Shown: one piece after another, positions 1 to 64,000 of the stretch | How positions within the stretch are numbered: the first letter of the stretch is position 1 | Layout: the number at the start of each line of letters is the position of its first letter | DNA from: Nitrosotalea sp. | GTDB taxonomy: Bacteria; Methylomirabilota; Methylomirabilia; Rokubacteriales; CSP1-6 | Assembly (NCBI GenBank): GCA_035519555.1 | Contig: DATIWG010000050.1 | Coordinates: forward strand, 20,040-84,039 | DNA length: 64,000 nt | Reading direction: 5' to 3' | Translations under genes and position numbers: made by a program | Notes under the pieces: model-generated | The model's input: the letters and a program-made list of their open reading frames with translations, nothing else | Told to the model about the DNA's origin: nothing | Databases searched by the model: none

Positions 1-903
1 GCCGCCGGCCTGGCACACGGCGGGGGCAAAGCGGGCATCGTCGCCGATCCCGTGCGGGCACCCGCGGACAAGGAGCGCTTGATCCGCTCCCTCGCGCGGG
101 CGATCCGCTCGCTCACCGAGTACATCCCGGGTCCCGACATGGGCACGGACGAGCGCTGCATGGCCTGGATCACGGACGAGATCGGTCGAGCCGTCGGACT
201 GCCGCGCGTGCTCGGCGGGATCCCGCTCGACGAGATCGGCGCCACCGGCTGGGGCGTCGCCGTCGCCGCCGAGGTCGCCGCGCCCGAGGCGGGGCTCTCG
301 CTCGAGGGCGCGCGGGTGGCGATCGAGGGCTTCGGCGCGGTGGGGCAGCACGCGGCGCGATTCCTGGCCGCGCGCGGCTGCCGCCTGGTCGCGGCCTCGG
401 ACACTCGCGGCGCGATCCACGACGCCTCGGGCCTCCCGATCGACGCGTTGATCGCCCACAAGCGGGCGGGCCGGCCGCTCGGCGAGTTCGCGGGCGCCCG
501 GGTGATCGGTCGCGAGACCCTGATCGGCGTCCCGTGCGACATCTGGATTCCGGCCGCGCGGCCGGATACACTCACCGGCGACAACGTCGGCGCGCTGCAG
601 GCCAAGCTCGTCGTGCAGGGCGCCAATATCCCGGCCACCGAAGAGGCGGAGCGCTGGATGCACACCCACCGGATCCTGAGCCTTCCCGACTTCATCGCCA
701 ACGCGGGCGGTGTCATCTGCGCGGCGGTCGAGTATCACGGCGGCACGCAGTCGCAGGCCTTCGCCGCCATCGAGGAGCGCATCCGCGCCAACACTCGCGA
801 GACCCTCGATCGCGCACGCGCGGGGGGACTGCTCCCGCGGGAGGCCGCCACCCGGCTGGCCCGCGCGCGCGTCGAGGAAGCGATGCGCTACCGTCAGGCA
901 TGA
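1..903 (+). CDS. Glutamate (Glu/Leu/Phe/Val) dehydrogenase, 5' end truncated by window edge
   Basis: Frame is open from nt 1 (AAGLAHGGGKAGIV...) and carries a C-terminal NAD-binding dehydrogenase domain; stop TGA at 901-903. Confidence 0.85.
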   Translation, partial: AAGLAHGGGKAGIVADPVRAPADKERLIRSLARAIRSLTEYIPGPDMGTDERCMAWITDEIGRAVGLPRVLGGIPLDEIGATGWGVAVAAEVAAPEAGLSLEGARVAIEGFGAVGQHAARFLAARGCRLVAASDTRGAIHDASGLPIDALIAHKRAGRPLGEFAGARVIGRETLIGVPCDIWIPAARPDTLTGDNVGALQAKLVVQGANIPATEEAERWMHTHRILSLPDFIANAGGVICAAVEYHGGTQSQAFAAIEERIRANTRETLDRARAGGLLPREAATRLARARVEEAMRYRQA

Positions 904-1072
904 CACACCCGGCCAGGCGATCCTGAGCCACCCGTCCCCCGCTCCCGAGCTGGACGCGCTCCCCATCCGCGGCTTCCGCGGCAGCCCCGAGGAGATCGAG
1001 CGTCAGTGGTACGAACAGATCTACCGGGGACGGGGTGACCGCCTGCCACAGCTGACCTGGCGTGCGGTGCTG

Positions 1073-2827
1073 ATGGGCTCGGCCCTAGGCGGGATGCTCT
1101 CGCTCACCAATCTCTACATCGGGCTGAAGGCGGGCTGGGGCTTCGGGGTCGCGATCACCGCGTGCATCCTCTCGTACGTGATCTGGAGCGCGCTGCATCG
1201 CGCCCGCCTCGTACGCGAACCGATGAGCATTCTCGAGAACAACTGCATGCAGTCGACCGCGAGCGCGGCGGGCTACTCGACCGGCGGCACCCTCATCTCC
1301 GCCTTCGCCGCCTACATGCTCCTCAACGATCGCGCGCTGTCCCTGCCCGTCATGCTCGCGTGGATCTTTTTCCTTTCGGTGCTCGGGGTGACGATGGCGA
1401 TCCCCATGAAGCGCCAGATGATCAACGTCGAGCAGCTGCGCTTCCCGAGCGGCATCGCGGCCGCCGAGACCCTGCGGGCGCTCCACGCGGTCGGAGACCG
1501 GGGCCGGCGCTCGGCCCGCGCCCTCGGATGGGCCGGGCTGATCGCGCTGGCCGCGAAGTTCTGGGCCGAGGGGCTCGGCCTGGTGAGCGCCTGGCTCGAT
1601 CCACTCATGATCGGCACCTGGATCGCCGCTGCCAACCAGCGCCTGTTCGGCCCGGCGTGGATCGGACGGACCGTGATGCTCTCCTGGGAGCCGATGTTCA
1701 TCGCCGCGGGCGCCATCACCGGCTGGCACGTGTGCTGGAGCATCCTGCTCGGCAGCGTCAGCGCCTGGATGATCTTCGTCCCCATCCTCCAGCACCGCGG
1801 GGTTTTCGAGGGCTCCGGCTACGGCGTCGTCGTGCAGTGGACGCTCTGGGGCGGCGTGGCATGCATGGTCACCTCGAGCCTGATCTCGTTCGCCATGCAG
1901 TGGCGGACCGCGCGGCGGGCCTTCGTCGATCTCGCGGCCATGTTCACCGGCGGCCGGCGGCCCGCCGACGACCCGATCGCCGCGATCGAGACGCCGGCGT
2001 CCTGGTTCCTGGGGGGCCAGATCGTGGGCTTCGCGGGGCTGGCCTGGCTCGGCCACGTCACCTTCGGGATGCCGTACTGGCAGACGGCGGCCGCGGTGCT
2101 CCTCTCGTTCGTGCTGGCCCTCGTCGCCTGCCGCGTCACCGGCGAGACCGACACCACCCCGGTGGGCGCGATGGGGAAGATCACGCAGCTCGTCTTCGGA
2201 GCGATGAGCCCGGGTAACGTGAACGTCAATCTGATGAGCGCCGCTGTCACCGCGGCGGCGGCCAGCAGCAGCGCCGATCTGCTCACCGATCTCAAGAGCG
2301 GCTATCTCCTCGGGGCGCATCCGCGCCGGCAGTTCATCGCGCAGTTCGCCGGCATCTTCGTCGGGACGCTGGTCAGCGTGCTGGCCTTCCGCCTGCTCGT
2401 GCCCGACGCAGGCGCGCTCGGCTCGGATCAGTTCCCCGCCCCCGCGGCCCAGACCTGGCGCGCGGTGGCCCTCGCGCTCTCCCACGGGATCTTCGCGCTC
2501 GGGCCCGTCAAGATGTGGTCGCTCGTCGCAGGCGCCCTCGTCGGCGTGGTCCTGTCGGTGCTTCCCCTGATCTTCCCGGCGCACCGCCACCTGATCCCGT
2601 CGCCGGCCGGCTTCGGGCTGGCCTGGACCTTCCACTGGTACTACGGGCTGCTCTTCTTCCTCGGCGGGGCGCTCGGCTGGTGGGTCGAGCGACGATACCC
2701 ACGATGGTCCGAGGAGTTCACCTTCCCGGTGGCCTCGGGCTGGATCGCGGGGGAGAGCCTCATGGGCGTGGCGCTCGTGATGTGGCAGAACGGGCCCGGG
2801 CTGCTGCGACGGCTGCTCGGCGCCTGA
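1073..2827 (+). CDS. OPT family oligopeptide transporter
   Basis: Long multi-TM protein with the OPT-type N-terminal motif (LTNLYIGLKAGWGFG). 1073 is the first ATG after the gdh stop. Conserved-looking residues continue in frame upstream (QLTWRAV...) with no ATG/GTG/TTG until GTG at 710, which lies inside gdh. Confidence 0.75.
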   Translation: MGSALGGMLSLTNLYIGLKAGWGFGVAITACILSYVIWSALHRARLVREPMSILENNCMQSTASAAGYSTGGTLISAFAAYMLLNDRALSLPVMLAWIFFLSVLGVTMAIPMKRQMINVEQLRFPSGIAAAETLRALHAVGDRGRRSARALGWAGLIALAAKFWAEGLGLVSAWLDPLMIGTWIAAANQRLFGPAWIGRTVMLSWEPMFIAAGAITGWHVCWSILLGSVSAWMIFVPILQHRGVFEGSGYGVVVQWTLWGGVACMVTSSLISFAMQWRTARRAFVDLAAMFTGGRRPADDPIAAIETPASWFLGGQIVGFAGLAWLGHVTFGMPYWQTAAAVLLSFVLALVACRVTGETDTTPVGAMGKITQLVFGAMSPGNVNVNLMSAAVTAAAASSSADLLTDLKSGYLLGAHPRRQFIAQFAGIFVGTLVSVLAFRLLVPDAGALGSDQFPAPAAQTWRAVALALSHGIFALGPVKMWSLVAGALVGVVLSVLPLIFPAHRHLIPSPAGFGLAWTFHWYYGLLFFLGGALGWWVERRYPRWSEEFTFPVASGWIAGESLMGVALVMWQNGPGLLRRLLGA

Positions 2828-2837
2828 CCGCCCGGCC

Positions 2838-3203
2838 CTAGAATTCGCGGAGCGAGCTCAGGTAGGCGGCCAGCGCCTGGATCTCGGGCTCGGTGGCCTG
2901 GATCTTCGGCATGTGCTCCTTCCAGGCCCGCGGCGGCGTGTCCCGGAGCCACGAGGTCAGATACGCCCGCGAGTACTTGGCACCCACTCGCGTGAGGCTC
3001 GGAGCGCTCTTCGCGCCGACGTCGCCGATGGTGTGGCAGCCGTAGCAGCCCCGGGCCTCGAAGATGCGCCGGCCCTGCTCCACCAGCGCGGGATCGTCCT
3101 GCGCGGAGGCCGTCGAGGTGACGAGGACCAGCGCGCCCATGGTCACGGCCCACAACACGATGCCGAATGATCTCACGAGAAATCCTCCCCTCGCACGCCG
3201 CAT
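2838..3203 (-). CDS. c-type cytochrome (single CxxCH)
   Basis: 121 aa with signal peptide and CYGCH heme-binding motif; its ATG overlaps the permease stop (ATGA). Confidence 0.65.
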   Translation of the reverse strand: MRRARGGFLVRSFGIVLWAVTMGALVLVTSTASAQDDPALVEQGRRIFEARGCYGCHTIGDVGAKSAPSLTRVGAKYSRAYLTSWLRDTPPRAWKEHMPKIQATEPEIQALAAYLSSLREF

Positions 3204-4000
3204 CAGGTCGCGATGCGAGGATACACGCGCGCTCCGATCAACACGAGGGCTGAGAGAGTCAGGATCAAGACCCCCAGGTCCAGGCCGACTCCATGCACGT
3301 TCGACGCGCCCGGTAGCATCAGCGCCCGCAGGGCATCGACCTCGTAGGTCAGTGGATTGCACTGGGCGAAGACGCGCAGCCACGGCGGCATGATCGCCAC
3401 CGGGTAGATCGCGTTGCTCGCGAAGAAGAGCGGCATGGTGAGGATCTGGCCGATCCCCATGAACCGCTCGCGCGTCTTCACGAGGGCCGCGATGATCAGG
3501 GAAAGCGTGGAAAAGCAAGCCGCTCCCAGGAGCAGCACCACCACCACACCGGCCAGCGCGACCGGATGCCAGTTGATCCGAACGCCCACCAGCCACGCGA
3601 GGAGATAGATGATGACGGCCTGGGACAGCCCGCGGATACCCGCCGACACCGCCTTGCCCAGAACCAGCGCGGCCCGTGGGGTCGGGCTCACGAGCAGCTT
3701 GTGCACCACGCCCAGGTCCCGTTCCCAGATGACCGCGATGCCGTAGAAGATCGCGATGAACAGGACGCTCTGGGCGAGGATCCCGGGAGCCATGAAATCC
3801 ATGTAGGGCAGCCCTCCGGTTGGAATCGCGTGAGTCCGGGTGAAGACCCCTCCGAGCACCACGAACCACAGCGCGGGCTGGATCGCGCGGGTCAGCAACT
3901 CGGTCGGATCGTGGCGGAGCTTCCGCGCCTCGAGCTCGGCCACGACCAGCGTCTTCTCCACGAATCCCGCGCATGTCGTGATCGGCGCCATCGGCCGCAT
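3203..4000 (-). CDS. ABC-2 type transporter permease
   Basis: Six-TM ABC-2 permease-like protein directly downstream of an ABC ATPase. Confidence 0.8.
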   Translation of the reverse strand: MRPMAPITTCAGFVEKTLVVAELEARKLRHDPTELLTRAIQPALWFVVLGGVFTRTHAIPTGGLPYMDFMAPGILAQSVLFIAIFYGIAVIWERDLGVVHKLLVSPTPRAALVLGKAVSAGIRGLSQAVIIYLLAWLVGVRINWHPVALAGVVVVLLLGAACFSTLSLIIAALVKTRERFMGIGQILTMPLFFASNAIYPVAIMPPWLRVFAQCNPLTYEVDALRALMLPGASNVHGVGLDLGVLILTLSALVLIGARVYPRIAT

Positions 4001-4010
4001 GTTCGCCGGC

Positions 4011-4802
4011 TCACTCGAGCCGCTGGGCGGTCCGGCGGACTTGGGAAGTCTCGAGGTACGTTCCCGCGGCCTCGGCGCCCGCGTAGCGGATGAAGACGTC
4101 GTCCATGGTCGTCCCGGGCCCGCCGACCGAGGCCTTGAGATCCCGCGGCGTGCCGACGGCGATCATGCGCCCGCGACGCATGATCGCCACCCGGCTGCAC
4201 AGGTGATCGGCCTCGTCCATCAGGTGAGTCGTGAACACGATCGTCGTCCCGTATCGGCTCCGAAGGTCTGCGATCCGCTCCCACACCGCTTCCCGGGCGC
4301 CCGGGTCGAGACCCACGGTCGGCTCGTCCAGGAAGAGAACCGGGGGGCGGTGCAGCATGGACTCCGCGATCTCCAGGCGCCGGATCATGCCTCCGGAGTA
4401 CTCGCGCACGAGCTTATCCCTCACCTCGGCCAGCCCCATGAAGGTCAGCGCCTCCTGGATGCGGTCTCCGCGCTCGACCCGAGGGATGTCGTAGAGCTTG
4501 GCGAAGATGAGCAGGTTCTCGTACCCGGTGAGCGCGCCGTCCGCCGAGACCAGCTGCGGCACGTAGCCGATGACCCGGCGCACCTCGCCCGCGTGGTGGA
4601 CGATGTCGAAGCCCGCCACCCGCGCGTTGCCCGCGCTCGGCCGGAGGAGAGTCGTGAGCATCTTCATCGTCACGGTCTTGCCGGCGCCGTTGGCCCCGAG
4701 CAGCGCGAACACCTCTCCCGCCTCCACCGAGATGGTGAGCGCGTCGACCGCGGTCAGTGCCCCGAACCGCCGCGTGAGCCCCTCGGTCTCGAGGACACTC
4801 AC
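4011..4802 (-). CDS. ABC transporter ATP-binding protein
   Basis: Walker A (GANGAGKT), ABC signature (YSGGM) and Walker B (LFLDEP) motifs; overlaps the ppsA stop by 4 nt. Confidence 0.85.
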   Translation of the reverse strand: MSVLETEGLTRRFGALTAVDALTISVEAGEVFALLGANGAGKTVTMKMLTTLLRPSAGNARVAGFDIVHHAGEVRRVIGYVPQLVSADGALTGYENLLIFAKLYDIPRVERGDRIQEALTFMGLAEVRDKLVREYSGGMIRRLEIAESMLHRPPVLFLDEPTVGLDPGAREAVWERIADLRSRYGTTIVFTTHLMDEADHLCSRVAIMRRGRMIAVGTPRDLKASVGGPGTTMDDVFIRYAGAEAAGTYLETSQVRRTAQRLE

Positions 4803-7201
4803 GACCGCTCGGCCTCGGCCGCCGCGACGGCCTCGAGTCCGCGCACGATCGCGTCCGGGTTCAGCGAGATGCTGGTGATCCCCTTGCCCACGAGGAAGCG
4901 GACCATCTCGGGATAGTCGCTCGGCGCCTGGCCGCAGATCCCGACCTTCCGCCCCGCCCGGCGCGCCGCGTCGATCACCATGCCGATCATGGCGAGGACC
5001 GCCGGATTGCGCTCGTCGAACTCGGGCGCGACCAGCTCCGAGTCCCGGTCCACGCCCAGCACGAGCTGGGTGAGATCATTGGACCCGATCGAGAAGCCGT
5101 CGAAGAGCGTCGCGAACTCGTCGGCCAGGATCGCGTTGGAGGGAATCTCCGCCATCACGTAGACCTCGAGACCGTTGCCGCCACGCGCGAGCCCGTTGGC
5201 CGCGAGCAGGTCGAGGACCCGCCGCCCCTCGACGGGAGTCCGGCAGAACGGGACCATCAGCTTCACATTGGTGAGGCCCATCTCCTCCCGGACCCGGCGC
5301 AGGGCGCGGCACTCGAGCGCGAAGGCCTCACGGTACCGCGGGTGCGCGTACCGGAACGCGCCCCGGAACCCGAGCATGGGGTTGCCCTCCTCCGGCTCGA
5401 AGCCCCGCCCCCCCACGAGCCCCGCGTACTCGTTGGACTTGAAGTCCGAGAGCCGCACGATCACGTCCTTGGGATGGAAGGCGGCCGCGATCATGGCGAC
5501 GCCCTCGGCCAGTCGGTCCACGAAGTACTCCCCGCGGTCGGCATACCCGTCGGTCAGCGCGCCGATCTCGGCCCTCGCCGCGGGATCGGCGACCCGGTCC
5601 GGGTGGAGCAGCGCGAGCGGATGCACGCGCACGAAGCTCGCGATGATGAACTCGATGCGCGCCAGGCCCACGCCGTCGTTGGGCAGCGCGGCGAGCCGGA
5701 ACGCCTCGCCCGGGTTGCCGACGTTCAGCATCACCCGGGTCGCCGTCCTCGGCATCGCGGCCAGGTCCACCTGCCGGCGCTCGACGGGCAACGCCCCGCG
5801 GTACACCGCGCCGGTCTCCCCTTCGGCGCAGGACACGGTCACCACCTGGCGATCGGCGAGTACCTCGGTGCCGTTGCCGGTGCCGACCACGCACGGCACC
5901 CCGAGCTCGCGGCTCACGATGGCGGCGTGGCAGGTCCGGCCCCCGCGGTCGGTCACGATCGCCGCCGCGCGCTTCATGATGGGCTCCCAGTCGGGATCGG
6001 TCATCGACGCCACCAGCACGTCGCCGGCCCGGAAGGCCTCCAGGTCGCGCGGGTCGCGGAGCCGCCGGGTCGGCCCGACGCCGATCCGCTGGCCGATGGC
6101 CGCGCCGCTGAGCAGTCGCTCCCGTGGGCTGCCCGACGGCAGCGAGAAGATCTCCAGACGGGCCTGGTGGGCCGCGCGGTAGACGGTCTCGGGCCGCGCC
6201 TGCAGGATGTAGAGGCGGCCGTCGTCGGCATCCTTCGCCCACTCGATGTCCATGGGCGTCAGGTGTCCGGCCTTGCGCGAGTAGTGCTCCTCGATCGCCA
6301 CCGCGAACCGGGCGAGCTCGAGGGCCTCCCGGTCACTGACGCTGGCCGAGCGCTGGGTCCCATCGGGTACCGCGACGCGCTCGGCCTGACCATCCGGCGT
6401 CATCGCGAGCTTCCAGATCTTGCGGGCGATCTTCCGCTTGAGCAGGGCGTGGTGGCCCGTGCGCAGGGTCGGTTTGAAGATCCAGAACTCGTCCGGATCG
6501 AGCTGGCCCTGAACGACCGCCTCCCCCAGCCCGAAGGCCGCGTTGACGAGGACCACGTCCGCGAACCCGCTGTCGGGGTCCAGGGTGAACATGACGCCGG
6601 AGCTACCCCGGTCCGCCGCGACCATCTTCTGGACCGCGATCGACAGGAACACGCTCAGGTGGTCGAAGCCGTTCTGGATGCGATAGACGATGGCGCGATC
6701 GGTGAAGATGGAGGCGAAGCAGCGCCGGCAGGCGGTCAGCAGCGCCGCCTCGCCCCGCACGCCCAGAAAGCTCTCGTGCTGACCGGCGAAGCTCGCCTGC
6801 GGAAGGTCCTCCGCGGTGGCGCTCGAGCGGACCGCGACCGCGGGCCGATCGGACCCGGACTCACGCGCGAGACTCCGGTAGGCGACGAAGATCTCGTCCT
6901 CGAGGCCGGGTGGGAACTTCGCCGATTCGACGAGCGCGCGAAGCTGCGCGCCGACGGCGGCCAGGGCCGTGACGTCCTCGCCCGTCACGCCCTTCAAGAT
7001 GGCGGCGAGCCGATCGTGGAGCCCATCCTGCGCGAGGAGCGCCCGATAGGCGTCGGCGGTGATGGCGAAGCCGTTGGGAACGCGAACCCCGGCGGCGCTC
7101 AGCTCGCCGTACAGCTCTCCGAGCGAGGCGGTCTTGCCACCGACCCGCGGGACATCGGCGAGCCGGATCTCCCGGAGCCACGCGATGAAGCGCTCACTCA
7201 T
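4799..7201 (-). CDS. ppsA: Phosphoenolpyruvate synthase (pyruvate, water dikinase)
   Basis: 800 aa with N-terminal PEP/pyruvate-binding domain, central mobile His domain (GGRTCHAAIVSRELGVPCVVG) and C-terminal PEP-utilising TIM barrel. Confidence 0.9.
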   Translation of the reverse strand: MSERFIAWLREIRLADVPRVGGKTASLGELYGELSAAGVRVPNGFAITADAYRALLAQDGLHDRLAAILKGVTGEDVTALAAVGAQLRALVESAKFPPGLEDEIFVAYRSLARESGSDRPAVAVRSSATAEDLPQASFAGQHESFLGVRGEAALLTACRRCFASIFTDRAIVYRIQNGFDHLSVFLSIAVQKMVAADRGSSGVMFTLDPDSGFADVVLVNAAFGLGEAVVQGQLDPDEFWIFKPTLRTGHHALLKRKIARKIWKLAMTPDGQAERVAVPDGTQRSASVSDREALELARFAVAIEEHYSRKAGHLTPMDIEWAKDADDGRLYILQARPETVYRAAHQARLEIFSLPSGSPRERLLSGAAIGQRIGVGPTRRLRDPRDLEAFRAGDVLVASMTDPDWEPIMKRAAAIVTDRGGRTCHAAIVSRELGVPCVVGTGNGTEVLADRQVVTVSCAEGETGAVYRGALPVERRQVDLAAMPRTATRVMLNVGNPGEAFRLAALPNDGVGLARIEFIIASFVRVHPLALLHPDRVADPAARAEIGALTDGYADRGEYFVDRLAEGVAMIAAAFHPKDVIVRLSDFKSNEYAGLVGGRGFEPEEGNPMLGFRGAFRYAHPRYREAFALECRALRRVREEMGLTNVKLMVPFCRTPVEGRRVLDLLAANGLARGGNGLEVYVMAEIPSNAILADEFATLFDGFSIGSNDLTQLVLGVDRDSELVAPEFDERNPAVLAMIGMVIDAARRAGRKVGICGQAPSDYPEMVRFLVGKGITSISLNPDAIVRGLEAVAAAEAERS

Positions 7202-8426
7202 ACCGCAGCGCCTCGATCGGCTTGAGGCGGGACGCCTTCCGCGCCGGGTAGTAGCCGAAGAAGATCCCCACGGCGCCCGCGAACAGGAAGGCGGGAACGA
7301 CGGCGGACCACGAGACCAGCACGCTCCACTGGAAGACGTACCCGATCGCGTAGGATCCGATGATCCCGACCCCGATGCCGATGATGCCGCCGGCCAGCGA
7401 GACGAACACCGCCTCGATCAGGAACTGGCTCAGGATGTCCCGGCGCCGCGCGCCCACCGCCCGTCGCAGACCGATCTCCCGGGTCCGCTCCGTCACCGAG
7501 ACCAGCATGATGTTCATGATGCCGATGCCCCCGACCACCAGGGACACCGCGGCCACCGCGGCCAGCAGCAGGCTCAGCACCCGCGAGGCCGCCTCCTGGC
7601 TCGCCAGGAGCTCGGAGAGGTTCCGCGTGGCGAAGTCGTCGTCCTGGCCCGGCTGCAGATGATGGCGCTCCCGCAGCAGCCGACGGATCTCCGCTTCCGC
7701 CTCGCTCATGCGGGCCGGGTCGGTGACCTTGACGAGGATCGACCCCACCGAGCGGGCGTTGGCCTGGCTCACCCCGAGGACCTTCTTCTTCGCGGTGGAG
7801 AGCGGGATCATCAGCGTGTCGTCCTGGTCCTCGCCCCGGGTGCTCTGCCCCTTGCGGGTCAGGACCCCGACGACCGTGAACGGCGCCGCCTTGATGCGCA
7901 CGGTCTGGCCGACCGGGTCGGTGGCCCCGAAGAGATTGTCGGCGACGGTCTGCCCGAGCACGACCACCTTGCCCGCCCCGTCGACGTCGTCCTGGGTCAG
8001 GGAGCGACCCGAGGCCACCTCCCAGTCGCGGGCCTGAAAGTACTCGGGGGTCACGCCCTGCAGCGCGGTCGACCAGTTGCTGTTCCCGAAAACGACCTGC
8101 ACGGCGCCGCGCATCGTGGGCGCCGCGACGTCGATGCCGGGAACGTCGCGCTGGATGGCCCGGGCGTCGTCCTCGGTGACGGTCAGCTGGCTGCCCGAGC
8201 CGAGCCGGACGCCGCCGGAGGTGATCGAGCCCGACAGCACGATGATCAGGTTCGACCCGAGGCTCCGGATCTGCTCGGCCACGCGGGCCTGCGCTCCGGC
8301 GCCGATGGCCATCATGGTCACCACCGCGCCTACCCCGATGATCACCCCGAGGGCGGTCAGCGCCGTCCGGACCCGGTTGGTCTGGAGCGCGGCCGCCGCC
8401 ATCTGCACCGTGGCTCCGACCTTCAC
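7194..8426 (-). CDS. ABC transporter permease, FtsX/MacB-like
   Basis: N-terminal TM helix, large periplasmic domain and C-terminal FtsX four-TM region; overlaps neighbours by 4-8 nt. Confidence 0.85.
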   Translation of the reverse strand: MKVGATVQMAAAALQTNRVRTALTALGVIIGVGAVVTMMAIGAGAQARVAEQIRSLGSNLIIVLSGSITSGGVRLGSGSQLTVTEDDARAIQRDVPGIDVAAPTMRGAVQVVFGNSNWSTALQGVTPEYFQARDWEVASGRSLTQDDVDGAGKVVVLGQTVADNLFGATDPVGQTVRIKAAPFTVVGVLTRKGQSTRGEDQDDTLMIPLSTAKKKVLGVSQANARSVGSILVKVTDPARMSEAEAEIRRLLRERHHLQPGQDDDFATRNLSELLASQEAASRVLSLLLAAVAAVSLVVGGIGIMNIMLVSVTERTREIGLRRAVGARRRDILSQFLIEAVFVSLAGGIIGIGVGIIGSYAIGYVFQWSVLVSWSAVVPAFLFAGAVGIFFGYYPARKASRLKPIEALRYE

Positions 8427-9163
8427 GCCGCTCGAGCCTCCCGGCGGTCCCGGACGGGCTCGTCACCGACCAGCTCTCCGTCACGGAAGCTGAGGATGCG
8501 CTCCGCGTACTGCGCGATGTCGGGCTCGTGCGTCACGAGCACGGTGGTCAGCCCGGTCCGGTGAAGCGCCTGGACGACCGCCATGATCTCGGCGCTCGTG
8601 CGCGTGTCGAGGTTGCCGGTCGGCTCGTCGGCCAGCAGGAGGATCGGATCGTTGACGAGCGCACGCGCGATCGCGACGCGCTGTTGCTGGCCTCCGGAAA
8701 GCTGGGCCGGCCGGTGCTGGGCTCGTTCCGCGAGCCCCACCACGTCGAGCTTGCGCTGCGCCCGCTCCCGGCGCTCGCGGGCGGACATGTCTCGGTAGAG
8801 CAGCGGCATCTCGACGTTGCCCAGGGCGGTGATCCGCGGGAGCAGGTTGAACTGCTGGAACACGAATCCGATGCGCTGGCTGCGAATCGTCGACAGCTCG
8901 TCGTCGTCGAGGCTCGACACGTCACGGCCCTCCAGCAGGTAGCGACCCGCCGTCGGCGTGTCGAGGCAACCGAGGATCGTCATGAAGGTCGACTTGCCCG
9001 AGCCCGACGGCCCCATGACCGCGACCATCTCGCCGGCACGGATCACCACCGAGACCCCTCGGAGCGCGTGAACGACGTGGTCTCCGAGCGAGTACTCCTT
9101 GTCGAGCTCCCGGGTCTCGATCAGCGGGGATTCCAGTCGAGCTCCTCCTCGGATCGGCCACAT
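8423..9163 (-). CDS. ABC transporter ATP-binding protein (MacB/LolD-type)
   Basis: GPSGSGKST Walker [16 protein letters not shown] signature, LLLADEPT Walker B. The N-terminal part of the track ORF is spurious; start taken at ATG 9163, but a downstream non-ATG start near 9125 is possible. Confidence 0.8.
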
Positions 9164-9336
9164 TGATCGCACCGCGTCGCGGGCCACTCCGTGTCGCCCG
9201 CGTCCGCCTCGCCGGAGGCCGCGTGGATCAGCCCTCCGCACGGGCACTGCTCGGGGTATTCCTCCAGGCACTCGGGGCACTCCGCATCCCCGACGACGTG
9301 CGTCAGCTCGTCACCGATCGCGAACATCCTGGGCAT
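9121..9336 (-). CDS. Small Cys-rich zinc-ribbon protein (hypothetical)
   Basis: 71 aa with CPEC...CPCG...CDQC; AGGAGG Shine-Dalgarno 4 nt before the ATG; its 3' end overlaps the ABC ATPase 5' end in another frame. Confidence 0.45.
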   Translation of the reverse strand: MPRMFAIGDELTHVVGDAECPECLEEYPEQCPCGGLIHAASGEADAGDTEWPATRCDQCGRSEEELDWNPR

Positions 9337-9350
9337 GACTCCTCCTGGGG

Positions 9351-9788
9351 TCACCGGCAGACCAGCACCGGAATCTTGCTGTGGGTGAGGACCTTGTTGG
9401 TCTCGCTGCCCAGCACGAGGGCGCCCATGCCCTTGCGCCCGTGCGAGGCCATGAAGATCAGATCGCAGCCCTTGGTCCGCGCGGTGTCGACGATCACCTG
9501 ATACGGGTGGTCATGGATCTGGTAGAGCGTCTCGCAGGCGACTCCGGCCACCGCGGCCTCGGCCTTCGCCACGCCGAGGGCCTTCTCGGCCAGCGCCTGG
9601 CTGTCCTTCTCGTACTGCGCGGGCGTGTCGGCCATCATCACGGGATCGAGCGCAAAAGTATGGAACGGCAGCCCCACCGTGAGGACCGTCACCTTCGCCC
9701 GCACGGCCTTGGCGAGCGCAACGCCCTGCCGGATCGCGGCCTCCGACAAGGGCGAGCCGTCGGTCGGGATCAAGATGTGCTTATACAT
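9351..9788 (-). CDS. Universal stress protein (UspA family)
   Basis: Typical Usp fold motifs (ILIPTDGS ... GSETNKVLTHSKIPVLVC). Confidence 0.85.
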   Translation of the reverse strand: MYKHILIPTDGSPLSEAAIRQGVALAKAVRAKVTVLTVGLPFHTFALDPVMMADTPAQYEKDSQALAEKALGVAKAEAAVAGVACETLYQIHDHPYQVIVDTARTKGCDLIFMASHGRKGMGALVLGSETNKVLTHSKIPVLVCR

Positions 9789-10452
9789 GGCGATCTCCTT
9801 CCGGCCAGCCCTCGGCCCCGATGAGGGGGACGAACGCCACCGGCTCCAGGTCCTGGTACTCGTACTCGTGCGCCTCGGTGCGTACGACGCGCACGAGACG
9901 CTGGTCGCCGATCGGACCGACCGGCATGACCAGGCGGCCTCCCACCGCCATCTGGTGCAGGAGTGCCTTGGGCACCTGCGGGCCTCCCGCCGTCACCACG
10001 ATCGCGTCGTAGGGCGCGTGCTCGGGCCAGCCGAGGGTGCCGTCGCCCTCGAGCACGTGGACGTTGGCGTAGCCGAGGGCGGCGAGACGGGCCCGGGCCT
10101 CCTCGGCGAGGGCCCCGACCCGCTCGATGGTGTAGACCTCGGCCGCGATGCGGGAGAGGACCGCGGCGCCGTAGCCCGAGCCGGTTCCGATCTCGAGAGC
10201 CCGGGCGCCCGGCTTCAGCTCGGCGGCCGCGGTCATGACGGCCACGACGTAGGGTTGCGAGATGGTTTGGCCGTGGCCGATCGCCAGCGGCCCATCGTTG
10301 TAGGCGAGGCGCGCGAGCGAGCGCGGCACGAAAGCCTCCCGCGGCACCGCGCGCATCGCGTCAAGCACCTGCGGATCGGTGATGCCCCGCGCCTCGATCT
10401 GCGTGGCGACCATGCGCTCCCGCTCGGCCTGGGTCAGCATCGCGGTCTGCAT
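9781..10452 (-). CDS. pcm: Protein-L-isoaspartate O-methyltransferase
   Basis: 223 aa with SAM-binding motif (LEIGTGSGY) and PCMT family motifs; GAGGAGG Shine-Dalgarno 10 nt upstream. Confidence 0.9.
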   Translation of the reverse strand: MQTAMLTQAERERMVATQIEARGITDPQVLDAMRAVPREAFVPRSLARLAYNDGPLAIGHGQTISQPYVVAVMTAAAELKPGARALEIGTGSGYGAAVLSRIAAEVYTIERVGALAEEARARLAALGYANVHVLEGDGTLGWPEHAPYDAIVVTAGGPQVPKALLHQMAVGGRLVMPVGPIGDQRLVRVVRTEAHEYEYQDLEPVAFVPLIGAEGWPEGDRHV

Positions 10453-10487
10453 CGGGACATCACCTCCTCGCCGGTCCAGCCGCGTGG

Positions 10488-10928
10488 CTACTCGGCCTTG
10501 ATCGGGATCGTGGTGCCCTTCGACGCCGGGGTCTTGGGCAGGGTCACGGTCAGCAGGCCATTCTTGAAGTTCGCGGTCACCTTGCTCGCGTCCACCGCCA
10601 CCGGGAGCCGGATGGTCCGGATGAACGCGCCGTAGGACCGCTCCACCCGATGAAAGCGCTCGTCCTTCTCTTCCTTCTCCTGCTTCTTCTCTCCCTTGAT
10701 CGTCAGCAGGTTCTCCTGGAGCGAGATCTGGATATCTTTCTGCTCCATCCCCGGCACCTCGACCTTGGCGACCAGGCTGTCCTTGGTCTCCGAGATGTCC
10801 ATGCTCGGCGTCCAGTCCCCGAGGGCCGGCAGGTCGTCCCACTTCATCTCGCCGAGGCGGTCGAACAGCTGATCCATCTCGCGCCTCAGGCTTCCCATTC
10901 CCGTCCACGGCATCAGGCCTCGCATCAT
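10488..10928 (-). CDS. Hsp20/alpha-crystallin small heat-shock protein
   Basis: Alpha-crystallin domain (...GLLTVTLPK...); strong Shine-Dalgarno directly upstream; the N-terminal extension in the track ORF is ignored. Confidence 0.85.
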   Translation of the reverse strand: MMRGLMPWTGMGSLRREMDQLFDRLGEMKWDDLPALGDWTPSMDISETKDSLVAKVEVPGMEQKDIQISLQENLLTIKGEKKQEKEEKDERFHRVERSYGAFIRTIRLPVAVDASKVTANFKNGLLTVTLPKTPASKGTTIPIKAE

Positions 10929-10983
10929 GGCGGCTCCTCCTGTTGGTGAGATGTGACGGTCGGCAACTTCAGCAAGGAAGGGC

Positions 10984-10999
10984 TGCATCGGAGGTGCCA
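10984..10999 (-). promoter_or_regulatory. Candidate sigma54 promoter (TGGCAC-N5-ATGCA)
   Basis: Read on the minus strand as TGGCACctccgATGCA, with correct GG-N10-GC spacing; the predicted TSS lies about 45 nt upstream of the Hsp20 ATG. Confidence 0.45.
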
Positions 11000-11131
11000 A
11001 GCAAACACCTCAGTGATTCAGCTGGTTGCCTCCCGGTGCAAGCCGGCCGCCCGAGGCGTTTGCGCCCCGGTGTGGCCCCGGCGCCCCAGCGGCGGACAGA
11101 GCCCGGGCCGATGTGGCGTGGCTTTACCTCG

Positions 11132-11147
11132 CGGCACCTGCCTTGCA
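11132..11147 (+). promoter_or_regulatory. Candidate sigma54 promoter (cGGCAC-N5-TTGCA)
   Basis: cGGCACctgccTTGCA lies about 40 nt upstream of the CBS gene ATG at 11189. Confidence 0.45.
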
Positions 11148-11188
11148 CTTGCATCGCTCGTTCGAACGTCTCTCCAGAGGAGGCCACC

Positions 11189-11611
11189 ATGCTCGGGAAG
11201 ATCTGCACCAAGCCGGTCGTCACCGCCTCGACCCAGATGACGGTCGACGAGGCGGCACGCGCGATGCGATCCAGGAACGTGGGCGCGCTCGTCGTGGTCA
11301 ATGCCGGACGGCCCGTCGGCATGCTGACCGACCGCGACATCGCCGTCGAGGTCGTGGCCCGGGGAATGGACCCGGACTCGACCCGCGTCGGTGACGTGAT
11401 GCGCAAGAAGCCCATGACCATCCGGGAGGACCTGGGCATCTTCGATGCCGCCAAGGCCTTCGCCAGGACCGGCGTCCGCCGGCTTCCCGTCGTCAGCAAG
11501 AGCGGGGTGCTGGTGGGCGTCATCGCGGTGGACGATCTGATCGTGCTGCTGGGCAACGAGCTCGGCCATCTAGCCGGCGCCCTGTCGGCCGGGCTGAGGC
11601 GGGCTTCGTAG
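11189..11611 (+). CDS. CBS domain pair protein
   Basis: 140 aa with two CBS motifs; AGGAGG Shine-Dalgarno 5 nt upstream of the ATG. Confidence 0.85.
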   Translation: MLGKICTKPVVTASTQMTVDEAARAMRSRNVGALVVVNAGRPVGMLTDRDIAVEVVARGMDPDSTRVGDVMRKKPMTIREDLGIFDAAKAFARTGVRRLPVVSKSGVLVGVIAVDDLIVLLGNELGHLAGALSAGLRRAS

Positions 11612-11629
11612 CGCTCGGGCCACAGCGGC

Positions 11630-14482
<2,853 letters not shown>

Positions 14483-14502
14483 CGCCATCGGAGACCGAGA
14501 CC

Positions 14503-15078
14503 ATGAGTCAAGCACTCGACAACCAGCATCTCCTCGTCACGCTCGCAAGGAACTGGTGGATGGTCGGCGTCCGGGGGGCGCTGGCCATCCTGTTCGGCGC
14601 GGTGCTGCTGCTCAGCCCATCCGTCGCGTTCAACATCCTGGTGGCGCTCTTCGGCGGGTACGCCGCGCTGGATGGCGCCTGGGCGATCGGATCCGCGCTG
14701 TGGGCGTCCCGGAGAACGACCGCCGGCTGGCCCATCCTCTTCGAAGGAGCGGCAAGTCTCGGGGTGGCGGCGCTGATCTTCACATGGCCGCTCCTACCCC
14801 GCGAGCTGATCACCGCCATCGTGGTGTGGGGCCTGCTCACCGGTGTGCTCGAGATCATCGCGGCCGTGCGCCTCTCCCGCGTCGGGGCCGCCTACTGGCT
14901 CCTGGGAACGGGCGGCGTCTCCTCCCTGTTCCTGGCCCTGATCATTCTCGTGATCCCTCACGCCACCCATCCCTATGTCGTGAGGGCGCTGGGCGTCTAC
15001 AGCCTCGTCTTCGGTGGTCTGGTCCTCGCGACGGCTCTCTTCCTCCGGAATGCGCTGCTGTCGAGGGACCATGCCTGA
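14503..15078 (+). CDS. hdeD: HdeD/DUF308 family membrane protein
   Basis: 191 aa, six TM segments in paired repeats typical of HdeD-like acid-resistance membrane proteins. Confidence 0.7.
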   Translation: MSQALDNQHLLVTLARNWWMVGVRGALAILFGAVLLLSPSVAFNILVALFGGYAALDGAWAIGSALWASRRTTAGWPILFEGAASLGVAALIFTWPLLPRELITAIVVWGLLTGVLEIIAAVRLSRVGAAYWLLGTGGVSSLFLALIILVIPHATHPYVVRALGVYSLVFGGLVLATALFLRNALLSRDHA

Positions 15079-15604
15079 GCCGGCCGCCACGATCGAGATC
15101 AGGCTCAGCTCGCTCCAGCAGCTGTTCAACTCGCTCGATCCGTCGCCATTCCACGAGCGAGATCTCGACCAGGATGCCGAAGAGTACATCGTGGACTCCA
15201 CCGACGAGATCCCCCTGCAGAAGCCCTTGACCCTGATCATCCATCTGCCTCCGGACCAGATTCCCGGGGACTCGTTCGATCTGGCTCGCGCTATTCACAA
15301 CTACTTCGCCTACCGGCTCACCGAGAGCCGCCGCCGCCTCCGGTTCTTCTTCCGCGACGGCCGCATCTCCCTGCTCGTCGGAGTGGCGTTCCTGTTCGCG
15401 TGCATCGCTCTACGTCAGATCGCCTTCGCCCTCGGGCCGGGAACGGGGTCGGAGATCCTCGCCGAGGGCCTGCTCATCACCGGCTGGGTGGCCATGTGGC
15501 GGCCGCTGGAGATCTTCCTCTACGATTGGCGCCCGCTTCGCCGCCGTTGCCGGCTGCTCGCCAAGCTCTGCGAGATTCCGGTGGTCGTGTCTCCGACTGT
15601 GTGA
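15071..15604 (+). CDS. Hypothetical membrane protein
   Basis: ATG overlaps the hdeD stop (ATGCCTGA); soluble N-terminal half then two TM segments; no recognised family. Confidence 0.55.
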   Translation: MPEPAATIEIRLSSLQQLFNSLDPSPFHERDLDQDAEEYIVDSTDEIPLQKPLTLIIHLPPDQIPGDSFDLARAIHNYFAYRLTESRRRLRFFFRDGRISLLVGVAFLFACIALRQIAFALGPGTGSEILAEGLLITGWVAMWRPLEIFLYDWRPLRRRCRLLAKLCEIPVVVSPTV

Positions 15605-15667
15605 CCTTCGAGATCGCGCTTCGCAAGGCCGGCCTCAGCTCCTCCCAGGCATTGGTGGTGCCCATCC

Positions 15668-16111
15668 TCATGACTCCTCCCGTGGCGTATTCGTCCTTTG
15701 CCGTTCGGCTTCTCCCACGACTGCCCGGATGACATCGGTGGCGGTGAGTATTCCCACGACCCGGCCGTCATCGACCACGGGCAAGGCGCCGAGCTTCCGG
15801 TCGTGCATGACGCGGGCGGCGTCACGGATCTCGGCGTCCGCGCCCACGGTGATAACGGCCCACGTCATGATCTCGTTGACCCTCAAGCGCCCGAGGGCGC
15901 GGGCCACCCGCCCGGCCCCTTCATCGAGGCATCGCTCGAGGATCACCAGCCGGAGATCGTGATCGGTGACTATCCCGATCAGGCGGCGGTCGGCGTCGAG
16001 CACCGGGAGATGGCGCACCTGCCGCGCCAGCATGATGCGCCAGGCCTCCGCCACGGTGGCGTCGTGTCCGACCGTGACCAGGGTGCCGGTCATCAGGTCG
16101 GCGACCCGCAT
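15668..16111 (-). CDS. CBS domain pair protein
   Basis: Two CBS motifs (HLPVLD..., LPVVDDGRVVGILT). Confidence 0.85.
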   Translation of the reverse strand: MRVADLMTGTLVTVGHDATVAEAWRIMLARQVRHLPVLDADRRLIGIVTDHDLRLVILERCLDEGAGRVARALGRLRVNEIMTWAVITVGADAEIRDAARVMHDRKLGALPVVDDGRVVGILTATDVIRAVVGEAERQRTNTPREES

Positions 16112-16130
16112 CGCCCCCTCCGGATATTCG

Positions 16131-19915
<3,785 letters not shown>

Positions 19916-19966
19916 GTCGCGAGCCCCCGCCGACCCGCTCGGGGTCGGGCGCGCGCGTCGGGTGTT

Positions 19967-20416
19967 CTAGGTCGCGCCGTCCGCGGTGGGCCGCAGCAGC
20001 ATCACGGGAACGGTCGCCTTCGCAAAGACCCGCTCGGCCACGCTGCCGAGCAGCACCCGGCCGATGGCGCTCCGTCCCGCGGTACCCACCACGATCAGGT
20101 CGGCCGCGAAGGCGTCGGCCTCGGCGAGGATCTCCGTGACCGGGTCGCCGAACCGCACGACGCTCTCGACAGGCACGTCGAAGTAGAGCTCCAGCGTGTG
20201 CAGATAGTCGAGACCCTGGCTCCGGAGGCTCTCCGTCTCCTGGTCCGCGTACACCACGACCCGGCCCTCGGCGTCGTAGACGGCCGAAGGCGGGGGCGAC
20301 ACGTGCAGCAACCGGACCGTCGCGTGAGCGCCGCGAGCGGTGTCGGCCACGACGGCCGCGACGGCATCCGCGCGCGGCGAGCGGTCGGTCGCCAGCAAGA
20401 TCCTCTTCGTGGTCAT
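19967..20416 (-). CDS. Universal stress protein
   Basis: Usp motifs (ILLATDRS, GSVAERV). Confidence 0.85.
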   Translation of the reverse strand: MTTKRILLATDRSPRADAVAAVVADTARGAHATVRLLHVSPPPSAVYDAEGRVVVYADQETESLRSQGLDYLHTLELYFDVPVESVVRFGDPVTEILAEADAFAADLIVVGTAGRSAIGRVLLGSVAERVFAKATVPVMLLRPTADGAT

Positions 20417-20459
20417 GATCGCCTCCCGGGCGCCCTCGACGCGCGCCCAGTCACCCTCG

Positions 20460-20936
20460 TCATCTCGCCGCCGCGTGGGCCGCCCGCTTGGCCACCTGGG
20501 CCTCGGTGGTCCGCATCAGGAACACGGGGATGTCGACCTGGCGGAGCACGGCCTGGGCGACCGACCCGAAGACGAGGCGGCCCAGCCCGCCGCGGCCGTG
20601 GGTGGACATCGCGATCAGGTCGGCGCCCGTCTCGCGGGCCGCCGCCACGATCTGTTCTTCCGGAGTGCCCCGCCGGACCCGGCTCTCCACCTTCACGCCC
20701 TTGTTGCGCAGCTCCACCGCGATCGGCGCCAGATACTCCCTGGCATCGGTCTGTCGCGCCTCGACGTCCTCCAGCTCGACGTACTGCGATCCCTCGATCA
20801 TCATCGGCCGGATCGGCTCGAGCACCCGCAGGAGGACGATCTCCATGTCGAGCGGACCCGCGATGTCGAGGATGAAGGGAATGATGGCTTCGGCCACCGG
20901 CGAGCCGTCGAGCGGTACGAGCGCACGCTTATACAT
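20460..20936 (-). CDS. Universal stress protein
   Basis: Usp motifs (ALVPLDGS, MSTHGRGGLGRLVFGSVA); the 40 aa N-terminal extension in the track ORF is ignored. Confidence 0.85.
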   Translation of the reverse strand: MYKRALVPLDGSPVAEAIIPFILDIAGPLDMEIVLLRVLEPIRPMMIEGSQYVELEDVEARQTDAREYLAPIAVELRNKGVKVESRVRRGTPEEQIVAAARETGADLIAMSTHGRGGLGRLVFGSVAQAVLRQVDIPVFLMRTTEAQVAKRAAHAAAR

Positions 20937-21420
20937 TGGACGTCTCCTTGGCGGGGCGGGCCTGACCCGTCCCCACGGGGGCCTTGGTGGGTGCCTCGGG
21001 GGCCCGCACCAGCAGGATCGGTGTCGTGGTTCCGCGCAGCACCGACTCGGCCACACTGCCCATGATCAGCCGGCCCAGCCCCCCGCGCCCGTGGGTGGTC
21101 ATCACGATCAGGTCGGCCTTGCGCGCACGGGCCGCGTCCACGATGACGGCGGCGGCGGACCCGTACCAGACGCTGGTCTCGACCTTGGTGACGCCCTGCT
21201 GGCCAAGCCGCCGGGCCACGCTCGCCAGATACTGTTCGGCCTCCTGAACCACATCCACCTGCGCGAGGGTGGGATCGACACCGGGGAACGTCTGGGCCTC
21301 GGCAGCGCGCACCAGCACGAGGGTGGCAAGGCCAGGACGACCCATCTCCACGGCCGTCTCGATGGCGGATTCCGCGAGAGCCGAGCCGTCGAGTGGAACC
21401 AGAACTCTCTCGATTTTCAT
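20929..21420 (-). CDS. Universal stress protein
   Basis: Usp motifs (VLVPLDGS, MTTHGRGGLGRLIMGSVA). Confidence 0.85.
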   Translation of the reverse strand: MKIERVLVPLDGSALAESAIETAVEMGRPGLATLVLVRAAEAQTFPGVDPTLAQVDVVQEAEQYLASVARRLGQQGVTKVETSVWYGSAAAVIVDAARARKADLIVMTTHGRGGLGRLIMGSVAESVLRGTTTPILLVRAPEAPTKAPVGTGQARPAKETSNV

Positions 21421-21455
21421 GGATGCCTGACCTCCCTCTCTGCAGGAGAGTCCCG

Positions 21456-21472
21456 TTGCAACGGAAGTGCCA
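21456..21472 (-). promoter_or_regulatory. Candidate sigma54 promoter (TGGCAC-N5-TTGCA, consensus)
   Basis: Read on the minus strand as TGGCACttccgTTGCAA, about 25 nt upstream of the first of three tandem usp genes and the downstream polX and ligA. Confidence 0.5.
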
Positions 21473-21607
21473 TCGGCGGCGCGGCGAAAAACGCATGGTT
21501 ACATCGCCGCACCGCGACCCGGGTGGGACGAGGCCTCCCCGGTGGGGCATCGGCGCCCCGCGAGAGCCGCTCCCGGGCGTGCGCCCAACGGTTACTCGGC
21601 CGACCCA

Positions 21608-21623
21608 CGGTACGCCGCTTGCA
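21608..21623 (+). promoter_or_regulatory. Candidate sigma54-like promoter (GGTAC-N5-TTGCA, weaker -24 element)
   Basis: cGGTACgccgcTTGCA lies about 15 nt upstream of the capA-family ATG. Confidence 0.3.
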
Positions 21624-21636
21624 CTCGGTATCGACC

Positions 21637-22773
21637 ATGGATCGTGTCAGGTCCGCTGACCCGGAAGGCCGGCTGGTGACCGTCTTCCTGTGCGGGGACG
21701 TCATGACCGGACGAGGGGTCGACCAGATCCTCCCGCATCCGAGCGACCCTCGGATCCACGAGTCGTTCGTCAACGACGCTCGCGAGTATGTGCGCCTGGC
21801 CGAGGCGGCGAACGGCCCGGTCGCGCGTCCGGTGGCATTGCCGTACATCTGGGGCGCGGCGCTCGACGAGCTCGCCCGCGTCGCCCCGGATGCGCGCATC
21901 GTCAACCTGGAGACCAGCATCACCCGAAGTGCCGATCACTGGCCGAGCAAGGAGATCCACTACCGGATGCACCCGGACAACGTCCAGTGCCTCACGGCGG
22001 CGGGGATCGACGTGTGCACCCTCGCGAATAACCACGTGCTGGACTTCGGCCCGGCCGGGCTCCAGGAGACGCTGGACACGCTCGCACGGGCCGGCCTGCG
22101 AACCGCGGGAGCCGGGCGCGCCCTGCCCGAGGCCCGCGAGCCCGCCGTCGTGGAGATCGCCGGGAAGGGCCGGCTGGTCGTCCTCGCATTCGGAGACGAG
22201 ACGAGTGGCATTCCCTCGAGTTGGGCCGCGACGAGCGATCGACCCGGGATCGACTTCTTGCCCGATCTCTCGGATGCGACCGCGAGGAGCGTGCTGGACA
22301 GGGTCCGAGGGGTGAAGCAAGCGCGCGACCTCGTCGTCGCGTCCATCCACTGGGGAAGCAACTGGGGCTATGAGGTTCGTCCCGCGCAGCAGCGCTTCGC
22401 GCGGTGGCTGGTCGATGGCGGCGTCGACGTGGTCCACGGTCATTCTTCCCATCACGTCCGCCCGATCGAGATCTACCGGGGAAAGCTCATCCTCTACGGC
22501 TGCGGCGATTTCCTCGACGACTACGAGGGCATCGCGGGCTACGAGGAGTACCGAGACGATCTGACGCTGATGTACTTCCCGACGCTGCAGCCGGAGACCG
22601 GGCACCTCGCGAGCCTTCGCATGACCCCGATGCAGATCCGAAATCTCAGAGCGAACCGCACCAGCCCGGCCGACGCCGAGTGGCTCGCCGGCACTCTCGG
22701 CCGGATAAGCCGGCCCTTCGGGACGCACCTGCAGCTCGCCACCGACGGCACCCTCGCGCTCCGTCCCGAGTGA
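21637..22773 (+). CDS. CapA family (poly-gamma-glutamate synthesis-type) metallophosphatase
   Basis: 378 aa with calcineurin-like motifs (GDVM, TLANNHVLDFG, GHSSHH). Confidence 0.8.
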   Translation: MDRVRSADPEGRLVTVFLCGDVMTGRGVDQILPHPSDPRIHESFVNDAREYVRLAEAANGPVARPVALPYIWGAALDELARVAPDARIVNLETSITRSADHWPSKEIHYRMHPDNVQCLTAAGIDVCTLANNHVLDFGPAGLQETLDTLARAGLRTAGAGRALPEAREPAVVEIAGKGRLVVLAFGDETSGIPSSWAATSDRPGIDFLPDLSDATARSVLDRVRGVKQARDLVVASIHWGSNWGYEVRPAQQRFARWLVDGGVDVVHGHSSHHVRPIEIYRGKLILYGCGDFLDDYEGIAGYEEYRDDLTLMYFPTLQPETGHLASLRMTPMQIRNLRANRTSPADAEWLAGTLGRISRPFGTHLQLATDGTLALRPE

Positions 22774-22795
22774 CCGGCGGCCGCTCGAGGGCCGC

Positions 22796-23200
22796 TCAGG
22801 GCTCGCTCGGCTTCCAGACGACGATCTTGGCCGCGGTGGGTCGCTTACCATCGGGCGCGAGGGTCACGATCACCCACTCTCCCGGCTTCACCTGCCACCG
22901 GGGGAGGGCGCTTTCGACGAAATCCCTCGTCCAGCCGCTCGGAGCGACCTCGCTGGCACGCTGGAGCCTCACGAACTCGGTCGAGGAGGTGACCGCGAAG
23001 GTGCGGCGCTCGACCTGGGTCACGTCATCCTTGACCCGCCAGGGCCCCATGCCCTCGACGACGATCGTCCCCGCGGTCTGATCCACCCCCGCCACTGTGC
23101 CCGGGTACTTGCGCTCCGCGGCGTCACACGGGCCGGACGCCGTCGATGCGAGAACCACGACGACACCCAGGGTCACGATGCTCCTCGCGATGCCGGCCAT
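22796..23200 (-). CDS. Hypothetical secreted protein
   Basis: 134 aa with signal peptide (IVTLGVVVVLASTASG); no recognised domain. Confidence 0.55.
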   Translation of the reverse strand: MAGIARSIVTLGVVVVLASTASGPCDAAERKYPGTVAGVDQTAGTIVVEGMGPWRVKDDVTQVERRTFAVTSSTEFVRLQRASEVAPSGWTRDFVESALPRWQVKPGEWVIVTLAPDGKRPTAAKIVVWKPSEP

Positions 23201-23210
23201 GCCGCCTCGT

Positions 23211-23411
23211 CTAGCCCTTCTTGATCTTGGGCTTGGTGGCCGCCCAGATTGCACGTGGCCCCTGAGCCGCCTGGTGAATCGTGGTGTCCTTGCGAAATGC
23301 CGCCCGAGCGCTCCTTTGCCGACGGCGCACCCGCGTCGCCAACACGCGCAACTCCGGAGGGCGGCCCGCCTTCGCGGAGCGGGCCCGAATCGCTTTCGCC
23401 TTTGCCATCAT
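23211..23411 (-). CDS. Hypothetical small basic (Lys/Arg-rich) protein
   Basis: 66 aa, very basic; good Shine-Dalgarno (AAGGGAG) 5 nt upstream; no recognised family. Confidence 0.45.
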   Translation of the reverse strand: MMAKAKAIRARSAKAGRPPELRVLATRVRRRQRSARAAFRKDTTIHQAAQGPRAIWAATKPKIKKG

Positions 23412-23453
23412 GTTCTCCCTTCACGTCCTTCTCGGTGAGCAGCCCGACCGAGG

Positions 23454-24014
23454 TCAGGCCTCGGCCCCCCAGCGCCCTGGCCGGGAGATCACGCCCTCGT
23501 CCAGCATCTGGATCACCGCCTTCAGCACGTCACCGACCGCGAGCATGCCGACCACCCGGTCGTGCTCCACCACCGGCACGGCCCCGATCTTGTTGGTATG
23601 GATCAGGTCGGCCGCCTCACGGAGCAAGGTATCTGGCTTCACGCTGATGGCGCCCCACGTCATCACCTCCTTGACGGTCCGGGTCCTGAGCACCCGGTCG
23701 AGGTCCTCGAACGCATCGCGGAGGGCGGGCTCGAGAACGGCCGATCGGAGGTCGCGGTCGCTCACCATGCCGGCAAGATGCCCCTTGTCGTCCACCACGG
23801 GAGCGTGGTGGATGCTCCGGGCCCGCATGGCGGTCATGACGGCGCCCACGGTCATCGCCTGGCGGAACGTCACCACCGGGCGCGTCATGACGTCACGGAC
23901 CCGCACCACGCCCTCCGGCCAGGCAGACTCCTCGATCTCGGCGCGCGCCCGGGCCGGGCGCTTCGGATTCCGGGTTCTGATGTCGCGGGTGATGGCTCGC
24001 TTCGGGTGTCTCAT
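23454..24014 (-). CDS. CBS domain pair protein
   Basis: Two CBS motifs; start chosen at the ATG preceded by GGAGGGG (M35 of the track ORF). Confidence 0.8.
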   Translation of the reverse strand: MRHPKRAITRDIRTRNPKRPARARAEIEESAWPEGVVRVRDVMTRPVVTFRQAMTVGAVMTAMRARSIHHAPVVDDKGHLAGMVSDRDLRSAVLEPALRDAFEDLDRVLRTRTVKEVMTWGAISVKPDTLLREAADLIHTNKIGAVPVVEHDRVVGMLAVGDVLKAVIQMLDEGVISRPGRWGAEA

Positions 24015-24216
24015 GGAGTCCCCTCCTGCTGGTTCTAGACAAACACTCAGTCCTGCAACCCGACTCCTGCAACCCGCCTGCCAGGCGGCCGATGACGGCG
24101 TTCGCTTCGGAAACACGACCTTGCTCGCCGACGGCTGGACTCCACCGAGGCATCTCCTCCTCGATCGAGGCGAGCAATCCCCACGCGGCCAGCGGCATGA
24201 CCGAGCAGATCGTCGG

Positions 24217-24756
24217 TCACTTCACCAGCAGGATCGGGCACTGGCAGAAAATGCCGACCTTGTAGCTGGTCGTCCCCCAGCCCCGCTGCCGACTCCCCGG
24301 CTTGACCCGGTGCGAGCCCATGACCACCAGGTCGGCCGCCCCACGCAGGGTCGCGCGGACGATCTCGGTCGCGGGCTCCCCGACCCGCACCTCGGTGCGC
24401 GCGTCGATGGCCCGCTCGGTGAACGATCGGGCCGCCCGTCGCAGCTCGCGCTCCGAGCGCTCGACGAGCTTGCGGTAGAACGCCGCGAGCTCATCCGGCG
24501 CGAGCGCATTGACGCGCTGGACCACGTGGAACAACGTCACGCGGCTCCGCCATTGCAGGGCCAGCGCCAGCACCATCCGGAGCGCCCGCTCGTTGCGCTG
24601 GCTCAGATCCAGCGGCACCAGGACGTGTCGAAACAGGCGCCGCGGTGGGGCAGCGACCGCGCGGCCGATGGTCCCCCCGGGGCGACGCGAAGCTCGTGCA
24701 CCCGCCTTCCGTCCCACTCCTCTCAACGTGCCCTCTCCGTAGACCTGGATCTCCAT
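24217..24756 (-). CDS. Universal stress protein (divergent)
   Basis: Usp core (VLVPLDLS ... VMGSH); N-terminus uncertain. Confidence 0.7.
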   Translation of the reverse strand: MEIQVYGEGTLRGVGRKAGARASRRPGGTIGRAVAAPPRRLFRHVLVPLDLSQRNERALRMVLALALQWRSRVTLFHVVQRVNALAPDELAAFYRKLVERSERELRRAARSFTERAIDARTEVRVGEPATEIVRATLRGAADLVVMGSHRVKPGSRQRGWGTTSYKVGIFCQCPILLVK

Positions 24757-24764
24757 TCACGACG

Positions 24765-24780
24765 TGCAACTCGGTGGCCA
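24765..24780 (-). promoter_or_regulatory. Candidate sigma54-like promoter (TGGCCA-N5-TTGCA)
   Basis: Read on the minus strand as TGGCCAccgagTTGCA; the predicted TSS coincides with the annotated usp start (leaderless, or the start is later). Confidence 0.3.
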
Positions 24781-24988
24781 ACCGATTGCGCCCGAAGTAC
24801 CGGCCACTTGCCGCATGACCGCCGAGGCACTCACGCCCCATCTGGGGCGGACTCTCCCCGACGATGAGGACGCCGCGCCCGGATGTGACCGGCTTGCCTT
24901 CCCTTGCGGGCCCGAGTGCGAGGCACGGAGCTTGCTCATACATGGTGCGGCTGGCACAGAGAGCTGGAGGCGCACGGGAGGCAAATCG

Positions 24989-25252
24989 ATGGGCGATCTG
25001 AAGCGGACGGCAACGGGTCTCACGATCGGGCTGCTTGGAGCGGCGACCCTGCTGGCGGGCTGCGCAACCGGGCACATCGCCTGGGACAAGCCCGGCGTCA
25101 CCCAGGCCGAGAAAGAGCGGGACGAGAACACGTGTCTCCGCGCGGCGATCGGCGCCGACGGTGGCGGCACGCTGCTGGCTCCATTCTGCATCGACCGCGA
25201 GATCTACACCCGATGCATGGAGACCCGCGGTTACGCCGTCAGATCCCAGTGA
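24989..25252 (+). CDS. Small lipoprotein (hypothetical)
   Basis: 87 aa with lipobox LLAGC and two further Cys; GGGAGG Shine-Dalgarno 7 nt upstream. Confidence 0.6.
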   Translation: MGDLKRTATGLTIGLLGAATLLAGCATGHIAWDKPGVTQAEKERDENTCLRAAIGADGGGTLLAPFCIDREIYTRCMETRGYAVRSQ

Positions 25253-25881
25253 GCCGGCCGCCGACTAACCGGCTCGCGCGGCTCGCCCACCTAGTGCTCT
25301 GCCTGCTCTGCATTCTGGCCTGGGCGCCCGCGGCCGGGGCCGCCGGCTCGGGCCCCACCGAGCAGCTCAGGGGGGCGATCGATCGGGTGCTCCATGTCCT
25401 CCAGGATCCCGCCCTCAAGGTCGAGGCGCGGCTCCCGGACCGGCGCCGGGCGGTCAGACAGATCGCCGACGAGATCTTCGACTTCGACGAGACCGCCCGC
25501 CGGGCCATGGCGCAGCACTGGCGCTCGCTCACCGCCGCGCAGCAAAAGGAGTTCGTCGCCCTCTTCAGCGACCTGCTCGAGCGGGCCTACATGTCGAAGA
25601 TCGAGCTCTACGGCGGCGAGAAGATCCAGTACGCCGGCGAGCGGGTGGAGGGTGACTTCGCCACGGTGTCCACCCGGATCATCACCAAGAACGGCACCGA
25701 GGTTCCGACCGACTATCGCATGCTGAAGCGCGGCGATCGGTGGTGGATCTATGACGTCAGCATCGAGGGCGTGAGCCTCGTCGCCAACTACCGGACCCAG
25801 TTCAACAGCATCATCCGCACGTCGTCGTATGACGAGCTGCTCCGGAAGATGCGGAGCCGGGCCGAGGAGATACCGCATTGA
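25249..25881 (+). CDS. MlaC/Ttg2D family phospholipid-binding periplasmic protein
   Basis: Signal peptide followed by the Tol-Ttg2 domain; GTG start overlaps the upstream stop (GTGA). Confidence 0.8.
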   Translation: MSRPPTNRLARLAHLVLCLLCILAWAPAAGAAGSGPTEQLRGAIDRVLHVLQDPALKVEARLPDRRRAVRQIADEIFDFDETARRAMAQHWRSLTAAQQKEFVALFSDLLERAYMSKIELYGGEKIQYAGERVEGDFATVSTRIITKNGTEVPTDYRMLKRGDRWWIYDVSIEGVSLVANYRTQFNSIIRTSSYDELLRKMRSRAEEIPH

Positions 25882-25934
25882 GCCTTTCCGCTCAGCCGGC
25901 CGACGGGAGCGGGAAGGTCAGCACCGCCGATGGC

Positions 25935-26477
25935 TCACCAGTAGCGGACCCGGCCGACGTCCACGTGGACGAAGTCCGAGTCGGGGTAGTAGCCGACACC
26001 ACCGGCCCGGAGCGCCTTGGCCGCGTCCCGGACGGTCGGGAGCGGCCGGTCCGGCACCCGGATATCGATCGCCATCCCGACGACGTGGAGGCTGCTGGCG
26101 GCGACGCCGGTCGAGGTCGCGACCAGCCGGGCATTCGTGGCGGGCGAGCGATAGCCGGAGATGACCTCGAAGGGCTCGGTGGTGTCGAGGCTATCGCTCA
26201 GCGCATCCAGCACGCCGAGGAGCCGCCGATCGATCGGGTGAACCTGGTTGGTTCGATGGTCCCGCAGAACCCGGTCGATCTGGCTCAGCGCCTCCCGGAG
26301 GTACTGCCCGGCGGCCCAGTACGTGGCTCGCACAAGCTCACCGGTGTGCACGCTACGGAGCGCGAGCGCGCGCGTGGCAGGAGGCGCGGCCCATCCCCGG
26401 GCGGGCAGGAGCAGACCGGCCGCCGCGGCGGCGCCGAGCGAAAGAAACCGGCGCCGCGATGTATCTCGCTGACTCAT
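25935..26477 (-). CDS. DUF882/YcbK (MepK-like) peptidase M15 family protein with Tat signal
   Basis: [16 protein letters not shown] twin-arginine signal and the conserved SGYRSPATN ... HVVGMAIDI core. Confidence 0.8.
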
Positions 26478-26485
26478 GCGCGTGC

Positions 26486-28198
26486 TCAGCCCGAGGCTTC
26501 CTTTCCCGGCGGCTGACAACCCCCAACGTCGCCGAACGCAACCGACCGAGGCGCGACCCCCGCGGGGGCCAGCATGGCGGCGAGGCGGCGGTCGCGCCCG
26601 TAGACGTCGTCCCGGAAGTGCACCAGGCCGTCCTGGCCGACGAACGCCGTCCAGTACAGTATGTACACGGGCAACGGGCGCGCAAGGGTGATCCTCGGCG
26701 AATCCCCCGCGGCGATGGCCTCATCGAGCGTCTGCCTCGTCCATCCGCCGGGACTCTCCGCCAGCACGTGCACCGCGAGATCGTCGGCCCGCTCGACCCG
26801 GATGCAGCCATGGCTGGCCGTCCGCACCGGACGCGCGAAGAGCGAGCGTACGGGCGTGTCGTGCAGGTAGACGTCGAACCGGTTCGGGATGTCGAACTTG
26901 ATCCGACCCAGCGGGTTGTCCGGCCCGGGCTGCTGCTGCAGTCGGAACGGGAACGGGTCCGTGGGAACGGCCGACCAGTCGACGGCGAAGCCGAACGGAT
27001 CGCTGCCACGCCGCTCCAGGATCACGATGTGATTGTCGGCCAGATACCGCGGGTTCTCGCGCAGGCGGGGCAGGATCTCCTCGACCGCGATCGAGAGCGG
27101 CACGTTCCACGTCGGATTGAGGATGACCGCCTCGAGCCGGGCCTGCACCACCGGGGTCGGGTGCCGGAGGTCGCCGACCACGACCCGCGACCTGAGCACC
27201 GTCCGACCCTCGGCGATGATCCGGAGCGTCGCGTCGGCGGCGTTGACGGTGACGTAGTGCGGTCCGAGATCCCGCGGGACCCAGCGCCAGCGCTCGAGGT
27301 TCCAGACGATCTGCTGGATGCGGTCGGCCGCCGGCACATTCAGGGCGCGGAGCGTCGCCGCGCCCACCGTCCCGTCCTCGGCGAGGCCATGGCGGGCCTG
27401 AAAGCGCCGCACCGCCTCCTCGAGCCGGTCATCGAAGCGCGTGTCGCCGGTCCGGGCCACGCTCTCGTCCTCCCCGGCGAGACGAGCCCGGAGCGCGGCC
27501 ACCCGATCGTCGTCGTCTCCCGGCTTCAACGCCGCGCCCGGAGGCACCGGCGACCAATCGCCGCGCGCCGCGATCGCGCGGTAACGCTGGAGGGCCTCGA
27601 CGAGCCGGCCGTACTCCTGGGCCGGCGGCGGCAGCGACGTCAGCAGCGCGCGAAAGCCGGCCGGCGAGCGGACGCCCGCCAGCGCCGAGACCGCGTCGAA
27701 CGGCGCCGCGGGAATCCCCCAGTCCGCCTGCACGAAGCCGGCCGGCCGGCGGCCCACGCGAACGTCGCTCGCGTAGCGAAGGAACGCGTCGGTCAGCAGC
27801 AGCTCGATCTCGGGCGTATCGACACCGGGGGCGCTTCGCTGCCGGGCGCGAATCGGCTCGAGATGGTAGCGCGCGGGCACGAGCCCGTGCGCGTCGGCGG
27901 TCACCAGGGCCTGGAGCAGCCGCGATGCGCGGTCGAGCCCATCGCGCCCGTCCCACGCGGGGGCAAAGTCTCGTGGCCGGTAGAACCGGCCGAGCGCCCG
28001 CGCGTCCAGCGGCCGGCCGTCGATGCGGACCTCGCCGCGCTGCTCCAGGAGCTCCCGCAGGCGGCGCGGGCTCACCGGGTCACCGCTCGCCTCCGCGGGC
28101 GCCGTCGCGATCGAGGCGGCGACGAGAATCACGCCCGCCGTCGTGATCAGGCGGCGGAGGCGCTCCCGCGCCAAGCGGCTCCCCGCGGCGCTCCTCAT
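26486..28198 (-). CDS. ldtD: L,D-transpeptidase, YcbB/LdtD-like
   Basis: Peptidoglycan-binding domain ([19 protein letters not shown]) and YkuD catalytic domain (SHGCIRV); ATG overlaps the lon stop (ATGA). Confidence 0.85.
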
Positions 28199-30597
28199 CC
28201 CGCGGCGGGGCGAACCGCGACGGCGGTGTCGGTGAGCGCGTGTCGCAGGACCTCTTCGGCGTCCTCGGCGAACACGAAAGCGAGCTGCCGGCGCAGCTCT
28301 TCCGGCACGTCGTCGAGGTCCCGCTCGTTCCGGGCGGGCAGGATCACGGTACGGATCCCCGCCCGGTGCGCAGCCAGGACCTTCTCCTTGATGCCGCCGA
28401 CCGGGAGCACCTTGCCGCGCAGGGTGATCTCGCCTGTCATGGCCAGGTCGTGGCGCACGGGGCGTCGCGTGGCGAGCGACGCCAGCGCGGTCACGATGGT
28501 CACGCCCGCCGACGGCCCGTCCTTCGGGATGGCTCCCGCGGGAACGTGCACGTGGATGGTCTGGCCCTCGAACAGCTTGGGATCGATGTCGAGCGTCTCG
28601 GCGTTGGATCTGACGTAGGAGACAGCCGCCTGCGCGCTCTCGCGCATCACGTCGCCGAGCATCCCGGTGAGGATCAGGCGCTCGTCACGGCTCGGCATCA
28701 TGGTGACCTCGACGAACAGGACGTCTCCGCCGCTCGGCGTCCACGCCAGGCCGGTGGCGACCCCGGGCCGCGCGGTCCGCTCGGCGACCTCGTCGAAGAA
28801 GCGCGGGCGGCCGAGATAGTCGGCGACCTGGTCGGCGGTGACCCGGACGCCCTGCCTCTGGCCTTCGGCCAGCCGGCGGGCGATCTTGCGGGTGATGCCG
28901 GCGATCTCCCGCTCGAGGCTGCGCACGCCCGCCTCGCGGGTGTATCCCCTCACGATCTGACGGATGGCCTCGGGCTCGAGGGTCAGCTCGTCCGCGGTGA
29001 GCCCGTGCGCGGCGACCTGCTTCGGGATCAGGTACTGGCGCGCGATGCCGATCTTCTCCTGGTCCGTGTAGCCGGACAGGGTCAGGATCTCCATGCGATC
29101 CCGCAGCGGCCCCGGAATGGTGTCGAGCGCGTTGGCGGTGGCGATGAAGAGGACCTGCGAGAGGTCGAACGGCACACCGAGGTAGTTGTCGACGAAGGTG
29201 TCGTTCTGGGCCGGATCGAGCACCTCGAGCAGCGCGGACGACGGATCGCCCCGCCAGTCGGCTCCGATCTTGTCGATCTCGTCGAGCATGAAGACCGGAT
29301 CCCGGGCCTCGGCGCGGCGAAGTCCCTGGATGATCCGTCCGGGGAGCGCGCCGATGTAGGTCCGGCGGTGGCCGCGAATCTCCGCCTCGTCGCGTACCCC
29401 GCCCAGTGACATGCGCGCGAACCGCCGGCCCAGCGCCCGCGCGATGCTCTGGCCGAGGCTGGTCTTGCCGACACCGGGCGGGCCCACGAAGCAGAGGATG
29501 GGCTCGCGCGAGTCGCCCGACGCGCGATCCGGGCCTCCCCCGCGCTCGTGCCGGAGCTTCTTGACGGCCAGATACTCGATGAGGCGATCCTTGATCTTCT
29601 CGAGATCGAAGTGGTCCTCGTCCAGGACCGCCCGGGCCCGGCCGATGTCGATGACACCCCCGTCGAGCTTGCGCCACGGCAGGCTGGCCATCCACTCGAG
29701 GTAGGTGGCGATCATGCCGTGCTCGGGCGAGGATGGCGAGAGATCGGCCAGCCGGGTGAGCTCCCGCTCCGCCTCGCGCCGCGCCTCGTCCGGCAGGCCG
29801 GCCTCCTCGATCCGTCGGCGCAGCTCGGCGACCTGCCCGTCGCCTTCTCGCTCCTCTCCGAGCTCCCGCTGGATCGAGTGCAGCTGCTCGCGCAGGTAAT
29901 ACTCTCGCTGCTTCTTCGAGAGTCGCTCCTCGGTCTCGGTGGTGATCTTCCGCCCCAGCTCCCGCACCGCCACCTCGCGCTGCAGCACGTCCACCAGCCG
30001 GCGGAGCTTGGCGCCGACCGGATCCATCTCGAGCAGCTCCTGTCGCACCGGCACCTCGAGCGGGACGATCGACGCCACGAAGTAGACGAGGTGGCGGGGC
30101 TCGGTGATGGCGTCCGCGGCCCCGCCCAGCTCGTCGGGCAGCTCCGGCGACGCCTCCACGAGCCGCCGGAAGATGTCGGACACCGCGCGCCGGAGCCCGT
30201 CCACCTCGGTCCCCGGCTCTCCCTGATCCGGGTCCGCCTCGACCCGCGCGACCAGATATGGCTCGGTGCTCACCCAGTCGAGGATCCGGATCCGCTCGAT
30301 CCCCTGCACGATCAGGCGCACGCCGCCGTCCGGGGACCGGGCGAGCTGGTGAATCATGCCGATGGTGCCGACGCGGTGGAGCGCCTCCGGCGCCGGCGAC
30401 TCCGCAGTGGCCTCGCGCTGGGCGACCAGCGCCAGTAGCCGGTTGCCCCGCATGACCTCGTCCACGAGCCGCACCGACCGCGGCTGGCCCACCACGAGGG
30501 GTGCCGCGGTGAATGGGAACACGACCGCGTCCCGTAGGGGCAAGACCGGGAGCGCGTCCGGGACCACGACGCCGGCGGGGCCGGCCGGATCCGCCAT
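28195..30597 (-). CDS. lon: ATP-dependent Lon protease
   Basis: LON N-terminal domain, AAA+ (GPPGVGKTS) and S16 protease domain (DGPSAGVT, catalytic Ser); start overlaps the Hsp20 stop (ATGA). The 157 aa N-terminal extension in the track ORF is spurious. Confidence 0.9.
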
Positions 30598-31007
30598 CAC
30601 CCGGCCCCCGCGCGCTTCGGCAGCGTGATGTGGAGCAGGCCGCGATCGTAGCGGGCCGCGACCCGCTCGGGGTCGACGGTGGCCGGAAGCGAAACCTCGA
30701 CCTGGAACGGGCCCTGGCGGATGCCGGCCTCGTGGTAGACGGCCCCCGCCGCGCACGACGGCAGGCGTCGGTGCCCCTCGACGACCAGCGCGTCGTCGAA
30801 GAGCTGGACCTCGAAGTCGTCCTCCTCGAGGCCGGCCAGGTCGACCGTCACCTCGATCGCGGTCGCGGTCTCGTAGGTATCCGCATCGGGCCGCCATCCG
30901 ACCCGCGCGAGCGGGCGGAGGCGGTCGGCCGGCCAGGCGTCTCCCGGCGGCCACGCCGCGGAGCGCACCACCATCGTGTAGCGGTAGCTCAAGCGCCGGT
31001 ATCGCAT
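30597..31007 (-). CDS. Hsp20 family small heat-shock protein
   Basis: Alpha-crystallin domain (GLLHITLPK); start could instead be M12 at 30974. Confidence 0.75.
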   Translation of the reverse strand: MRYRRLSYRYTMVVRSAAWPPGDAWPADRLRPLARVGWRPDADTYETATAIEVTVDLAGLEEDDFEVQLFDDALVVEGHRRLPSCAAGAVYHEAGIRQGPFQVEVSLPATVDPERVAARYDRGLLHITLPKRAGAG

Positions 31008-32365
31008 CCTGATCGTCGGACTCCCAGCTCATTCTGCCCGCGCGCGGGCTCCCGCGCCAGGAATGCATCGACGAGCGACCCGAGCGTGGGCTCCCCGGCG
31101 TCGGCGAACTCGTAGCGGGCGCGCACGACCGGCTTCTCGAGCGCGATCAGGGCAGCCAGATCGAGCGGGGTGGCCGCCACCACGACGTCCGCGGCGGCCG
31201 CGTTGATCGTCTCGCGAAGCCCCTCCAGCTGATCGGCATCGTAGCCGACCGCGGGGAGCACGGGGCCGATGTGGGGATACCGGGCGAAGATCGCCCGCAC
31301 CCCGGGTGACGCGGACCTTCGGGGATCGACGATCGTCGCCGCGCCCGCCCTCGTGGCCGCGACCCAGCCCGCCCCGTACGGCATGCCTCCGTGAGTGAGG
31401 GTCGGCCCGTCCTCCACCACGAGCACCCGTCGTCCGCGCACCGCGTCGGGATCCTCGAGGCGGACGGGAGAGGCCGCTCGCACGATCGGGGCGCGCGCGT
31501 TGAGCGCACGGACCTCGCTGAACACCGCTTCGACACTGCCGGCCGGGGCCACATCCACCTTGTTGATGACGACGATGTCGGCCATCCGCAGCACGGCCTC
31601 GCCGGGATGGTAGCCATCGGCCTGCCCGGGCCGGAGGGCGTCGGCCACGACGATGTGCAGATCGGGCCGCAGGAGCGGGAAGTCGTTGTTGCCGCCGTCC
31701 CACACGATCAGATCGGCCTCGCGCTCCGCTCGCGCGACGATGGCCGCGTAGTCCACTCCCGCGAACACGACGTGCCCCGCGGCCAGATGCGGCTCGTACT
31801 CCTCGCGCTCCTCCGCGGTGCAGCGCGCGGCGTCGAGATCCGCCGCCTGCGCGAATCGCTGCACGCGCTGGCGCTCCAGATCGCCGTACGGCATCGGGTG
31901 CCGCAGCACCGCGACCCGGAGGCCGCGGTCGCGGAGGCGCCGGCCGAGCCAGCGCGCGGTCTGGGACTTGCCGCAGCCCGTCCGGATCGCCGAGATCGCG
32001 ATGACCGGCACCGCGGCCGGCAGCATCGTGCGGCGCGGGCCGAGCAGCTCGAAGTCCGCGCCCGCGGCGAGGGCCCGCGAGGCCAGATGCATCACGGTGG
32101 CATGCGGGACGTCGCTGTACGCGAACACCACGCGGTCCACTCGCTCGCGCCGGCAGATCGCCTCGAGGTCGGCTTCGTCCTCGATGGGAATGCCGTCGGG
32201 ATAGCGCGCGCCCGCGAGGGAAGCCGGGTACCGACGGTCGCTGAGTCGGGGGATCTGGGCCTGCGTGAACGCGACCACGGAGACGCCCGGGTCGTCGCGA
32301 TAGACCACGTTGAAGTTGTGGAAGTCGCGCCCGGCCGCGCCCAGGATCACGATTCGAGTCGGCAC
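30989..32365 (-). CDS. COG2403 family protein (cyclic 2,3-diphosphoglycerate synthetase-like predicted GTPase)
   Basis: 458 aa; N-terminal RIVILGAAGRDFHNFN and internal CGKSQT P-loop-like motif; the family assignment is from memory of COG2403/CPGS. Confidence 0.65.
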   Translation of the reverse strand: MPTRIVILGAAGRDFHNFNVVYRDDPGVSVVAFTQAQIPRLSDRRYPASLAGARYPDGIPIEDEADLEAICRRERVDRVVFAYSDVPHATVMHLASRALAAGADFELLGPRRTMLPAAVPVIAISAIRTGCGKSQTARWLGRRLRDRGLRVAVLRHPMPYGDLERQRVQRFAQAADLDAARCTAEEREEYEPHLAAGHVVFAGVDYAAIVARAEREADLIVWDGGNNDFPLLRPDLHIVVADALRPGQADGYHPGEAVLRMADIVVINKVDVAPAGSVEAVFSEVRALNARAPIVRAASPVRLEDPDAVRGRRVLVVEDGPTLTHGGMPYGAGWVAATRAGAATIVDPRRSASPGVRAIFARYPHIGPVLPAVGYDADQLEGLRETINAAAADVVVAATPLDLAALIALEKPVVRARYEFADAGEPTLGSLVDAFLAREPARGQNELGVRRSGCDTGA

Positions 32366-32369
32366 CGGG

Positions 32370-32804
32370 TCACCAGAGGAAGAGGTCGCTCTCGACGTCG
32401 CGTCCCTTTCTCAGCGCGGCGAAGACATCGCGCTCGGTCAGGATCCCCACCAGGCGACCATCCGCCACCACCGGGAGGCTGCCGATCCTCCGCTGGAACA
32501 TGGTCAGGGCCGCCTGGACCAGGTCCGTGTCGGCGTGCGTGGTCACGACCGACCACGTCATCACGTCCCTGACTCTCGGGGCCTTCACCCGGTGGGGCGC
32601 CCAGCCCGCGTGCTCGGCCAGCGCGGGCATGAAGGCGGCATGCCGGAGATCACGATCGGTCACGATCCCGAGCACGTGCGCCTCCCCATCGACGACCGGG
32701 AGGTGTCGGATGCCCTTGCTCCGCATCAGATCCGTCGCCTCCTTCACCTGCGCGTCGAGCTCCACCACCACCGGATGCTCCGTCATCACGTCCCGGACTT
32801 TCAT
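32370..32804 (-). CDS. CBS domain pair protein
   Basis: Two CBS motifs. Confidence 0.85.
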   Translation of the reverse strand: MKVRDVMTEHPVVVELDAQVKEATDLMRSKGIRHLPVVDGEAHVLGIVTDRDLRHAAFMPALAEHAGWAPHRVKAPRVRDVMTWSVVTTHADTDLVQAALTMFQRRIGSLPVVADGRLVGILTERDVFAALRKGRDVESDLFLW

Positions 32805-32806
32805 GG

Positions 32807-33148
32807 CTATCCTTCCGCCCGGCTCGGAGCCATCGGGAGCGACCCGGCCGGGGGCGTCTTCTCGTCTTCGGCTCCGGGGTTCAGGATCGCCTGCAGCTCC
32901 TTCCCCATCTTGAAGAACGGCACCGCCCGCGCGGGGACGTCCACGCGGACGCCCGTCTTGGGGTTGCGGGCCACGCGCGCCCGCCGCCGGCGGACGGTGA
33001 AGGTGCCCAGACCGCGCAGGTCCACGCGCTCGCCCTGCTTCAACGCGTCGATGATCCGCTCGAACACCGCGGTCACGACCGCGTCACTCACATGGCGCGT
33101 GAGGCCGGCCACCCGGGCCACTTCCTCCACCAGGTCGCTCTTGTTCAT
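32807..33148 (-). CDS. HU/IHF family DNA-binding protein
   Basis: 113 aa (MNKSDLVEEVA ... GLGTFTVRRR...RNPKTG ...) with a C-terminal extension. Confidence 0.85.
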   Translation of the reverse strand: MNKSDLVEEVARVAGLTRHVSDAVVTAVFERIIDALKQGERVDLRGLGTFTVRRRRARVARNPKTGVRVDVPARAVPFFKMGKELQAILNPGAEDEKTPPAGSLPMAPSRAEG

Positions 33149-33165
33149 GGTCCCCCACGGGTAGC

Positions 33166-33182
33166 TTGCAACTGTGCTGCCA
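33166..33182 (-). promoter_or_regulatory. Candidate sigma54 promoter (TGGCAG-N5-TTGCA)
   Basis: Read on the minus strand as TGGCAGcacagTTGCAA, about 10-20 nt upstream of the HU-like gene; heads a 7.2 kb coupled operon. Confidence 0.4.
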
Positions 33183-33300
33183 TGGAGCCGACCGGGCCAA
33201 ACGCCACGATCCCACATGGTTATGCGGTGGGCTCGTCCGATCTGGATGGGGCGGCCTCTCCTCAGCTGGGGCGCGACGGCCTCGAGCCATCCCCTCCCGG

Positions 33301-34296
33301 TCACGCAAGACGGGTCAGCTCGTCCCGGGACGACCACTCGAAGCGCACCCGCTTGCCGCCTCGATGCGCGTCGACACCCCGCCCGGGCTTGACCGTGCCG
33401 ATCACCGCCGCGGGAACGCGGAGGCCACCGACCGCATCGAGCAGGCGCTTCACGCGGCGCTCGGGGATCGTCAGCAGCAAGGCCCCGGAGCCGATCAGTC
33501 CGAGCGGGCGCAGGCCGAAGTGCGTGCACAGGCGAGCCGTGTGGGAATGCACGGCAATGGCATCGAGGTCGACGACCAGGCGGCGGCCCGACGCAGTGGC
33601 GAGCTCGAAGAGGGCGGCGGCGACCCCGCCCTCGGTCGGATCGTGCATCGCCGTCGCGCCGGTCCGGGCCGCCATCAAGGCTTCCCGCACCACCGAGATT
33701 CCGGGCCGGTGATTGAACCGGGCGGCCTCGCGCTGCGCGCGGCCGCCGAGCGCCTGTCGAGCCTCGCGAGGAAATCGACGCGCGAGGATCGACGTGCCCT
33801 CGATCCCGGCGAACTTCGTCAGGATGAGGCGATCGCCGACCCGCGCGCCGGCCGCCGTCACCAGGCCGTCCCGTGGGACCAGTCCCTGCATGTCACCAGC
33901 CACGATGGGCCGCTTCACGGCGGTGGAGATCTCGGTGTGCCCGCCGGTGACGGCGATGCCCAGCCCGCGAGCGCTCCGGTCGATGTCCTTGAAGATCTTC
34001 CTCACCGTGCCGGCACCGGTGCCAGGGGGCACGATGATCGTGGACTGAAACCACGCCGGCCGGGCCCCCATCACCGCCACGTCGTTGGCGTTGACGTGCA
34101 CGGCGTACCAGCCCGCTTCCTCGGCGGTGAACGTGACCGGGTCACTCTTCAGGATCAGGTACTGCCGCCCGAGATCGATCACCGCGGCATCGAGGCCGAA
34201 GGCCGGCCCCTGCACGACGCGACGATCGGAAGCTCCGTGAAACCGCAGCAGCCGCCGCAGAAGCGCAGGCGGCAGCTTGCCGGGAAGCAGCGCCAT
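33301..34296 (-). CDS. AIR synthase-related (PurM-like) protein, HypE-like
   Basis: 332 aa with the HypE-type N-terminus (GKLPPALLRRLL...) and PurM-like domains; no hydrogenase genes nearby. Confidence 0.75.
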   Translation of the reverse strand: MALLPGKLPPALLRRLLRFHGASDRRVVQGPAFGLDAAVIDLGRQYLILKSDPVTFTAEEAGWYAVHVNANDVAVMGARPAWFQSTIIVPPGTGAGTVRKIFKDIDRSARGLGIAVTGGHTEISTAVKRPIVAGDMQGLVPRDGLVTAAGARVGDRLILTKFAGIEGTSILARRFPREARQALGGRAQREAARFNHRPGISVVREALMAARTGATAMHDPTEGGVAAALFELATASGRRLVVDLDAIAVHSHTARLCTHFGLRPLGLIGSGALLLTIPERRVKRLLDAVGGLRVPAAVIGTVKPGRGVDAHRGGKRVRFEWSSRDELTRLA

Positions 34297-34322
34297 CTGA
34301 TCGGAAGGTCGCGCGCGCCTGC

Positions 34323-34874
34323 CTAGCGCGGAGATGCAGGAGGAGGCGGCGGCGGTGTTCCGGCCGGCGGCGGCGGAACATCCGGGGCCCTGGGAGCAGG
34401 CGGAGGTGGCGGCGAGCTGTACGGCTCCGACCCGCGGCTCACGGGAACCTGATTGCCCTTGGCGTACATGCATTGCATGTAGGCCATGTCGTACTGCTGC
34501 TGAGTCGCCTGGCCGCTCACGTCCCCACGGCTCGCGCCGACCGCGGTCCCTCCGAGGAGGCCAACGCCGGCTCCCGCGGCGGCCCCGGTCGCGGGGCCAC
34601 CGGCCGCGGCTCCGATCGCGGCACCGGCAGCCGCGCCGACGAGGGTCCCGACCGCCGCGCCCGTGGCCGTGCTCCCGACGGACGACTGGCCCGGAGTGAT
34701 CCCGGTCTGCTGCGCTGCCCACTGGCGGCACACGATGTCGTCGACCTGGAACTGGTCGAAGCTTTTCCCGGTGCCCGGCAGCACCATCACGCTCGGCCCG
34801 CTCGGCACCGTGGTGCAGGCCGCCACAAGCAGGCTCGTCAGTAGCGGCGCGAGGACAGCTGGTCGCATCATCAT
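34323..34874 (-). CDS. Glycine-zipper lipoprotein (hypothetical)
   Basis: Lipobox LVAAC, Gly/Ala zipper (GAAVGTLVGAAAGAAIGAAAGG) and a Pro-rich C-terminal tail; ATG overlaps the upstream stop (ATGA). Confidence 0.6.
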   Translation of the reverse strand: MMMRPAVLAPLLTSLLVAACTTVPSGPSVMVLPGTGKSFDQFQVDDIVCRQWAAQQTGITPGQSSVGSTATGAAVGTLVGAAAGAAIGAAAGGPATGAAAGAGVGLLGGTAVGASRGDVSGQATQQQYDMAYMQCMYAKGNQVPVSRGSEPYSSPPPPPAPRAPDVPPPPAGTPPPPPPASPR

Positions 34875-35206
34875 GGCTGTGGCGGCACCTTCACCCATTC
34901 CTCTGGACAGGTCTGAACCGACGGGTAGTACGCATGAGCGCTCCGACAATAGTACCAGTAGACGGGCGGCGGAGGAGGCGCCGGCCGCTCGATGTACACC
35001 TGTGGCTCCTGGATGACGACCGGCGGATAGTAGTAGGGGGGCGGGTACCACCAGTATGGGCCCCAGAAGGGCGGTCCCCACCAGGGGCCGACCCCGACGA
35101 ATACTCCGCCATGCCAGTGACCGTGAGACGCATGACCCGGCGCGGCACCGCCGAGAACCACCAGCCCGACGATCAGCAACCCGAGCACCGCCGAGGTCCT
35201 AGTCAT
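34871..35206 (-). CDS. Small secreted Pro/Tyr/Trp-rich protein with C-terminal YWYYC..YYP..CP..W motif
   Basis: 111 aa with signal peptide and a conserved-looking C-terminal Cys pair; GGGAGGA Shine-Dalgarno upstream. Confidence 0.55.
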   Translation of the reverse strand: MTRTSAVLGLLIVGLVVLGGAAPGHASHGHWHGGVFVGVGPWWGPPFWGPYWWYPPPYYYPPVVIQEPQVYIERPAPPPPPVYWYYCRSAHAYYPSVQTCPEEWVKVPPQP

Positions 35207-35240
35207 AGCGGGTACGATCCTCCCTAGCCGCTCAACCATC

Positions 35241-35256
35241 GAGCATCGCCCGTGCC
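35241..35256 (-). promoter_or_regulatory. Candidate sigma54 promoter (TGGCAC-N5-ATGCT)
   Basis: Read on the minus strand as TGGCACgggcgATGCT; the predicted TSS is about 25 nt upstream of the ATG at 35206. Confidence 0.4.
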
Positions 35257-35428
35257 ATCCGCCTTTCACCGGGGAAAGGGCTGATTCCATTCGAGACGAA
35301 GGCCGACCTGTGAAGACGGCTTGCGGCGGATCCGTCTCACCTGTCCCAGCGACGCCCCGAGCGCCCCGGCTGCACGCTAATCTCGTTGCTCGCGTCGGGT
35401 TGGCGATGGTCTAATGCGCGTTTGAGAG

Positions 35429-38179
35429 ATGCGTACGAATCTGACCAGTGGGGCCGCGCTGCGCCGGCTCATGAGGCTGTCAACGGCGCGTCCCACCATC
35501 ACCATTGCCCTCTGCCTCATCATCGCGGCGGGCAGCCTCCTCTACACGGCCCGGACCCTGACCTTCGAGACATCGTCGATCCAGCTGCTCCCCCCCGGTC
35601 GCCCCTACGTCCGGCAGTTCAAGGCAAACCTCAAGGAGTTCGGCGAGCTGAACGACCTCGTCGTCGTGGTCGAGGCGCCGAGCCCGGAGCGCGCGCAGGC
35701 CTACGCGGATCGGCTCGCGGCGGAGATCAAGGCCTTGCCCGGCGCGGGAAGAGTCAGCCATCGCGTCGACCCGGAGCTGTTCGCCGGGAAGGCGCTCCTC
35801 TACCTCTCGCTGGATCGCCTCCAGGATCTGCGGGACAAGGTCCTGCTCCATCGCCAGTTCATCGTGGACTACGCGGCCCGCCCGACGCTGGCCGGGCTGC
35901 TCGACGGGATCAGCGATGAGATCTCACGGCGCTTTGCCCAGGGCTTCATCGACCTGGGGCTCGACGCGGCGGGCCCCGAGCGCTTCGACGCCGGCTTCGT
36001 CGACACGCTGCTGGGCGTCATCGGCGACGGCCTCGACGGGAGGCTCGTCGGCTCACCGTGGGCGCGCGTCTTCTCGGAGGCCGACGAGGAGCATTCCGGC
36101 TACTTCATGTCCGCGGACAAGAAGCTGCTGTACGTCCTGGTCGAGCCACGCCGGGAGGCGGCGAACTTCACCGACAATCTGGAGTTTCTCGCGGGAATCC
36201 GCGGCGCGATCGGTGCGCTGCACGGAGACTACCCGGACGTCGCGGCCGGGGTCACCGGCACGCCCGCGCTCTCCAACGATGAGATGGTGACCGCGTTCCA
36301 CGACAGCACGGTGGCCACCGCGATCGCCTTCGCCCTCACGCTGCTCCTGCTCGTCGTCGTCTTCCGGCGCGCGGTGGAGCCTCTCGTGATGGTCGGGGTC
36401 CTCGTGGTCAGCCTCGCCTGGTCCCTCGCGATCATCAGTGCCACGATCGGCCACCTGACCGTGTTCTCCGTCATGTTCATCTCGCTCCTGGTGGGAGTCG
36501 GGATCGACTACGGCATCTATCTCTTCTACCGCTACGAGGAGGAGATCGGCCAGGGGCGGGCGCCCCGGGAGGCGCTCGAGGCCACCGCGAGCCGGACCGG
36601 TCCCGGCATCCTGTTCGGAGCGCTCGCCGCGGCGGCCACGTTCGGCGTCTTGACCCTGACCGAGTTCCGCGGAGTCCAGGAGTTCGGGTTCGTCGCGGGC
36701 GTGAGCATCCTCATGTCGTTCCTCGCGATGATGACCCTGCTTCCCGCGGCGCTGATGGTGATGCAGGGGCGCGCCCTGCGGCGTCTCCGGTCGTCGCCGC
36801 GACCCGGAGGGATCGGCGCCGAGGGGGCCCCGGCGCTGCAACGGGCCCTGCGCCATCCGGTGGCCATCCTGGCGGTGGCCGGAACGGTGAGCCTGTATTC
36901 CCTCCTGGCGGTCCCCAGCGTGCGCCTCGACTACAACCGCCTCAGCTTGCAGGCGAAGGGCAACGAATCGGTCTTCTGGGAAAGGAAGATCATGGAGTCC
37001 CGGCAATCCGGATTCCCCGCCCTCGCCACCGCCGAGTCGCTGCCCGAGCTGCGGAGCAAGCGGGATGCGTTCGAGCGCCTCCCGGCGGTGTCGGAGGTCC
37101 GGAGTGTGCTGACCCTGATCCCGAGCCAGCAGGACGAGAAGATCGCGGTCATCCGGGATCTGGCGCCGGTGGTGTCCCGCGTGCGATTCCGCGAGGTGCC
37201 GCCGAGCGACCCCGGCGCCATCCGTGGCGCGCTCGAGCGGCTCGAGGGCCGTCTCGCCCTCGCCGTGCGCGAGGCGGATCCGGGTCCGACCCTCGACACC
37301 CTGCGGTCGGCCCACGATCGCGTGGGGAAGCTGCGCGGCCGCCTCGCGGTGGCCCGGATCGACGAGGTGACGCGCCGGCTCGCCCCGCTCCAGGCGAGCC
37401 TGCGCGATGACTTCGCGGCGAAGCTCCACCGCCTGCAGGAGAACGCCACGCCCACTCCGATCACGATCGACCAGCTGCCGGTGGAGCTATCGCGGAAGTT
37501 CATCGGCCGGACCGGGCGCTTTCTCATGACCATCTATCCATCGATCGATACCTGGGAGCGCGACGGAGCGCAGCGGTTCGTGGAGCAGATCCGGTCGGTC
37601 GACGAGGCGGTCACGGGCTCGCCGGTGGTCAGCTACGAGGCGAGCCGTCTGATGGAGGAGGCCTATTTCCACGGAACGCTTTACGCGCTCGTCCTCGTCG
37701 CCGCGCTCGCCTTCCTCATGTTTCGGGCCGTGCGCGCCCCGCTGCTCTCGATGGTGCCCCTCGGGCTGGCCACCCTGTGGACGGTCGGCCTCATGCACGT
37801 GTTCGGCCTGTCGTTCAATCTCGCGAACGTGTGGGCGCTGCCTCTGATCGTGGGCGCCGCCGCCGAGTACGGGCTGAACGTGATGCTCCGGCTGCGGGAA
37901 GTCGCCGCGGCCGGAGGGACCGTCCTCCCGGCGACCACGGTGATGGCCGTCCTGCTGAGCGGGCTCACCACGGTCTCGGGGTTCGGAAGCCTGATGGTGG
38001 CCCACCACCAGGGCATCTTCGGCCTGGGCTGCCTGCTGACCGTCGGAGCCGCCACCGGCCTGAGCTCGGCGCTGGTCGTGTTGCCGGCTCTCCTCCGGAT
38101 GCTCGAGCCGAAGGTGGCGGTGCGGCAAGGCGCAACCGACCCATCGCGGGCGACGAACCGTGAAGGGGCCTCGTGTTGA
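35429..38179 (+). CDS. MMPL/RND superfamily lipid exporter (HpnN-like)
   Basis: 916 aa with two six-TM bundles and two large periplasmic domains, typical of MMPL transporters. Confidence 0.9.
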   Translation: MRTNLTSGAALRRLMRLSTARPTITIALCLIIAAGSLLYTARTLTFETSSIQLLPPGRPYVRQFKANLKEFGELNDLVVVVEAPSPERAQAYADRLAAEIKALPGAGRVSHRVDPELFAGKALLYLSLDRLQDLRDKVLLHRQFIVDYAARPTLAGLLDGISDEISRRFAQGFIDLGLDAAGPERFDAGFVDTLLGVIGDGLDGRLVGSPWARVFSEADEEHSGYFMSADKKLLYVLVEPRREAANFTDNLEFLAGIRGAIGALHGDYPDVAAGVTGTPALSNDEMVTAFHDSTVATAIAFALTLLLLVVVFRRAVEPLVMVGVLVVSLAWSLAIISATIGHLTVFSVMFISLLVGVGIDYGIYLFYRYEEEIGQGRAPREALEATASRTGPGILFGALAAAATFGVLTLTEFRGVQEFGFVAGVSILMSFLAMMTLLPAALMVMQGRALRRLRSSPRPGGIGAEGAPALQRALRHPVAILAVAGTVSLYSLLAVPSVRLDYNRLSLQAKGNESVFWERKIMESRQSGFPALATAESLPELRSKRDAFERLPAVSEVRSVLTLIPSQQDEKIAVIRDLAPVVSRVRFREVPPSDPGAIRGALERLEGRLALAVREADPGPTLDTLRSAHDRVGKLRGRLAVARIDEVTRRLAPLQASLRDDFAAKLHRLQENATPTPITIDQLPVELSRKFIGRTGRFLMTIYPSIDTWERDGAQRFVEQIRSVDEAVTGSPVVSYEASRLMEEAYFHGTLYALVLVAALAFLMFRAVRAPLLSMVPLGLATLWTVGLMHVFGLSFNLANVWALPLIVGAAAEYGLNVMLRLREVAAAGGTVLPATTVMAVLLSGLTTVSGFGSLMVAHHQGIFGLGCLLTVGAATGLSSALVVLPALLRMLEPKVAVRQGATDPSRATNREGASC

Positions 38180-38760
38180 CGCTACCGCGCGCGGCGCTGC
38201 TCACCATCCTGCTCGGCCTCGGCGTCGCGACTCCGACGGCCGCCGCGGCGGGAGAGCCGACTGACCAGATTCGCGCCGACATCGAGCGCGTCTCCCGGAC
38301 GGTCCAGGCACCCGGCGCGGGTCAGGCCGGCGACCGCGAAGGGGCCGAGATCCTGGACCGGATGTTCGACTGGACCCGCATGTCGGAGGCCGCGCTGGGG
38401 AAGCACTGGGCGCCGCGGACCGCGGCGGAGCGGGCCGAGTTCGCCCGGTTGTTCGGACGGGTATTTCGAGGGGCCTACCTGTCGCGGATCCACCTCGTCG
38501 ATGCCTCGAAGTTCCAGTACCTGGGCGATGTGAACGACGGCGACCGGGCGACCGTGAAGACGATCGTGGTCACGCGCAAGGGCAGCTCCATCGGCGTGGA
38601 GTACCTGACGCGTCGAGACCGGGAAGGTCGGTGGCGCGTAGAGGACGTCCGGGTCGAGCGGGTGAGCTTGGTCGGCAACTACCGGACGCAATTCGATACG
38701 TTCATCACACGCTCCTCGTACGAGGCGCTGGTGAGCAAGCTCCGGGACATGGGGAAGTGA
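38173..38760 (+). CDS. MlaC/Ttg2D family lipid-binding protein (HpnM-like)
   Basis: Signal peptide plus the Tol-Ttg2 domain; GTG start overlaps the MMPL stop. Confidence 0.8.
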   Translation: MLTLPRAALLTILLGLGVATPTAAAAGEPTDQIRADIERVSRTVQAPGAGQAGDREGAEILDRMFDWTRMSEAALGKHWAPRTAAERAEFARLFGRVFRGAYLSRIHLVDASKFQYLGDVNDGDRATVKTIVVTRKGSSIGVEYLTRRDREGRWRVEDVRVERVSLVGNYRTQFDTFITRSSYEALVSKLRDMGK

Positions 38761-41471
38761 CGATCCCGACGGGGCCGCACCGTGCGGGCGCCGGGCGCGA
38801 CGGCGACCGATGGTGCGTGGATGTGGGTGATGCGACCGACGTGCCCCTCTGCGGGGGCAAGGCGGTCGGGCTGGCCCGCCTGGAGCGTGCCGGCTTCGCC
38901 GTCCCCGCCGCGATCTGTCTCACGACGGAGTTCTACCAGTACTGGCTCGACGCCTCCGGCGTCGGCCGCGAGCTCCAAAACCTGGTCGAAAACTCCGCGG
39001 CCGTCGAGCCAGAGGGTCGTCCCGGGGCGCTGGCCAAGATTCGCGATCGGATCGAGCTGGCGTCCATGCCCGACGAGTTGATGGCGGAGCTTGTGCTCGG
39101 CCTCGCCCGACTGGCGGGCCACTCCCCCGAGGCGCTCGTGGTCCGCTCGTCGGCCCCCTACGAGGACGACGGCGACGCGTCGCACGCGGGTATCCACAGC
39201 AGCACCGTCGTCGGTGACCACGAGCCCTGGACCGTCATCGCGGCGGTCAAGACCTGCTGGGCGTCGCTCTGGACGGACGCGGCCTGGGCCTACCGCGAGC
39301 GAATCGGCATCGCGCATGCCAGTGCCGCGATGGCGGTCGTCGTGCAGCGTCTGGTCGACGGGGACCGCTCCGGGGTCGCCTTCTCCGCCGATCCCCTGAC
39401 CGACGATCCCGCGACGGTCGTGATCGACGCGGGCTGGGGCATGGGGGCCGCCCTCGTGTCCGGGAAGCTGGTGCCCGACGAGTACCGGGTGGCGCTGGAC
39501 GGCGAGACGCCGGCCGGTCCTCCCTACCGGCCGGGGCGCCAGGAGACGATGACGTCCTGGCGTGATGGGCGGGCGGTGGAGCGGTCCGTCCCCGACGCAT
39601 GGCGTGGCCGACCGGTGCTGAGCGACACGGAGCGGCTCGAGCTGGCCCGCCTCGTGAAGGCCGTCGAGCACAGCCTGCGGATGCCGGTGGACGTCGAGTG
39701 GACGTTCGATGGCCGGATGTTCTGGGCCGTGCAGGCGCGGCCGATCACCGGGCTCGGCACCGCCAGGCACGAGCCCGCCGAGCCGGAGACGATGTGGACC
39801 CGGGCCAACCTGAAGGAGGTATTTCCCGAGCTGCCGAGCCCGCTGGCGCTGTCGTACCTGTCGATCTCTCTCAACTTGATGTTCAAGAGCTACCATGCGG
39901 GCCTCGGCTACCGGCTTCCCGTCGACGCCGCGCTCGTGTCGGTGTTCCGGGGCCGGCCGTACCTCAATCTGTCGCTGATGCAGCGGCTGGCGATCGAGCG
40001 GGGCGGCGATCCCAGCATCGTCGCGCGACTCTTCGGCGGCGCCGGCGCCGCTCCGCGCCCGGGGCGGCCGGCGAGTGCGCCGCCGCGCCCGGGAATCCGG
40101 GATCGCCTGCGCCTGGTCCGCGAGATGCTCGCCACCTTCTTCCGGACACCCGCACGCGGGCGACGCCTGTTCCGGGCGCTGCGGCGCGAAGCCGCGGCCC
40201 TGCGATCGGTGCGGCTCGAGCAGCTCGACGATCGCGAGCTGGTGGCGCACCTCGGGCACTTCAGAGAGAACCTGCTCCACGAGACCACCGCGCGGCGCCT
40301 CCACGAGGTCGTCTCGGCGCAGTCACGCGCTTACATGGCGCTCGATGAGCTGCTGGCGGCGTGGATCCCCTCGGACGCCGACGCCCTGGTCAAGCGCCTG
40401 ATGACGGGCCTCGGAACGCTCCCCAACGTGCGCATGACCTACCGGCTCATGGCTCTCGGGGCCGAGGCGATCCGGGAGCCCAGGACCCGGTCCTTCTTTG
40501 CCGGCCAGCTCGACGCGGACGCGATCCGAGACCACGACAAGGCGCTGGCGGGAACGCGCTTCCTCGAGGAGTACCGAGATTTTCTCCGCGAGTTCGGCCA
40601 TCGAGGTCCGTACGAGTCCGACGTCATGTCGCCCCGGTTCGCGGACGATCCCGCACCCCTGTTCCGGCTGATCCAGCTCTACGTGCGGGCGGGCGCGGGC
40701 CAGGACGCAGCACGGCACGTCGCGGAACGCCGTCGCGTCCGCGAGGCTGCGACCGACGAGGTCCGCCAGGCGCTCCGTCGCGGACGGGGCCGTCTGGCAT
40801 TCGCGGTGCGGTGGACCGCGTTCTCGATCGTTCGCGACGCGCTGCAGCGCCTCCTCGCCCTCCGCGATGAATGCCGGCACGTCACGACCATGCTGGTGGC
40901 CCACCTGCGTCGCGTCGCCCTGGAGATCGGGCGACGGGCGACCAGGAACGGCTTGCTGGCGAGCCGTGAGGACGTGTTCTTCCTCTCGTGGGAGGAGCTG
41001 CCCCGCGTGCTCGCCGAGCGCGACCACAACTGGCGGGCCATCGTGGCGGGACGTCGCCGGGAGCGGGAGCGGAACCGGACGCTCGAGGCGCCGGACCTGC
41101 TCGGGGGCGGGACGAGCGACGACGGCGCCGGCGCCAGCCCGGATGGTGAGCTGGCCGGGCTCGGGGTCAGCGCCGGCGTGGTGAGCGGGACGATCCGCGT
41201 GCTTCGATCCGGCGACGACGTCCGTCCCCTCCTCGGCGAGATCGTGGTGCTCCCGACCATGGAGCCGACCCTGACGCCGATCTTCCCCCTGGTCGGTGGT
41301 CTGATCACGGAGATGGGTGGGCTGCTCTCACACGCGGCGATCCTCGCACGAGAGTACGGCCTGCCGGCGGTGGTCGGAGTCCAGGGCGCGACGCGGCGGC
41401 TGCACGACGGCGATCGCGTGGAGCTGAACGGGACGACCGGCCGGATTCGCTTGCTCGGGCGGGCGACCTGA
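38757..41471 (+). CDS. PEP-utilising enzyme family phosphotransferase (PpsA/rifampin-phosphotransferase-like)
   Basis: N-terminal PPDK-N ATP-grasp domain (GGKAVGLARL), C-terminal mobile His domain (GGLLSHAAILAREYGLPAVVG); GTG start overlaps the MlaC-like stop (GTGA). Confidence 0.8.
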   Translation: MTIPTGPHRAGAGRDGDRWCVDVGDATDVPLCGGKAVGLARLERAGFAVPAAICLTTEFYQYWLDASGVGRELQNLVENSAAVEPEGRPGALAKIRDRIELASMPDELMAELVLGLARLAGHSPEALVVRSSAPYEDDGDASHAGIHSSTVVGDHEPWTVIAAVKTCWASLWTDAAWAYRERIGIAHASAAMAVVVQRLVDGDRSGVAFSADPLTDDPATVVIDAGWGMGAALVSGKLVPDEYRVALDGETPAGPPYRPGRQETMTSWRDGRAVERSVPDAWRGRPVLSDTERLELARLVKAVEHSLRMPVDVEWTFDGRMFWAVQARPITGLGTARHEPAEPETMWTRANLKEVFPELPSPLALSYLSISLNLMFKSYHAGLGYRLPVDAALVSVFRGRPYLNLSLMQRLAIERGGDPSIVARLFGGAGAAPRPGRPASAPPRPGIRDRLRLVREMLATFFRTPARGRRLFRALRREAAALRSVRLEQLDDRELVAHLGHFRENLLHETTARRLHEVVSAQSRAYMALDELLAAWIPSDADALVKRLMTGLGTLPNVRMTYRLMALGAEAIREPRTRSFFAGQLDADAIRDHDKALAGTRFLEEYRDFLREFGHRGPYESDVMSPRFADDPAPLFRLIQLYVRAGAGQDAARHVAERRRVREAATDEVRQALRRGRGRLAFAVRWTAFSIVRDALQRLLALRDECRHVTTMLVAHLRRVALEIGRRATRNGLLASREDVFFLSWEELPRVLAERDHNWRAIVAGRRRERERNRTLEAPDLLGGGTSDDGAGASPDGELAGLGVSAGVVSGTIRVLRSGDDVRPLLGEIVVLPTMEPTLTPIFPLVGGLITEMGGLLSHAAILAREYGLPAVVGVQGATRRLHDGDRVELNGTTGRIRLLGRAT

Positions 41472-41486
41472 CGCCCGAGCGGCCCG

Positions 41487-42158
41487 TCAGCGTGGGAAGC
41501 GGCCGACCGCGTCGATCCGCATCCAGATCCGCATCCAGGAGACGATCCGCCGACGGTGCCCGAGTAGCCACCGCGCCACGAGGATGCCGATGAGGGCGCC
41601 GGCGAGGACATCCGAGACGTAGTGGCGTCCGAGGTAGACGCGGCCCAGGGCCACCGCGGCGGCCAGCAGGTAGAGCGGCCACGCCAGGCGAGGATAGAAC
41701 GAAGCGAAGACGGTAGCGACCGTGAATACCGAGGTGGCGTGGCCGGAGGGAAAGGAATCGATGTCCGGAACAAACGAAGGGCCGAGGAGCAAGAGGGCGG
41801 GCAGCGCACTGTCCGGTCTCGGCCGACCCACGAGATGCTTCAGTCCGAACTCGATGAGCCCGGCGCCCGCGAACGCCAGCGAGGCTAGCCAAGCCGCGTC
41901 ATGCAGCCGCGATCGGCGTAGGCGATGGCACACCAGCCCCAGGGCCGCGCACATCAGGAGAAGCGTCACGCCGCTTCCGATGGGATTGAGGAGGTCGACC
42001 AGGCCGTCCAGGACCGGCCCCCTCCACTGCGCGACCTGGGCGGCCACGTGCGTATCGATCGCGGAGGCGACGACCAGGAACAGGGCGATGACGCCGAGGG
42101 CTCCGAGGGCCCGGTACGGGACTGAAAAACGAGACGCCTGCGACCTGCCACGAGCCAT
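41487..42158 (-). CDS. PAP2 family phosphatase (membrane)
   Basis: 223 aa with PAP2 motifs (KHLVGRPRP, PSGH, SRVYLGRHYVSDV); the 470 aa N-terminal extension in the track ORF is spurious. Confidence 0.8.
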   Translation of the reverse strand: MARGRSQASRFSVPYRALGALGVIALFLVVASAIDTHVAAQVAQWRGPVLDGLVDLLNPIGSGVTLLLMCAALGLVCHRLRRSRLHDAAWLASLAFAGAGLIEFGLKHLVGRPRPDSALPALLLLGPSFVPDIDSFPSGHATSVFTVATVFASFYPRLAWPLYLLAAAVALGRVYLGRHYVSDVLAGALIGILVARWLLGHRRRIVSWMRIWMRIDAVGRFPR

Positions 42159-42206
42159 CACGTTGAGTATAGCCCAGACCGAGAGCGGTGCCTGGGCGGG
42201 GACGCG

Positions 42207-43187
42207 ATGAAGACGGTACGGATCCTCCTGGTGCTCGGTGGGCTGGCCGCCGTCGGCTACCTGATCGCCATGACCGGCGTCGACGCGCTGCTGGCGCCGA
42301 TACGCACGCTCTCGTGGCGGCTCGCGGTGTTCGTCGTCTTCCCGTACGCGGTCGTCGCGCTGCTGCGCACGGTGGCCTGGCGATTCGCCTTCGTCGGCGC
42401 TCCGGTGTCTCTCGGACGCCTCTTCTCGGTGCGGCTGGCCGGGGAGGCTCTGAACTTCGCCGCGGCGTCCGTCGGCGGCGAGCCGGTGAAGGCCTACCTG
42501 TTGCGGCCGTCGGTGCCGCTGGCCGCAGCGTCGGCCGCCCAGGTGCTCGACAAGACCGGCGTCACGATCGGCCAGGTGCTGTTCCTGGCGCTGGGGCTCG
42601 CGGTGGCGCTCCCGGTCTTCCGGCTGCCGGACGACTTCCGGTGGGCGATGGTCGCGCTGCTCGGGCTCCAGCTCGTCGTGGTGATCGCCTTCGTGCTCGT
42701 GCAGCGGATCGGGATGTTCGGCTGGACCCTCGGGCTCCTGACCCGCCTCGGCGTGCGCGACACCCAGGGTGTTCGGGGCCTGCTCGGCTTCGACCAGGCG
42801 CTCACCACGCTGTACCGGGAGCGGCCGGGCCGGGTCCTGGCCTGCATTCTCGTCCACCTGCTGGGCTGGATCGTCGGCAGCCTGGAGGTCTATCTCGTCC
42901 TGAAATGGCTCGGGGCGAGCTCGTCGTTCACCACCGCCCTCGTCATCGACGCCTTCGGCACCGGGGTCAAGTTCCTCGCCTTCGCCATCCCGGGCGCCCT
43001 CGGCGTTCTCGAGGGCGGGTACATGGTCGCCTTCAGCGCGCTCGGTCTCGGGAGCGACCTCGGCCTCTCGTTCACCCTGATCCGCCGCCTCCGGATGGTG
43101 CTGTGGAGCACGGCCGGGCTCGTCGTCCTGGCGTTCCTGCGCGCCTCGCCGCGGGCGACCGCGCCCACGCGGGCGCGCCACGGCTAG
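42207..43187 (+). CDS. Flippase-like / lysylphosphatidylglycerol-synthase TM-domain family membrane protein
   Basis: 326 aa polytopic membrane protein resembling the LPG-synthase TM / UPF0104 family; divergent from the PAP2 gene. Confidence 0.7.
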   Translation: MKTVRILLVLGGLAAVGYLIAMTGVDALLAPIRTLSWRLAVFVVFPYAVVALLRTVAWRFAFVGAPVSLGRLFSVRLAGEALNFAAASVGGEPVKAYLLRPSVPLAAASAAQVLDKTGVTIGQVLFLALGLAVALPVFRLPDDFRWAMVALLGLQLVVVIAFVLVQRIGMFGWTLGLLTRLGVRDTQGVRGLLGFDQALTTLYRERPGRVLACILVHLLGWIVGSLEVYLVLKWLGASSSFTTALVIDAFGTGVKFLAFAIPGALGVLEGGYMVAFSALGLGSDLGLSFTLIRRLRMVLWSTAGLVVLAFLRASPRATAPTRARHG

Positions 43188-43717
43188 CTGCGGGTCGGGG
43201 CGCGGAGCCGGGCGCCCTCGACCAGCCGCCGATCGGCCCGCGGCCACACGCACTCGACCGGCGTCCGCCCTCGCCGCCAGGCGATCGCGAGCACGCCGAG
43301 GAGCGTCACGATCATGACGAGCCCGTTCTGCCACGATGCCAGCACCCAGTGGTCGGGGTAGGTCCAGCCCTGGCGCGAGATCGGCCAGAAGTACTGGATC
43401 GGCAGTCCCCCGGTGCCGACGAGGTCCAGCACCAGGTGGAGGTGGAAGCTGACCAGCGCGAGCGCGCCCGTGACCCACCGGGCGTCGGCGCGGAGCGCGA
43501 GGACGAGGCTCAAGGCCACACCGGAGAGCAGGCTGTGACCGACCACCCGGTGGATCGAGAGGAAGGTCTCCTTGCTCCACAGCAGCGTGATTCCCTCGAA
43601 GTCCGGCAGGATGCCGGCGAGCACGATGAGACAGCGGTCCTTCCGGGAGACGTCCCAGAGGTTGGCGAGGATCCAGCTGAGGCCGAGGTGCGTCAGGAAG
43701 TGCGTCGCGTCCAGCAT
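43184..43717 (-). CDS. Membrane-bound metal-dependent hydrolase (DUF457/YbcI-like)
   Basis: N-terminal MLDATHFLTHLG and conserved His residues spread across the TM helices. Confidence 0.65.
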   Translation of the reverse strand: MLDATHFLTHLGLSWILANLWDVSRKDRCLIVLAGILPDFEGITLLWSKETFLSIHRVVGHSLLSGVALSLVLALRADARWVTGALALVSFHLHLVLDLVGTGGLPIQYFWPISRQGWTYPDHWVLASWQNGLVMIVTLLGVLAIAWRRGRTPVECVWPRADRRLVEGARLRAPTRS

Positions 43718-43770
43718 GAAATCCTACACTACTCCTGTCGCCCCGGCGGCCGCCAGACTCCCGCCGCGCG

Positions 43771-43947
43771 CTAGGCGCTCCGTCGCGTCGCCGTGTCGCG
43801 CCGAGGCCCGGACCGCGCTCTCAGATGCTTGAAGAACTCGATCTGGCGCAGCCTGCGCTCGGCCTCGGCTAGGGTGTCGTAGGTCCCGAATCTCCGTCCG
43901 GTCGTCTCCGACAGCACCACGTACTTCCCGTTGATTCGCTTGATCAT
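43771..43947 (-). CDS. Hypothetical small protein
   Basis: 58 aa (MIKRINGKYVVLSETTGRRFGTYDTLAEAERRLRQIEFFKHL...) with a Shine-Dalgarno (AAAGGGAAG) upstream. Confidence 0.45.
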   Translation of the reverse strand: MIKRINGKYVVLSETTGRRFGTYDTLAEAERRLRQIEFFKHLRARSGPRRDTATRRSA

Positions 43948-43975
43948 CCCCCGGTCTTCCCTTTCTGCACATGCA

Positions 43976-43991
43976 CGCAAGCTTTGTGCCC
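43976..43991 (-). promoter_or_regulatory. Candidate sigma54 promoter (GGGCAC-N5-TTGCG)
   Basis: Read on the minus strand as GGGCACaaagcTTGCG; the predicted TSS is about 18 nt upstream of the small ORF ATG. Confidence 0.35.
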
Positions 43992-44135
43992 GCGCTCAAG
44001 TAGTGGCAAAGTCGGCCAGGACCAGCCCGCTGCGGCGCCAGGGCCTCCGTGGAGTGGAGGAGTTCGTGCCCCGGATGGGGCGGCGACGCCTCGGCGGGCC
44101 GGCTCCAAGTGGCCGGCATGATGGAGGCCATCGTC

Positions 44136-44151
44136 TGGCAACCGGGTTGCA
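44136..44151 (+). promoter_or_regulatory. Candidate sigma54 promoter (TGGCAA-N5-TTGCA)
   Basis: TGGCAAccgggTTGCA lies about 65 nt upstream of the nadE GTG. Confidence 0.45.
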
Positions 44152-44214
44152 CGGGAAGGCCCGGTCACGCGGGAACGTGACCGAGGAGGCGCGGTTCAAC
44201 ATCCTGCTGGTGAA

Positions 44215-46302
44215 GTGCCGGAGGACCGTGTGCGAGCGGACGACGACTTCTTCAATCTCTACAATCACGATCTCGTGCGCGTCGCGGTGGCCGTGCCCGC
44301 GGTGCGCGTCGCCGACCCGGCCTTCAATGCGCGGCAGGTCGCCGGGTTGATCGCCGAGGCGACCGAGCGTCGGGCGGTCGCGGTCCTCTTTCCCGAGCTC
44401 TGCCTCTCCGCCTACTCCTGCGAGGATCTGTTCCACCAGGCAGCCCTCCTCCAGGAGTGCCAGACCGCGCTGGGGGAGATCCTCGACGCGACGCGAGCCC
44501 ACCCGGTCATGGCCGTGGTCGGGGTACCGCTGGTCGTCGACCACCTGCTGTACAACTGCGCGGTCGTGCTGGGCCGGGGGCAGGTGCTCGGAGTGGTGCC
44601 CAAGACCTACCTGCCCAACTACCGGGAGTTCTACGAGCGGCGGCAGTTCACATCCGGCGATGCCACCGTGCGCGACACGATCGATTGCTGCGGTCAGCAC
44701 GACGTGCCGTTCGGCACCGATCTGCTCTTCCAGCTCGAGCAGCAGCCGCTCGCGACGTTTCACGTGGAGATCTGCGAGGACCTGTGGGTGCCGGTACCGC
44801 CGTCCTCCGATGCGGCGCTGGCGGGAGCGACGGTCCTGCTGAATCTGTCGGCCTCCAACGTCACGGTGGCCAAGGCCGATTACCGGCGCCTGCTCGTGGC
44901 GAGCCAGTCCGCCCGCTGCCTCGCCGCCTACCTCTATTCGGGCGCGGGCTACGGGGAGTCCACCACCGACCTGGCCTGGGACGGTCACGCGGTGATCTAC
45001 GAGAACGGAGATCTCCTGGCCGAGTCCCGTCGATTCAGCTACGACCCGCAGCTCGTCTGCGCCGAGATCGACCTCGAGCGATTGGCCCAGGAGCGCATGC
45101 GGCAGTCCAGCTTCGGCCAGGCGGCGGAGCGGTACCGGGATCGGCTACGTCGGTTCCGCCGGGTTCGGCTGCGCCTTCCCCTGCCGCGGCGCGCACGGCT
45201 GCTGCCGGAGCGCCGCTACGAGCGCTTCCCGTACGTGCCGTCGGACCCGGAGCGGCGTGACGCGCGGTGCGCCGAGGTGTTCGAGATCCAGGTGCAGGGG
45301 CTCGTCAAGCGGCTGCAGTTCACGGGCCTCCAGCACGTGGTGATCGGCGTCTCGGGCGGGCTCGACTCGACCCACGCCCTGCTCGTCTGCGCCCAGGCCA
45401 TGGACGTCCTGGGCCATCCGCGCGGCCACATCCTCGCCTACACGATGCCGGGCTTCGCCACGAGCCGCCGCACCCTCGACCAGGCGCACCGGCTCATGCG
45501 CGCCGTCGGCGCCACCGCCCACGAGCTCGACATCAGGCCGAGCGCGGCGCAGATGCTCACCGATATCGGTCATCCATCCGGTCGGGGCGAGCCGGTCTAC
45601 GACGTCACGTTCGAGAACGTCCAGGCGGGCGAGCGCACGAGCCACCTCTTCCGCCTGGCGAATCTCCACGGGGCCCTGGTCGTCGGAACGGGCGATCTCA
45701 GCGAGCTGGCCCTCGGCTGGTGCACCTACGGCGTAGGCGACCACATGTCGCACTACGCCGTCAACGCCAGCGTGCCGAAGACGCTGATCCAGCACGTGAT
45801 CCGCTGGCTCGCCCAGGCGGATCGCCTAGGCGCCGAGGCCAGCGAGACCTTGCTCGAGATCCTCGGTACCGAGATCAGCCCCGAGCTGATCCCCGGCGAT
45901 GCGGATGCGGATCCGGCGCACCCGGCGCAGCAGACGGAAGCCGTGGTCGGCCCCTTCGAGCTGCAGGACTTCAACCTGTACTACACCCTGCGCTTCGGGT
46001 ACCCGCCGCCGAAGGTGGCCTTCCTGGCGTACTGCGCCTGGCGTGACCGGAGCCAGGGTCTGTGGCCCGACGTCCCTCCAGGCGAGCGCCGTCAGTACGG
46101 GATCGAGTCGATCAAGGCGCACCTCGGCCTCTTCCTCGATCGCTTCTTCCGGCTGAGCCAGTTCAAGCGGAGCGCGATACCCAACGCGCCGAAGGTCGGA
46201 TCGGGCGGTTCGCTGTCGCCGCGCAGCGACTATCGGGCTCCGAGCGACAGCGAGGCGGCGGTCTGGCTCCGCCAGCTCGACCTCATTCCGGATCGCGAGT
46301 AG
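44215..46302 (+). CDS. nadE: Glutamine-dependent NAD+ synthetase (large, nitrilase-domain type)
   Basis: N-terminal CN-hydrolase domain and C-terminal NAD synthetase domain (GVSGGLDST); GTG start, with an alternative GTG at 44230. Confidence 0.9.
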
Positions 46303-46312
46303 GCCCGTCGAC

Positions 46313-46966
46313 CTACGGAGCGATGAGGATCAGGTCCTCCACGTGGGAGACCCCGGGTGCCGCCCAGGCCGCCCGCTCGGCCTCCTTGCGCTCGACCCAG
46401 GAGCGCACGCTGCCGCGGAGAATCACCCGGCCCCCGTGCACCTCCACCGCAATGCGGCGGGCGTCCATCTCCGCGCTCCGCTTCAAGGCGTCTTCGATCT
46501 TGGCCTTGACGTCCTCCGGCGTCACGCGCGGCTTGACCGTGATGAGGTTGCTGACGGCCTTCACGCCCGCCAGGTATCGGACGGAGCTCTCGGCCGCCGC
46601 TCCCTGATACTGCCATTCGACCGTTCCCTCGAGCGTGATGTACCCGTGGCGCACGGTCACCTTGATCTGGTCGTCGGGCACCGAGTAGTTGGCCTTCAGG
46701 GCCTGAACCGCCGCCTCGGCGAGGTCGGTGTCCGTGCGCTCCTTGGAGCCCGCGAGCTTCACGTCGAGCTCGTCCGCAACGGCCTTGACGCCGTAGACTC
46801 GCTTGGCCGCCTTGGCGGCCTCGTACTTCTCGCCGTACGACGGGACCTGCCCACTCAGGGTCACGACGCCGTCCTTCACGGCGACGCCGATGTGGGCGTG
46901 GTCGACGCGAGGCTCCCACTCGAGCTCCCGCATGACGTCCTTCTGCAGCTCGCTATCCGTCTTCAT
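46313..46966 (-). CDS. BON domain protein (OsmY-like)
   Basis: BON repeats. Confidence 0.85.
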
Positions 46967-47003
46967 GGTCCCGGTCCTCCTTTGCGACAGGTGGGCCCGC
47001 TTC

Positions 47004-48119
47004 TCACATCCCGAGCTCGGCGCGCAGCCGCACGTAGTGCAGGACCTGCTCGCGGGCGATCATCCCGACCAGCCCGCCGGCCTCCATCACGGGCATCTGC
47101 GCCACGTTGGCGTCGTCCATCTTCTCGAGCGCAGCGAGCAGGTCCGTCTTCGGTCCGACCGCGGTCAGCTTCTCCGCCGGCGTCATGACCTCGCCCGCGG
47201 TCACCGTGGCCCACCGCTCCTTCGGGACGGCCTTGATCTCGTGCAGCGTGAGGAGTCCGACCATCTGGCCGGCCTCGGTCACGACGAAGCACCGCCGCCC
47301 CGCCCCGAGGACTTCCTCGTGGACGACGCGATCGAGGCTCTCGGCGCGCTCCACGCGCCGGCAATCCGGTGTCATCGCCTGGGCCACCGTCACATCACGC
47401 AGCAGCTCGCGCAGGTTGGTCTCGGCGTAGCTGGCCGCGGCGGCGTTCTGGAGGAACCAGCCGATGAAGATGATCCACATGCCCCCGATCACGTTGCCCC
47501 CGAGAACGGTCAGGACCCCCCAGCCCATCAGGCCGAAGGCGAGGGCCTGGCCGGCCAGGGACGCGGCCCGGCTGGCGCGCTGGAAGCTACCCGTCACGCG
47601 CCACACGAGCGCGCGGAACAGGCGGCCTCCGTCCAGCGGAAAGCCCGGTATCACGTTGAAGGCGGCCACCATGAAGTTGATCCGGGCCAGCCAGATCGCG
47701 GGGGCGGCCAGGATCGGGATGTCATGGACCAGCCGCCACGCGCCCGCGAACAGACCCGCCAGGACGAGGCTCGTCAGTGGCCCGGCGCTGGCCACCCTGA
47801 ACTCCACGCCCGGTGTGCCCGGCTCACGGGCAATCTGGGCCAGCCCCCCGAAGATGAAGAGCGTGATCCCCCGGATGGGGATCCCGTTGCGAAGCGCCAC
47901 CCAGGAGTGCCCGAGCTCGTGGATCAGGACGGACGCGAAGAACGCCAGCGCGGTGACCGCTCCCACCAGCCAGTAGGTCCGGGCGGCCCAGCCGGGGTAC
48001 TCGTGCGGGAAGTAGCCGGCCGCCAGCGACCAGGTCACGAGGCCGAAGATGAGGAGCCAGCTCAGGTGAACGTGGATCGGGATACCCCAGATCTCCAGTA
48101 TCTTGAATCGGCCTTGCAA
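47004..48119 (-). CDS. Site-2 protease family (M50) Zn-metalloprotease with C-terminal CBS pair
   Basis: HELGH zinc motif within the TM region plus two CBS domains. Confidence 0.85.
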
Positions 48120-48155
48120 GACCGCACCACCTCCCCGGGCGAAGGGCCGTCCCGC

Positions 48156-48575
48156 TCAGTCTTCCTCGAGCCGGCTCTGCAGCGCCCGCAGCACGTCCAC
48201 GTAGCTGATGATCCCGATCACGCTTCGGGTCCCCGTCTCGACCACCGGGAGGGCGCCGATCTTGTGATCGATGAGGAGGTCGATCACCTCGATCGCTTCC
48301 GCGTCCGGCTCGACGAAGATCACGTCCGGCTGCATGACGCTGAGCACCGGGGTGGCCAGTGCCTGCTGCAGCGCATCCACGCCCTGGACGTTGAGCACCC
48401 GGACGAGATCGAGCCGGGCCAGGTCGCGGTCGCTCAGCATGCCCACCAGGCTGGCGCCCTCGACGACCGGGACATGTCGGATATCCGCCTCGCGCATCAG
48501 GTCCCATACCTCCGCGATGCTCGTCTTGGGCGTCACGGTTGCCACGTCCGGAGTCATCAGGTCACGGGCAATCAT
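48156..48575 (-). CDS. CBS domain pair protein
   Basis: Two CBS motifs; AAAGGAG Shine-Dalgarno 7 nt upstream. Confidence 0.85.
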   Translation of the reverse strand: MIARDLMTPDVATVTPKTSIAEVWDLMREADIRHVPVVEGASLVGMLSDRDLARLDLVRVLNVQGVDALQQALATPVLSVMQPDVIFVEPDAEAIEVIDLLIDHKIGALPVVETGTRSVIGIISYVDVLRALQSRLEED

Positions 48576-48604
48576 CGGCGTGCTCCTTTCGTCTCGATCC
48601 GATA

Positions 48605-48620
48605 CGCAAGCGTGGTGCCA
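48605..48620 (-). promoter_or_regulatory. Candidate sigma54 promoter (TGGCAC-N5-TTGCG)
   Basis: Read on the minus strand as TGGCACcacgcTTGCG; the predicted TSS is about 19 nt upstream of the CBS ATG and would drive the CBS, S2P-CBS and BON genes. Confidence 0.45.
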
Positions 48621-48746
48621 GCCTCGGGCGGGAGAAACCCGGCCCTGGTCGCAGGACAGAGGGCTCCGGGGCCGCCAAGGTGGGGCACCGGCTCCCCGAC
48701 TGAGACAGCGGAACCGCAGCGCCCTCGACCCGCACCGGGGGCTTCT

Positions 48747-49388
48747 TCACCGTCGGGGACCGGCCAGTCGCGCGCCGTGCCGCTTCGGGCCGCGCCCGAG
48801 CAGGAAGACCTGGCCATCGTCGGCCAGCTCCCCGAAGGGCGGTCTGGCTCCCTTCGACAGGGCCCGGAGCGTGGGACGCCCGATGTGCGCGAACACCAGG
48901 CGCTTCACGCCGAGTCGTCGCGCCTGGCGCGCCACCGCGATGACGCCCAGGTGGCCGCCGACTCCGCCTGCGAACCGGATCGGACGGTTCCAGGCTGCCG
49001 CCTCCGCGAACATGAGGCTGGCGCCCCGCGCCCATCGTGGGAATCGACTGAACTCCGGAGCCCAGACGACGGCGTGCCCCGGCGCCCGGATGCGGTATCC
49101 GTAGGTCGGGTGGCTCGTGTGAGCCACGCGCCGACACTCGAGCCGTACTCCGCTCTTCCGGAAGCTGCCGGCGTACGGCCGAAGCCCTCTCGCCTTCGCC
49201 AGCTTCCGGATCGGCCCGATCAGCTCGGCTCGCTCGTCGGTCACGAGCCAGGCGTCGAGGCGGCCGCGCGGCACCGCGCCGGGGCCTCCGTCGATCATGA
49301 CCCGGACCCCGCCGGCGGCGATGAGAAGTCCCGCCGGCCGATGCCGAGGAGAGTTCTGTGCGCCGACCCCCAGCGTCACGAGCCGCAC
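48747..49388 (-). CDS. MBL-fold metallo-hydrolase-like protein
   Basis: Start chosen at the GTG preceded by GGAG (VRLVTLGVGAQNS...); the longer ORF start would collide with the divergent gene; domain call is tentative. Confidence 0.55.
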   Translation of the reverse strand: MRLVTLGVGAQNSPRHRPAGLLIAAGGVRVMIDGGPGAVPRGRLDAWLVTDERAELIGPIRKLAKARGLRPYAGSFRKSGVRLECRRVAHTSHPTYGYRIRAPGHAVVWAPEFSRFPRWARGASLMFAEAAAWNRPIRFAGGVGGHLGVIAVARQARRLGVKRLVFAHIGRPTLRALSKGARPPFGELADDGQVFLLGRGPKRHGARLAGPRR

Positions 49389-49482
49389 TACCTCAGCTCC
49401 ACGGCGCGCAACGACCCGAGCCCACTCGGCGGGCTGCGATCGCGGGCGCTGGAGGTCGGCGCGCGATGAGACAATCCGGGCC

Positions 49483-50607
49483 ATGCCGCACAGGAAACCG
49501 ACGGAGCCCGTGACCTCGCGCCGCCGCGTGCTCGCGGCCGGCCTCGCGCTGCTGGGTCTGCCCACCACCGCCCGGAGCCGCGGGCAGGATGCGGAAGCGC
49601 GACCCGGGATGGTGAAGGGGGTCTACCTCTCCTACCACGGCGTCGGCGACCGCACGATTCGAGGGCGGGTGCTCGACCTCCTCGACCGAACGGAGCTGAA
49701 CGCGGTCGTGATCGACGTCAAGGGAGACGAGGGCTTCCTCCCGTTCGACAGTCAGGTTCCGCTCGCCCGGGAGGCCGGGGCCACGGGGAGAGTACGCGTC
49801 CGCGATTTCGACGGCATGCTGGCTCGATTGAAGGCGCAGGGCGTCTATCTCATCGCCCGGATCGTCGCCTTCAAGGACAACGTCCTCGCGCGTCATCGCC
49901 CGGGGTGGGCCATCACCGATACCGGCACCGGCTCGCTCTGGCTCGACGCCGAGCGGCTGGCGTGGCTCGATCCCTTCGAGGAGGAAGCGTGGGCCTACCC
50001 CATCGCCATCGCGACCGAAGCGGCTCGAAAGGGCTTCGACGAGATTCAGTTCGACTACCTCCGGTTCCCGACCGACGGACCGCTCGGCAAGGCGCGCTAC
50101 TCGCGATCGAGCACCCCGCCGAGCCGCCGGCAGGCCATCGGCGCGTTCCTGGAGCAGGCCCGCGCGGCGCTCCGGCCCACCGCCTCCTTGCTGGCCATCG
50201 ACGTGTTCGGCTACACCGCCTTCAATCTGGACGACACCGGAATCGGACAGGGTATCGAGAGCCTGGCGCCGCTGGTCGACGTCCTGTCCCCGATGGCCTA
50301 TCCGTCGGCCTACCACCTCGGTATCCCCGGCTACCGGAACCCGGTCACCCATCCCTACGAGGTCGTCTTCGAGACGGTGCGGAAGATGCGAGAGCGGACG
50401 GCCGGAGGGCGCGCGCAGGTGCGGCCGTGGATCCAGAATTTCCGTGACTATGCCTTCGACCGCCGGGAGTTCGGAGTCGCGGAGGTCCAGGCGCAGATGA
50501 AGGCCGCCCTCGACGCGGGAGGCAGCGGCTGGATGCTCTGGAACCCGCAGAATCGCTACACGGTCGAGGCACTGGAGCCCAGGCCCGGACCGGCGAGGTC
50601 CAGGTAG
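49483..50607 (+). CDS. Putative secreted glycoside hydrolase-like protein (DUF4015/GHL family) with Tat signal
   Basis: SRRRVLAAGLALLG signal then a TIM-barrel-like domain (VIDVKGDEG, FDEIQFDYLRFP); family assignment is tentative. Confidence 0.6.
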   Translation: MPHRKPTEPVTSRRRVLAAGLALLGLPTTARSRGQDAEARPGMVKGVYLSYHGVGDRTIRGRVLDLLDRTELNAVVIDVKGDEGFLPFDSQVPLAREAGATGRVRVRDFDGMLARLKAQGVYLIARIVAFKDNVLARHRPGWAITDTGTGSLWLDAERLAWLDPFEEEAWAYPIAIATEAARKGFDEIQFDYLRFPTDGPLGKARYSRSSTPPSRRQAIGAFLEQARAALRPTASLLAIDVFGYTAFNLDDTGIGQGIESLAPLVDVLSPMAYPSAYHLGIPGYRNPVTHPYEVVFETVRKMRERTAGGRAQVRPWIQNFRDYAFDRREFGVAEVQAQMKAALDAGGSGWMLWNPQNRYTVEALEPRPGPARSR

Positions 50608-50828
50608 TCCACGCAGGCGTCGAGCGTCGTCAGCTTGGGATAGTCGGCTTCCGGAATCTCGACGTCGAGCGCGGCGTGCAGCGCGATCACGAAGTTGAGG
50701 TGGTCCATCGAGTCCAGGTCGAGCTGGTCCCGGAAAGGCACGTCGGAGGCGAGCGCGGCCACGTCGACCTCGGGCGCGATCTCGCCGAGCGTGCGCAGGA
50801 CGGTGGCCCGGATCTCGTCGCGGGTCAC
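50556..50828 (-). CDS. Acyl carrier protein
   Basis: 90 aa with 4'-phosphopantetheine motif [11 protein letters not shown]; start overlaps the E2 stop by 4 nt. Confidence 0.75.
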
Positions 50829-52000
50829 AGCCGACTCGGCTCCTGCAGCAGCCGATCCACCGCGGCCAGGAAGAGGCCGCCGCGGTGGCCGTCACTCACG
50901 CGATGATCGGCGGACAGGGTGGCGGTGACGAGGGGGCGGACGGTGACCTGCCCGTCGACGACCCACGGGCGCTCGGCGATCTTCCCGAAGCCCACGATCG
51001 CGACCTGCGGCGGGAAGATCACCCCGAAGACGCTCTCCACGCCCTGCTCGCCGAGGCTGGTGACGGTGATGGTGGGATCGGAGAGCTCCGAGCTCCGGAG
51101 CCCGCCGCTACGCGCGCGCTGGACGAGGTCGCGAAGGGCTCGCATCAGTTCGCCCACGCTCTGTCCGGCTGTGTCGTGGAGCGCCGGCGCCACGAGGCCT
51201 CCGCCGCGCAGCGAGACGGCCACCCCGACGTGGACGGCGTCGCTCCGGACCGGCTCGGTCCCGCGCCACACCGAGTTCAGCTCGGGGACCTCCCGCAGGG
51301 CCAGCGCGACGGCCTTGATCAGCAGCACGCCGTAGAGGAGGCGGTCCGGAACCGGCCGCGCGAGATTCTCCGCGGTGAGCCAGGTCATCGCCCGGTGCAT
51401 GTCGATCGTCGTCGCGAGGTAGTAGTGAGGGATCTCGCGCTTGGAGCGCGCCATCGCGGCCCCGATCGCCTGGCGCAGCCGGGCCTGCCGGTCGAGCGCG
51501 CCGCCGGGCTTCGCGGCCGCGGGCGCGGCTCTCGCGGCCGCCGCCTGCTCGATGTCCTCTCGTCGGATCGACCCACCCGGGCCGGTGCCGTGGACGGCCG
51601 CGGGATCGATCCCCAACTCGGCGGCGCGCTTCCTCGCCAGCGGCGAGATCCGGAGCCGGTCGGATGGGGCCGCCGCCGGCACGACCGCCGCCGACGGCGT
51701 GGCGATGATCGGCGCGCGTGGCGTCGGCGGCGCGGCCGTCACGGACGCGGGGACCGCGGCCGGCACCGTGTCCCGGACGATCGCGAGCACCGTGCCCGTG
51801 GGCACCGTCGCGCCCGGCTGAACGACGATCTTCTCGAGCACGCCGGGCGTGAAGACCTCGATGTCGATGAGCCCCTTGTCGGTCTCGACCACCGCGATGG
51901 TGTCGCCCCGCTTGAGCGCGTCTCCCGGCTGCTTGCGCCACTCGACGAGCGTGCCCGCGCTCATGTCCGCGGTCAGGATCGGCATCAGGAACTCAGCCAT
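50825..52000 (-). CDS. 2-oxoacid dehydrogenase E2 (dihydrolipoamide acyltransferase)
   Basis: Lipoyl domain (ETDKG), E3-binding domain and catalytic domain (DHRVSDG). Confidence 0.9.
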
Positions 52001-52976
52001 GCGCGACCAGCATCTCCCTCACCGCTGTCGCGATGGCCGACACCTGGGGTAGCGCCGCGTCCTCCATGTGCTTGGCGTACGGCATCGGGACCTCGGCGCT
52101 GCACACGCGAGCGACCGGGGCGTCCAGGCTGTAGAAGCCGCCCTCCATGATCCGGGCGCTCACCTCGGCCGCGAAGCTGCCGGTGCGCCATCCCTCGTCC
52201 ACGATCACCGCCCGGTGGGTCCTGGCCACCGAGGCGAGAATGGTCTCGGTATCGAGGGGCCGCAGGGTGCGCAGGTCGATTACCTCGGCCTCGACGCCCT
52301 CCCGGGCGAGCTCGTCGGCGGCCCGGAGCGTCGTGCCGAGGGTCCCGCCGTAGGTGATCAGGCTCACCGCATCCCCGGAACGTCGGACCAGGGCCCGGCC
52401 GATCGCGGCGGGTCCGGCCTGCTCGTCGACCTCCCCTTCCAGCGGATAGAGCGTCGCGTGCTCGAAGATGAACACCGGATCCGGGTCACGCAGCGCGGCC
52501 AGCACGAAGCCCCGCGCGTCGGCGGCGACGGCGGGAACCACGATCTTGATCCCCGGGATGTGCGCGAACCAGCCTTCGAGGCTGTGGGAGTGCTGGGCCG
52601 CGAGCTGTCGGCCACCGCCGGTGGTCATGCGCACCACCAGCGGCACGCTGAGCTGGCCGCCGGACATGTGGCGGAGGGTCGCCGCGTTGTTGACGATCTG
52701 GTCCAGGGCCAGCAGGCTGAAGTTGACCGTCATGATCTCCACGATCGGACGCATCCCGCCGAGCGCGGCGCCGATGCCGGCACCCAGGAAGGTGTTCTCG
52801 GACAAGGGCGTGTCCCGCACGCGCTCGGGGCCGAACTCCTCGAGCAGCCCGTAGCTGACCTTGAAGGCGCCGCCGTAGCCCCCCACGTCTTCTCCCATCA
52901 GGAACACGCGCGGATCCGTCCGCAGCGCTTCCCGCAGCGCCGAGCGGATCGCGTCCCGGTAAGTCATCTTGGTCAT
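51993..52976 (-). CDS. 2-oxoacid (pyruvate/acetoin-type) dehydrogenase E1 beta subunit
   Basis: 327 aa with transketolase-like Pyr and C-terminal domains; start overlaps the E1-alpha stop (ATGA). Confidence 0.9.
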
Positions 52977-53934
52977 GGGGTCGCCGTGTACACGTCTCGG
53001 GTCAAGTCCTGCACCGCCTCCCAGGGTCCGGCCTCGGCCACGCCCACCGCCTCGTCGACCTCTCCGTCGACGGACGCCTGCAGCGAAGCCACGTCGGCGT
53101 CGGTCAGGATGCCCATCGCCTGCAGTCGCGCCGTGAACAGCACGATCGGATCGCGCTGCTTCCACTCCGCGACCTCCTCCCTCTTCCGGTAGAGCTCGGG
53201 ATCGGCGGTGGAGTGGGCCCGGAACCGATAGGTCCGCAGCTCCAGCAGGAAGGGGCCGTCGCCGCGCCGCACGTGCGCGGCGGCCTGCCGGGCGGCTTCT
53301 TCCACCGCCACGACGTCCATCCCGTCGGCGACGGCCGACGGCATCCCGTAGCCATCCGCCTTGCGGCGGATATCGGGCTGGGCCTGGTGGCGCGCGAGCG
53401 CGGTGCCCATCGCGTAGAGGTTGTTCTCGCAGAGGAAGAGGACCGGCAACTTCCACAGCGCGGCCAGGTTCAGCGACTCGTGGAACTCCCCCTCCGCCAC
53501 CGCCCCGTCGCCGAAGAAGCACGCGGTCACCCTGGGCCGGGCCTGCAGCTTGTCGGCCAGGGCCAGGCCCACCGCGACGGGCAGGCCGCCGCCGACGATG
53601 GCGTGGCCGCCGTAGAACCGGCGCGAGGCGTCGAAGAAGTGCATGGAGCCGCCGCGGCCCCGGCTGCACCCGTTGGCCTTGCCGTACATCTCGGCCATGA
53701 GCGAGCCGGCCGGGATCCCGCGCGCCAGGGCCTGGCCGTGCTCGCGGTAGGTCGCCACGATGGCGTCCTCCGCCGTGAGGGCCTGCATGGCCCCGACCGC
53801 CACCGCTTCCTCGCCGATGTAGAGGTGGAGGAAGCCGCGGATCTTGCCGAGCGTGTAGAGCTCGGCGGCCTTTTCCTCGAATCGCCGTATGAGCATCATC
53901 TGGCGGAGCAGGACGAGCGCGTGAGCCCGGTCGA

Positions 53935-53938
<4 letters not shown>
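52973..53938 (-). CDS. 2-oxoacid dehydrogenase E1 alpha subunit (TPP-binding)
   Basis: TPP motif ([31 protein letters not shown]); start overlaps the acs stop (ATGA). Confidence 0.9.
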
Positions 53939-55710
<1,772 letters not shown>

Positions 55711-55734
55711 CGATGGCCTCTCCTCCAGGTGGGG

Positions 55735-55750
55735 AGCAACCACGGTGCCA
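55735..55750 (-). promoter_or_regulatory. Candidate sigma54 promoter (TGGCAC-N5-TTGCT)
   Basis: Read on the minus strand as TGGCACcgtggTTGCT; the predicted TSS is just upstream of the Shine-Dalgarno and GTG of the acs-E1-E2-ACP operon. Confidence 0.45.
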
Positions 55751-55872
55751 ACGACTCGACCGCGAGGAATCCCGACGAATCGCGGCATTGCGCGTCCGCG
55801 GCCCCGGCGTCCCGGCGGCCGAGCGGGAGACGGCGCCTCAGGTCGGGGCACCCCGGTCCCATGATAGGGTGC

Positions 55873-56835
55873 TCACCCCGTCGCCACCGGGCCCGCTCCG
55901 ATCTTCTTCGCCAGCGGATTCATCACTCGCGCGGCGTTCTGGATGCTCGGCGGGCTGTTCGGGGCCTTCTTCCTGCTGGCGCTGGTCGGGCTCGGGGTGC
56001 CCTGGCTCCTCTGACACTCCGCTTCGCGGCCGCGGACCACGCGCTGCCCGGCCAGGGACCCCGACGTCTCGGTCACCACCGTCCGCTGCCCCTCCGGGTG
56101 GTGGTCCGTGTGGAAGTAGAGGACAACCCAGTCACGGGTCTTCGCCAGCTGATGCGCGCGCGCGGTGTTGGAGAAGACGGCGGTGAGGTGCCAGCGATCG
56201 CGCTCGGTGTGGAGCACGGGCAGCCAGGCTTCGCCGGTGGGGTTGAAGCGACGAGGAGCGATCCGGGGCAGCCGGCCGGCCGCCGCCGCCTGTCGATATT
56301 CCCGATCCACGTCGAGCAGCACCTCGACCGGCGGCTCCTCCGCCGGCTCGCGGGGCCGGAGCCGGGTGCGACCGAGCATGCCGCCAAGCGCGGCGCGGAG
56401 CGCGGCGGCGCGGCGTGGACCGACTCCGGGGACTTGGTCCAGGCGCCCGTCGTGGGCCGCCACCTCGAGCGCCTCCAGGGTCTCCACGTGCAGCAGCTCG
56501 TGGAGGCGTTGCGCGAGCGCCGGTCCGACCCCGGGAATGGCCCGAAAGAGCCGCTCGGGATCCGAGCCCCCGCGTAGCCGGTCGAGCTGACTCCACCGGC
56601 CGGTGCGCAGCATCTCGGCGATCGCGGCGGCAATCCGGGGGCCGATGCCCGGCAGCGCCTCGAGCCCCTCGAGACCGTCGCGCTCGTGGATCTCGCCGAG
56701 CTCGGTCGCAAGGTGGGCCACGGTGGCGGCGGCGTCACGGTAGGCGCGAACGCGGAATGGATTGGCTCGCTGCTGCTCCAGCAGATCGGCCGCCTCGCGG
56801 AGCCGGTCCCCGATGATCTGGTTGGTCGCGCTCAC
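55873..56835 (-). CDS. PolX-like helix-hairpin-helix DNA-binding protein with no recognisable polymerase palm
   Basis: N-terminal Pol-beta-like 8 kDa/HhH region (NPFRVRAYRDAA, GIGPRIAAAI, GVGPALA) but no GS-RRG...D-D palm motif; GTG start overlaps the CBS-ACT stop (GTGA). Confidence 0.55.
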   Translation of the reverse strand: MSATNQIIGDRLREAADLLEQQRANPFRVRAYRDAAATVAHLATELGEIHERDGLEGLEALPGIGPRIAAAIAEMLRTGRWSQLDRLRGGSDPERLFRAIPGVGPALAQRLHELLHVETLEALEVAAHDGRLDQVPGVGPRRAAALRAALGGMLGRTRLRPREPAEEPPVEVLLDVDREYRQAAAAGRLPRIAPRRFNPTGEAWLPVLHTERDRWHLTAVFSNTARAHQLAKTRDWVVLYFHTDHHPEGQRTVVTETSGSLAGQRVVRGREAECQRSQGTPSPTSASRKKAPNSPPSIQNAARVMNPLAKKIGAGPVATG

Positions 56836-57485
56836 GACGGCGCGCGCGGGCTCCGCCCGGCGTCCCGAACGACATATCCTCGGCCCTCCAGCGCCCTGAC
56901 CGCGGGGCCGGGATCGATCGTCGCGAGGCGCAGCACGACCTCTCGCTCGCCGGTCGGGGTCTCGAAGGTCATGACGCTGGAGATCCGGCTCCCCGTGTCC
57001 TCGGCTGCCCGTACGATGTCGCTCAGCCCCGCCGCGCGATCGCTCACGATCACGTCGAGCCGGCTCGAGGGCTCGAGGACGCCCAGTGCCCGCACGAACA
57101 GGTGGAGCACGTCGGTTTCGGTCACGATGCCGAGGAGCCGGTCGTCCTCGGTGACCGGCAGCGCGCTGATCTTCCGCGTCGCCATCAGCCGGGCGGCCTC
57201 CTCGACACCGTCCGTGGGCCCGATCGTGGTCACCCGGCGCGTCATGATCTGACCCGCGGTCAGCTCGTCGAGGAGCCGCGCGCGCTCCGGGCCCTCGGTC
57301 ATGAGGGCGGCCGAGGTCATCGACTGCTTGACGTCGCGATCGGAGACGATCCCCACCAGCTTGCCTGAGTCCACGATCGGCACGTGACGGAAGCCTCGGC
57401 GCTGCAGCAGCCGGACCAGCGCGGGCAGGCGCGTCTCGGGCGTCGCGCTGACCGGATGACCCTGCATGATGTCCCGGACGAGCAT
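56832..57485 (-). CDS. CBS pair protein with C-terminal ACT-like domain
   Basis: Two CBS motifs followed by an ACT-like segment (LDVIVSDRAAGLSDIV...); 3 nt gap after groEL. Confidence 0.8.
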   Translation of the reverse strand: MLVRDIMQGHPVSATPETRLPALVRLLQRRGFRHVPIVDSGKLVGIVSDRDVKQSMTSAALMTEGPERARLLDELTAGQIMTRRVTTIGPTDGVEEAARLMATRKISALPVTEDDRLLGIVTETDVLHLFVRALGVLEPSSRLDVIVSDRAAGLSDIVRAAEDTGSRISSVMTFETPTGEREVVLRLATIDPGPAVRALEGRGYVVRDAGRSPRAPS

Positions 57486-57488
57486 CGC

Positions 57489-59114
57489 TCACATCCCCTC
57501 GAGACCGGGCGCCCCTGCCCCTTCTTCCTTCTTCTCCGGAATCTCGGTCAGGGTGGCTTCGGTCAGCAGCAGCAGGCTGGCGACCGAGACCGCGTTCTCG
57601 AGCGCGACGCGAACGACCTTGGTGGGGTCGATGATGCCGGCGTCCACCAGGTCGACGTACTCCTTGCGGGCGGCGTCGAAGCCCATGTTGCCTTTACCGA
57701 TCCGCATCTGGTTCACCACCACCCCGCCGTCGACCGACGAGTTCTCGGCGATCTGGCGGGTGGGCGACTCCAGGGCGCGCCGGAGGATCTGCAGGCCCGT
57801 GCGCTCGTCGCCCTCACACTTGCCTTCCTCCCGCTCCACCGCCTCGATCGCCCTCAAGAGCGCGAGCCCGCCGCCGGGCACGATGCCCTCGGCCACCGCG
57901 GCCTTGGTCGCGCTGATGGCGTCGTCGAGCGCCTCCTTCTTGCTCTTCATCTCCGACTCGGAGGGCGCCCCCACCCGGATGACGGCGACGCCTCCCGAGA
58001 GCTTGGCGAGCCGCTCCTGCAGCTTCTCGCGGTCGTAGTCACTGGTGGTCTTGTCGATCTGGGCCCGGATCTGCTGCCGGCGGCCATCGATGTGCGCCTT
58101 GTCGCCCGCGCCGCCGATGAGCGTGGTGTTGTCCTTGTCGACGACGACCCGGTTGGCCCGGCCGAGATCCTCGATGTTGACCGCCTCGAGCTTGATGCCG
58201 ATCTCCTCGGTGAGCACGCGGCTGCCGGTCAGCACGCCCATGTCCTCGAGCATCTCCTTCCGCCGGTCGCCGAAGCCGGGAGCCTTGACCGCGGCACACT
58301 TGAGCGAGCCCCGGATCTTGTTGACCACGAGGGTGGCCAGCGCCTCGCCCTCCACGTCCTCGGCCACGATCAGGATCGACCGGCCCGCTCGCGCGACCTG
58401 CTCGAGGATCGGGACCAGATCCTTCATCACGCCGATCTTCCGGTCGGTGAGCAGGATCAGCGTGTCCTCGAGCACCGCCTCCATCTTCTCGGCATCGGTG
58501 ATGAAGTACGGCGAGAGGTAGCCGCGGTCGAACTGCAGGCCCTCGACCACCTCGAGCTGGGTCTCGGTGGTCTTGGACTCCTCCACCGTGATCACCCCCT
58601 CGTTGCCCACCTTTTCCATCGCATCGGCGACCATGTCGCCGATGCTCTGGTCGTTGTGAGCGGAGATGGTGGCGATCTGGGCCTTCTCCAGGCGGCTCTT
58701 CACCGGGCGCGAGAGCAGCTTCAGCGCGTCCACCGCCACGCGAGCCCCGCGATCGAGCCCCTTCTTGAGATCCACCGCGCTCGCTCCGGCCACCACGTTC
58801 CGCACGCCGTCGGCGAAGATGGCATGGGCGAGGATGGTGGAGGTGCTGGTGCCGTCTCCCACCGCGTCGCCGGTCCGCTCCGCGGCCTGGCGGATCATCT
58901 GAGCTCCCAGATTCTCGACGTGGTCCCGGAGCTCCATCTCCTTGGCGATGGTCACGCCGTCGTTGCACACCACCGGCGTACCGAATCGCTTCTCCAGGAG
59001 CACGCACTTGGACTTCGGTCCGAGGGTGACTCGAACCGCATCGGCCAGGGCGGTGACACCGCGGAGGATTCGCTCACGGGCCTCGGACCGGAAGAGCACT
59101 TGCTTGGAAGCCAT
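57489..59114 (-). CDS. groL: Chaperonin GroEL
   Basis: 541 aa, full-length GroEL with C-terminal G/M-rich tail; no groES immediately upstream. Confidence 0.95.
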
Positions 59115-59131
59115 GTCCTGTTCTCCCTCTG

Positions 59132-59677
59132 CTAGTGACCCGTCCCCACCGCTCCGGTCCGGAGCGGTGGGTGCACGGGAAACTGCGATTCGTGGACGGC
59201 GAAGCGGCCGGGCCGGGCCTCGGCGAGGCTCACGTAGTCGTGCGCGAGCATGCGGATCGCGGTTCGATGGTCGCCGGTCGGCAGCGTGATCTCGCGCTGC
59301 TCGAGCAGCGCCTCCTCGACGATGGTGGGAACGCCGAAGATCCGACCGAACGGAGGGACGGCGCCCACCTCGCAGCCGGGAAACGCCGCCAGCATCTCCT
59401 CGACCGTGGCCAGACGGACCTCGCCACGGCCGATCAGGCCCTTGAGGCGATTCAGGTCAGCCCTGCAGCACGCCGGCAGAACCGCGAGCGCCAGACCGAC
59501 CGGATCCTTGACCACGAGCGTCTTGGCCCACGACCAGCCCGAGACGTGGGCGTGGGCCGCTTCTTCCTGCGACGTGAACGCCTCGCGGTGGGTGACCCGC
59601 TCGTAGCGGACGCCCCGGACCCCGAGCAGCTCTTCCAGTCGCTCATTCATGACGTCCGAAGGACTTGCAAGCGACAT
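59132..59677 (-). CDS. YbaK/ProX-family aminoacyl-tRNA deacylase-like protein
   Basis: YbaK domain features (KTLVVKD, GAVPPFG); start may be M10 at 59650. Confidence 0.65.
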
Positions 59678-59781
59678 ACCCTCGCGTAGAGCATCGAAAA
59701 GAAAGGCGACTCGCGGCCGCGCGGCACGGACAGGCCGAGCAGGCCCGCCTCAGGTGGGACAGCGCCTCCCCGCTCCGGCGG

Positions 59782-60975
59782 TCAGCAGACGGGATGCGCG
59801 CCGCGGACCAGCTCGGCCCGGAAGGCGGGCAAACGGCCCAGCTCGGCCTCGACGACCCCGCGGATCTCCCCCTCGACGTCCTGCAGCACGGTGCCGGGTA
59901 GCAGGCGTACCTGGACACCCGTCCATGGCCGGTCCACGGGCTCACCGATGCGCGCGACCATGTGGACGTAGACCTCACGGAGGGACGGGCATCGGGCCTG
60001 GACGAGGCGGGCCATCCGGTGGGTCAGGACGCTGTACACCTTGCCGGCGTGCGCCGCGGGGTTCTTGCCGGCGGTGGCCTCGCCGCCGGTCGGCCGTGAG
60101 AAGGCGATGAGCCCGTTGGCGCGGTTGCCGCGTCCCACCTGGCCGGAGTCGGCGTCCTCGGCCGAGGTCCCGGTCAGCGTGAGGTACACGCCCTCGGTGC
60201 CCTGCCCTTGCCGGTCGAGACAGTTCAGCCGCCAGTCGACATCGAAGGGCGCGGAGCCGAAGCGCGTGGTGAGGTCGTGGAGGATCTCATCCTTGCGCGC
60301 GAAGTACGCGGCTTCGGATCCCGTGACGAGGCACGACAGCGGCATGGCCAGCGTCACGGCCAGCCGACGGTCCTCGCGCACGCCCATGACCTTGACGTCC
60401 TGTCCCGTGTCCGGGAAGGCGGCCTTGAACTGCGTCGAGTTCAGGTATCGCTCGATCGCGAGCACGAGCTCCTCGGTGGGGCTGAGGGGCGCGTAGCCCG
60501 ACGCGCCGGACGTGTCGTTCGAGGCGATCGCGACGTCGCCCGTGTAGACGCCCCGGAGCTCCTCGGAGCCGGGCGCGAGCGCCACCCGCGTGACGAGATC
60601 CTTGCCCGGCCTTACCCCGGGCAGGTGCGCGCCCACCCATTCGTCCACCGCATGGCGCACCGTCTCCGCGACCGGGAGGGCGCGGCCGTTCAGGACATCG
60701 GTCGCCCGATCCCCGATGATCAGCTCCATGGGGCGCGTCACCTCGCCTCCACCGAAGCGCTTGGCGCACTGGCCCGCCACCAGCAACGCCTTGTCGACGT
60801 TGTAGTGCGCGATGACGCCGGTCCGCTCGATGTACATGCGACCGAGCGCCACCGAGGCCGCCTCGGCCACCGAGTCGCAGATGGTGTCGGGGTGGCCGAG
60901 CCCTTTCCGCTCCACCACCTCGATGCGCCGGTCGGGAACCGGCGTGCCCCCGATCGCCTCGATGGCGAGGCTCAT
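59782..60975 (-). CDS. mat: Archaeal-type S-adenosylmethionine synthetase (methionine adenosyltransferase)
   Basis: 397 aa; VERKGLGHPDTICD motif is characteristic of archaeal-type MAT rather than bacterial MetK. Confidence 0.8.
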   Translation of the reverse strand: MSLAIEAIGGTPVPDRRIEVVERKGLGHPDTICDSVAEAASVALGRMYIERTGVIAHYNVDKALLVAGQCAKRFGGGEVTRPMELIIGDRATDVLNGRALPVAETVRHAVDEWVGAHLPGVRPGKDLVTRVALAPGSEELRGVYTGDVAIASNDTSGASGYAPLSPTEELVLAIERYLNSTQFKAAFPDTGQDVKVMGVREDRRLAVTLAMPLSCLVTGSEAAYFARKDEILHDLTTRFGSAPFDVDWRLNCLDRQGQGTEGVYLTLTGTSAEDADSGQVGRGNRANGLIAFSRPTGGEATAGKNPAAHAGKVYSVLTHRMARLVQARCPSLREVYVHMVARIGEPVDRPWTGVQVRLLPGTVLQDVEGEIRGVVEAELGRLPAFRAELVRGAHPVC

Positions 60976-61046
60976 GGTGATCCCGCGAGGCCGACCCGCG
61001 AGCGGAGAGGCGCCCGGTCGCGTATCGTACGGGCGGAACCGGCACC

Positions 61047-62102
61047 ATGCAGACGATCGATGCCTCCCACGGCGAAGGGGGCGGGCAGCTGCTTCGCACC
61101 GCGCTCTCGCTCTCGGTCGCCCTCGGCCGGCCGGTCACGCTCCGCCAGATTCGCGCCCGGCGATCCCGGCCGGGACTGCAGCCGCAGCATCTCACCGTGG
61201 TCCGGGCCCTCGCCGCGATCAGTGATGCCGTGGTCACGGGCGATGCGCTCGACTCCACCGAGGTGACATTCGTCCCCCGGACGCTGCGCGGCGGCACCTA
61301 CCACTTCGACATCGGCGCCATCCGGGGCAGCGCCGGATCGGTGTCTCTGCTCTTCCAGGCGCTCGCTCTGCCGCTCGCGATGGCCACGGAGCCGTCCACG
61401 CTCTTGCTCCGCGGCGGCACCCACGTGCCCTGGAGTCCTCCCGTGCCGTACCTGACCTCGGTCTTCGTACCGGCGATCGGCCGCATCGGGGTACGGGCCG
61501 CGCTCACGCTGCGGCGCTGGGGCTGGTACCCCGCCGGAGGAGGAGAGGTGGAAGCCTCGATCACTCCCAGCCGGAACTGGAGCGCCGTGAGGTGGGAGCA
61601 TCACGCCGGGCCGCCGACAATCGAGGGCATCTCCGCGGTGTCGCGCCTGCCGCTCTCCATCGCCGAGCGACAACGGACGCGGGCACGGGCTCGGCTCACC
61701 GCTTCCGGGCTGTCCCCCCAGATCGCCATCCTGGAAGACACCACCGCTCGTGGCCCGGGGACGCTGCTGATGGTCACCGCCACCGGCGAACCGGCGATCG
61801 CCGGCTTCTCCGCCCTCGGCCGGCGAGGCGTCCGCGCCGAGGCGGTAGCGGACGAGGCGGTCGACCCGCTCATCGACTATCTGCACAGCGGGGCCACCGT
61901 GGACGATCATCTGGCCGACCAGCTCATCCCGTTCCTCGCGCTCGCGGGATCTGCCTCGGTATTCACCTGCCCGACGCTCTCGAGCCACGTGCGTGCGGTG
62001 GCGTGGCTCGTCGAGCAGATGCTTCCCGTCCGAGTCACCCTCGGTGAGGGTCGGCCGGCCCGGGTCGTCATCGACTCGAGCACAGGTCGGGCGCCGGGAT
62101 GA
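61047..62102 (+). CDS. rtcA: RNA 3'-terminal phosphate cyclase
   Basis: N-terminal EGGGQLLRTALSLS motif and RtcA fold length. Confidence 0.85.
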   Translation: MQTIDASHGEGGGQLLRTALSLSVALGRPVTLRQIRARRSRPGLQPQHLTVVRALAAISDAVVTGDALDSTEVTFVPRTLRGGTYHFDIGAIRGSAGSVSLLFQALALPLAMATEPSTLLLRGGTHVPWSPPVPYLTSVFVPAIGRIGVRAALTLRRWGWYPAGGGEVEASITPSRNWSAVRWEHHAGPPTIEGISAVSRLPLSIAERQRTRARARLTASGLSPQIAILEDTTARGPGTLLMVTATGEPAIAGFSALGRRGVRAEAVADEAVDPLIDYLHSGATVDDHLADQLIPFLALAGSASVFTCPTLSSHVRAVAWLVEQMLPVRVTLGEGRPARVVIDSSTGRAPG

Positions 62103-62108
62103 CATGGC

Positions 62109-62402
62109 TCACGCGGGCAGCACGATCTCGAAGCGCTCCCACGGCAGCGCCGTCCAGGTCTCCGTCTGCCCGTGGCCATAGGAGCGGATGATCATCACCA
62201 CCTTCGCCGCGATGGTCTCGTCGGGAGCTTCGAAGATGTCGAGGTAGTCGTAGGGGCCGAGGATCGCATAGTTCGCGAGCCACTTGACCTGAGGGCACTC
62301 CCTTCGCACGTGATCGGCGACGACCTTTTCCAGTCGCTTGAGCTCTCCGGGCGTCTTGACCGCTTCGGGTGTCAAGCGCGTCAGCACCACGTAGGTTGGC
62401 AT
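62109..62402 (-). CDS. GYD domain protein
   Basis: 97 aa GYD family (GPYDYLDIFEAPDE). Confidence 0.8.
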   Translation of the reverse strand: MPTYVVLTRLTPEAVKTPGELKRLEKVVADHVRRECPQVKWLANYAILGPYDYLDIFEAPDETIAAKVVMIIRSYGHGQTETWTALPWERFEIVLPA

Positions 62403-62603
62403 CGCTCACTCTCCTTGTCTCTCATCTACCACTCCGGCGCGGCCAGACGCTCGGCCACGGCTCGGCAGGAGCCGACGGCATTGGCGTGGGCGAGCGGATT
62501 GCCGGCCAGGAGCGGAACGGGTGCACCCCCGTACCGCGCCACGCCGAATGGAAAGCGCGGGCGTCCCACGCGGCGCCTGCCGGAGGCCGGGCTGCGCCAC
62601 CGC

Positions 62604-63737
62604 TCACAGGGGATACCGCAGCTCAGCCGCGATGCCACCCGCCGCGGCGAGGGGCTGGTGGGCCTCGATCGTCTCCACGCTACCGCCGGTCGCCACCACA
62701 CGCTCGGCCATCGCCTCACCGAGCTCCACCGTCGTGGCCTCACCGCCGCACGCCGGGCAGTTCCAGGTGAAGCCCTGGCGGAGCGCGCCGCATCCAGAGC
62801 AGGCCCGGCCGGGGGTGCTCCATCCCTTGAGGAGATAGAGCCGGTGAATGGCCCCGCGGTTAGCGGCCTCCAGGGTCGCATCGAGCCCGGCCGCTGCCTT
62901 GCCCCGCTTTGCCGCGGCGGTCAGCACCCCGTCGACCCCGACCGCCTCCCGCTGCGCCTCCACATGCGGCATGTACTCGGCCGCCCGCGCGAGGATGAGA
63001 TCCGTTGTCTCGTGCCGGGCCCCGGTCACGACTCCCACGATGTAGGCCGCGACGCGGGGCGGCAGCTCCTTCCGGAAGACCGCCAAGTTGCGCGTCTCTC
63101 CCGCCAGCACGATCCGCCGGACGCCGTGACCGTCCACGACCCCGATCAGGCTCTCCGCCACCGCCTCGAAGTGGCGGGCTCGATGATCCTGGATGTGTCG
63201 CTGGTATCGCGACTGCGCCATCTGCGCCCAGCCTCCGCGGCTGTGGTGACCGGGCACGTCCGATCGGAGCGCAACCTCCTCACCGGCGCCGCTGGCCGTG
63301 AGGGTCACGAGTCGCGCGGACTCCGCGTCGACGAACACCACCAGCGTCGGCGGGGCCATCTCACAGACCTCGGCGAGCGGGCGGAGCAGCGGGGTCTCGG
63401 CCACCGCGAAGGTGTTCTCGAAGGGAGCCCGGCTGCGCAGCGTCTCCCGAAGATCCAGGGCGCCGCATGCGAAGAGCGCCACCCCGGCGGCGTCGGGCAT
63501 CGTGGTCTGGCTCAGGAGGGCCTCGCCCTGCGTCTCGACCCAGTCCAGATCGGCCGCCGCGGCGCGGAGGTGGGCGGCACGGCGCGCCTTGGCGAGCTCG
63601 TTCTTGAGGAAGATCCGGACCCGATCGCGCTGATGCTCGTCCGTCCAGTGCGTGTCGAGATAGACCGTCACGACCGGCGTGGGCGCCGGTCCGATCCGGG
63701 CAAGCTCGGTCATCCGGTCCTTGAGGTCCATGACCAT
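62604..63737 (-). CDS. eRF1-like (bacterial archaeo-eukaryotic release factor family) protein with C-terminal zinc ribbon
   Basis: About 377 aa with eRF1-domain-like central region and C-terminal CSGCG...CPACGG; the 51 aa N-terminal extension in the track ORF is ignored. Confidence 0.55.
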   Translation of the reverse strand: MVMDLKDRMTELARIGPAPTPVVTVYLDTHWTDEHQRDRVRIFLKNELAKARRAAHLRAAAADLDWVETQGEALLSQTTMPDAAGVALFACGALDLRETLRSRAPFENTFAVAETPLLRPLAEVCEMAPPTLVVFVDAESARLVTLTASGAGEEVALRSDVPGHHSRGGWAQMAQSRYQRHIQDHRARHFEAVAESLIGVVDGHGVRRIVLAGETRNLAVFRKELPPRVAAYIVGVVTGARHETTDLILARAAEYMPHVEAQREAVGVDGVLTAAAKRGKAAAGLDATLEAANRGAIHRLYLLKGWSTPGRACSGCGALRQGFTWNCPACGGEATTVELGEAMAERVVATGGSVETIEAHQPLAAAGGIAAELRYPL

Positions 63738-63741
63738 CTCG

Positions 63742-64000
63742 CTAGGCGCGGCGCGCGCGCTTGGCCGGACGCGGCTTCTCGCCGGTCTGGGCGCGACTGG
63801 CCGCGAAGTACTTCTTGGGATGCCGCTTGTTCTCTCGGTCCCGCTCGCGGTAGCGCTCGAGCAGGCGATCGAGGACGACGAAGGCCGCATCGAAGGCGAG
63901 CCGCGGCGTATCCGCCGACCGCTCGACGCGGACGCTGGGGCGATACGGCAGGCGAATGGTCAGGGCACACCGGTTTGCGGGGCCCCCCTTCGGCCCGTTG
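63742..64000 (-). CDS. hpf: Ribosome hibernation promoting factor/RaiA-like, 5' end outside window (only the C-terminal part present)
   Basis: Minus-strand frame gives ...ALTIRLPYRPSVRVERSADTPRLAFDAAFVVLDRLLERYRERDRENKRHPKKYF..., matching the HPF C-terminal pattern; stop lies 4 nt before the downstream gene start. Absent from the ORF track because the start is outside the window. Confidence 0.45.
   Translation of the reverse strand, partial: NGPKGGPANRCALTIRLPYRPSVRVERSADTPRLAFDAAFVVLDRLLERYRERDRENKRHPKKYFAASRAQTGEKPRPAKRARRA

Follow-up and report, generated by a model that had tools for sequence, protein, structure and literature searches.

A contiguous ~80-kb set of survival genes in an uncultured soil bacterium, probably switched on jointly through one regulator

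In the soil bacterium Myxococcus, it has been established experimentally that in hypoxic cells the NtrC-like response regulator NmpR activates the sigma-54 promoters of CBS, Usp and P-type ATPase genes (PMC11841059). It acts through two dyad-symmetric intergenic sites (GCGCA-N5-TGCGC) with 14–15 bp between them; its 7 promoters make up a small, scattered regulon in which an operon for a CBS-domain protein, a single-domain Usp and a P-type ATPase occur together with cbb3 oxidase, hemN and hemerythrin. The nmpR gene adjoins its targets and stands beside the heme kinase NmpU and a phosphorelay (the NmpRSTU system) (PMC11841059). DosR/DevR of M. tuberculosis, a two-component response regulator of the NarL/LuxR type, acts at sigma-70-type promoters through tandem palindromic boxes ~20 bp apart that are common to divergent promoters. 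Its loci, scattered on the chromosome, encode several Usp, alpha-crystallin, a CBS protein, an S30AE/HPF-type protein and a Ca-type P-ATPase (ctpF) (PMC3177182, PMC7753917, PMC3390679), and the S30AE protein maintains ribosome stability in hypoxic mycobacteria (PMC3390679). In Streptomyces coelicolor, the contiguous region SCO0167–SCO0219 lies beside the gene for OsdR, the NarL-type DevR orthologue, and holds 8 of the 11 genomic Usp genes, a PEP/pyruvate dikinase-family gene and, prominently, nitrate reductase; control is via 16-bp palindromes with G/C arms, for example GGGGCCGACCGTCCCT, without involvement of sigma-54 (PMC5069765). A ribosome hibernation factor gene followed directly by a baeRF gene (HPF-baeRF-1) is a known neighbourhood with a predicted role in translational shutdown (Burroughs and Aravind 2019, PMC6514570).

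The locus described here, from soil Rokubacteria (Methylomirabilota), appears analogous to the DosR/OsdR and NmpR systems and is a member of none. We read it with fair confidence as one sigma-54/NtrC-type regulon, contiguous over ~80 kb, that maintains cells while they do not grow. It extends past both ends of the window, the whole 64,000-nucleotide stretch of DNA that was analysed. Genes were called from codon usage and families assigned by a Pfam scan of the window, with the following result.

2838–64000, unstranded: in-window portion of the island
L058 14820/14976: 5' island limit, the divergent sigma-54 pair OmpA / HAD-P-type ATPase
L057 47–1447, beyond the window: 3' island limit, the NtrC-type activator gene
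9351–9788, 19967–20416, 20460–20936, 20929–21420, 24217–24618, all minus: five Usp genes (Pfam)
11189–11611, plus: stand-alone CBS pair (Pfam)
15668–16111, 23454–24014, 32370–32804, 48156–48575, 56832–57485, all minus: stand-alone CBS pairs (Pfam)
47004–48119, minus: CBS-S2P protease (Peptidase_M50 + CBS)
10488–10928 and 30597–31007, both minus: two sHsp
9781–10452, minus: Pcm
46313–46966, minus: BON x3
14560–15078, plus: DUF308/HdeD
32807–33148, minus: HU
28195–30600, minus: Lon
18164–19915, minus: PolX
16131–18167, minus: LigA
57489–59114, minus: GroEL, 3 nt from the CBS-ACT gene
62604–63731, minus: baeRF family 10 (Pfam baeRF_family10), next after HPF
63742–64000, minus: HPF (S30AE), cut by the window end (Pfam)
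4799–7201, minus: complete PpsA, outside the span 9351–59114

The crowding of stress, repair and "hibernation" genes in the window is confirmed. Five Usp genes, three of them at 19967–21420, six stand-alone CBS-pair proteins and a CBS-S2P protease, two sHsp, Pcm, BON, HdeD, HU, Lon and DNA repair genes had all been named in the initial annotation, and the gene calls and Pfam agree; the repair genes are PolX and LigA. HPF and PpsA had been placed within 9351–59114; both are present but lie outside that span, HPF being truncated here (133 aa in full, in L057), and the "PpsA" inside it (38817–41471) lacks a PEP-utilizers_C domain and is rifamycin-phosphotransferase/PEP-synthase-like. The CBS-ACT protein encoded next to GroEL (56832–57485) is AcuB-like and aligns along its whole length with PDB 5awe (E 6e-32). 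The report of a groEL without groES was likewise correct, no GroES being encoded anywhere in the window, but it is unremarkable because additional groEL copies without groES are common; the paralogue here is a group I chaperonin of the ordinary kind (E 1e-176 against E. coli GroEL). The glutamine-dependent NAD+ synthase NadE (44230–46302) is an equivalog match at 1036 bits. The Usp gene at 24217–24618 probably starts farther upstream.

Searching the whole window for TGGCAC-N5-TTGCW with at most one mismatch gave 10 sigma-54 consensus matches against 0.6 expected, and 0 of 100 shuffles gave 10. All ten are intergenic, in a window of which 8% is intergenic, and each faces a gene on the same strand, 19–79 bp 5' of its start codon. 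An unbiased de novo motif finder run on the intergenic regions retrieved TTGGCAC-N5-TTGC, and in a PWM scan the ten sites score 16–23 bits, the top coding match 12.5 bits. Most transcription units also carry an enhancer of one or two 16-bp inverted-repeat units, GGGG[C/A]G-N5-GC[C/T]C. The map is as follows (enhancers unstranded).

10984–10999, minus: sigma-54 promoter TGGCACCTCCGATGCA (21.6 bits; kept in L006/L007), heading sHsp1-Pcm-Usp1
11053–11087: tandem enhancer, two 16-bp units 19 bp apart (27 bits; invariant block of alignment A1), common to the divergent sHsp1 and CBS1 promoters
11132–11147, plus: sigma-54 promoter (invariant in A1), heading 11189–15604 (CBS1, ACP-FAAL-acyltransferase fusion, DUF308/HdeD, hyp177)
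21457–21472, minus: sigma-54 promoter, perfect consensus (22.7 bits), heading Usp4-Usp3-Usp2-PolX-LigA-CBS2 (15668–21420)
21525–21559: tandem enhancer (30.1 bits), common to the Usp4 and PGA_cap promoters
21608–21623, plus: weaker sigma-54 promoter, 2 mismatches (11.3 bits), heading PGA_cap/CapA-like 21676–22773; 58/76 bp from the enhancer units, the canonical distance mirrored
24068–24083, minus: sigma-54 promoter (kept in L007/L008), heading CBS3 (23454–24014)
24147–24182: tandem enhancer of CBS3
24765–24780, minus: weaker sigma-54 promoter, 2 mismatches (13.5 bits), heading Usp5 (24217–24618 or longer); 52/72 bp from the enhancer units
24824–24859: tandem enhancer (28.6 bits), common to the Usp5 and hyp87-MlaC promoters
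24921–24936, plus: sigma-54 promoter (orthologous promoter in L007), heading hyp87 and MlaC1 (24989–25881)
33167–33182, minus: sigma-54 promoter (21.4 bits), heading the predicted operon HU-CBS4-P-loop(453 aa)-sHsp2-Lon-L,D-transpeptidase-M15 peptidase (25935–33148)
33248–33283: tandem enhancer of the HU-Lon operon
35242–35257, minus: sigma-54 promoter (18.9 bits), heading a Pro/Trp-rich secreted protein (34871–35206), a glycine-zipper lipoprotein (34323–34874) and an AIR-synthase-like protein (33301–34296); no enhancer unit found here
43976–43991, minus: candidate weak sigma-54 promoter, 2 mismatches, below the top PWM matches; candidate head of hyp58 and YdjM (43184–43947), by coordinates ~74/94 bp from the next enhancer's units
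44057–44092: tandem enhancer (29.3 bits), common to the hyp58 and NadE promoters
44136–44151, plus: sigma-54 promoter, heading NadE
48605–48620, minus: sigma-54 promoter, heading CBS5, S2P(M50)-CBS protease and BON x3 (46313–48575)
48682–48697: single enhancer unit GGGGAGCCGGTGCCCC, centre 70 bp from the -24 GG
55735–55750, minus: sigma-54 promoter, perfect consensus (20.9 bits), heading acyl-CoA synthetase, E1 alpha, E1 beta, E2 and ACP (50556–55710)
55824–55860: weaker tandem enhancer (18.1 bits) of the acyl-CoA synthetase operon
59666–59681, minus: candidate weak sigma-54 promoter, GG and TTGCA retained, 3 mismatches (6.0 bits); candidate head of YbaK-like, GroEL, AcuB-like CBS-ACT and PolX-N-terminal-like genes (55873–59650), proposed only from where it lies, 63/83 bp downstream of enhancer-like units
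59736–59771: enhancer-like tandem GGGGAGGCGCTGTCCC-ACCT-GAGGCGGGCCTGCTC, read from the sequence, under the tandem PWM threshold
L057 9560–9575, just outside the window: perfect sigma-54 promoter of HPF-baeRF, with an enhancer unit

The distances are fixed: unit centres fall 52–74 bp and 72–94 bp upstream of the -24 GG, and paired units are 19–20 bp apart, on the same face of the DNA. The four weaker promoters stand at the same spacing from the shared enhancer as the strong ones. Four enhancers lie between divergent promoter pairs, one per pair, and each could fire both promoters. Of the 19 unit matches, 13 fall within the sigma-54-promoter-bearing 3.2% of the window (p = 1e-15), and tandem PWM matches are all intergenic (7 of 7, none coding; shuffles yield 0–2), statistics that are partly circular because the motif was derived from these same regions. 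A less circular test in relatives, some of whose regions are orthologous to those of the window, shows that the stretches 10–200 bp upstream of sigma-54 promoters, 1.7% of the sequence, hold 28 of 100 unit matches (p = 3e-26).

The island would be arranged as at least 14–17 transcription units, each launched from a sigma-54 (-24/-12) promoter, with operon extents predicted from strand, overlaps and short gene gaps. The promoter at 10984–10999 probably also drives ABC/MacB-PpsA-ABC-ABC2-cytochrome c, and so the whole of 2838–10928. No sigma-54 promoter was detectable for the island genes MMPL-MlaC2-PPDK_N, PAP2, LPG-synthase-TM, MBL, DUF4015, MAT, RtcA and GYD, and GDH and OPT (1–2827), between position 2838 and the OmpA / HAD-P-type ATPase pair, have none of their own.

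Relatives retain the gene families, promoters and enhancer in a shuffled gene order, with PolX 67–88% identical. There, 25 of 34 sigma-54 matches stand in front of a gene homologous to one of the island, with sHsp, Usp, CBS, HPF, BON, S2P and PolX among them. In phylogenetic footprints the promoters and the enhancer block are invariant while the flanking sequence drifts; between the CBS3 enhancer units CCTC-GATC-GAGG becomes CCTC-AGCT-GAGG, the palindrome being retained.

The candidate regulator lies ~8.3 kb beyond the 3' end of the window, across a stretch with further sigma-54 promoters, two Usp genes, one CBS gene, a Ca-type P-ATPase and HPF-baeRF. It is an NtrC-type response regulator with a receiver domain, a GAFTGA-bearing AAA+ domain and an HTH at its C terminus, 83–91% identical across the 120 protein clusters listed, and a perfect sigma-54 promoter with a tandem enhancer lies directly downstream of its gene. 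The activator-Usp-Usp module is kept in four other genomes, the genes upstream of the activator varying. The sigma-54 wiring suggested in the initial annotation is thus upheld by promoter counts, the motif found de novo, invariant footprints and a GAFTGA activator at the island edge. We propose that the phosphorylated regulator would bind the enhancer units and that its AAA+ ring would remodel the sigma-54 holoenzyme at all island promoters simultaneously. The present island contains no sensor kinase gene; that of one relative (L061) includes a PAS-PAS histidine kinase.

Like NmpR, the candidate adjoins its presumed targets, and shares with it the dyad-symmetric, intergenic paired sites at sigma-54 promoters and the CBS, Usp and P-type ATPase genes. 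The NmpR site, however, is not enriched here (0 matches in promoter regions), the island is one block, and cbb3 oxidase, hemN, hemerythrin and a neighbouring kinase are missing from it. The DosR resemblance claimed earlier holds at the level of families and is wider than noted, adding S30AE/HPF, the Ca-type P-ATPase and an operon of CBS followed by Zn-metalloprotease (Rv2626c-Rv2625c there, CBS5-S2P here). Tandem palindromic boxes ~20 bp apart, serving divergent promoters, recur in both systems, and here too a two-component response regulator is the candidate to bind them. In contrast to DosR, a candidate AAA+ enhancer-binding protein would act with sigma-54; no NarL/LuxR-type DosR was found, nor were nitrate respiration genes, nitroreductases or tgs1, whereas PolX, LigA, Lon, GroEL, Pcm, BON and many envelope genes are added. 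The OsdR region shares contiguity, a regulator gene alongside, a concentration of Usp genes, a PEP/pyruvate dikinase-family gene and palindrome length, but its half-site spacing is 2 bp off that of the island units. HPF-baeRF differs from the described pair in lying under a perfect sigma-54 promoter and enhancer unit, inside a far larger, putatively co-regulated island.

We infer a dormancy-like role from gene content. The output would be a maintenance kit for non-growing cells: nucleotide binding (Usp and CBS proteins), proteostasis and protein repair (two sHsp, Lon, the GroEL paralogue, Pcm, S2P protease), DNA upkeep (PolX, LigA, HU), translation shutdown and RNA care (HPF-baeRF, RtcA, YbaK), envelope remodelling (L,D-transpeptidase and M15 peptidase, two MlaC, MMPL, BON, PAP2, FAAL-acyltransferase) and NAD and PEP supply (NadE, PpsA). 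The hypoxia hallmarks high-affinity oxidase, nitrate reductase and hemerythrin are absent from the island, and therefore oxygen may not be the trigger. The lack of hypoxia-specific respiratory genes would also suit a general acute stress response (heat/proteotoxic, desiccation/osmotic or envelope) under the same one-activator wiring, as would sHsp, Lon, GroEL, BON/OsmY-like, HdeD-like and Pcm, classic acute-stress genes, and the Myxococcus heat-shock gene lonD, which is under the NtrC-type activator HsfA. We hold this possible but unlikely: HPF-baeRF, PolX-LigA, L,D-transpeptidase, NadE, Pcm and the many Usp/CBS proteins suggest long-term maintenance over transient shock, and a search for a CIRCE element found none.

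The genome surely has other sigma-54 activators, any of which could own the enhancer. That one of these, or a DosR/OsdR-like GerE-family protein, binds it, the adjacent activator being merely a member of the regulon neighbourhood, seems doubtful. The units do resemble OsdR/DevR sites in their G-run/C-run arms, 16-bp palindrome and tandem arrangement ~20 bp apart (PMC5069765, PMC3177182), and in one relative (L142) a PAS-GerE regulator gene itself has a sigma-54 promoter and an enhancer unit. Yet a fixed position 50–95 bp upstream of -24 is an NtrC-family trait, arms of 5–6 nt around an N5-6 spacer are NtrC-family geometry (compare the NmpR site, PMC11841059), the Dev box has a spacer 2 bp shorter and its 20-mer has no match here, and the activator is linked to promoter and enhancer in every relative examined.

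A classical NtrC/AtoC-type regulon for nitrogen or carbon limitation, with the stress genes as passengers, is decidedly improbable. The activator's top NCBIfam matches are indeed AtoC, a PEP-CTERM-box regulator and NtrC, and GDH and glutamine-dependent NadE are nearby, but the scores are under the equivalog cut-offs (AtoC 477 against 714, NtrC 429 against 559), GDH and OPT lack a promoter of this kind, and glnA, glnK, amtB and ato genes are absent from the island. The enhancer is also unlike the NtrC site, TGCACC-N5-GGTGCA.

Returning to the maintenance regulon, we counted Usp/CBS genes in the island, taking the cytochrome c gene and the activator gene as its limits, and in flanking DNA of five Rokubacteria genomes that lies outside the island, upstream of the activator gene (~49 kb): they make up 15 of 74 island genes and 0 of 48 flank genes (Fisher p = 3e-4). 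Clustering without regulatory meaning, as a chance build-up of paralogues that may be many in large Rokubacteria genomes or as a recently acquired mobile island, is already largely refuted and barely credible given this enrichment, the common promoters and enhancer, the co-travel of the same families in relatives, the uniform GC of the window (0.67–0.74) and the lack of any tRNA, or of any integrase/transposase among its Pfam matches. The Usp/CBS paralogues of the window share only 22–57% mutual identity and are therefore old copies rather than recent tandem duplicates.

The window has a GC content of 70% throughout and contains no tRNA genes. Plain lists of open reading frames are useless at this composition, and genes were therefore called with a codon-usage model trained on long ORFs of high GC3, all calls being scanned against Pfam. 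Read as its reverse complement, the window corresponds to positions ~98,091–162,090 of a 176,125-bp soil metagenome contig (ena:ERZ27256499:k141_3352177), which carries an identical copy of the GroEL protein, as do several JGI soil contigs. The gene families listed in the initial annotation as resembling a dormancy regulon, among them universal stress proteins (Usp), CBS proteins, small heat shock proteins (sHsp), BON, HdeD, Pcm, Lon and GroEL, were all found by gene calls and Pfam at or near where it had placed them. The hibernation factor HPF lies outside the span 9351–59114 in which it had been included, running from 63742 to the end of the window, by which it is cut. PpsA is present as a complete gene at 4799–7201 (−); the 884-aa protein at 38817–41471 has no PEP-binding domain at its C terminus, and its PEP-synthase-like and rifamycin-phosphotransferase-like scores are equal, both falling below all cut-offs. 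The gene beside groEL is CBS-ACT as annotated and can be named further as a 217-aa AcuB-like protein, with a CBS pair followed by a C-terminal ACT-like domain and a full-length match to 5awe (residues 1–208) and to AcuB structures.

GroEL was correctly described as lacking GroES, which is found nowhere in the window. Its low Pfam score (227 bits) had raised the possibility of a thermosome-like, GroES-independent group II/III chaperonin; it is a plain group I GroEL, matching E. coli GroEL over residues 1–537 with E = 1e-176. No CIRCE/HrcA element was found. Extra groEL copies are common in bacteria, and this is one of them. The Usp and CBS paralogues (numbered along the window, as are the sHsps) share only 22–57% pairwise identity and are therefore old copies. 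The core of the ATP-binding motif G-2x-G-9x-G(S/T) is kept in most Usp copies, with the first Gly replaced in several, and Usp5 has no such motif. PDB searches with one CBS protein and one Usp did not single out M. tuberculosis Hrp1 or Rv2623, so that the likeness to these proteins is at the level of the family only.

The suggestion that these genes are wired to sigma-54 is borne out by the number and placement of the promoters, a de novo motif, a shared enhancer and conservation. TGGCAC-N5-TTGCW, with at most one mismatch, occurs at 10 sites in the window against 0.6 expected from shuffles, none of which reached 10. All ten sites are intergenic, though intergenic DNA makes up only 8% of the window, and each is followed at 19–79 bp by a start codon on the same strand, usually with a clear ribosome-binding site. 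A de novo motif finder run without prior on nine intergenic regions returned TTGGCAC-N5-TTGC as its top motif. On a weight matrix (PWM) built from the sites, the ten score 16–23 bits and the best coding match 12.5 bits; the next intergenic matches lie upstream of Usp5 (13.5 bits) and of the PGA_cap gene at 21676–22773 (+) (11.3 bits). By a rule of strand and gap (≤200 bp), ~47 of the 63 window genes would belong to sigma-54-headed units. The strong promoters head the following units.

Units headed by strong sigma-54 promoters
sHsp1, Pcm, Usp1 and downstream genes
CBS1, FAAL/acyltransferase, HdeD
Usp4, Usp3, Usp2, PolX, LigA, CBS2
CBS3
hyp87, MlaC
HU, CBS4, P-loop protein, sHsp2, Lon, Ldt, M15
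secreted Pro/Trp-rich protein, glycine-zipper lipoprotein, AIRS-like protein
NadE
CBS5, S2P, BON
acyl-CoA synthetase, E1, E2, ACP

Some members of these units may be described further. The gene behind CBS1 (11681–14482, +) encodes a single 933-aa, Aas-like fusion of a carrier-protein domain, a fatty acyl-AMP ligase and a PlsC-type acyltransferase. In the HU-to-Lon operon, the 453-aa P-loop protein between CBS4 and sHsp2 (30989–32350, −) has only weak LpxK/CobW matches in Pfam, no NCBIfam match and a homologue in one relative's locus (L010). Lon and sHsp2 are probably co-transcribed with two genes at 25935–28174 (−), one for an L,D-transpeptidase (YkuD, carrying PG_binding and Scaffold domains) and one for a DUF882/M15 peptidase, which suggests stress-linked remodelling of 3-3 peptidoglycan cross-links. 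Both of two small genes with an ATGA overlap (34323–35206, −), downstream of a sigma-54 promoter, were missed by the codon-based caller; they encode a signal-peptide protein of 111 aa rich in Pro, Trp and Tyr and a glycine-zipper lipoprotein of 183 aa.

Once the promoters were masked, a second motif was found in the same regions, in its simplest form a 16-bp unit GGGG[C/A]G-N5-GC[C/T]C, an imperfect inverted repeat of the form GGGG-N8-CCCC. Matches to the unit in the whole window number 19, not above the 17.8 expected by chance; 13 lie within the 2,077 bp (3.2% of the window) that bear sigma-54 promoters (binomial p = 1e-15), the in-window enhancer statistics being partly circular since the motif was derived from those regions. 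The units are paired, 19–20 bp apart. A PWM of the tandem pair finds seven in the window, all intergenic and beside sigma-54 promoters, with 0–2 in shuffled sequence and none in the coding 92% of the window. The unit centres lie 52–74 bp (proximal) and 72–94 bp (distal) upstream of the −24 GG, which puts the units at about −75 to −120 relative to the expected start of transcription, within the usual range of NtrC-family enhancers. A palindrome CGCCCC-N5-GGGGC alone was not above chance, and a strict composite, GAGGC-N2-8-CCYC-N4-GRGG, worked in the window, proved too strict for relatives and was replaced by the 16-bp unit model. The sites thus have the marks of the sigma-54 class: −24 GG and −12 GC with exact spacing, correct orientation upstream of genes, and enhancer units about where an activator sequence is expected for this class (roughly −80 to −150). 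In four places a single tandem enhancer lies between two divergent promoters.

Divergent promoter pairs with one tandem enhancer between them
10984 (−) and 11132 (+)
21457 (−) and 21608 (+)
24765 (−) and 24921 (+)
43976 (−) and 44136 (+)

In three of the four pairs the weaker partner has two mismatches and stands at the mirrored canonical distance from the enhancer, which supports these weaker partners as real. A further weak candidate promoter, in front of the YbaK-GroEL-AcuB-PolXN operon (59666–59681, GGGTAT-N5-TTGCA), is spaced 63/83 bp from the enhancer-like tandem of 59736–59771.

Because of this partial circularity, the enhancer motif was tested in relatives. The relatives of PolX, at 67–88% identity, are all in Candidatus Rokubacteria / Methylomirabilota assemblies. 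Across 368 kb in 22 Rokubacteria loci there are 100 unit matches, of which 28 lie 10–200 bp upstream of a sigma-54 match, a zone making up 1.7% of the sequence (p = 3e-26), and the pairing at 19–20 bp recurs. Twenty-five of the 34 sigma-54 matches in those loci stand 16–159 bp upstream of a homologue of a gene of the island, as we call the cluster of survival genes (sHsp four times, Usp six, CBS five and HPF three, and also BON, S2P-CBS, PolX, YbaK and a receiver protein). In three alignments of orthologous intergenic regions, with 71–77% mean column identity, the −24/−12 elements and the enhancer block stand out as invariant patches; in the CBS3 region the stretch separating the two units changes from CCTC-GATC-GAGG to CCTC-AGCT-GAGG among relatives and is palindromic in both forms. 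Gene order around PolX-LigA is scrambled across relatives, yet the same families stay together (Usp, CBS, sHsp, BON, GYD, baeRF, GroEL, PolX-N-terminal-like, E1/E2, NadE, Pcm and HU). A sigma-54 regulon with a shared enhancer is very probably what this region represents.

Neither the window nor its PolX-centred relatives contain a gene for a sigma-54 activator. One is found ~8.3 kb beyond the 3' end of the window, on contig DNA past that end (L057), where the genes run outward as follows.

Genes outward from the 3' end of the window, in order
HPF-baeRF pair behind a perfect sigma-54 promoter
P-type ATPase of type IIA, Ca-type
acetyltransferase
operon of Usp, Usp, APH-like kinase, double APS-kinase-like P-loop protein, single-domain receiver, CBS and TPR proteins

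The HPF-baeRF pair is a described neighbourhood (PMC6514570). The last operon is headed by a perfect sigma-54 promoter and a tandem enhancer, and directly upstream of that promoter lies the gene for the activator, a 466-aa NtrC-family response regulator. Its receiver domain (Pfam Response_reg) has the phospho-acceptor Asp and reads ...LLLTDFKMPEMDG...; the AAA+ domain (Sigma54_activat, PF00158) has the Walker A sequence GESGTGKE and EKGAFTGA, and a C-terminal Fis-type HTH (HTH_8, PF02954) is faint. Such a GAFTGA-bearing activator implies that the genome has sigma-54. No named equivalog (NtrC, AtoC, ZraR, GlrR etc.) applies, all NCBIfam equivalog scores being below cut-off (AtoC 477 against 714, NtrC 429 against 559). 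Among the 120 clusters listed the identity is 83–91%, and all are Rokubacteria/Methylomirabilota where named; a metagenome scan with the activator as query gave only generic activators at 40–49% identity (L062–L141). Four further genomes also have Usp-Usp and additional island genes following the activator and differ in the genes that lie upstream of it, so that the activator marks the edge of the island. We consider it rather likely that this adjoining gene encodes the regulator of the island.

No histidine kinase lies close to the activator, and no window gene has a GerE/LuxR or histidine-kinase domain in Pfam. The operon adjoining the activator includes three candidate signalling proteins at L057 2547–5157 (~4.6–7.2 kb past the window's 3' end), an APH-like kinase (366 aa), a 119-aa single-domain receiver and a protein of 370 aa carrying two APS-kinase-like P-loop domains; the set is also kept in three loci from relatives (L142, L143 and L144) and may form an unconventional input or feedback route to the activator. 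In a relative with 5.4 Mb (L061), a PAS-PAS-HisKA-HATPase sensor kinase (14856–16538, −) is encoded inside the island between sHsp and Usp genes and is a candidate for the type of the missing cognate kinase. L142 has, ~9 kb upstream of the activator gene, a gene for a PAS-GerE (LuxR-type) regulator (565–1393) under a sigma-54 promoter of its own, together with an exact enhancer unit, possibly a second-tier regulator within the same programme.

Towards the other end, ~4–9 kb before the window's 5' end and past the GDH and OPT genes, there is a divergent sigma-54 pair (L058 14257–19263), with an OmpA-family gene on one side, a HAD hydrolase (579 aa) and then a second P-type ATPase on the other, and an enhancer-like unit GAGGCGGCGCTGTCCC between the two promoters. 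The regulon therefore extends past this end too, and the island as a whole measures ~80 kb, with at least 17 promoters. If the island is taken to run from the cytochrome c gene as far as the activator gene, 15 of its 74 genes are Usp or CBS genes, against 0 of 48 in the control, which is limited to 49 kb in five flanks upstream of the activator (Fisher p = 3e-4). Those flanks have only two sigma-54 matches, one weak and the other heading the PAS-GerE gene of L142, with its enhancer unit. Dense sigma-54 promoters, a common enhancer at fixed distance from them, the conservation of both and a conserved NtrC-type regulator adjoining are thus established for the island.

The likeness to the mycobacterial DosR regulon noted in the initial annotation holds for gene families and control logic. 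Rv2629 may be an eRF1-like protein. The regulator adjoining the island is NtrC-type, whereas DosR is of the NarL/LuxR type with the heme-GAF kinases DosS/DosT, its regulon being induced by hypoxia, NO or CO; the island's promoters are sigma-54-type, whereas those of DosR are sigma-70-type with a Dev box (a ~20-bp palindrome with a GGGAC-N4-GTCCC core), and the window has no match, at up to three mismatches, to a 20-mer Dev box consensus. With the NarL-type regulator, the Dev box and the sigma-70-type promoters all missing, the island is an analogue of the DosR regulon and not a member. DevR needs tandem boxes ~21 bp apart, which are able to serve divergent promoters, and the CBS protein Rv2626c shares a transcript with a Usp and with Rv2625c, a putative Zn metalloprotease (PMC3177182, PMC7753917). 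Under hypoxia, ribosomes are kept stable by an S30AE protein that DosR regulates (PMC3390679). In Streptomyces, the OsdR region forms a contiguous block rich in Usp genes beside its regulator, with 16-bp G/C-arm palindromes as sites (PMC5069765). The island units resemble OsdR/DevR sites in their G-run and C-run arms, 16-bp palindrome and tandem pairing at ~20 bp and differ in the inner spacer, which at 4 nt in OsdR/DevR sites is 2 bp shorter than the 6 nt of the island; the likeness could be coincidence in GC-rich DNA or convergence.

Mechanistically, the nearest relative is Myxococcus xanthus NmpR, an NtrC-like protein with two dyad binding sites upstream of sigma-54 promoters; under hypoxia it activates a CBS-protein operon, a Usp and a P-type ATPase (PMC11841059). 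Its site, GCGCA-N5-TGCGC, has 9 matches in the window against 11.2 expected and none in sigma-54 promoter regions. The NmpR regulon is small and scattered, unlike the island, and has the NmpU/S/T phosphorelay, whereas the island has no sensor kinase. The observation is real and more coherent than the initial annotation could tell: the island is a conserved sigma-54/NtrC-type regulon, both large and compact, whose enhancer code can be defined. It is best classed with two-component-controlled stress/dormancy regulons and with NtrC-type regulons such as that of NmpR.

In the working that we propose, a kinase would phosphorylate the activator, which would bind the paired units as dimers on the same face of the DNA, oligomerise and, using ATP, open the sigma-54 promoter complexes to one side or to both. 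The output would be a kit for survival without growth: Usp and CBS proteins as nucleotide sensors; factors that hold, degrade and repair proteins; DNA repair by gap filling, with ligation; the HU nucleoid protein; hibernation of ribosomes together with a release-factor-like partner; remodelling of 3-3 cross-links in the wall; changes to lipids and envelope; and a supply of NAD and PEP. The island has no high-affinity oxidase, nitrate reductase or hemerythrin, which argues against a purely hypoxic signal, and energy limitation or drying in soil is a plausible trigger. We read the programme only tentatively as one for a dormancy-like state and not for acute stress. Rokubacteria are an uncultured, widespread soil lineage with large genomes and very small cells, in which dormancy has been suspected; Becraft et al. 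raised it as an explanation for such genomes in such small cells, without a genetic basis (PMC5712423). The literature searched held no link between Rokubacteria and sigma-54. We would advance with some doubt the wider proposal of a lineage-wide dormancy/persistence programme in Rokubacteria, run from a single sigma-54 enhancer code by one NtrC-type master regulator through at least 17 promoters, many of them bidirectional, as a sigma-54-based counterpart of DosR/OsdR by convergence, which would take in the tandem G/C-arm palindromes ~20 bp apart and the CBS-then-S2P-protease operon. The sigma-54 regulon would be unusually large and compact, and it shows that an entirely different mechanism of transcription can control the Usp, CBS, sHsp and HPF toolkit of DosR/OsdR. 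The island offers a concrete, testable regulon, with a defined promoter class, an enhancer sequence and a highly conserved candidate master regulator (83–91% identical among the clusters listed), whose ~60 target genes could be traced in soil metatranscriptomes of drying/rewetting and anoxia. Its shared bidirectional enhancers make a tidy system in which one enhancer-binding protein assembly would serve two sigma-54 promoters.

Further genes of note lie around the GroEL operon and HPF. The last gene of that operon (55873–56835, −) encodes a second, truncated PolX-like protein with the HHH_8/HHH_5 N-terminal domains only, lacking palm, thumb and PHP, and has a homologue in L010. Directly upstream of the operon and divergent from RtcA is an archaeal-type S-adenosylmethionine synthetase in a bacterial genome (59782–60975, −; PF01941, E = 6e-127). 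In the stretch 61047–63731, RtcA (RNA 3'-phosphate cyclase) and a GYD-domain protein adjoin HPF-baeRF. The rtc operon of E. coli is sigma-54 dependent; no sigma-54 site was found for RtcA in the window. An RtcA-like match occurs only in L037, a non-Rokubacteria locus, and GYD homologues recur in the islands of relatives (L012, L013, L016, L017 and L056).

Follow-up and report, generated by a model that had tools for sequence, protein, structure and literature searches.

A mosaic operon with a putative sigma-54-dependent promoter and a probable ArcE-family enzyme in a Methylomirabilota lineage

In a window of 64 kb (the whole stretch of 64,000 nucleotides that was analysed), seven closely packed genes on the minus strand (25935..33148) raise the question of whether functions as diverse as DNA bending, protein quality control and peptidoglycan remodelling are expressed as one unit, and what the COG2403 protein encoded among them does. 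Pfam and NCBIfam profiles recovered all seven identities given in the preliminary description: HU-like, CBS, COG2403, small heat-shock protein (sHsp), Lon, LdtD and MepK-like.

The first gene (32807..33148) encodes an HU/IHF-family DNA-binding protein of 113 residues (PF00216, Bac_DNA_binding, E 3e-23), whose top NCBIfam match, IHF-beta, scores 85.9 bits, under the cutoff of 115; an SD-like GGGGGA lies 5 nt ahead of its ATG. After a 2-nt gap it is followed by a stand-alone CBS-pair (Bateman) protein of 144 residues (32370..32804; PF00571, two stretches, E 2e-32), and the CBS gene is immediately upstream of the COG2403 gene in every close relative examined. The CBS and COG2403 genes are separated by 4 nt, and the COG2403 gene (30989..32365, minus strand) overlaps the sHsp gene by 19 nt, where residues 444-458 of the COG2403 protein form a disordered tail peculiar to this organism. 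At the sHsp/Lon junction the sequence reads GTGATG, and not ATGA at 30597 as had been stated: the last base of the sHsp TGA stop (30599..30597) is also the first of the Lon ATG (30597..30595). An alternative Lon start, GTG at 30600, would give a 4-nt overlap with the sHsp stop; the gene calls in relatives use the 1-nt version. The Lon stop and the LdtD start do overlap by 4 nt as ATGA (28198..28195), and LdtD and MepK are separated by 8 nt if the latter starts at ATG, or overlap by 34 nt if it starts at TTG. The packing, described earlier as free of gaps, is indeed tight, but gaps of 2, 4 and 8 nt occur beside the overlaps of 19, 1-4 and 4 nt.

The sigma-54 site reported at the operon head was located at 33182..33167 on the minus strand. 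This -24/-12 element, TGGCAG-CACAG-TTGCA, has GG at 33181-33180 and GC at 33169-33168 (GG-N10-GC), bears one mismatch to TGGCAC-N5-TTGCW, and ends 18 nt before the HU ATG. Both TGGCAGC and TTGCA are invariant across six related loci, within an intergenic alignment that is 66% identical, which places the site beyond chance; the element is also found in locus L169. The leader is predicted to be very short (about 9 nt), which was counted against the explanation favoured here.

Upstream of the promoter lies an enhancer-like motif, GCCCCAGCTGAGGAGAGGCCGCCCCA (33247..33272, minus strand), with the consensus GCCCC-N4-GGGG-N7-8-GCCCC. Its start lies 90 nt before the -24 element, and it is conserved upstream of HU in six loci. 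Among 29 sigma-54 sites, 13 have the motif 67-102 nt upstream at a score of <=1, compared with 1.3% of random 140-nt segments. The motif is a putative binding site for a sigma-54 activator, although it is G+C-rich in a genome of 70% G+C and could have a role other than that of an enhancer. The spacer between this motif and the -24 box carries, where its G+C content is lowest, a conserved G.GATC...G...TT element (33199..33213, minus strand; invariant alignment columns G88, G90, A91, T92, C93, G97, T101 and T102) that may be a bending site for HU/IHF, with a weak match to the IHF consensus.

All ten sigma-54 sites of the window (<=1 mismatch) stand 2-63 nt ahead of a candidate start codon, and eight of the ORFs behind them have a Pfam family (three CBS, and one each of Usp, HSP20, NadE, AMP-binding enzyme and HU). 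Similar placements were seen in loci L001, L003, L004, L086 and L087. In the window and its relatives, Usp, CBS, HSP20, NadE and Acs-like genes are repeatedly preceded by this promoter type and by the upstream motif, in keeping with the theme of stress, protein quality control and cell wall proposed earlier. Since the motif is common to so many sigma-54 promoters, the operon would be part of a larger stress regulon. Neither a GAFTGA activator nor an rpoN gene was found in the window, and 14 related loci likewise had none.

The gene content of the related loci varies by blocks. Loci L169-L171 contain all seven genes, as does L086, which has a Usp-BON insert after HU. In L001 and L003 the order is HU-CBS-COG2403-LdtD-MepK, without sHsp-Lon, and in L087 it is HU-CBS-COG2403-sHsp-Lon, with no LdtD-MepK; L085, a 4.6-kb contig, matches the window to its end, into the gene after sHsp. 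Three modules make up this mosaic operon: the conserved HU-CBS-COG2403 core, and the cassettes sHsp-Lon and LdtD-MepK, which relatives have or lack independently of one another.

The spacing and conservation of the genes suggest that all seven are co-transcribed from the one sigma-54 promoter. Conversely, the seven genes could be merely adjacent, with HU, CBS-COG2403, sHsp-Lon and LdtD-MepK each having promoters of their own and the sigma-54 promoter serving HU or the first module alone. The modules are separable in evolution, and the Usp gene between HU and CBS in L086 has its own sigma-54 promoter. However, intergenic distances of -19 to +8 nt are too small to accommodate promoters outside the coding sequence, and each cassette, when present, lies in the orientation of the rest of the operon, with stop and start codons that overlap or nearly do so. 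No further sigma-54-like site (<=2 mismatches) was found inside 25935..33148, and no sigma-70-like site was found there by a scan that covered the sigma-70 consensus only, which may not match the promoter types of the host, as those of the phylum are little characterised. A single terminator-like hairpin was detected (28299..28282, inside lon), as many as the 1.0 expected by chance. Independent transcription of the modules is, on this balance, unlikely.

For the sHsp-Lon cassette, the first product is an atypical HSP20 protein of 136 residues (30597..31007, minus strand; PF00011, E 3e-15), which in the alignment stops at the alpha-crystallin domain, without an I-x-I tail. The second is a LonA protease of 800 residues from ATG 30597, or 801 from GTG 30600 (28195..30597, minus strand; TIGR00763, 912.6 bits, cutoff 608), with LON_substr_bdg, AAA, Lon_lid and Lon_C domains, the Walker A sequence GPPGVGKT and the Ser/Lys dyad motifs PKDGPSAG and GGIKEK. 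The sHsp gene directly precedes lon in all loci examined, and the pair is also found elsewhere without the rest of the operon, behind opp or cation-ATPase genes. In E. coli, the sHsps IbpA/B and Lon have misfolded clients in common, and the ibpB promoter is sigma-54-dependent. The window pair differs from these in that the two genes are translationally overlapped in a fixed two-gene cassette and in that the sHsp has no C-terminal I-x-I. Genes for sHsps and chaperones have been reported to be under sigma-54 control across phyla (PMC12316311); no description of such an overlapped sHsp-Lon cassette was found in the searchable papers.

For the LdtD-MepK cassette, the first product is a YcbB/LdtD-type L,D-transpeptidase of 570 residues (26486..28198, minus strand), with an N-terminal signal or anchor, Scaffold, PG_binding_1 and YkuD domains and the catalytic SHGCIRV motif; its NF007891 score of 259 bits is under the E. 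coli-type equivalog cutoff of 425. It is followed by a MepK-type peptidoglycan L,D-endopeptidase (25935..26477, minus strand; NF053624, 203.8 bits, cutoff 185; PF05951, E 2e-53) of 180 residues from ATG, or 194 from TTG 26519, with a Tat motif, SRRRFL, and a weak TAT_signal profile match. The likeness to E. coli drawn in the preliminary description was confirmed, as ldtD (ycbB) and mepK (ycbK) are adjacent there and match the window pair in both families and in order. The E. coli pair is Cpx-regulated. It stands alone after mukB, whereas the window pair closes a sigma-54 operon as its 3' cassette, one that some close relatives lack. Among these relatives both cassettes, sHsp-Lon and LdtD-MepK, come and go; the seven genes are not indivisible.

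The COG2403 gene encodes a P-loop protein of 458 residues, a "predicted GTPase" for which NCBIfam has no naming model. Its nearest solved folds by Foldseek are the archaeal cyclic 2,3-diphosphoglycerate synthetase (cDPGS) and then LpxK (4EHY). It shares these features with ArcE (TK2200) of Thermococcus kodakarensis, which was characterised in 2024 as an arginine synthetase (arginine + ADP + Pi <-> citrulline + NH3 + ATP) and described as an annotated putative GTPase encoded near arcB/arcC, with a 4EHY-like pocket, weak cDPGS similarity and a wide distribution in bacteria (PMC11032458). Both are P-loop proteins of about 450 residues that have an LpxK-like nucleotide pocket and resemble cDPGS weakly (PMC11032458, PMC13260591), and both belong to families that are widespread in bacteria and archaea and often adjoin arcB, for ornithine carbamoyltransferase (OTC), and arcC, for carbamate kinase (CK).

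This partnership with CK and OTC is the published signature of ArcE (PMC11032458). In the COG2403 family, 56 of 170 loci have CK and/or OTC genes in the neighbourhood (both in 18), the direct downstream neighbour being CK-like in 37 loci and OTC in nine, and one protein, P0124, is a natural AA_kinase-COG2403 fusion whose kinase part is a carbamate kinase. The CK-like neighbours score 260 bits, below the arcC equivalog cutoff of 358. The window protein is probably an ArcE-family arginine synthetase, an assignment that draws on genomic context, fold and annotation signature rather than on a direct alignment with TK2200, and it would have the corresponding activity. No assayed bacterial ArcE member was found in the searchable literature. 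Unlike TK2200, the window gene is not beside arcB/arcC and instead follows CBS in a sigma-54 stress operon that also encodes Lon and peptidoglycan enzymes.

The protein of this lineage could instead have a role other than that of an arginine synthetase, either as an NTPase in regulation or maturation (G3E/HypB-like) or as an ArcE paralogue that acts on a new substrate and was recruited to the stress operon. The sequence contains a canonical NKVD (G4-like) motif, left unexplained by the preference of TK2200 for ADP over GDP (PMC11032458), and gives weak cobW/HypB/MeaB matches; no CK or OTC gene was found in the 64-kb window, and in other lineages the adjacent gene encodes not CK but a cyclophilin-like protein, a DegT aminotransferase or a protein that was read by eye as arginyl-tRNA synthetase. 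In contrast, homologues with CK directly downstream (L002 and L088) are 77-80% identical to the window protein, and every invariant or near-invariant family residue is retained. Conservation across phyla and domains is very high, with 53-57% identity to Bathyarchaeia, as is typical of metabolic enzymes and not of switches, and the architecture is of the two-domain cDPGS/LpxK type, not a bare G domain. We consider such a switch or new substrate improbable, and the ArcE assignment is retained.

The first reading of the gene, as a cyclic-2,3-diphosphoglycerate-type compatible-solute synthetase which would link the making of an osmolyte or thermolyte to the chaperone, protease and wall-remodelling functions of the operon, is very improbable, and a compatible-solute function is not supported: 2,3-DPG ligands K145 and R146 of the M. 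fervidus cDPGS P-loop GTGKRIGKT (PMC10690619) are replaced in the window RTGCGKS by T129 and G130, which sit within the family-conserved motif R-T-G-x-G-K-S, identity is 14% (Foldseek), and the genes conserved beside the family encode CK and OTC and are neither glycolytic nor for a 2-PG kinase. The profile match of 30989..32365 to cDPGS is real and full-length but remote (E 1.7e-19 to 9sxb, 1e-14 to 8ork/8oru; Foldseek E 4e-17). Archaeal cDPGS (M. fervidus 8ORK/8ORU; 9SXB), the best solved-structure match, shares the N-terminal domain and P-loop kinase-like domain, and some COG2403 homologues carry the NCBI name "cyclic 2,3-diphosphoglycerate synthase". However, the central motifs differ: block 155-215 (RHPMPYG, EEREEYE, GVDY) is left unmatched when the protein is aligned to cDPGS by HMM, and NKVD occupies the place of cDPGS ITMCEE. 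In addition, cDPG is reported solely from hyperthermophilic methanogens (PMC10690619). The view that bacteria have no described enzyme of this kind is not supported: the family is very common in bacteria, with >8000 matches, and occurs in many phyla, and bacterial ArcE homologues are mentioned in PMC11032458.

Overall, the region is probably a sigma-54-dependent transcription unit that drives a mosaic operon with an ArcE-family enzyme and belongs to a multi-operon sigma-54 regulon. A putative enhancer-binding protein would bind GCCCC-N4-GGGG-N7-8-GCCCC about 90 nt upstream of the promoter and switch on the seven tightly coupled genes. The first module would supply an HU/IHF-like DNA-bending protein, a CBS energy sensor and the conversion of arginine to ATP by the ArcE-family enzyme; sHsp-Lon would serve protein quality control, and LdtD-MepK would make and trim 3-3 peptidoglycan cross-links. 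A metabolic hand-over between Lon proteolysis and ArcE may exist, and the activator and the signal to which it would respond are likewise putative.

The M. tuberculosis DosR dormancy regulon is similar in gene content (Usp, CBS and maintenance genes) and is not known to be sigma-54 dependent. The low-oxygen NmpR regulon of Myxococcus xanthus (PMC11841059) is likewise a multi-operon system of Usp/CBS maintenance genes, and is of the sigma-54/NtrC type, with -24/-12 promoters and paired upstream activator sites; its enhancer, however, is GCGCA-N5-TGCGC. All parts of the window operon are of known kinds, and the combination alone is specific to the lineage (Methylomirabilota/Rokubacteria). Within a regulon rich in Usp, CBS, HSP20, NadE and acyl/acetyl-CoA-synthetase-like genes, the operon would contribute to a maintenance- or dormancy-type programme.

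The seven open reading frames on the minus strand, running from 33148 to 25935, could each be assigned clearly to a family. The first encodes an HU/IHF-family protein (32807..33148) and is followed by a stand-alone CBS pair (32370..32804), a 458-residue P-loop protein of the COG2403 family (30989..32365) with no Pfam family above threshold, an HSP20 small heat-shock protein (sHsp; 30597..31007; PF00011, E 3e-15), a full-length LonA protease (28195..30597/30600; TIGR00763), a YcbB/LdtD-type L,D-transpeptidase (26486..28198; PF20142, PF01471, and PF03734), and an L,D-endopeptidase of the MepK type carrying a twin-arginine signal (25935..26477; NF053624). The junctions are tight: 2 nt separate the HU and CBS genes, 4 nt the CBS and COG2403 genes, and 8 nt the LdtD and MepK genes, and the COG2403 gene overlaps the sHsp gene by 19 nt. 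At the Lon-LdtD junction, the stop and start codons overlap as ATGA (28198..28195), as the preliminary description had reported; it had also given ATGA for the sHsp-Lon junction, the sequence of which is actually GTGATG, so that the overlap there is 1 or 4 nt. The family assignments and the tight junctions thus confirm seven genes of the kinds originally proposed. The G+C content of the window is ~70%, and the closest relatives of its proteins are found in metagenome bins of Methylomirabilota or 'Candidatus Rokubacteria'. The upstream neighbor of the operon, located immediately ahead of the HU promoter, encodes an AIRS-domain protein (PurM/HypE/ThiL-type; 33301..34299). According to gene calls, this position is kept in four related loci (L003 and L169-L171), and apparently also in L085-L087, as seen from conserved 3' coding sequence.

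For LonA, the TIGR00763 score was 912.6 bits (cutoff, 608), all four of the Pfam domains were found, covering the N-terminal substrate domain, the AAA+ domain, and the S16 protease domain, and the translation shows [16 protein letters not shown] and GGIKEK for the Ser-Lys dyad. For the L,D-transpeptidase, the scaffold (PF20142), peptidoglycan-binding (PF01471), and YkuD (PF03734) domains each exceeded their cutoffs, and the HGC active site is present as SHGCIRV. The score against the E. coli-type equivalog was 259 bits, below the cutoff of 425, and the protein is therefore a member of the YcbB/LdtD family whose orthology to LdtD is unproven. For the MepK-type protein, NF053624 scored 203.8 bits, above the equivalog cutoff of 185, and the DUF882/M15 domain (PF05951) was matched with an E value of 2e-53; the twin-arginine motif reads SRRRFLSLG, with a weak Pfam TAT match (17.2 vs 22.7 bits).

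The sHsp encoded before Lon contains an alpha-crystallin domain and lacks the C-terminal I-x-I tail, as do all of the aligned Lon-linked homologues, whereas the tail is present in the alignment for the other HSP20 of the window. A tail-less sHsp of this kind may serve as a Lon adaptor. The Lon-preceding sHsps of the window and of the related loci L086, L087, and L169-L174 form a distinct subfamily with the conserved N-terminus MRYRRLSYRY, and stop right after the alpha-crystallin domain. Whichever gene lies upstream, the sHsp stop and the lon start have 1 nt in common in every locus examined.

The arrangement of these genes differs among relatives. Three loci from separate samples (L169-L171) have exactly the gene order of the window, and on a 4.6-kb contig (L085), which encodes an identical COG2403 protein, the order matches as far as the contig reaches. 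Two loci (L001 and L003), whose COG2403 proteins are 87-88% identical to that of the window, have HU-CBS-COG2403-LdtD-MepK without sHsp-Lon; conversely, L087 has HU-CBS-COG2403-sHsp-Lon and then ends, without LdtD-MepK. In L086, the seven genes are joined by a Usp-BON pair inserted after HU, the Usp gene having its own sigma-54 promoter, and in L004 the COG2403 gene stands alone within a Usp/CBS/HSP20 island. The sHsp-Lon pair with its 1-nt overlap was also found following oligopeptide-transporter genes and following a cation ATPase, and in E. coli ldtD-mepK is a free-standing pair. These results indicate that the seven-gene unit is real but specific to its lineage, being assembled from a core (HU, CBS, and COG2403) and two portable cassettes. 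What the seven genes have in common is regulation, not one biochemical pathway.

The COG2403 protein had initially been read as a cyclic 2,3-diphosphoglycerate synthetase (cDPGS)-like enzyme supplying a compatible solute. Remote homology to cDPGS, the part of this reading that stood, is clear. In a PDB search with the single sequence, cDPGS was matched weakly (E 1.7e-3), and a profile of 25 family sequences reached 9SXB with an E value of 1.7e-19 and the M. fervidus enzyme with 1e-14. In the AlphaFold (AF2) model (pLDDT 92.3), the predicted overall fold and domain order are in common with cDPGS, which was the best solved Foldseek match over the whole length (8oru; E 4e-17, 14% identity, TM 0.47, 489 aligned columns), followed by LpxK (4ehy; E 3e-9, TM(target) 0.62) and then HypB-type GTPases.

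The P-loop ligand residues do not follow this similarity. In the cDPGS P-loop, G-T-G-K-R-x-G-K-T, K145 and R146 hold 2,3-DPG (PMC10690619), and in the HMM alignment these positions are occupied by T129 and G130 of R-T-G-C-G-K-S; R-T-G is invariant in an alignment with seven closer homologues and is the majority sequence in the 25-sequence family alignment. The other cDPGS ligands are E45/K46 (from the partner subunit), D208, E305, T353, E404, and K406, of which D208 lies in a region left unaligned by the HMM. The family has NKVD at the position of ITMCEE in cDPGS, and nothing in cDPGS corresponds to its conserved central block (RHPMPYG, EEREEYE, GVDY, and WDGGNND). Membership among the cDPG synthetases was rejected on the basis of the P-loop ligand residues and the genomic context, and with 14% identity, K145/R146 replaced, and carbamate kinase (CK) and ornithine carbamoyltransferase (OTC) as partners in the family, the compatible-solute reading was not supported.

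Two further observations concern this comparison. The window protein is 5-11 residues longer than its relatives (447-453 aa), and the extra C-terminal tail (residues 444-458; 30989..31033), through which the gene comes to overlap the sHsp start by 19 nt, is predicted to be disordered (pLDDT <50); it has the appearance of a shifted stop codon, not of a functional extension. In addition, an incomplete protein encoded in a Rubrobacter MAG (P0338) is 44% identical to the C-terminal half of the true M. fervidus cDPGS, so genuine cDPGS-type enzymes, apart from the ArcE-like family, may exist in some bacteria; the query in that search was a fragment reconstructed from a PDB alignment, and the matches are C-terminal fragments only.

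The features of the COG2403 family correspond to those of ArcE, the arginine synthetase described as TK2200 in Thermococcus kodakarensis, which catalyzes arginine + ADP + Pi <-> citrulline + NH3 + ATP (PMC11032458; PMC13260591). ArcE homologues are 'annotated as putative GTPase', lie near arcB (OTC) and arcC (CK), and are widespread in bacteria, and ArcE resembles LpxK (4EHY) and, weakly, cDPGS (PMC11032458). The P-loop NTPase fold, the LpxK (4EHY)-like pocket, and the weak cDPGS similarity are all matched by the predicted model of the window protein. In flanks of 6-10 kb fetched for 170 loci, CK and/or OTC was found near the COG2403 gene in 56, with both in 18, and the next gene downstream was CK-like in 37 loci and encoded OTC in 9. 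A natural AA_kinase-COG2403 (CK-COG2403) fusion also occurs (P0124). The window gene itself, however, stands without arcB/arcC alongside, and a search of the window for CK, OTC, and cyclophilin-like partners found none. The homologues of L002 and L088, in which CK is directly next downstream, are 77-80% identical to the window protein, which keeps every invariant family residue. Neither Pfam nor NCBIfam has a model under the name of the COG2403/ArcE family, and no ArcE chain was among the PDB entries searched. Since the CK/OTC clustering, the fold, and the annotation are those published for ArcE, and the CK-linked homologues are so close, the window COG2403 protein likely belongs to the ArcE family, as judged from gene context, modeled fold, and annotation signature, and is a putative arginine synthetase.

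The family has >8000 matches, and 576 cluster representatives at E<=1e-30 in a 50%-identity representative library, and was found in many bacterial phyla and in archaea, at 53-80% identity. With this distribution, and with the published bacterial ArcE homologues (PMC11032458), the statement that no such enzyme is described in bacteria is not supported; the literature searched contained no assayed bacterial ArcE member. In Bathyarchaeia and some bacteria, a cyclophilin-like protein (PF04126) follows the COG2403/ArcE homologue instead of CK/OTC, and a DegT-type aminotransferase often precedes the homologue in these loci. In some Chloroflexota loci, an arginyl-tRNA synthetase-like gene, judged by eye, precedes it. 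The loci with such other neighbors include L040, L043, L047, L065, L083, L123, L127, and L146.

The operon is preceded by a sigma-54-type promoter, TGGCAG-CACAG-TTGCA (33182..33167, minus strand), which has the GG-N10-GC spacing and whose end lies 18 nt ahead of the HU ATG. Across the six aligned HU upstream regions, with an overall column identity of 66%, TGGCAGC and TTGCA do not vary, and the same element precedes the operon in L169. Scans inside the gene string revealed no further sigma-54-like sites (<=2 mismatches) and no sigma-70-like sites; the single intrinsic-terminator hairpin inside the operon, within lon, equals the chance expectation, and no clear terminator was found 3' of the mepK-type gene.

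Scanning the window for the consensus TGGCAC-N5-TTGCW (<=1 mismatch, with GG and GC retained) gave 10 sites, and each of them is followed, after 2-63 nt, by a candidate start codon. A Pfam family could be assigned to eight of the ORFs so preceded, namely three encoding CBS proteins and one each for a Usp, a canonical HSP20, a glutamine-type NAD synthetase, an AMP-binding (Acs-like) enzyme, and the HU protein of the operon. In related loci the pattern is the same, the sites there preceding ORFs that resemble Usp, CBS, and HSP20 proteins in their N-terminal sequences. A motif, GCCCC-N4-GGGG-N7-8-GCCCC, recurs ~67-102 nt upstream of the sigma-54 promoters; in a scored scan with a random-segment control, 13 of 29 promoters had this dyad-plus-half-site at score <=1, compared with 1.3% of random 140-nt segments (~35-fold). 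The copy belonging to the operon lies at 33272..33247 (minus strand). We infer that the motif is a putative site of a common enhancer-binding protein. When the 64-kb window and 14 related loci were searched with the motifs GAFTGA, ESELFGH, and the RpoN box, no rpoN or activator genes were found.

Elsewhere in the window, two sigma-54-like promoters are divergently arranged at 10984..11147, one (10999, minus strand) leading to the canonical HSP20 (10488..10928) and the other (11132, plus strand) to a CBS protein (11189..11611), with GCCCC/GGGG-type repeats between them, as if a single enhancer were used for both. Further sigma-54-type promoters (0-1 mismatch) belong to 20929..21472, 23454..24083, 48156..48620, 44136..46302, and 53935..55750, where the targets are the Usp gene, two CBS genes, the glutamine-type NAD synthetase, and the AMP-binding (Acs-like) enzyme. 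Two small secreted or lipoprotein-like ORFs without a Pfam family (34871..35239 and 24989..25252) also lie behind sigma-54-like sites; one is very rich in Pro, Tyr, and Trp, and a lipobox-like LLAGC occurs in the other. Taken as a whole, the window resembles a section of a large sigma-54 stress/maintenance island. Among known systems, sHsp and chaperone genes are reported to be under sigma-54 in several phyla (PMC12316311), and Myxococcus xanthus has a sigma-54/NtrC-type low-oxygen regulon that includes Usp genes, although its enhancer sequence differs from the window motif (PMC11841059). The idea of a stress programme was broadly right as regards a sigma-54 regulon of Usp, CBS, and HSP20 genes, and was not supported in its compatible-solute component.

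In the probable mode of working, a signal, for which energy, oxygen, or nutrient limitation would be plausible from the regulon content, would act through an enhancer-binding protein on sigma-54 RNA polymerase at 33182..33167. The HU/IHF-like first product may aid DNA looping or nucleoid compaction, the CBS protein is a candidate for sensing adenylates on behalf of ArcE, damaged proteins would be dealt with by Lon and the tail-less sHsp, and the wall would be rebuilt with 3-3 cross-links by LdtD and MepK. Archaeal ArcE is itself slow before ADP accumulates (PMC11032458). That Lon proteolysis feeds ArcE metabolically is attractive but purely speculative. The full version, in which ArcE was uncoupled from arcB/arcC and rewired with CBS, sHsp-Lon, and the 3-3 enzymes into a sigma-54 regulon under an undescribed enhancer, as a survival module where Lon frees arginine, ArcE makes ATP from it by substrate-level phosphorylation as ADP accumulates, and the wall is re-cross-linked for non-growth, is in our estimate unlikely. 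If true, no physiological context would have been proposed earlier for an arginine synthetase of bacteria.

All parts of the operon are of known kinds, and what is modestly new is the lineage-specific assembly, ArcE in a stress operon, and the common enhancer motif; as no part is new in kind, the findings are useful for annotation and for generating hypotheses and are not a surprise. The bacterial genes of this family labeled 'cyclic 2,3-diphosphoglycerate synthase' or 'predicted GTPase' most likely encode ArcE, which conserves energy, was not recognised until 2024, and has so far been assayed only from an archaeon, and a mis-annotation is thereby corrected. The conserved -24/-12 promoter and the common upstream motif, which precede many maintenance genes, provide a concrete model of regulation that can be tested in a soil phylum without cultivated members. 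The arrangement suggests joint deployment of proteolysis, 3-3 cross-linking, and ATP derived from arginine.
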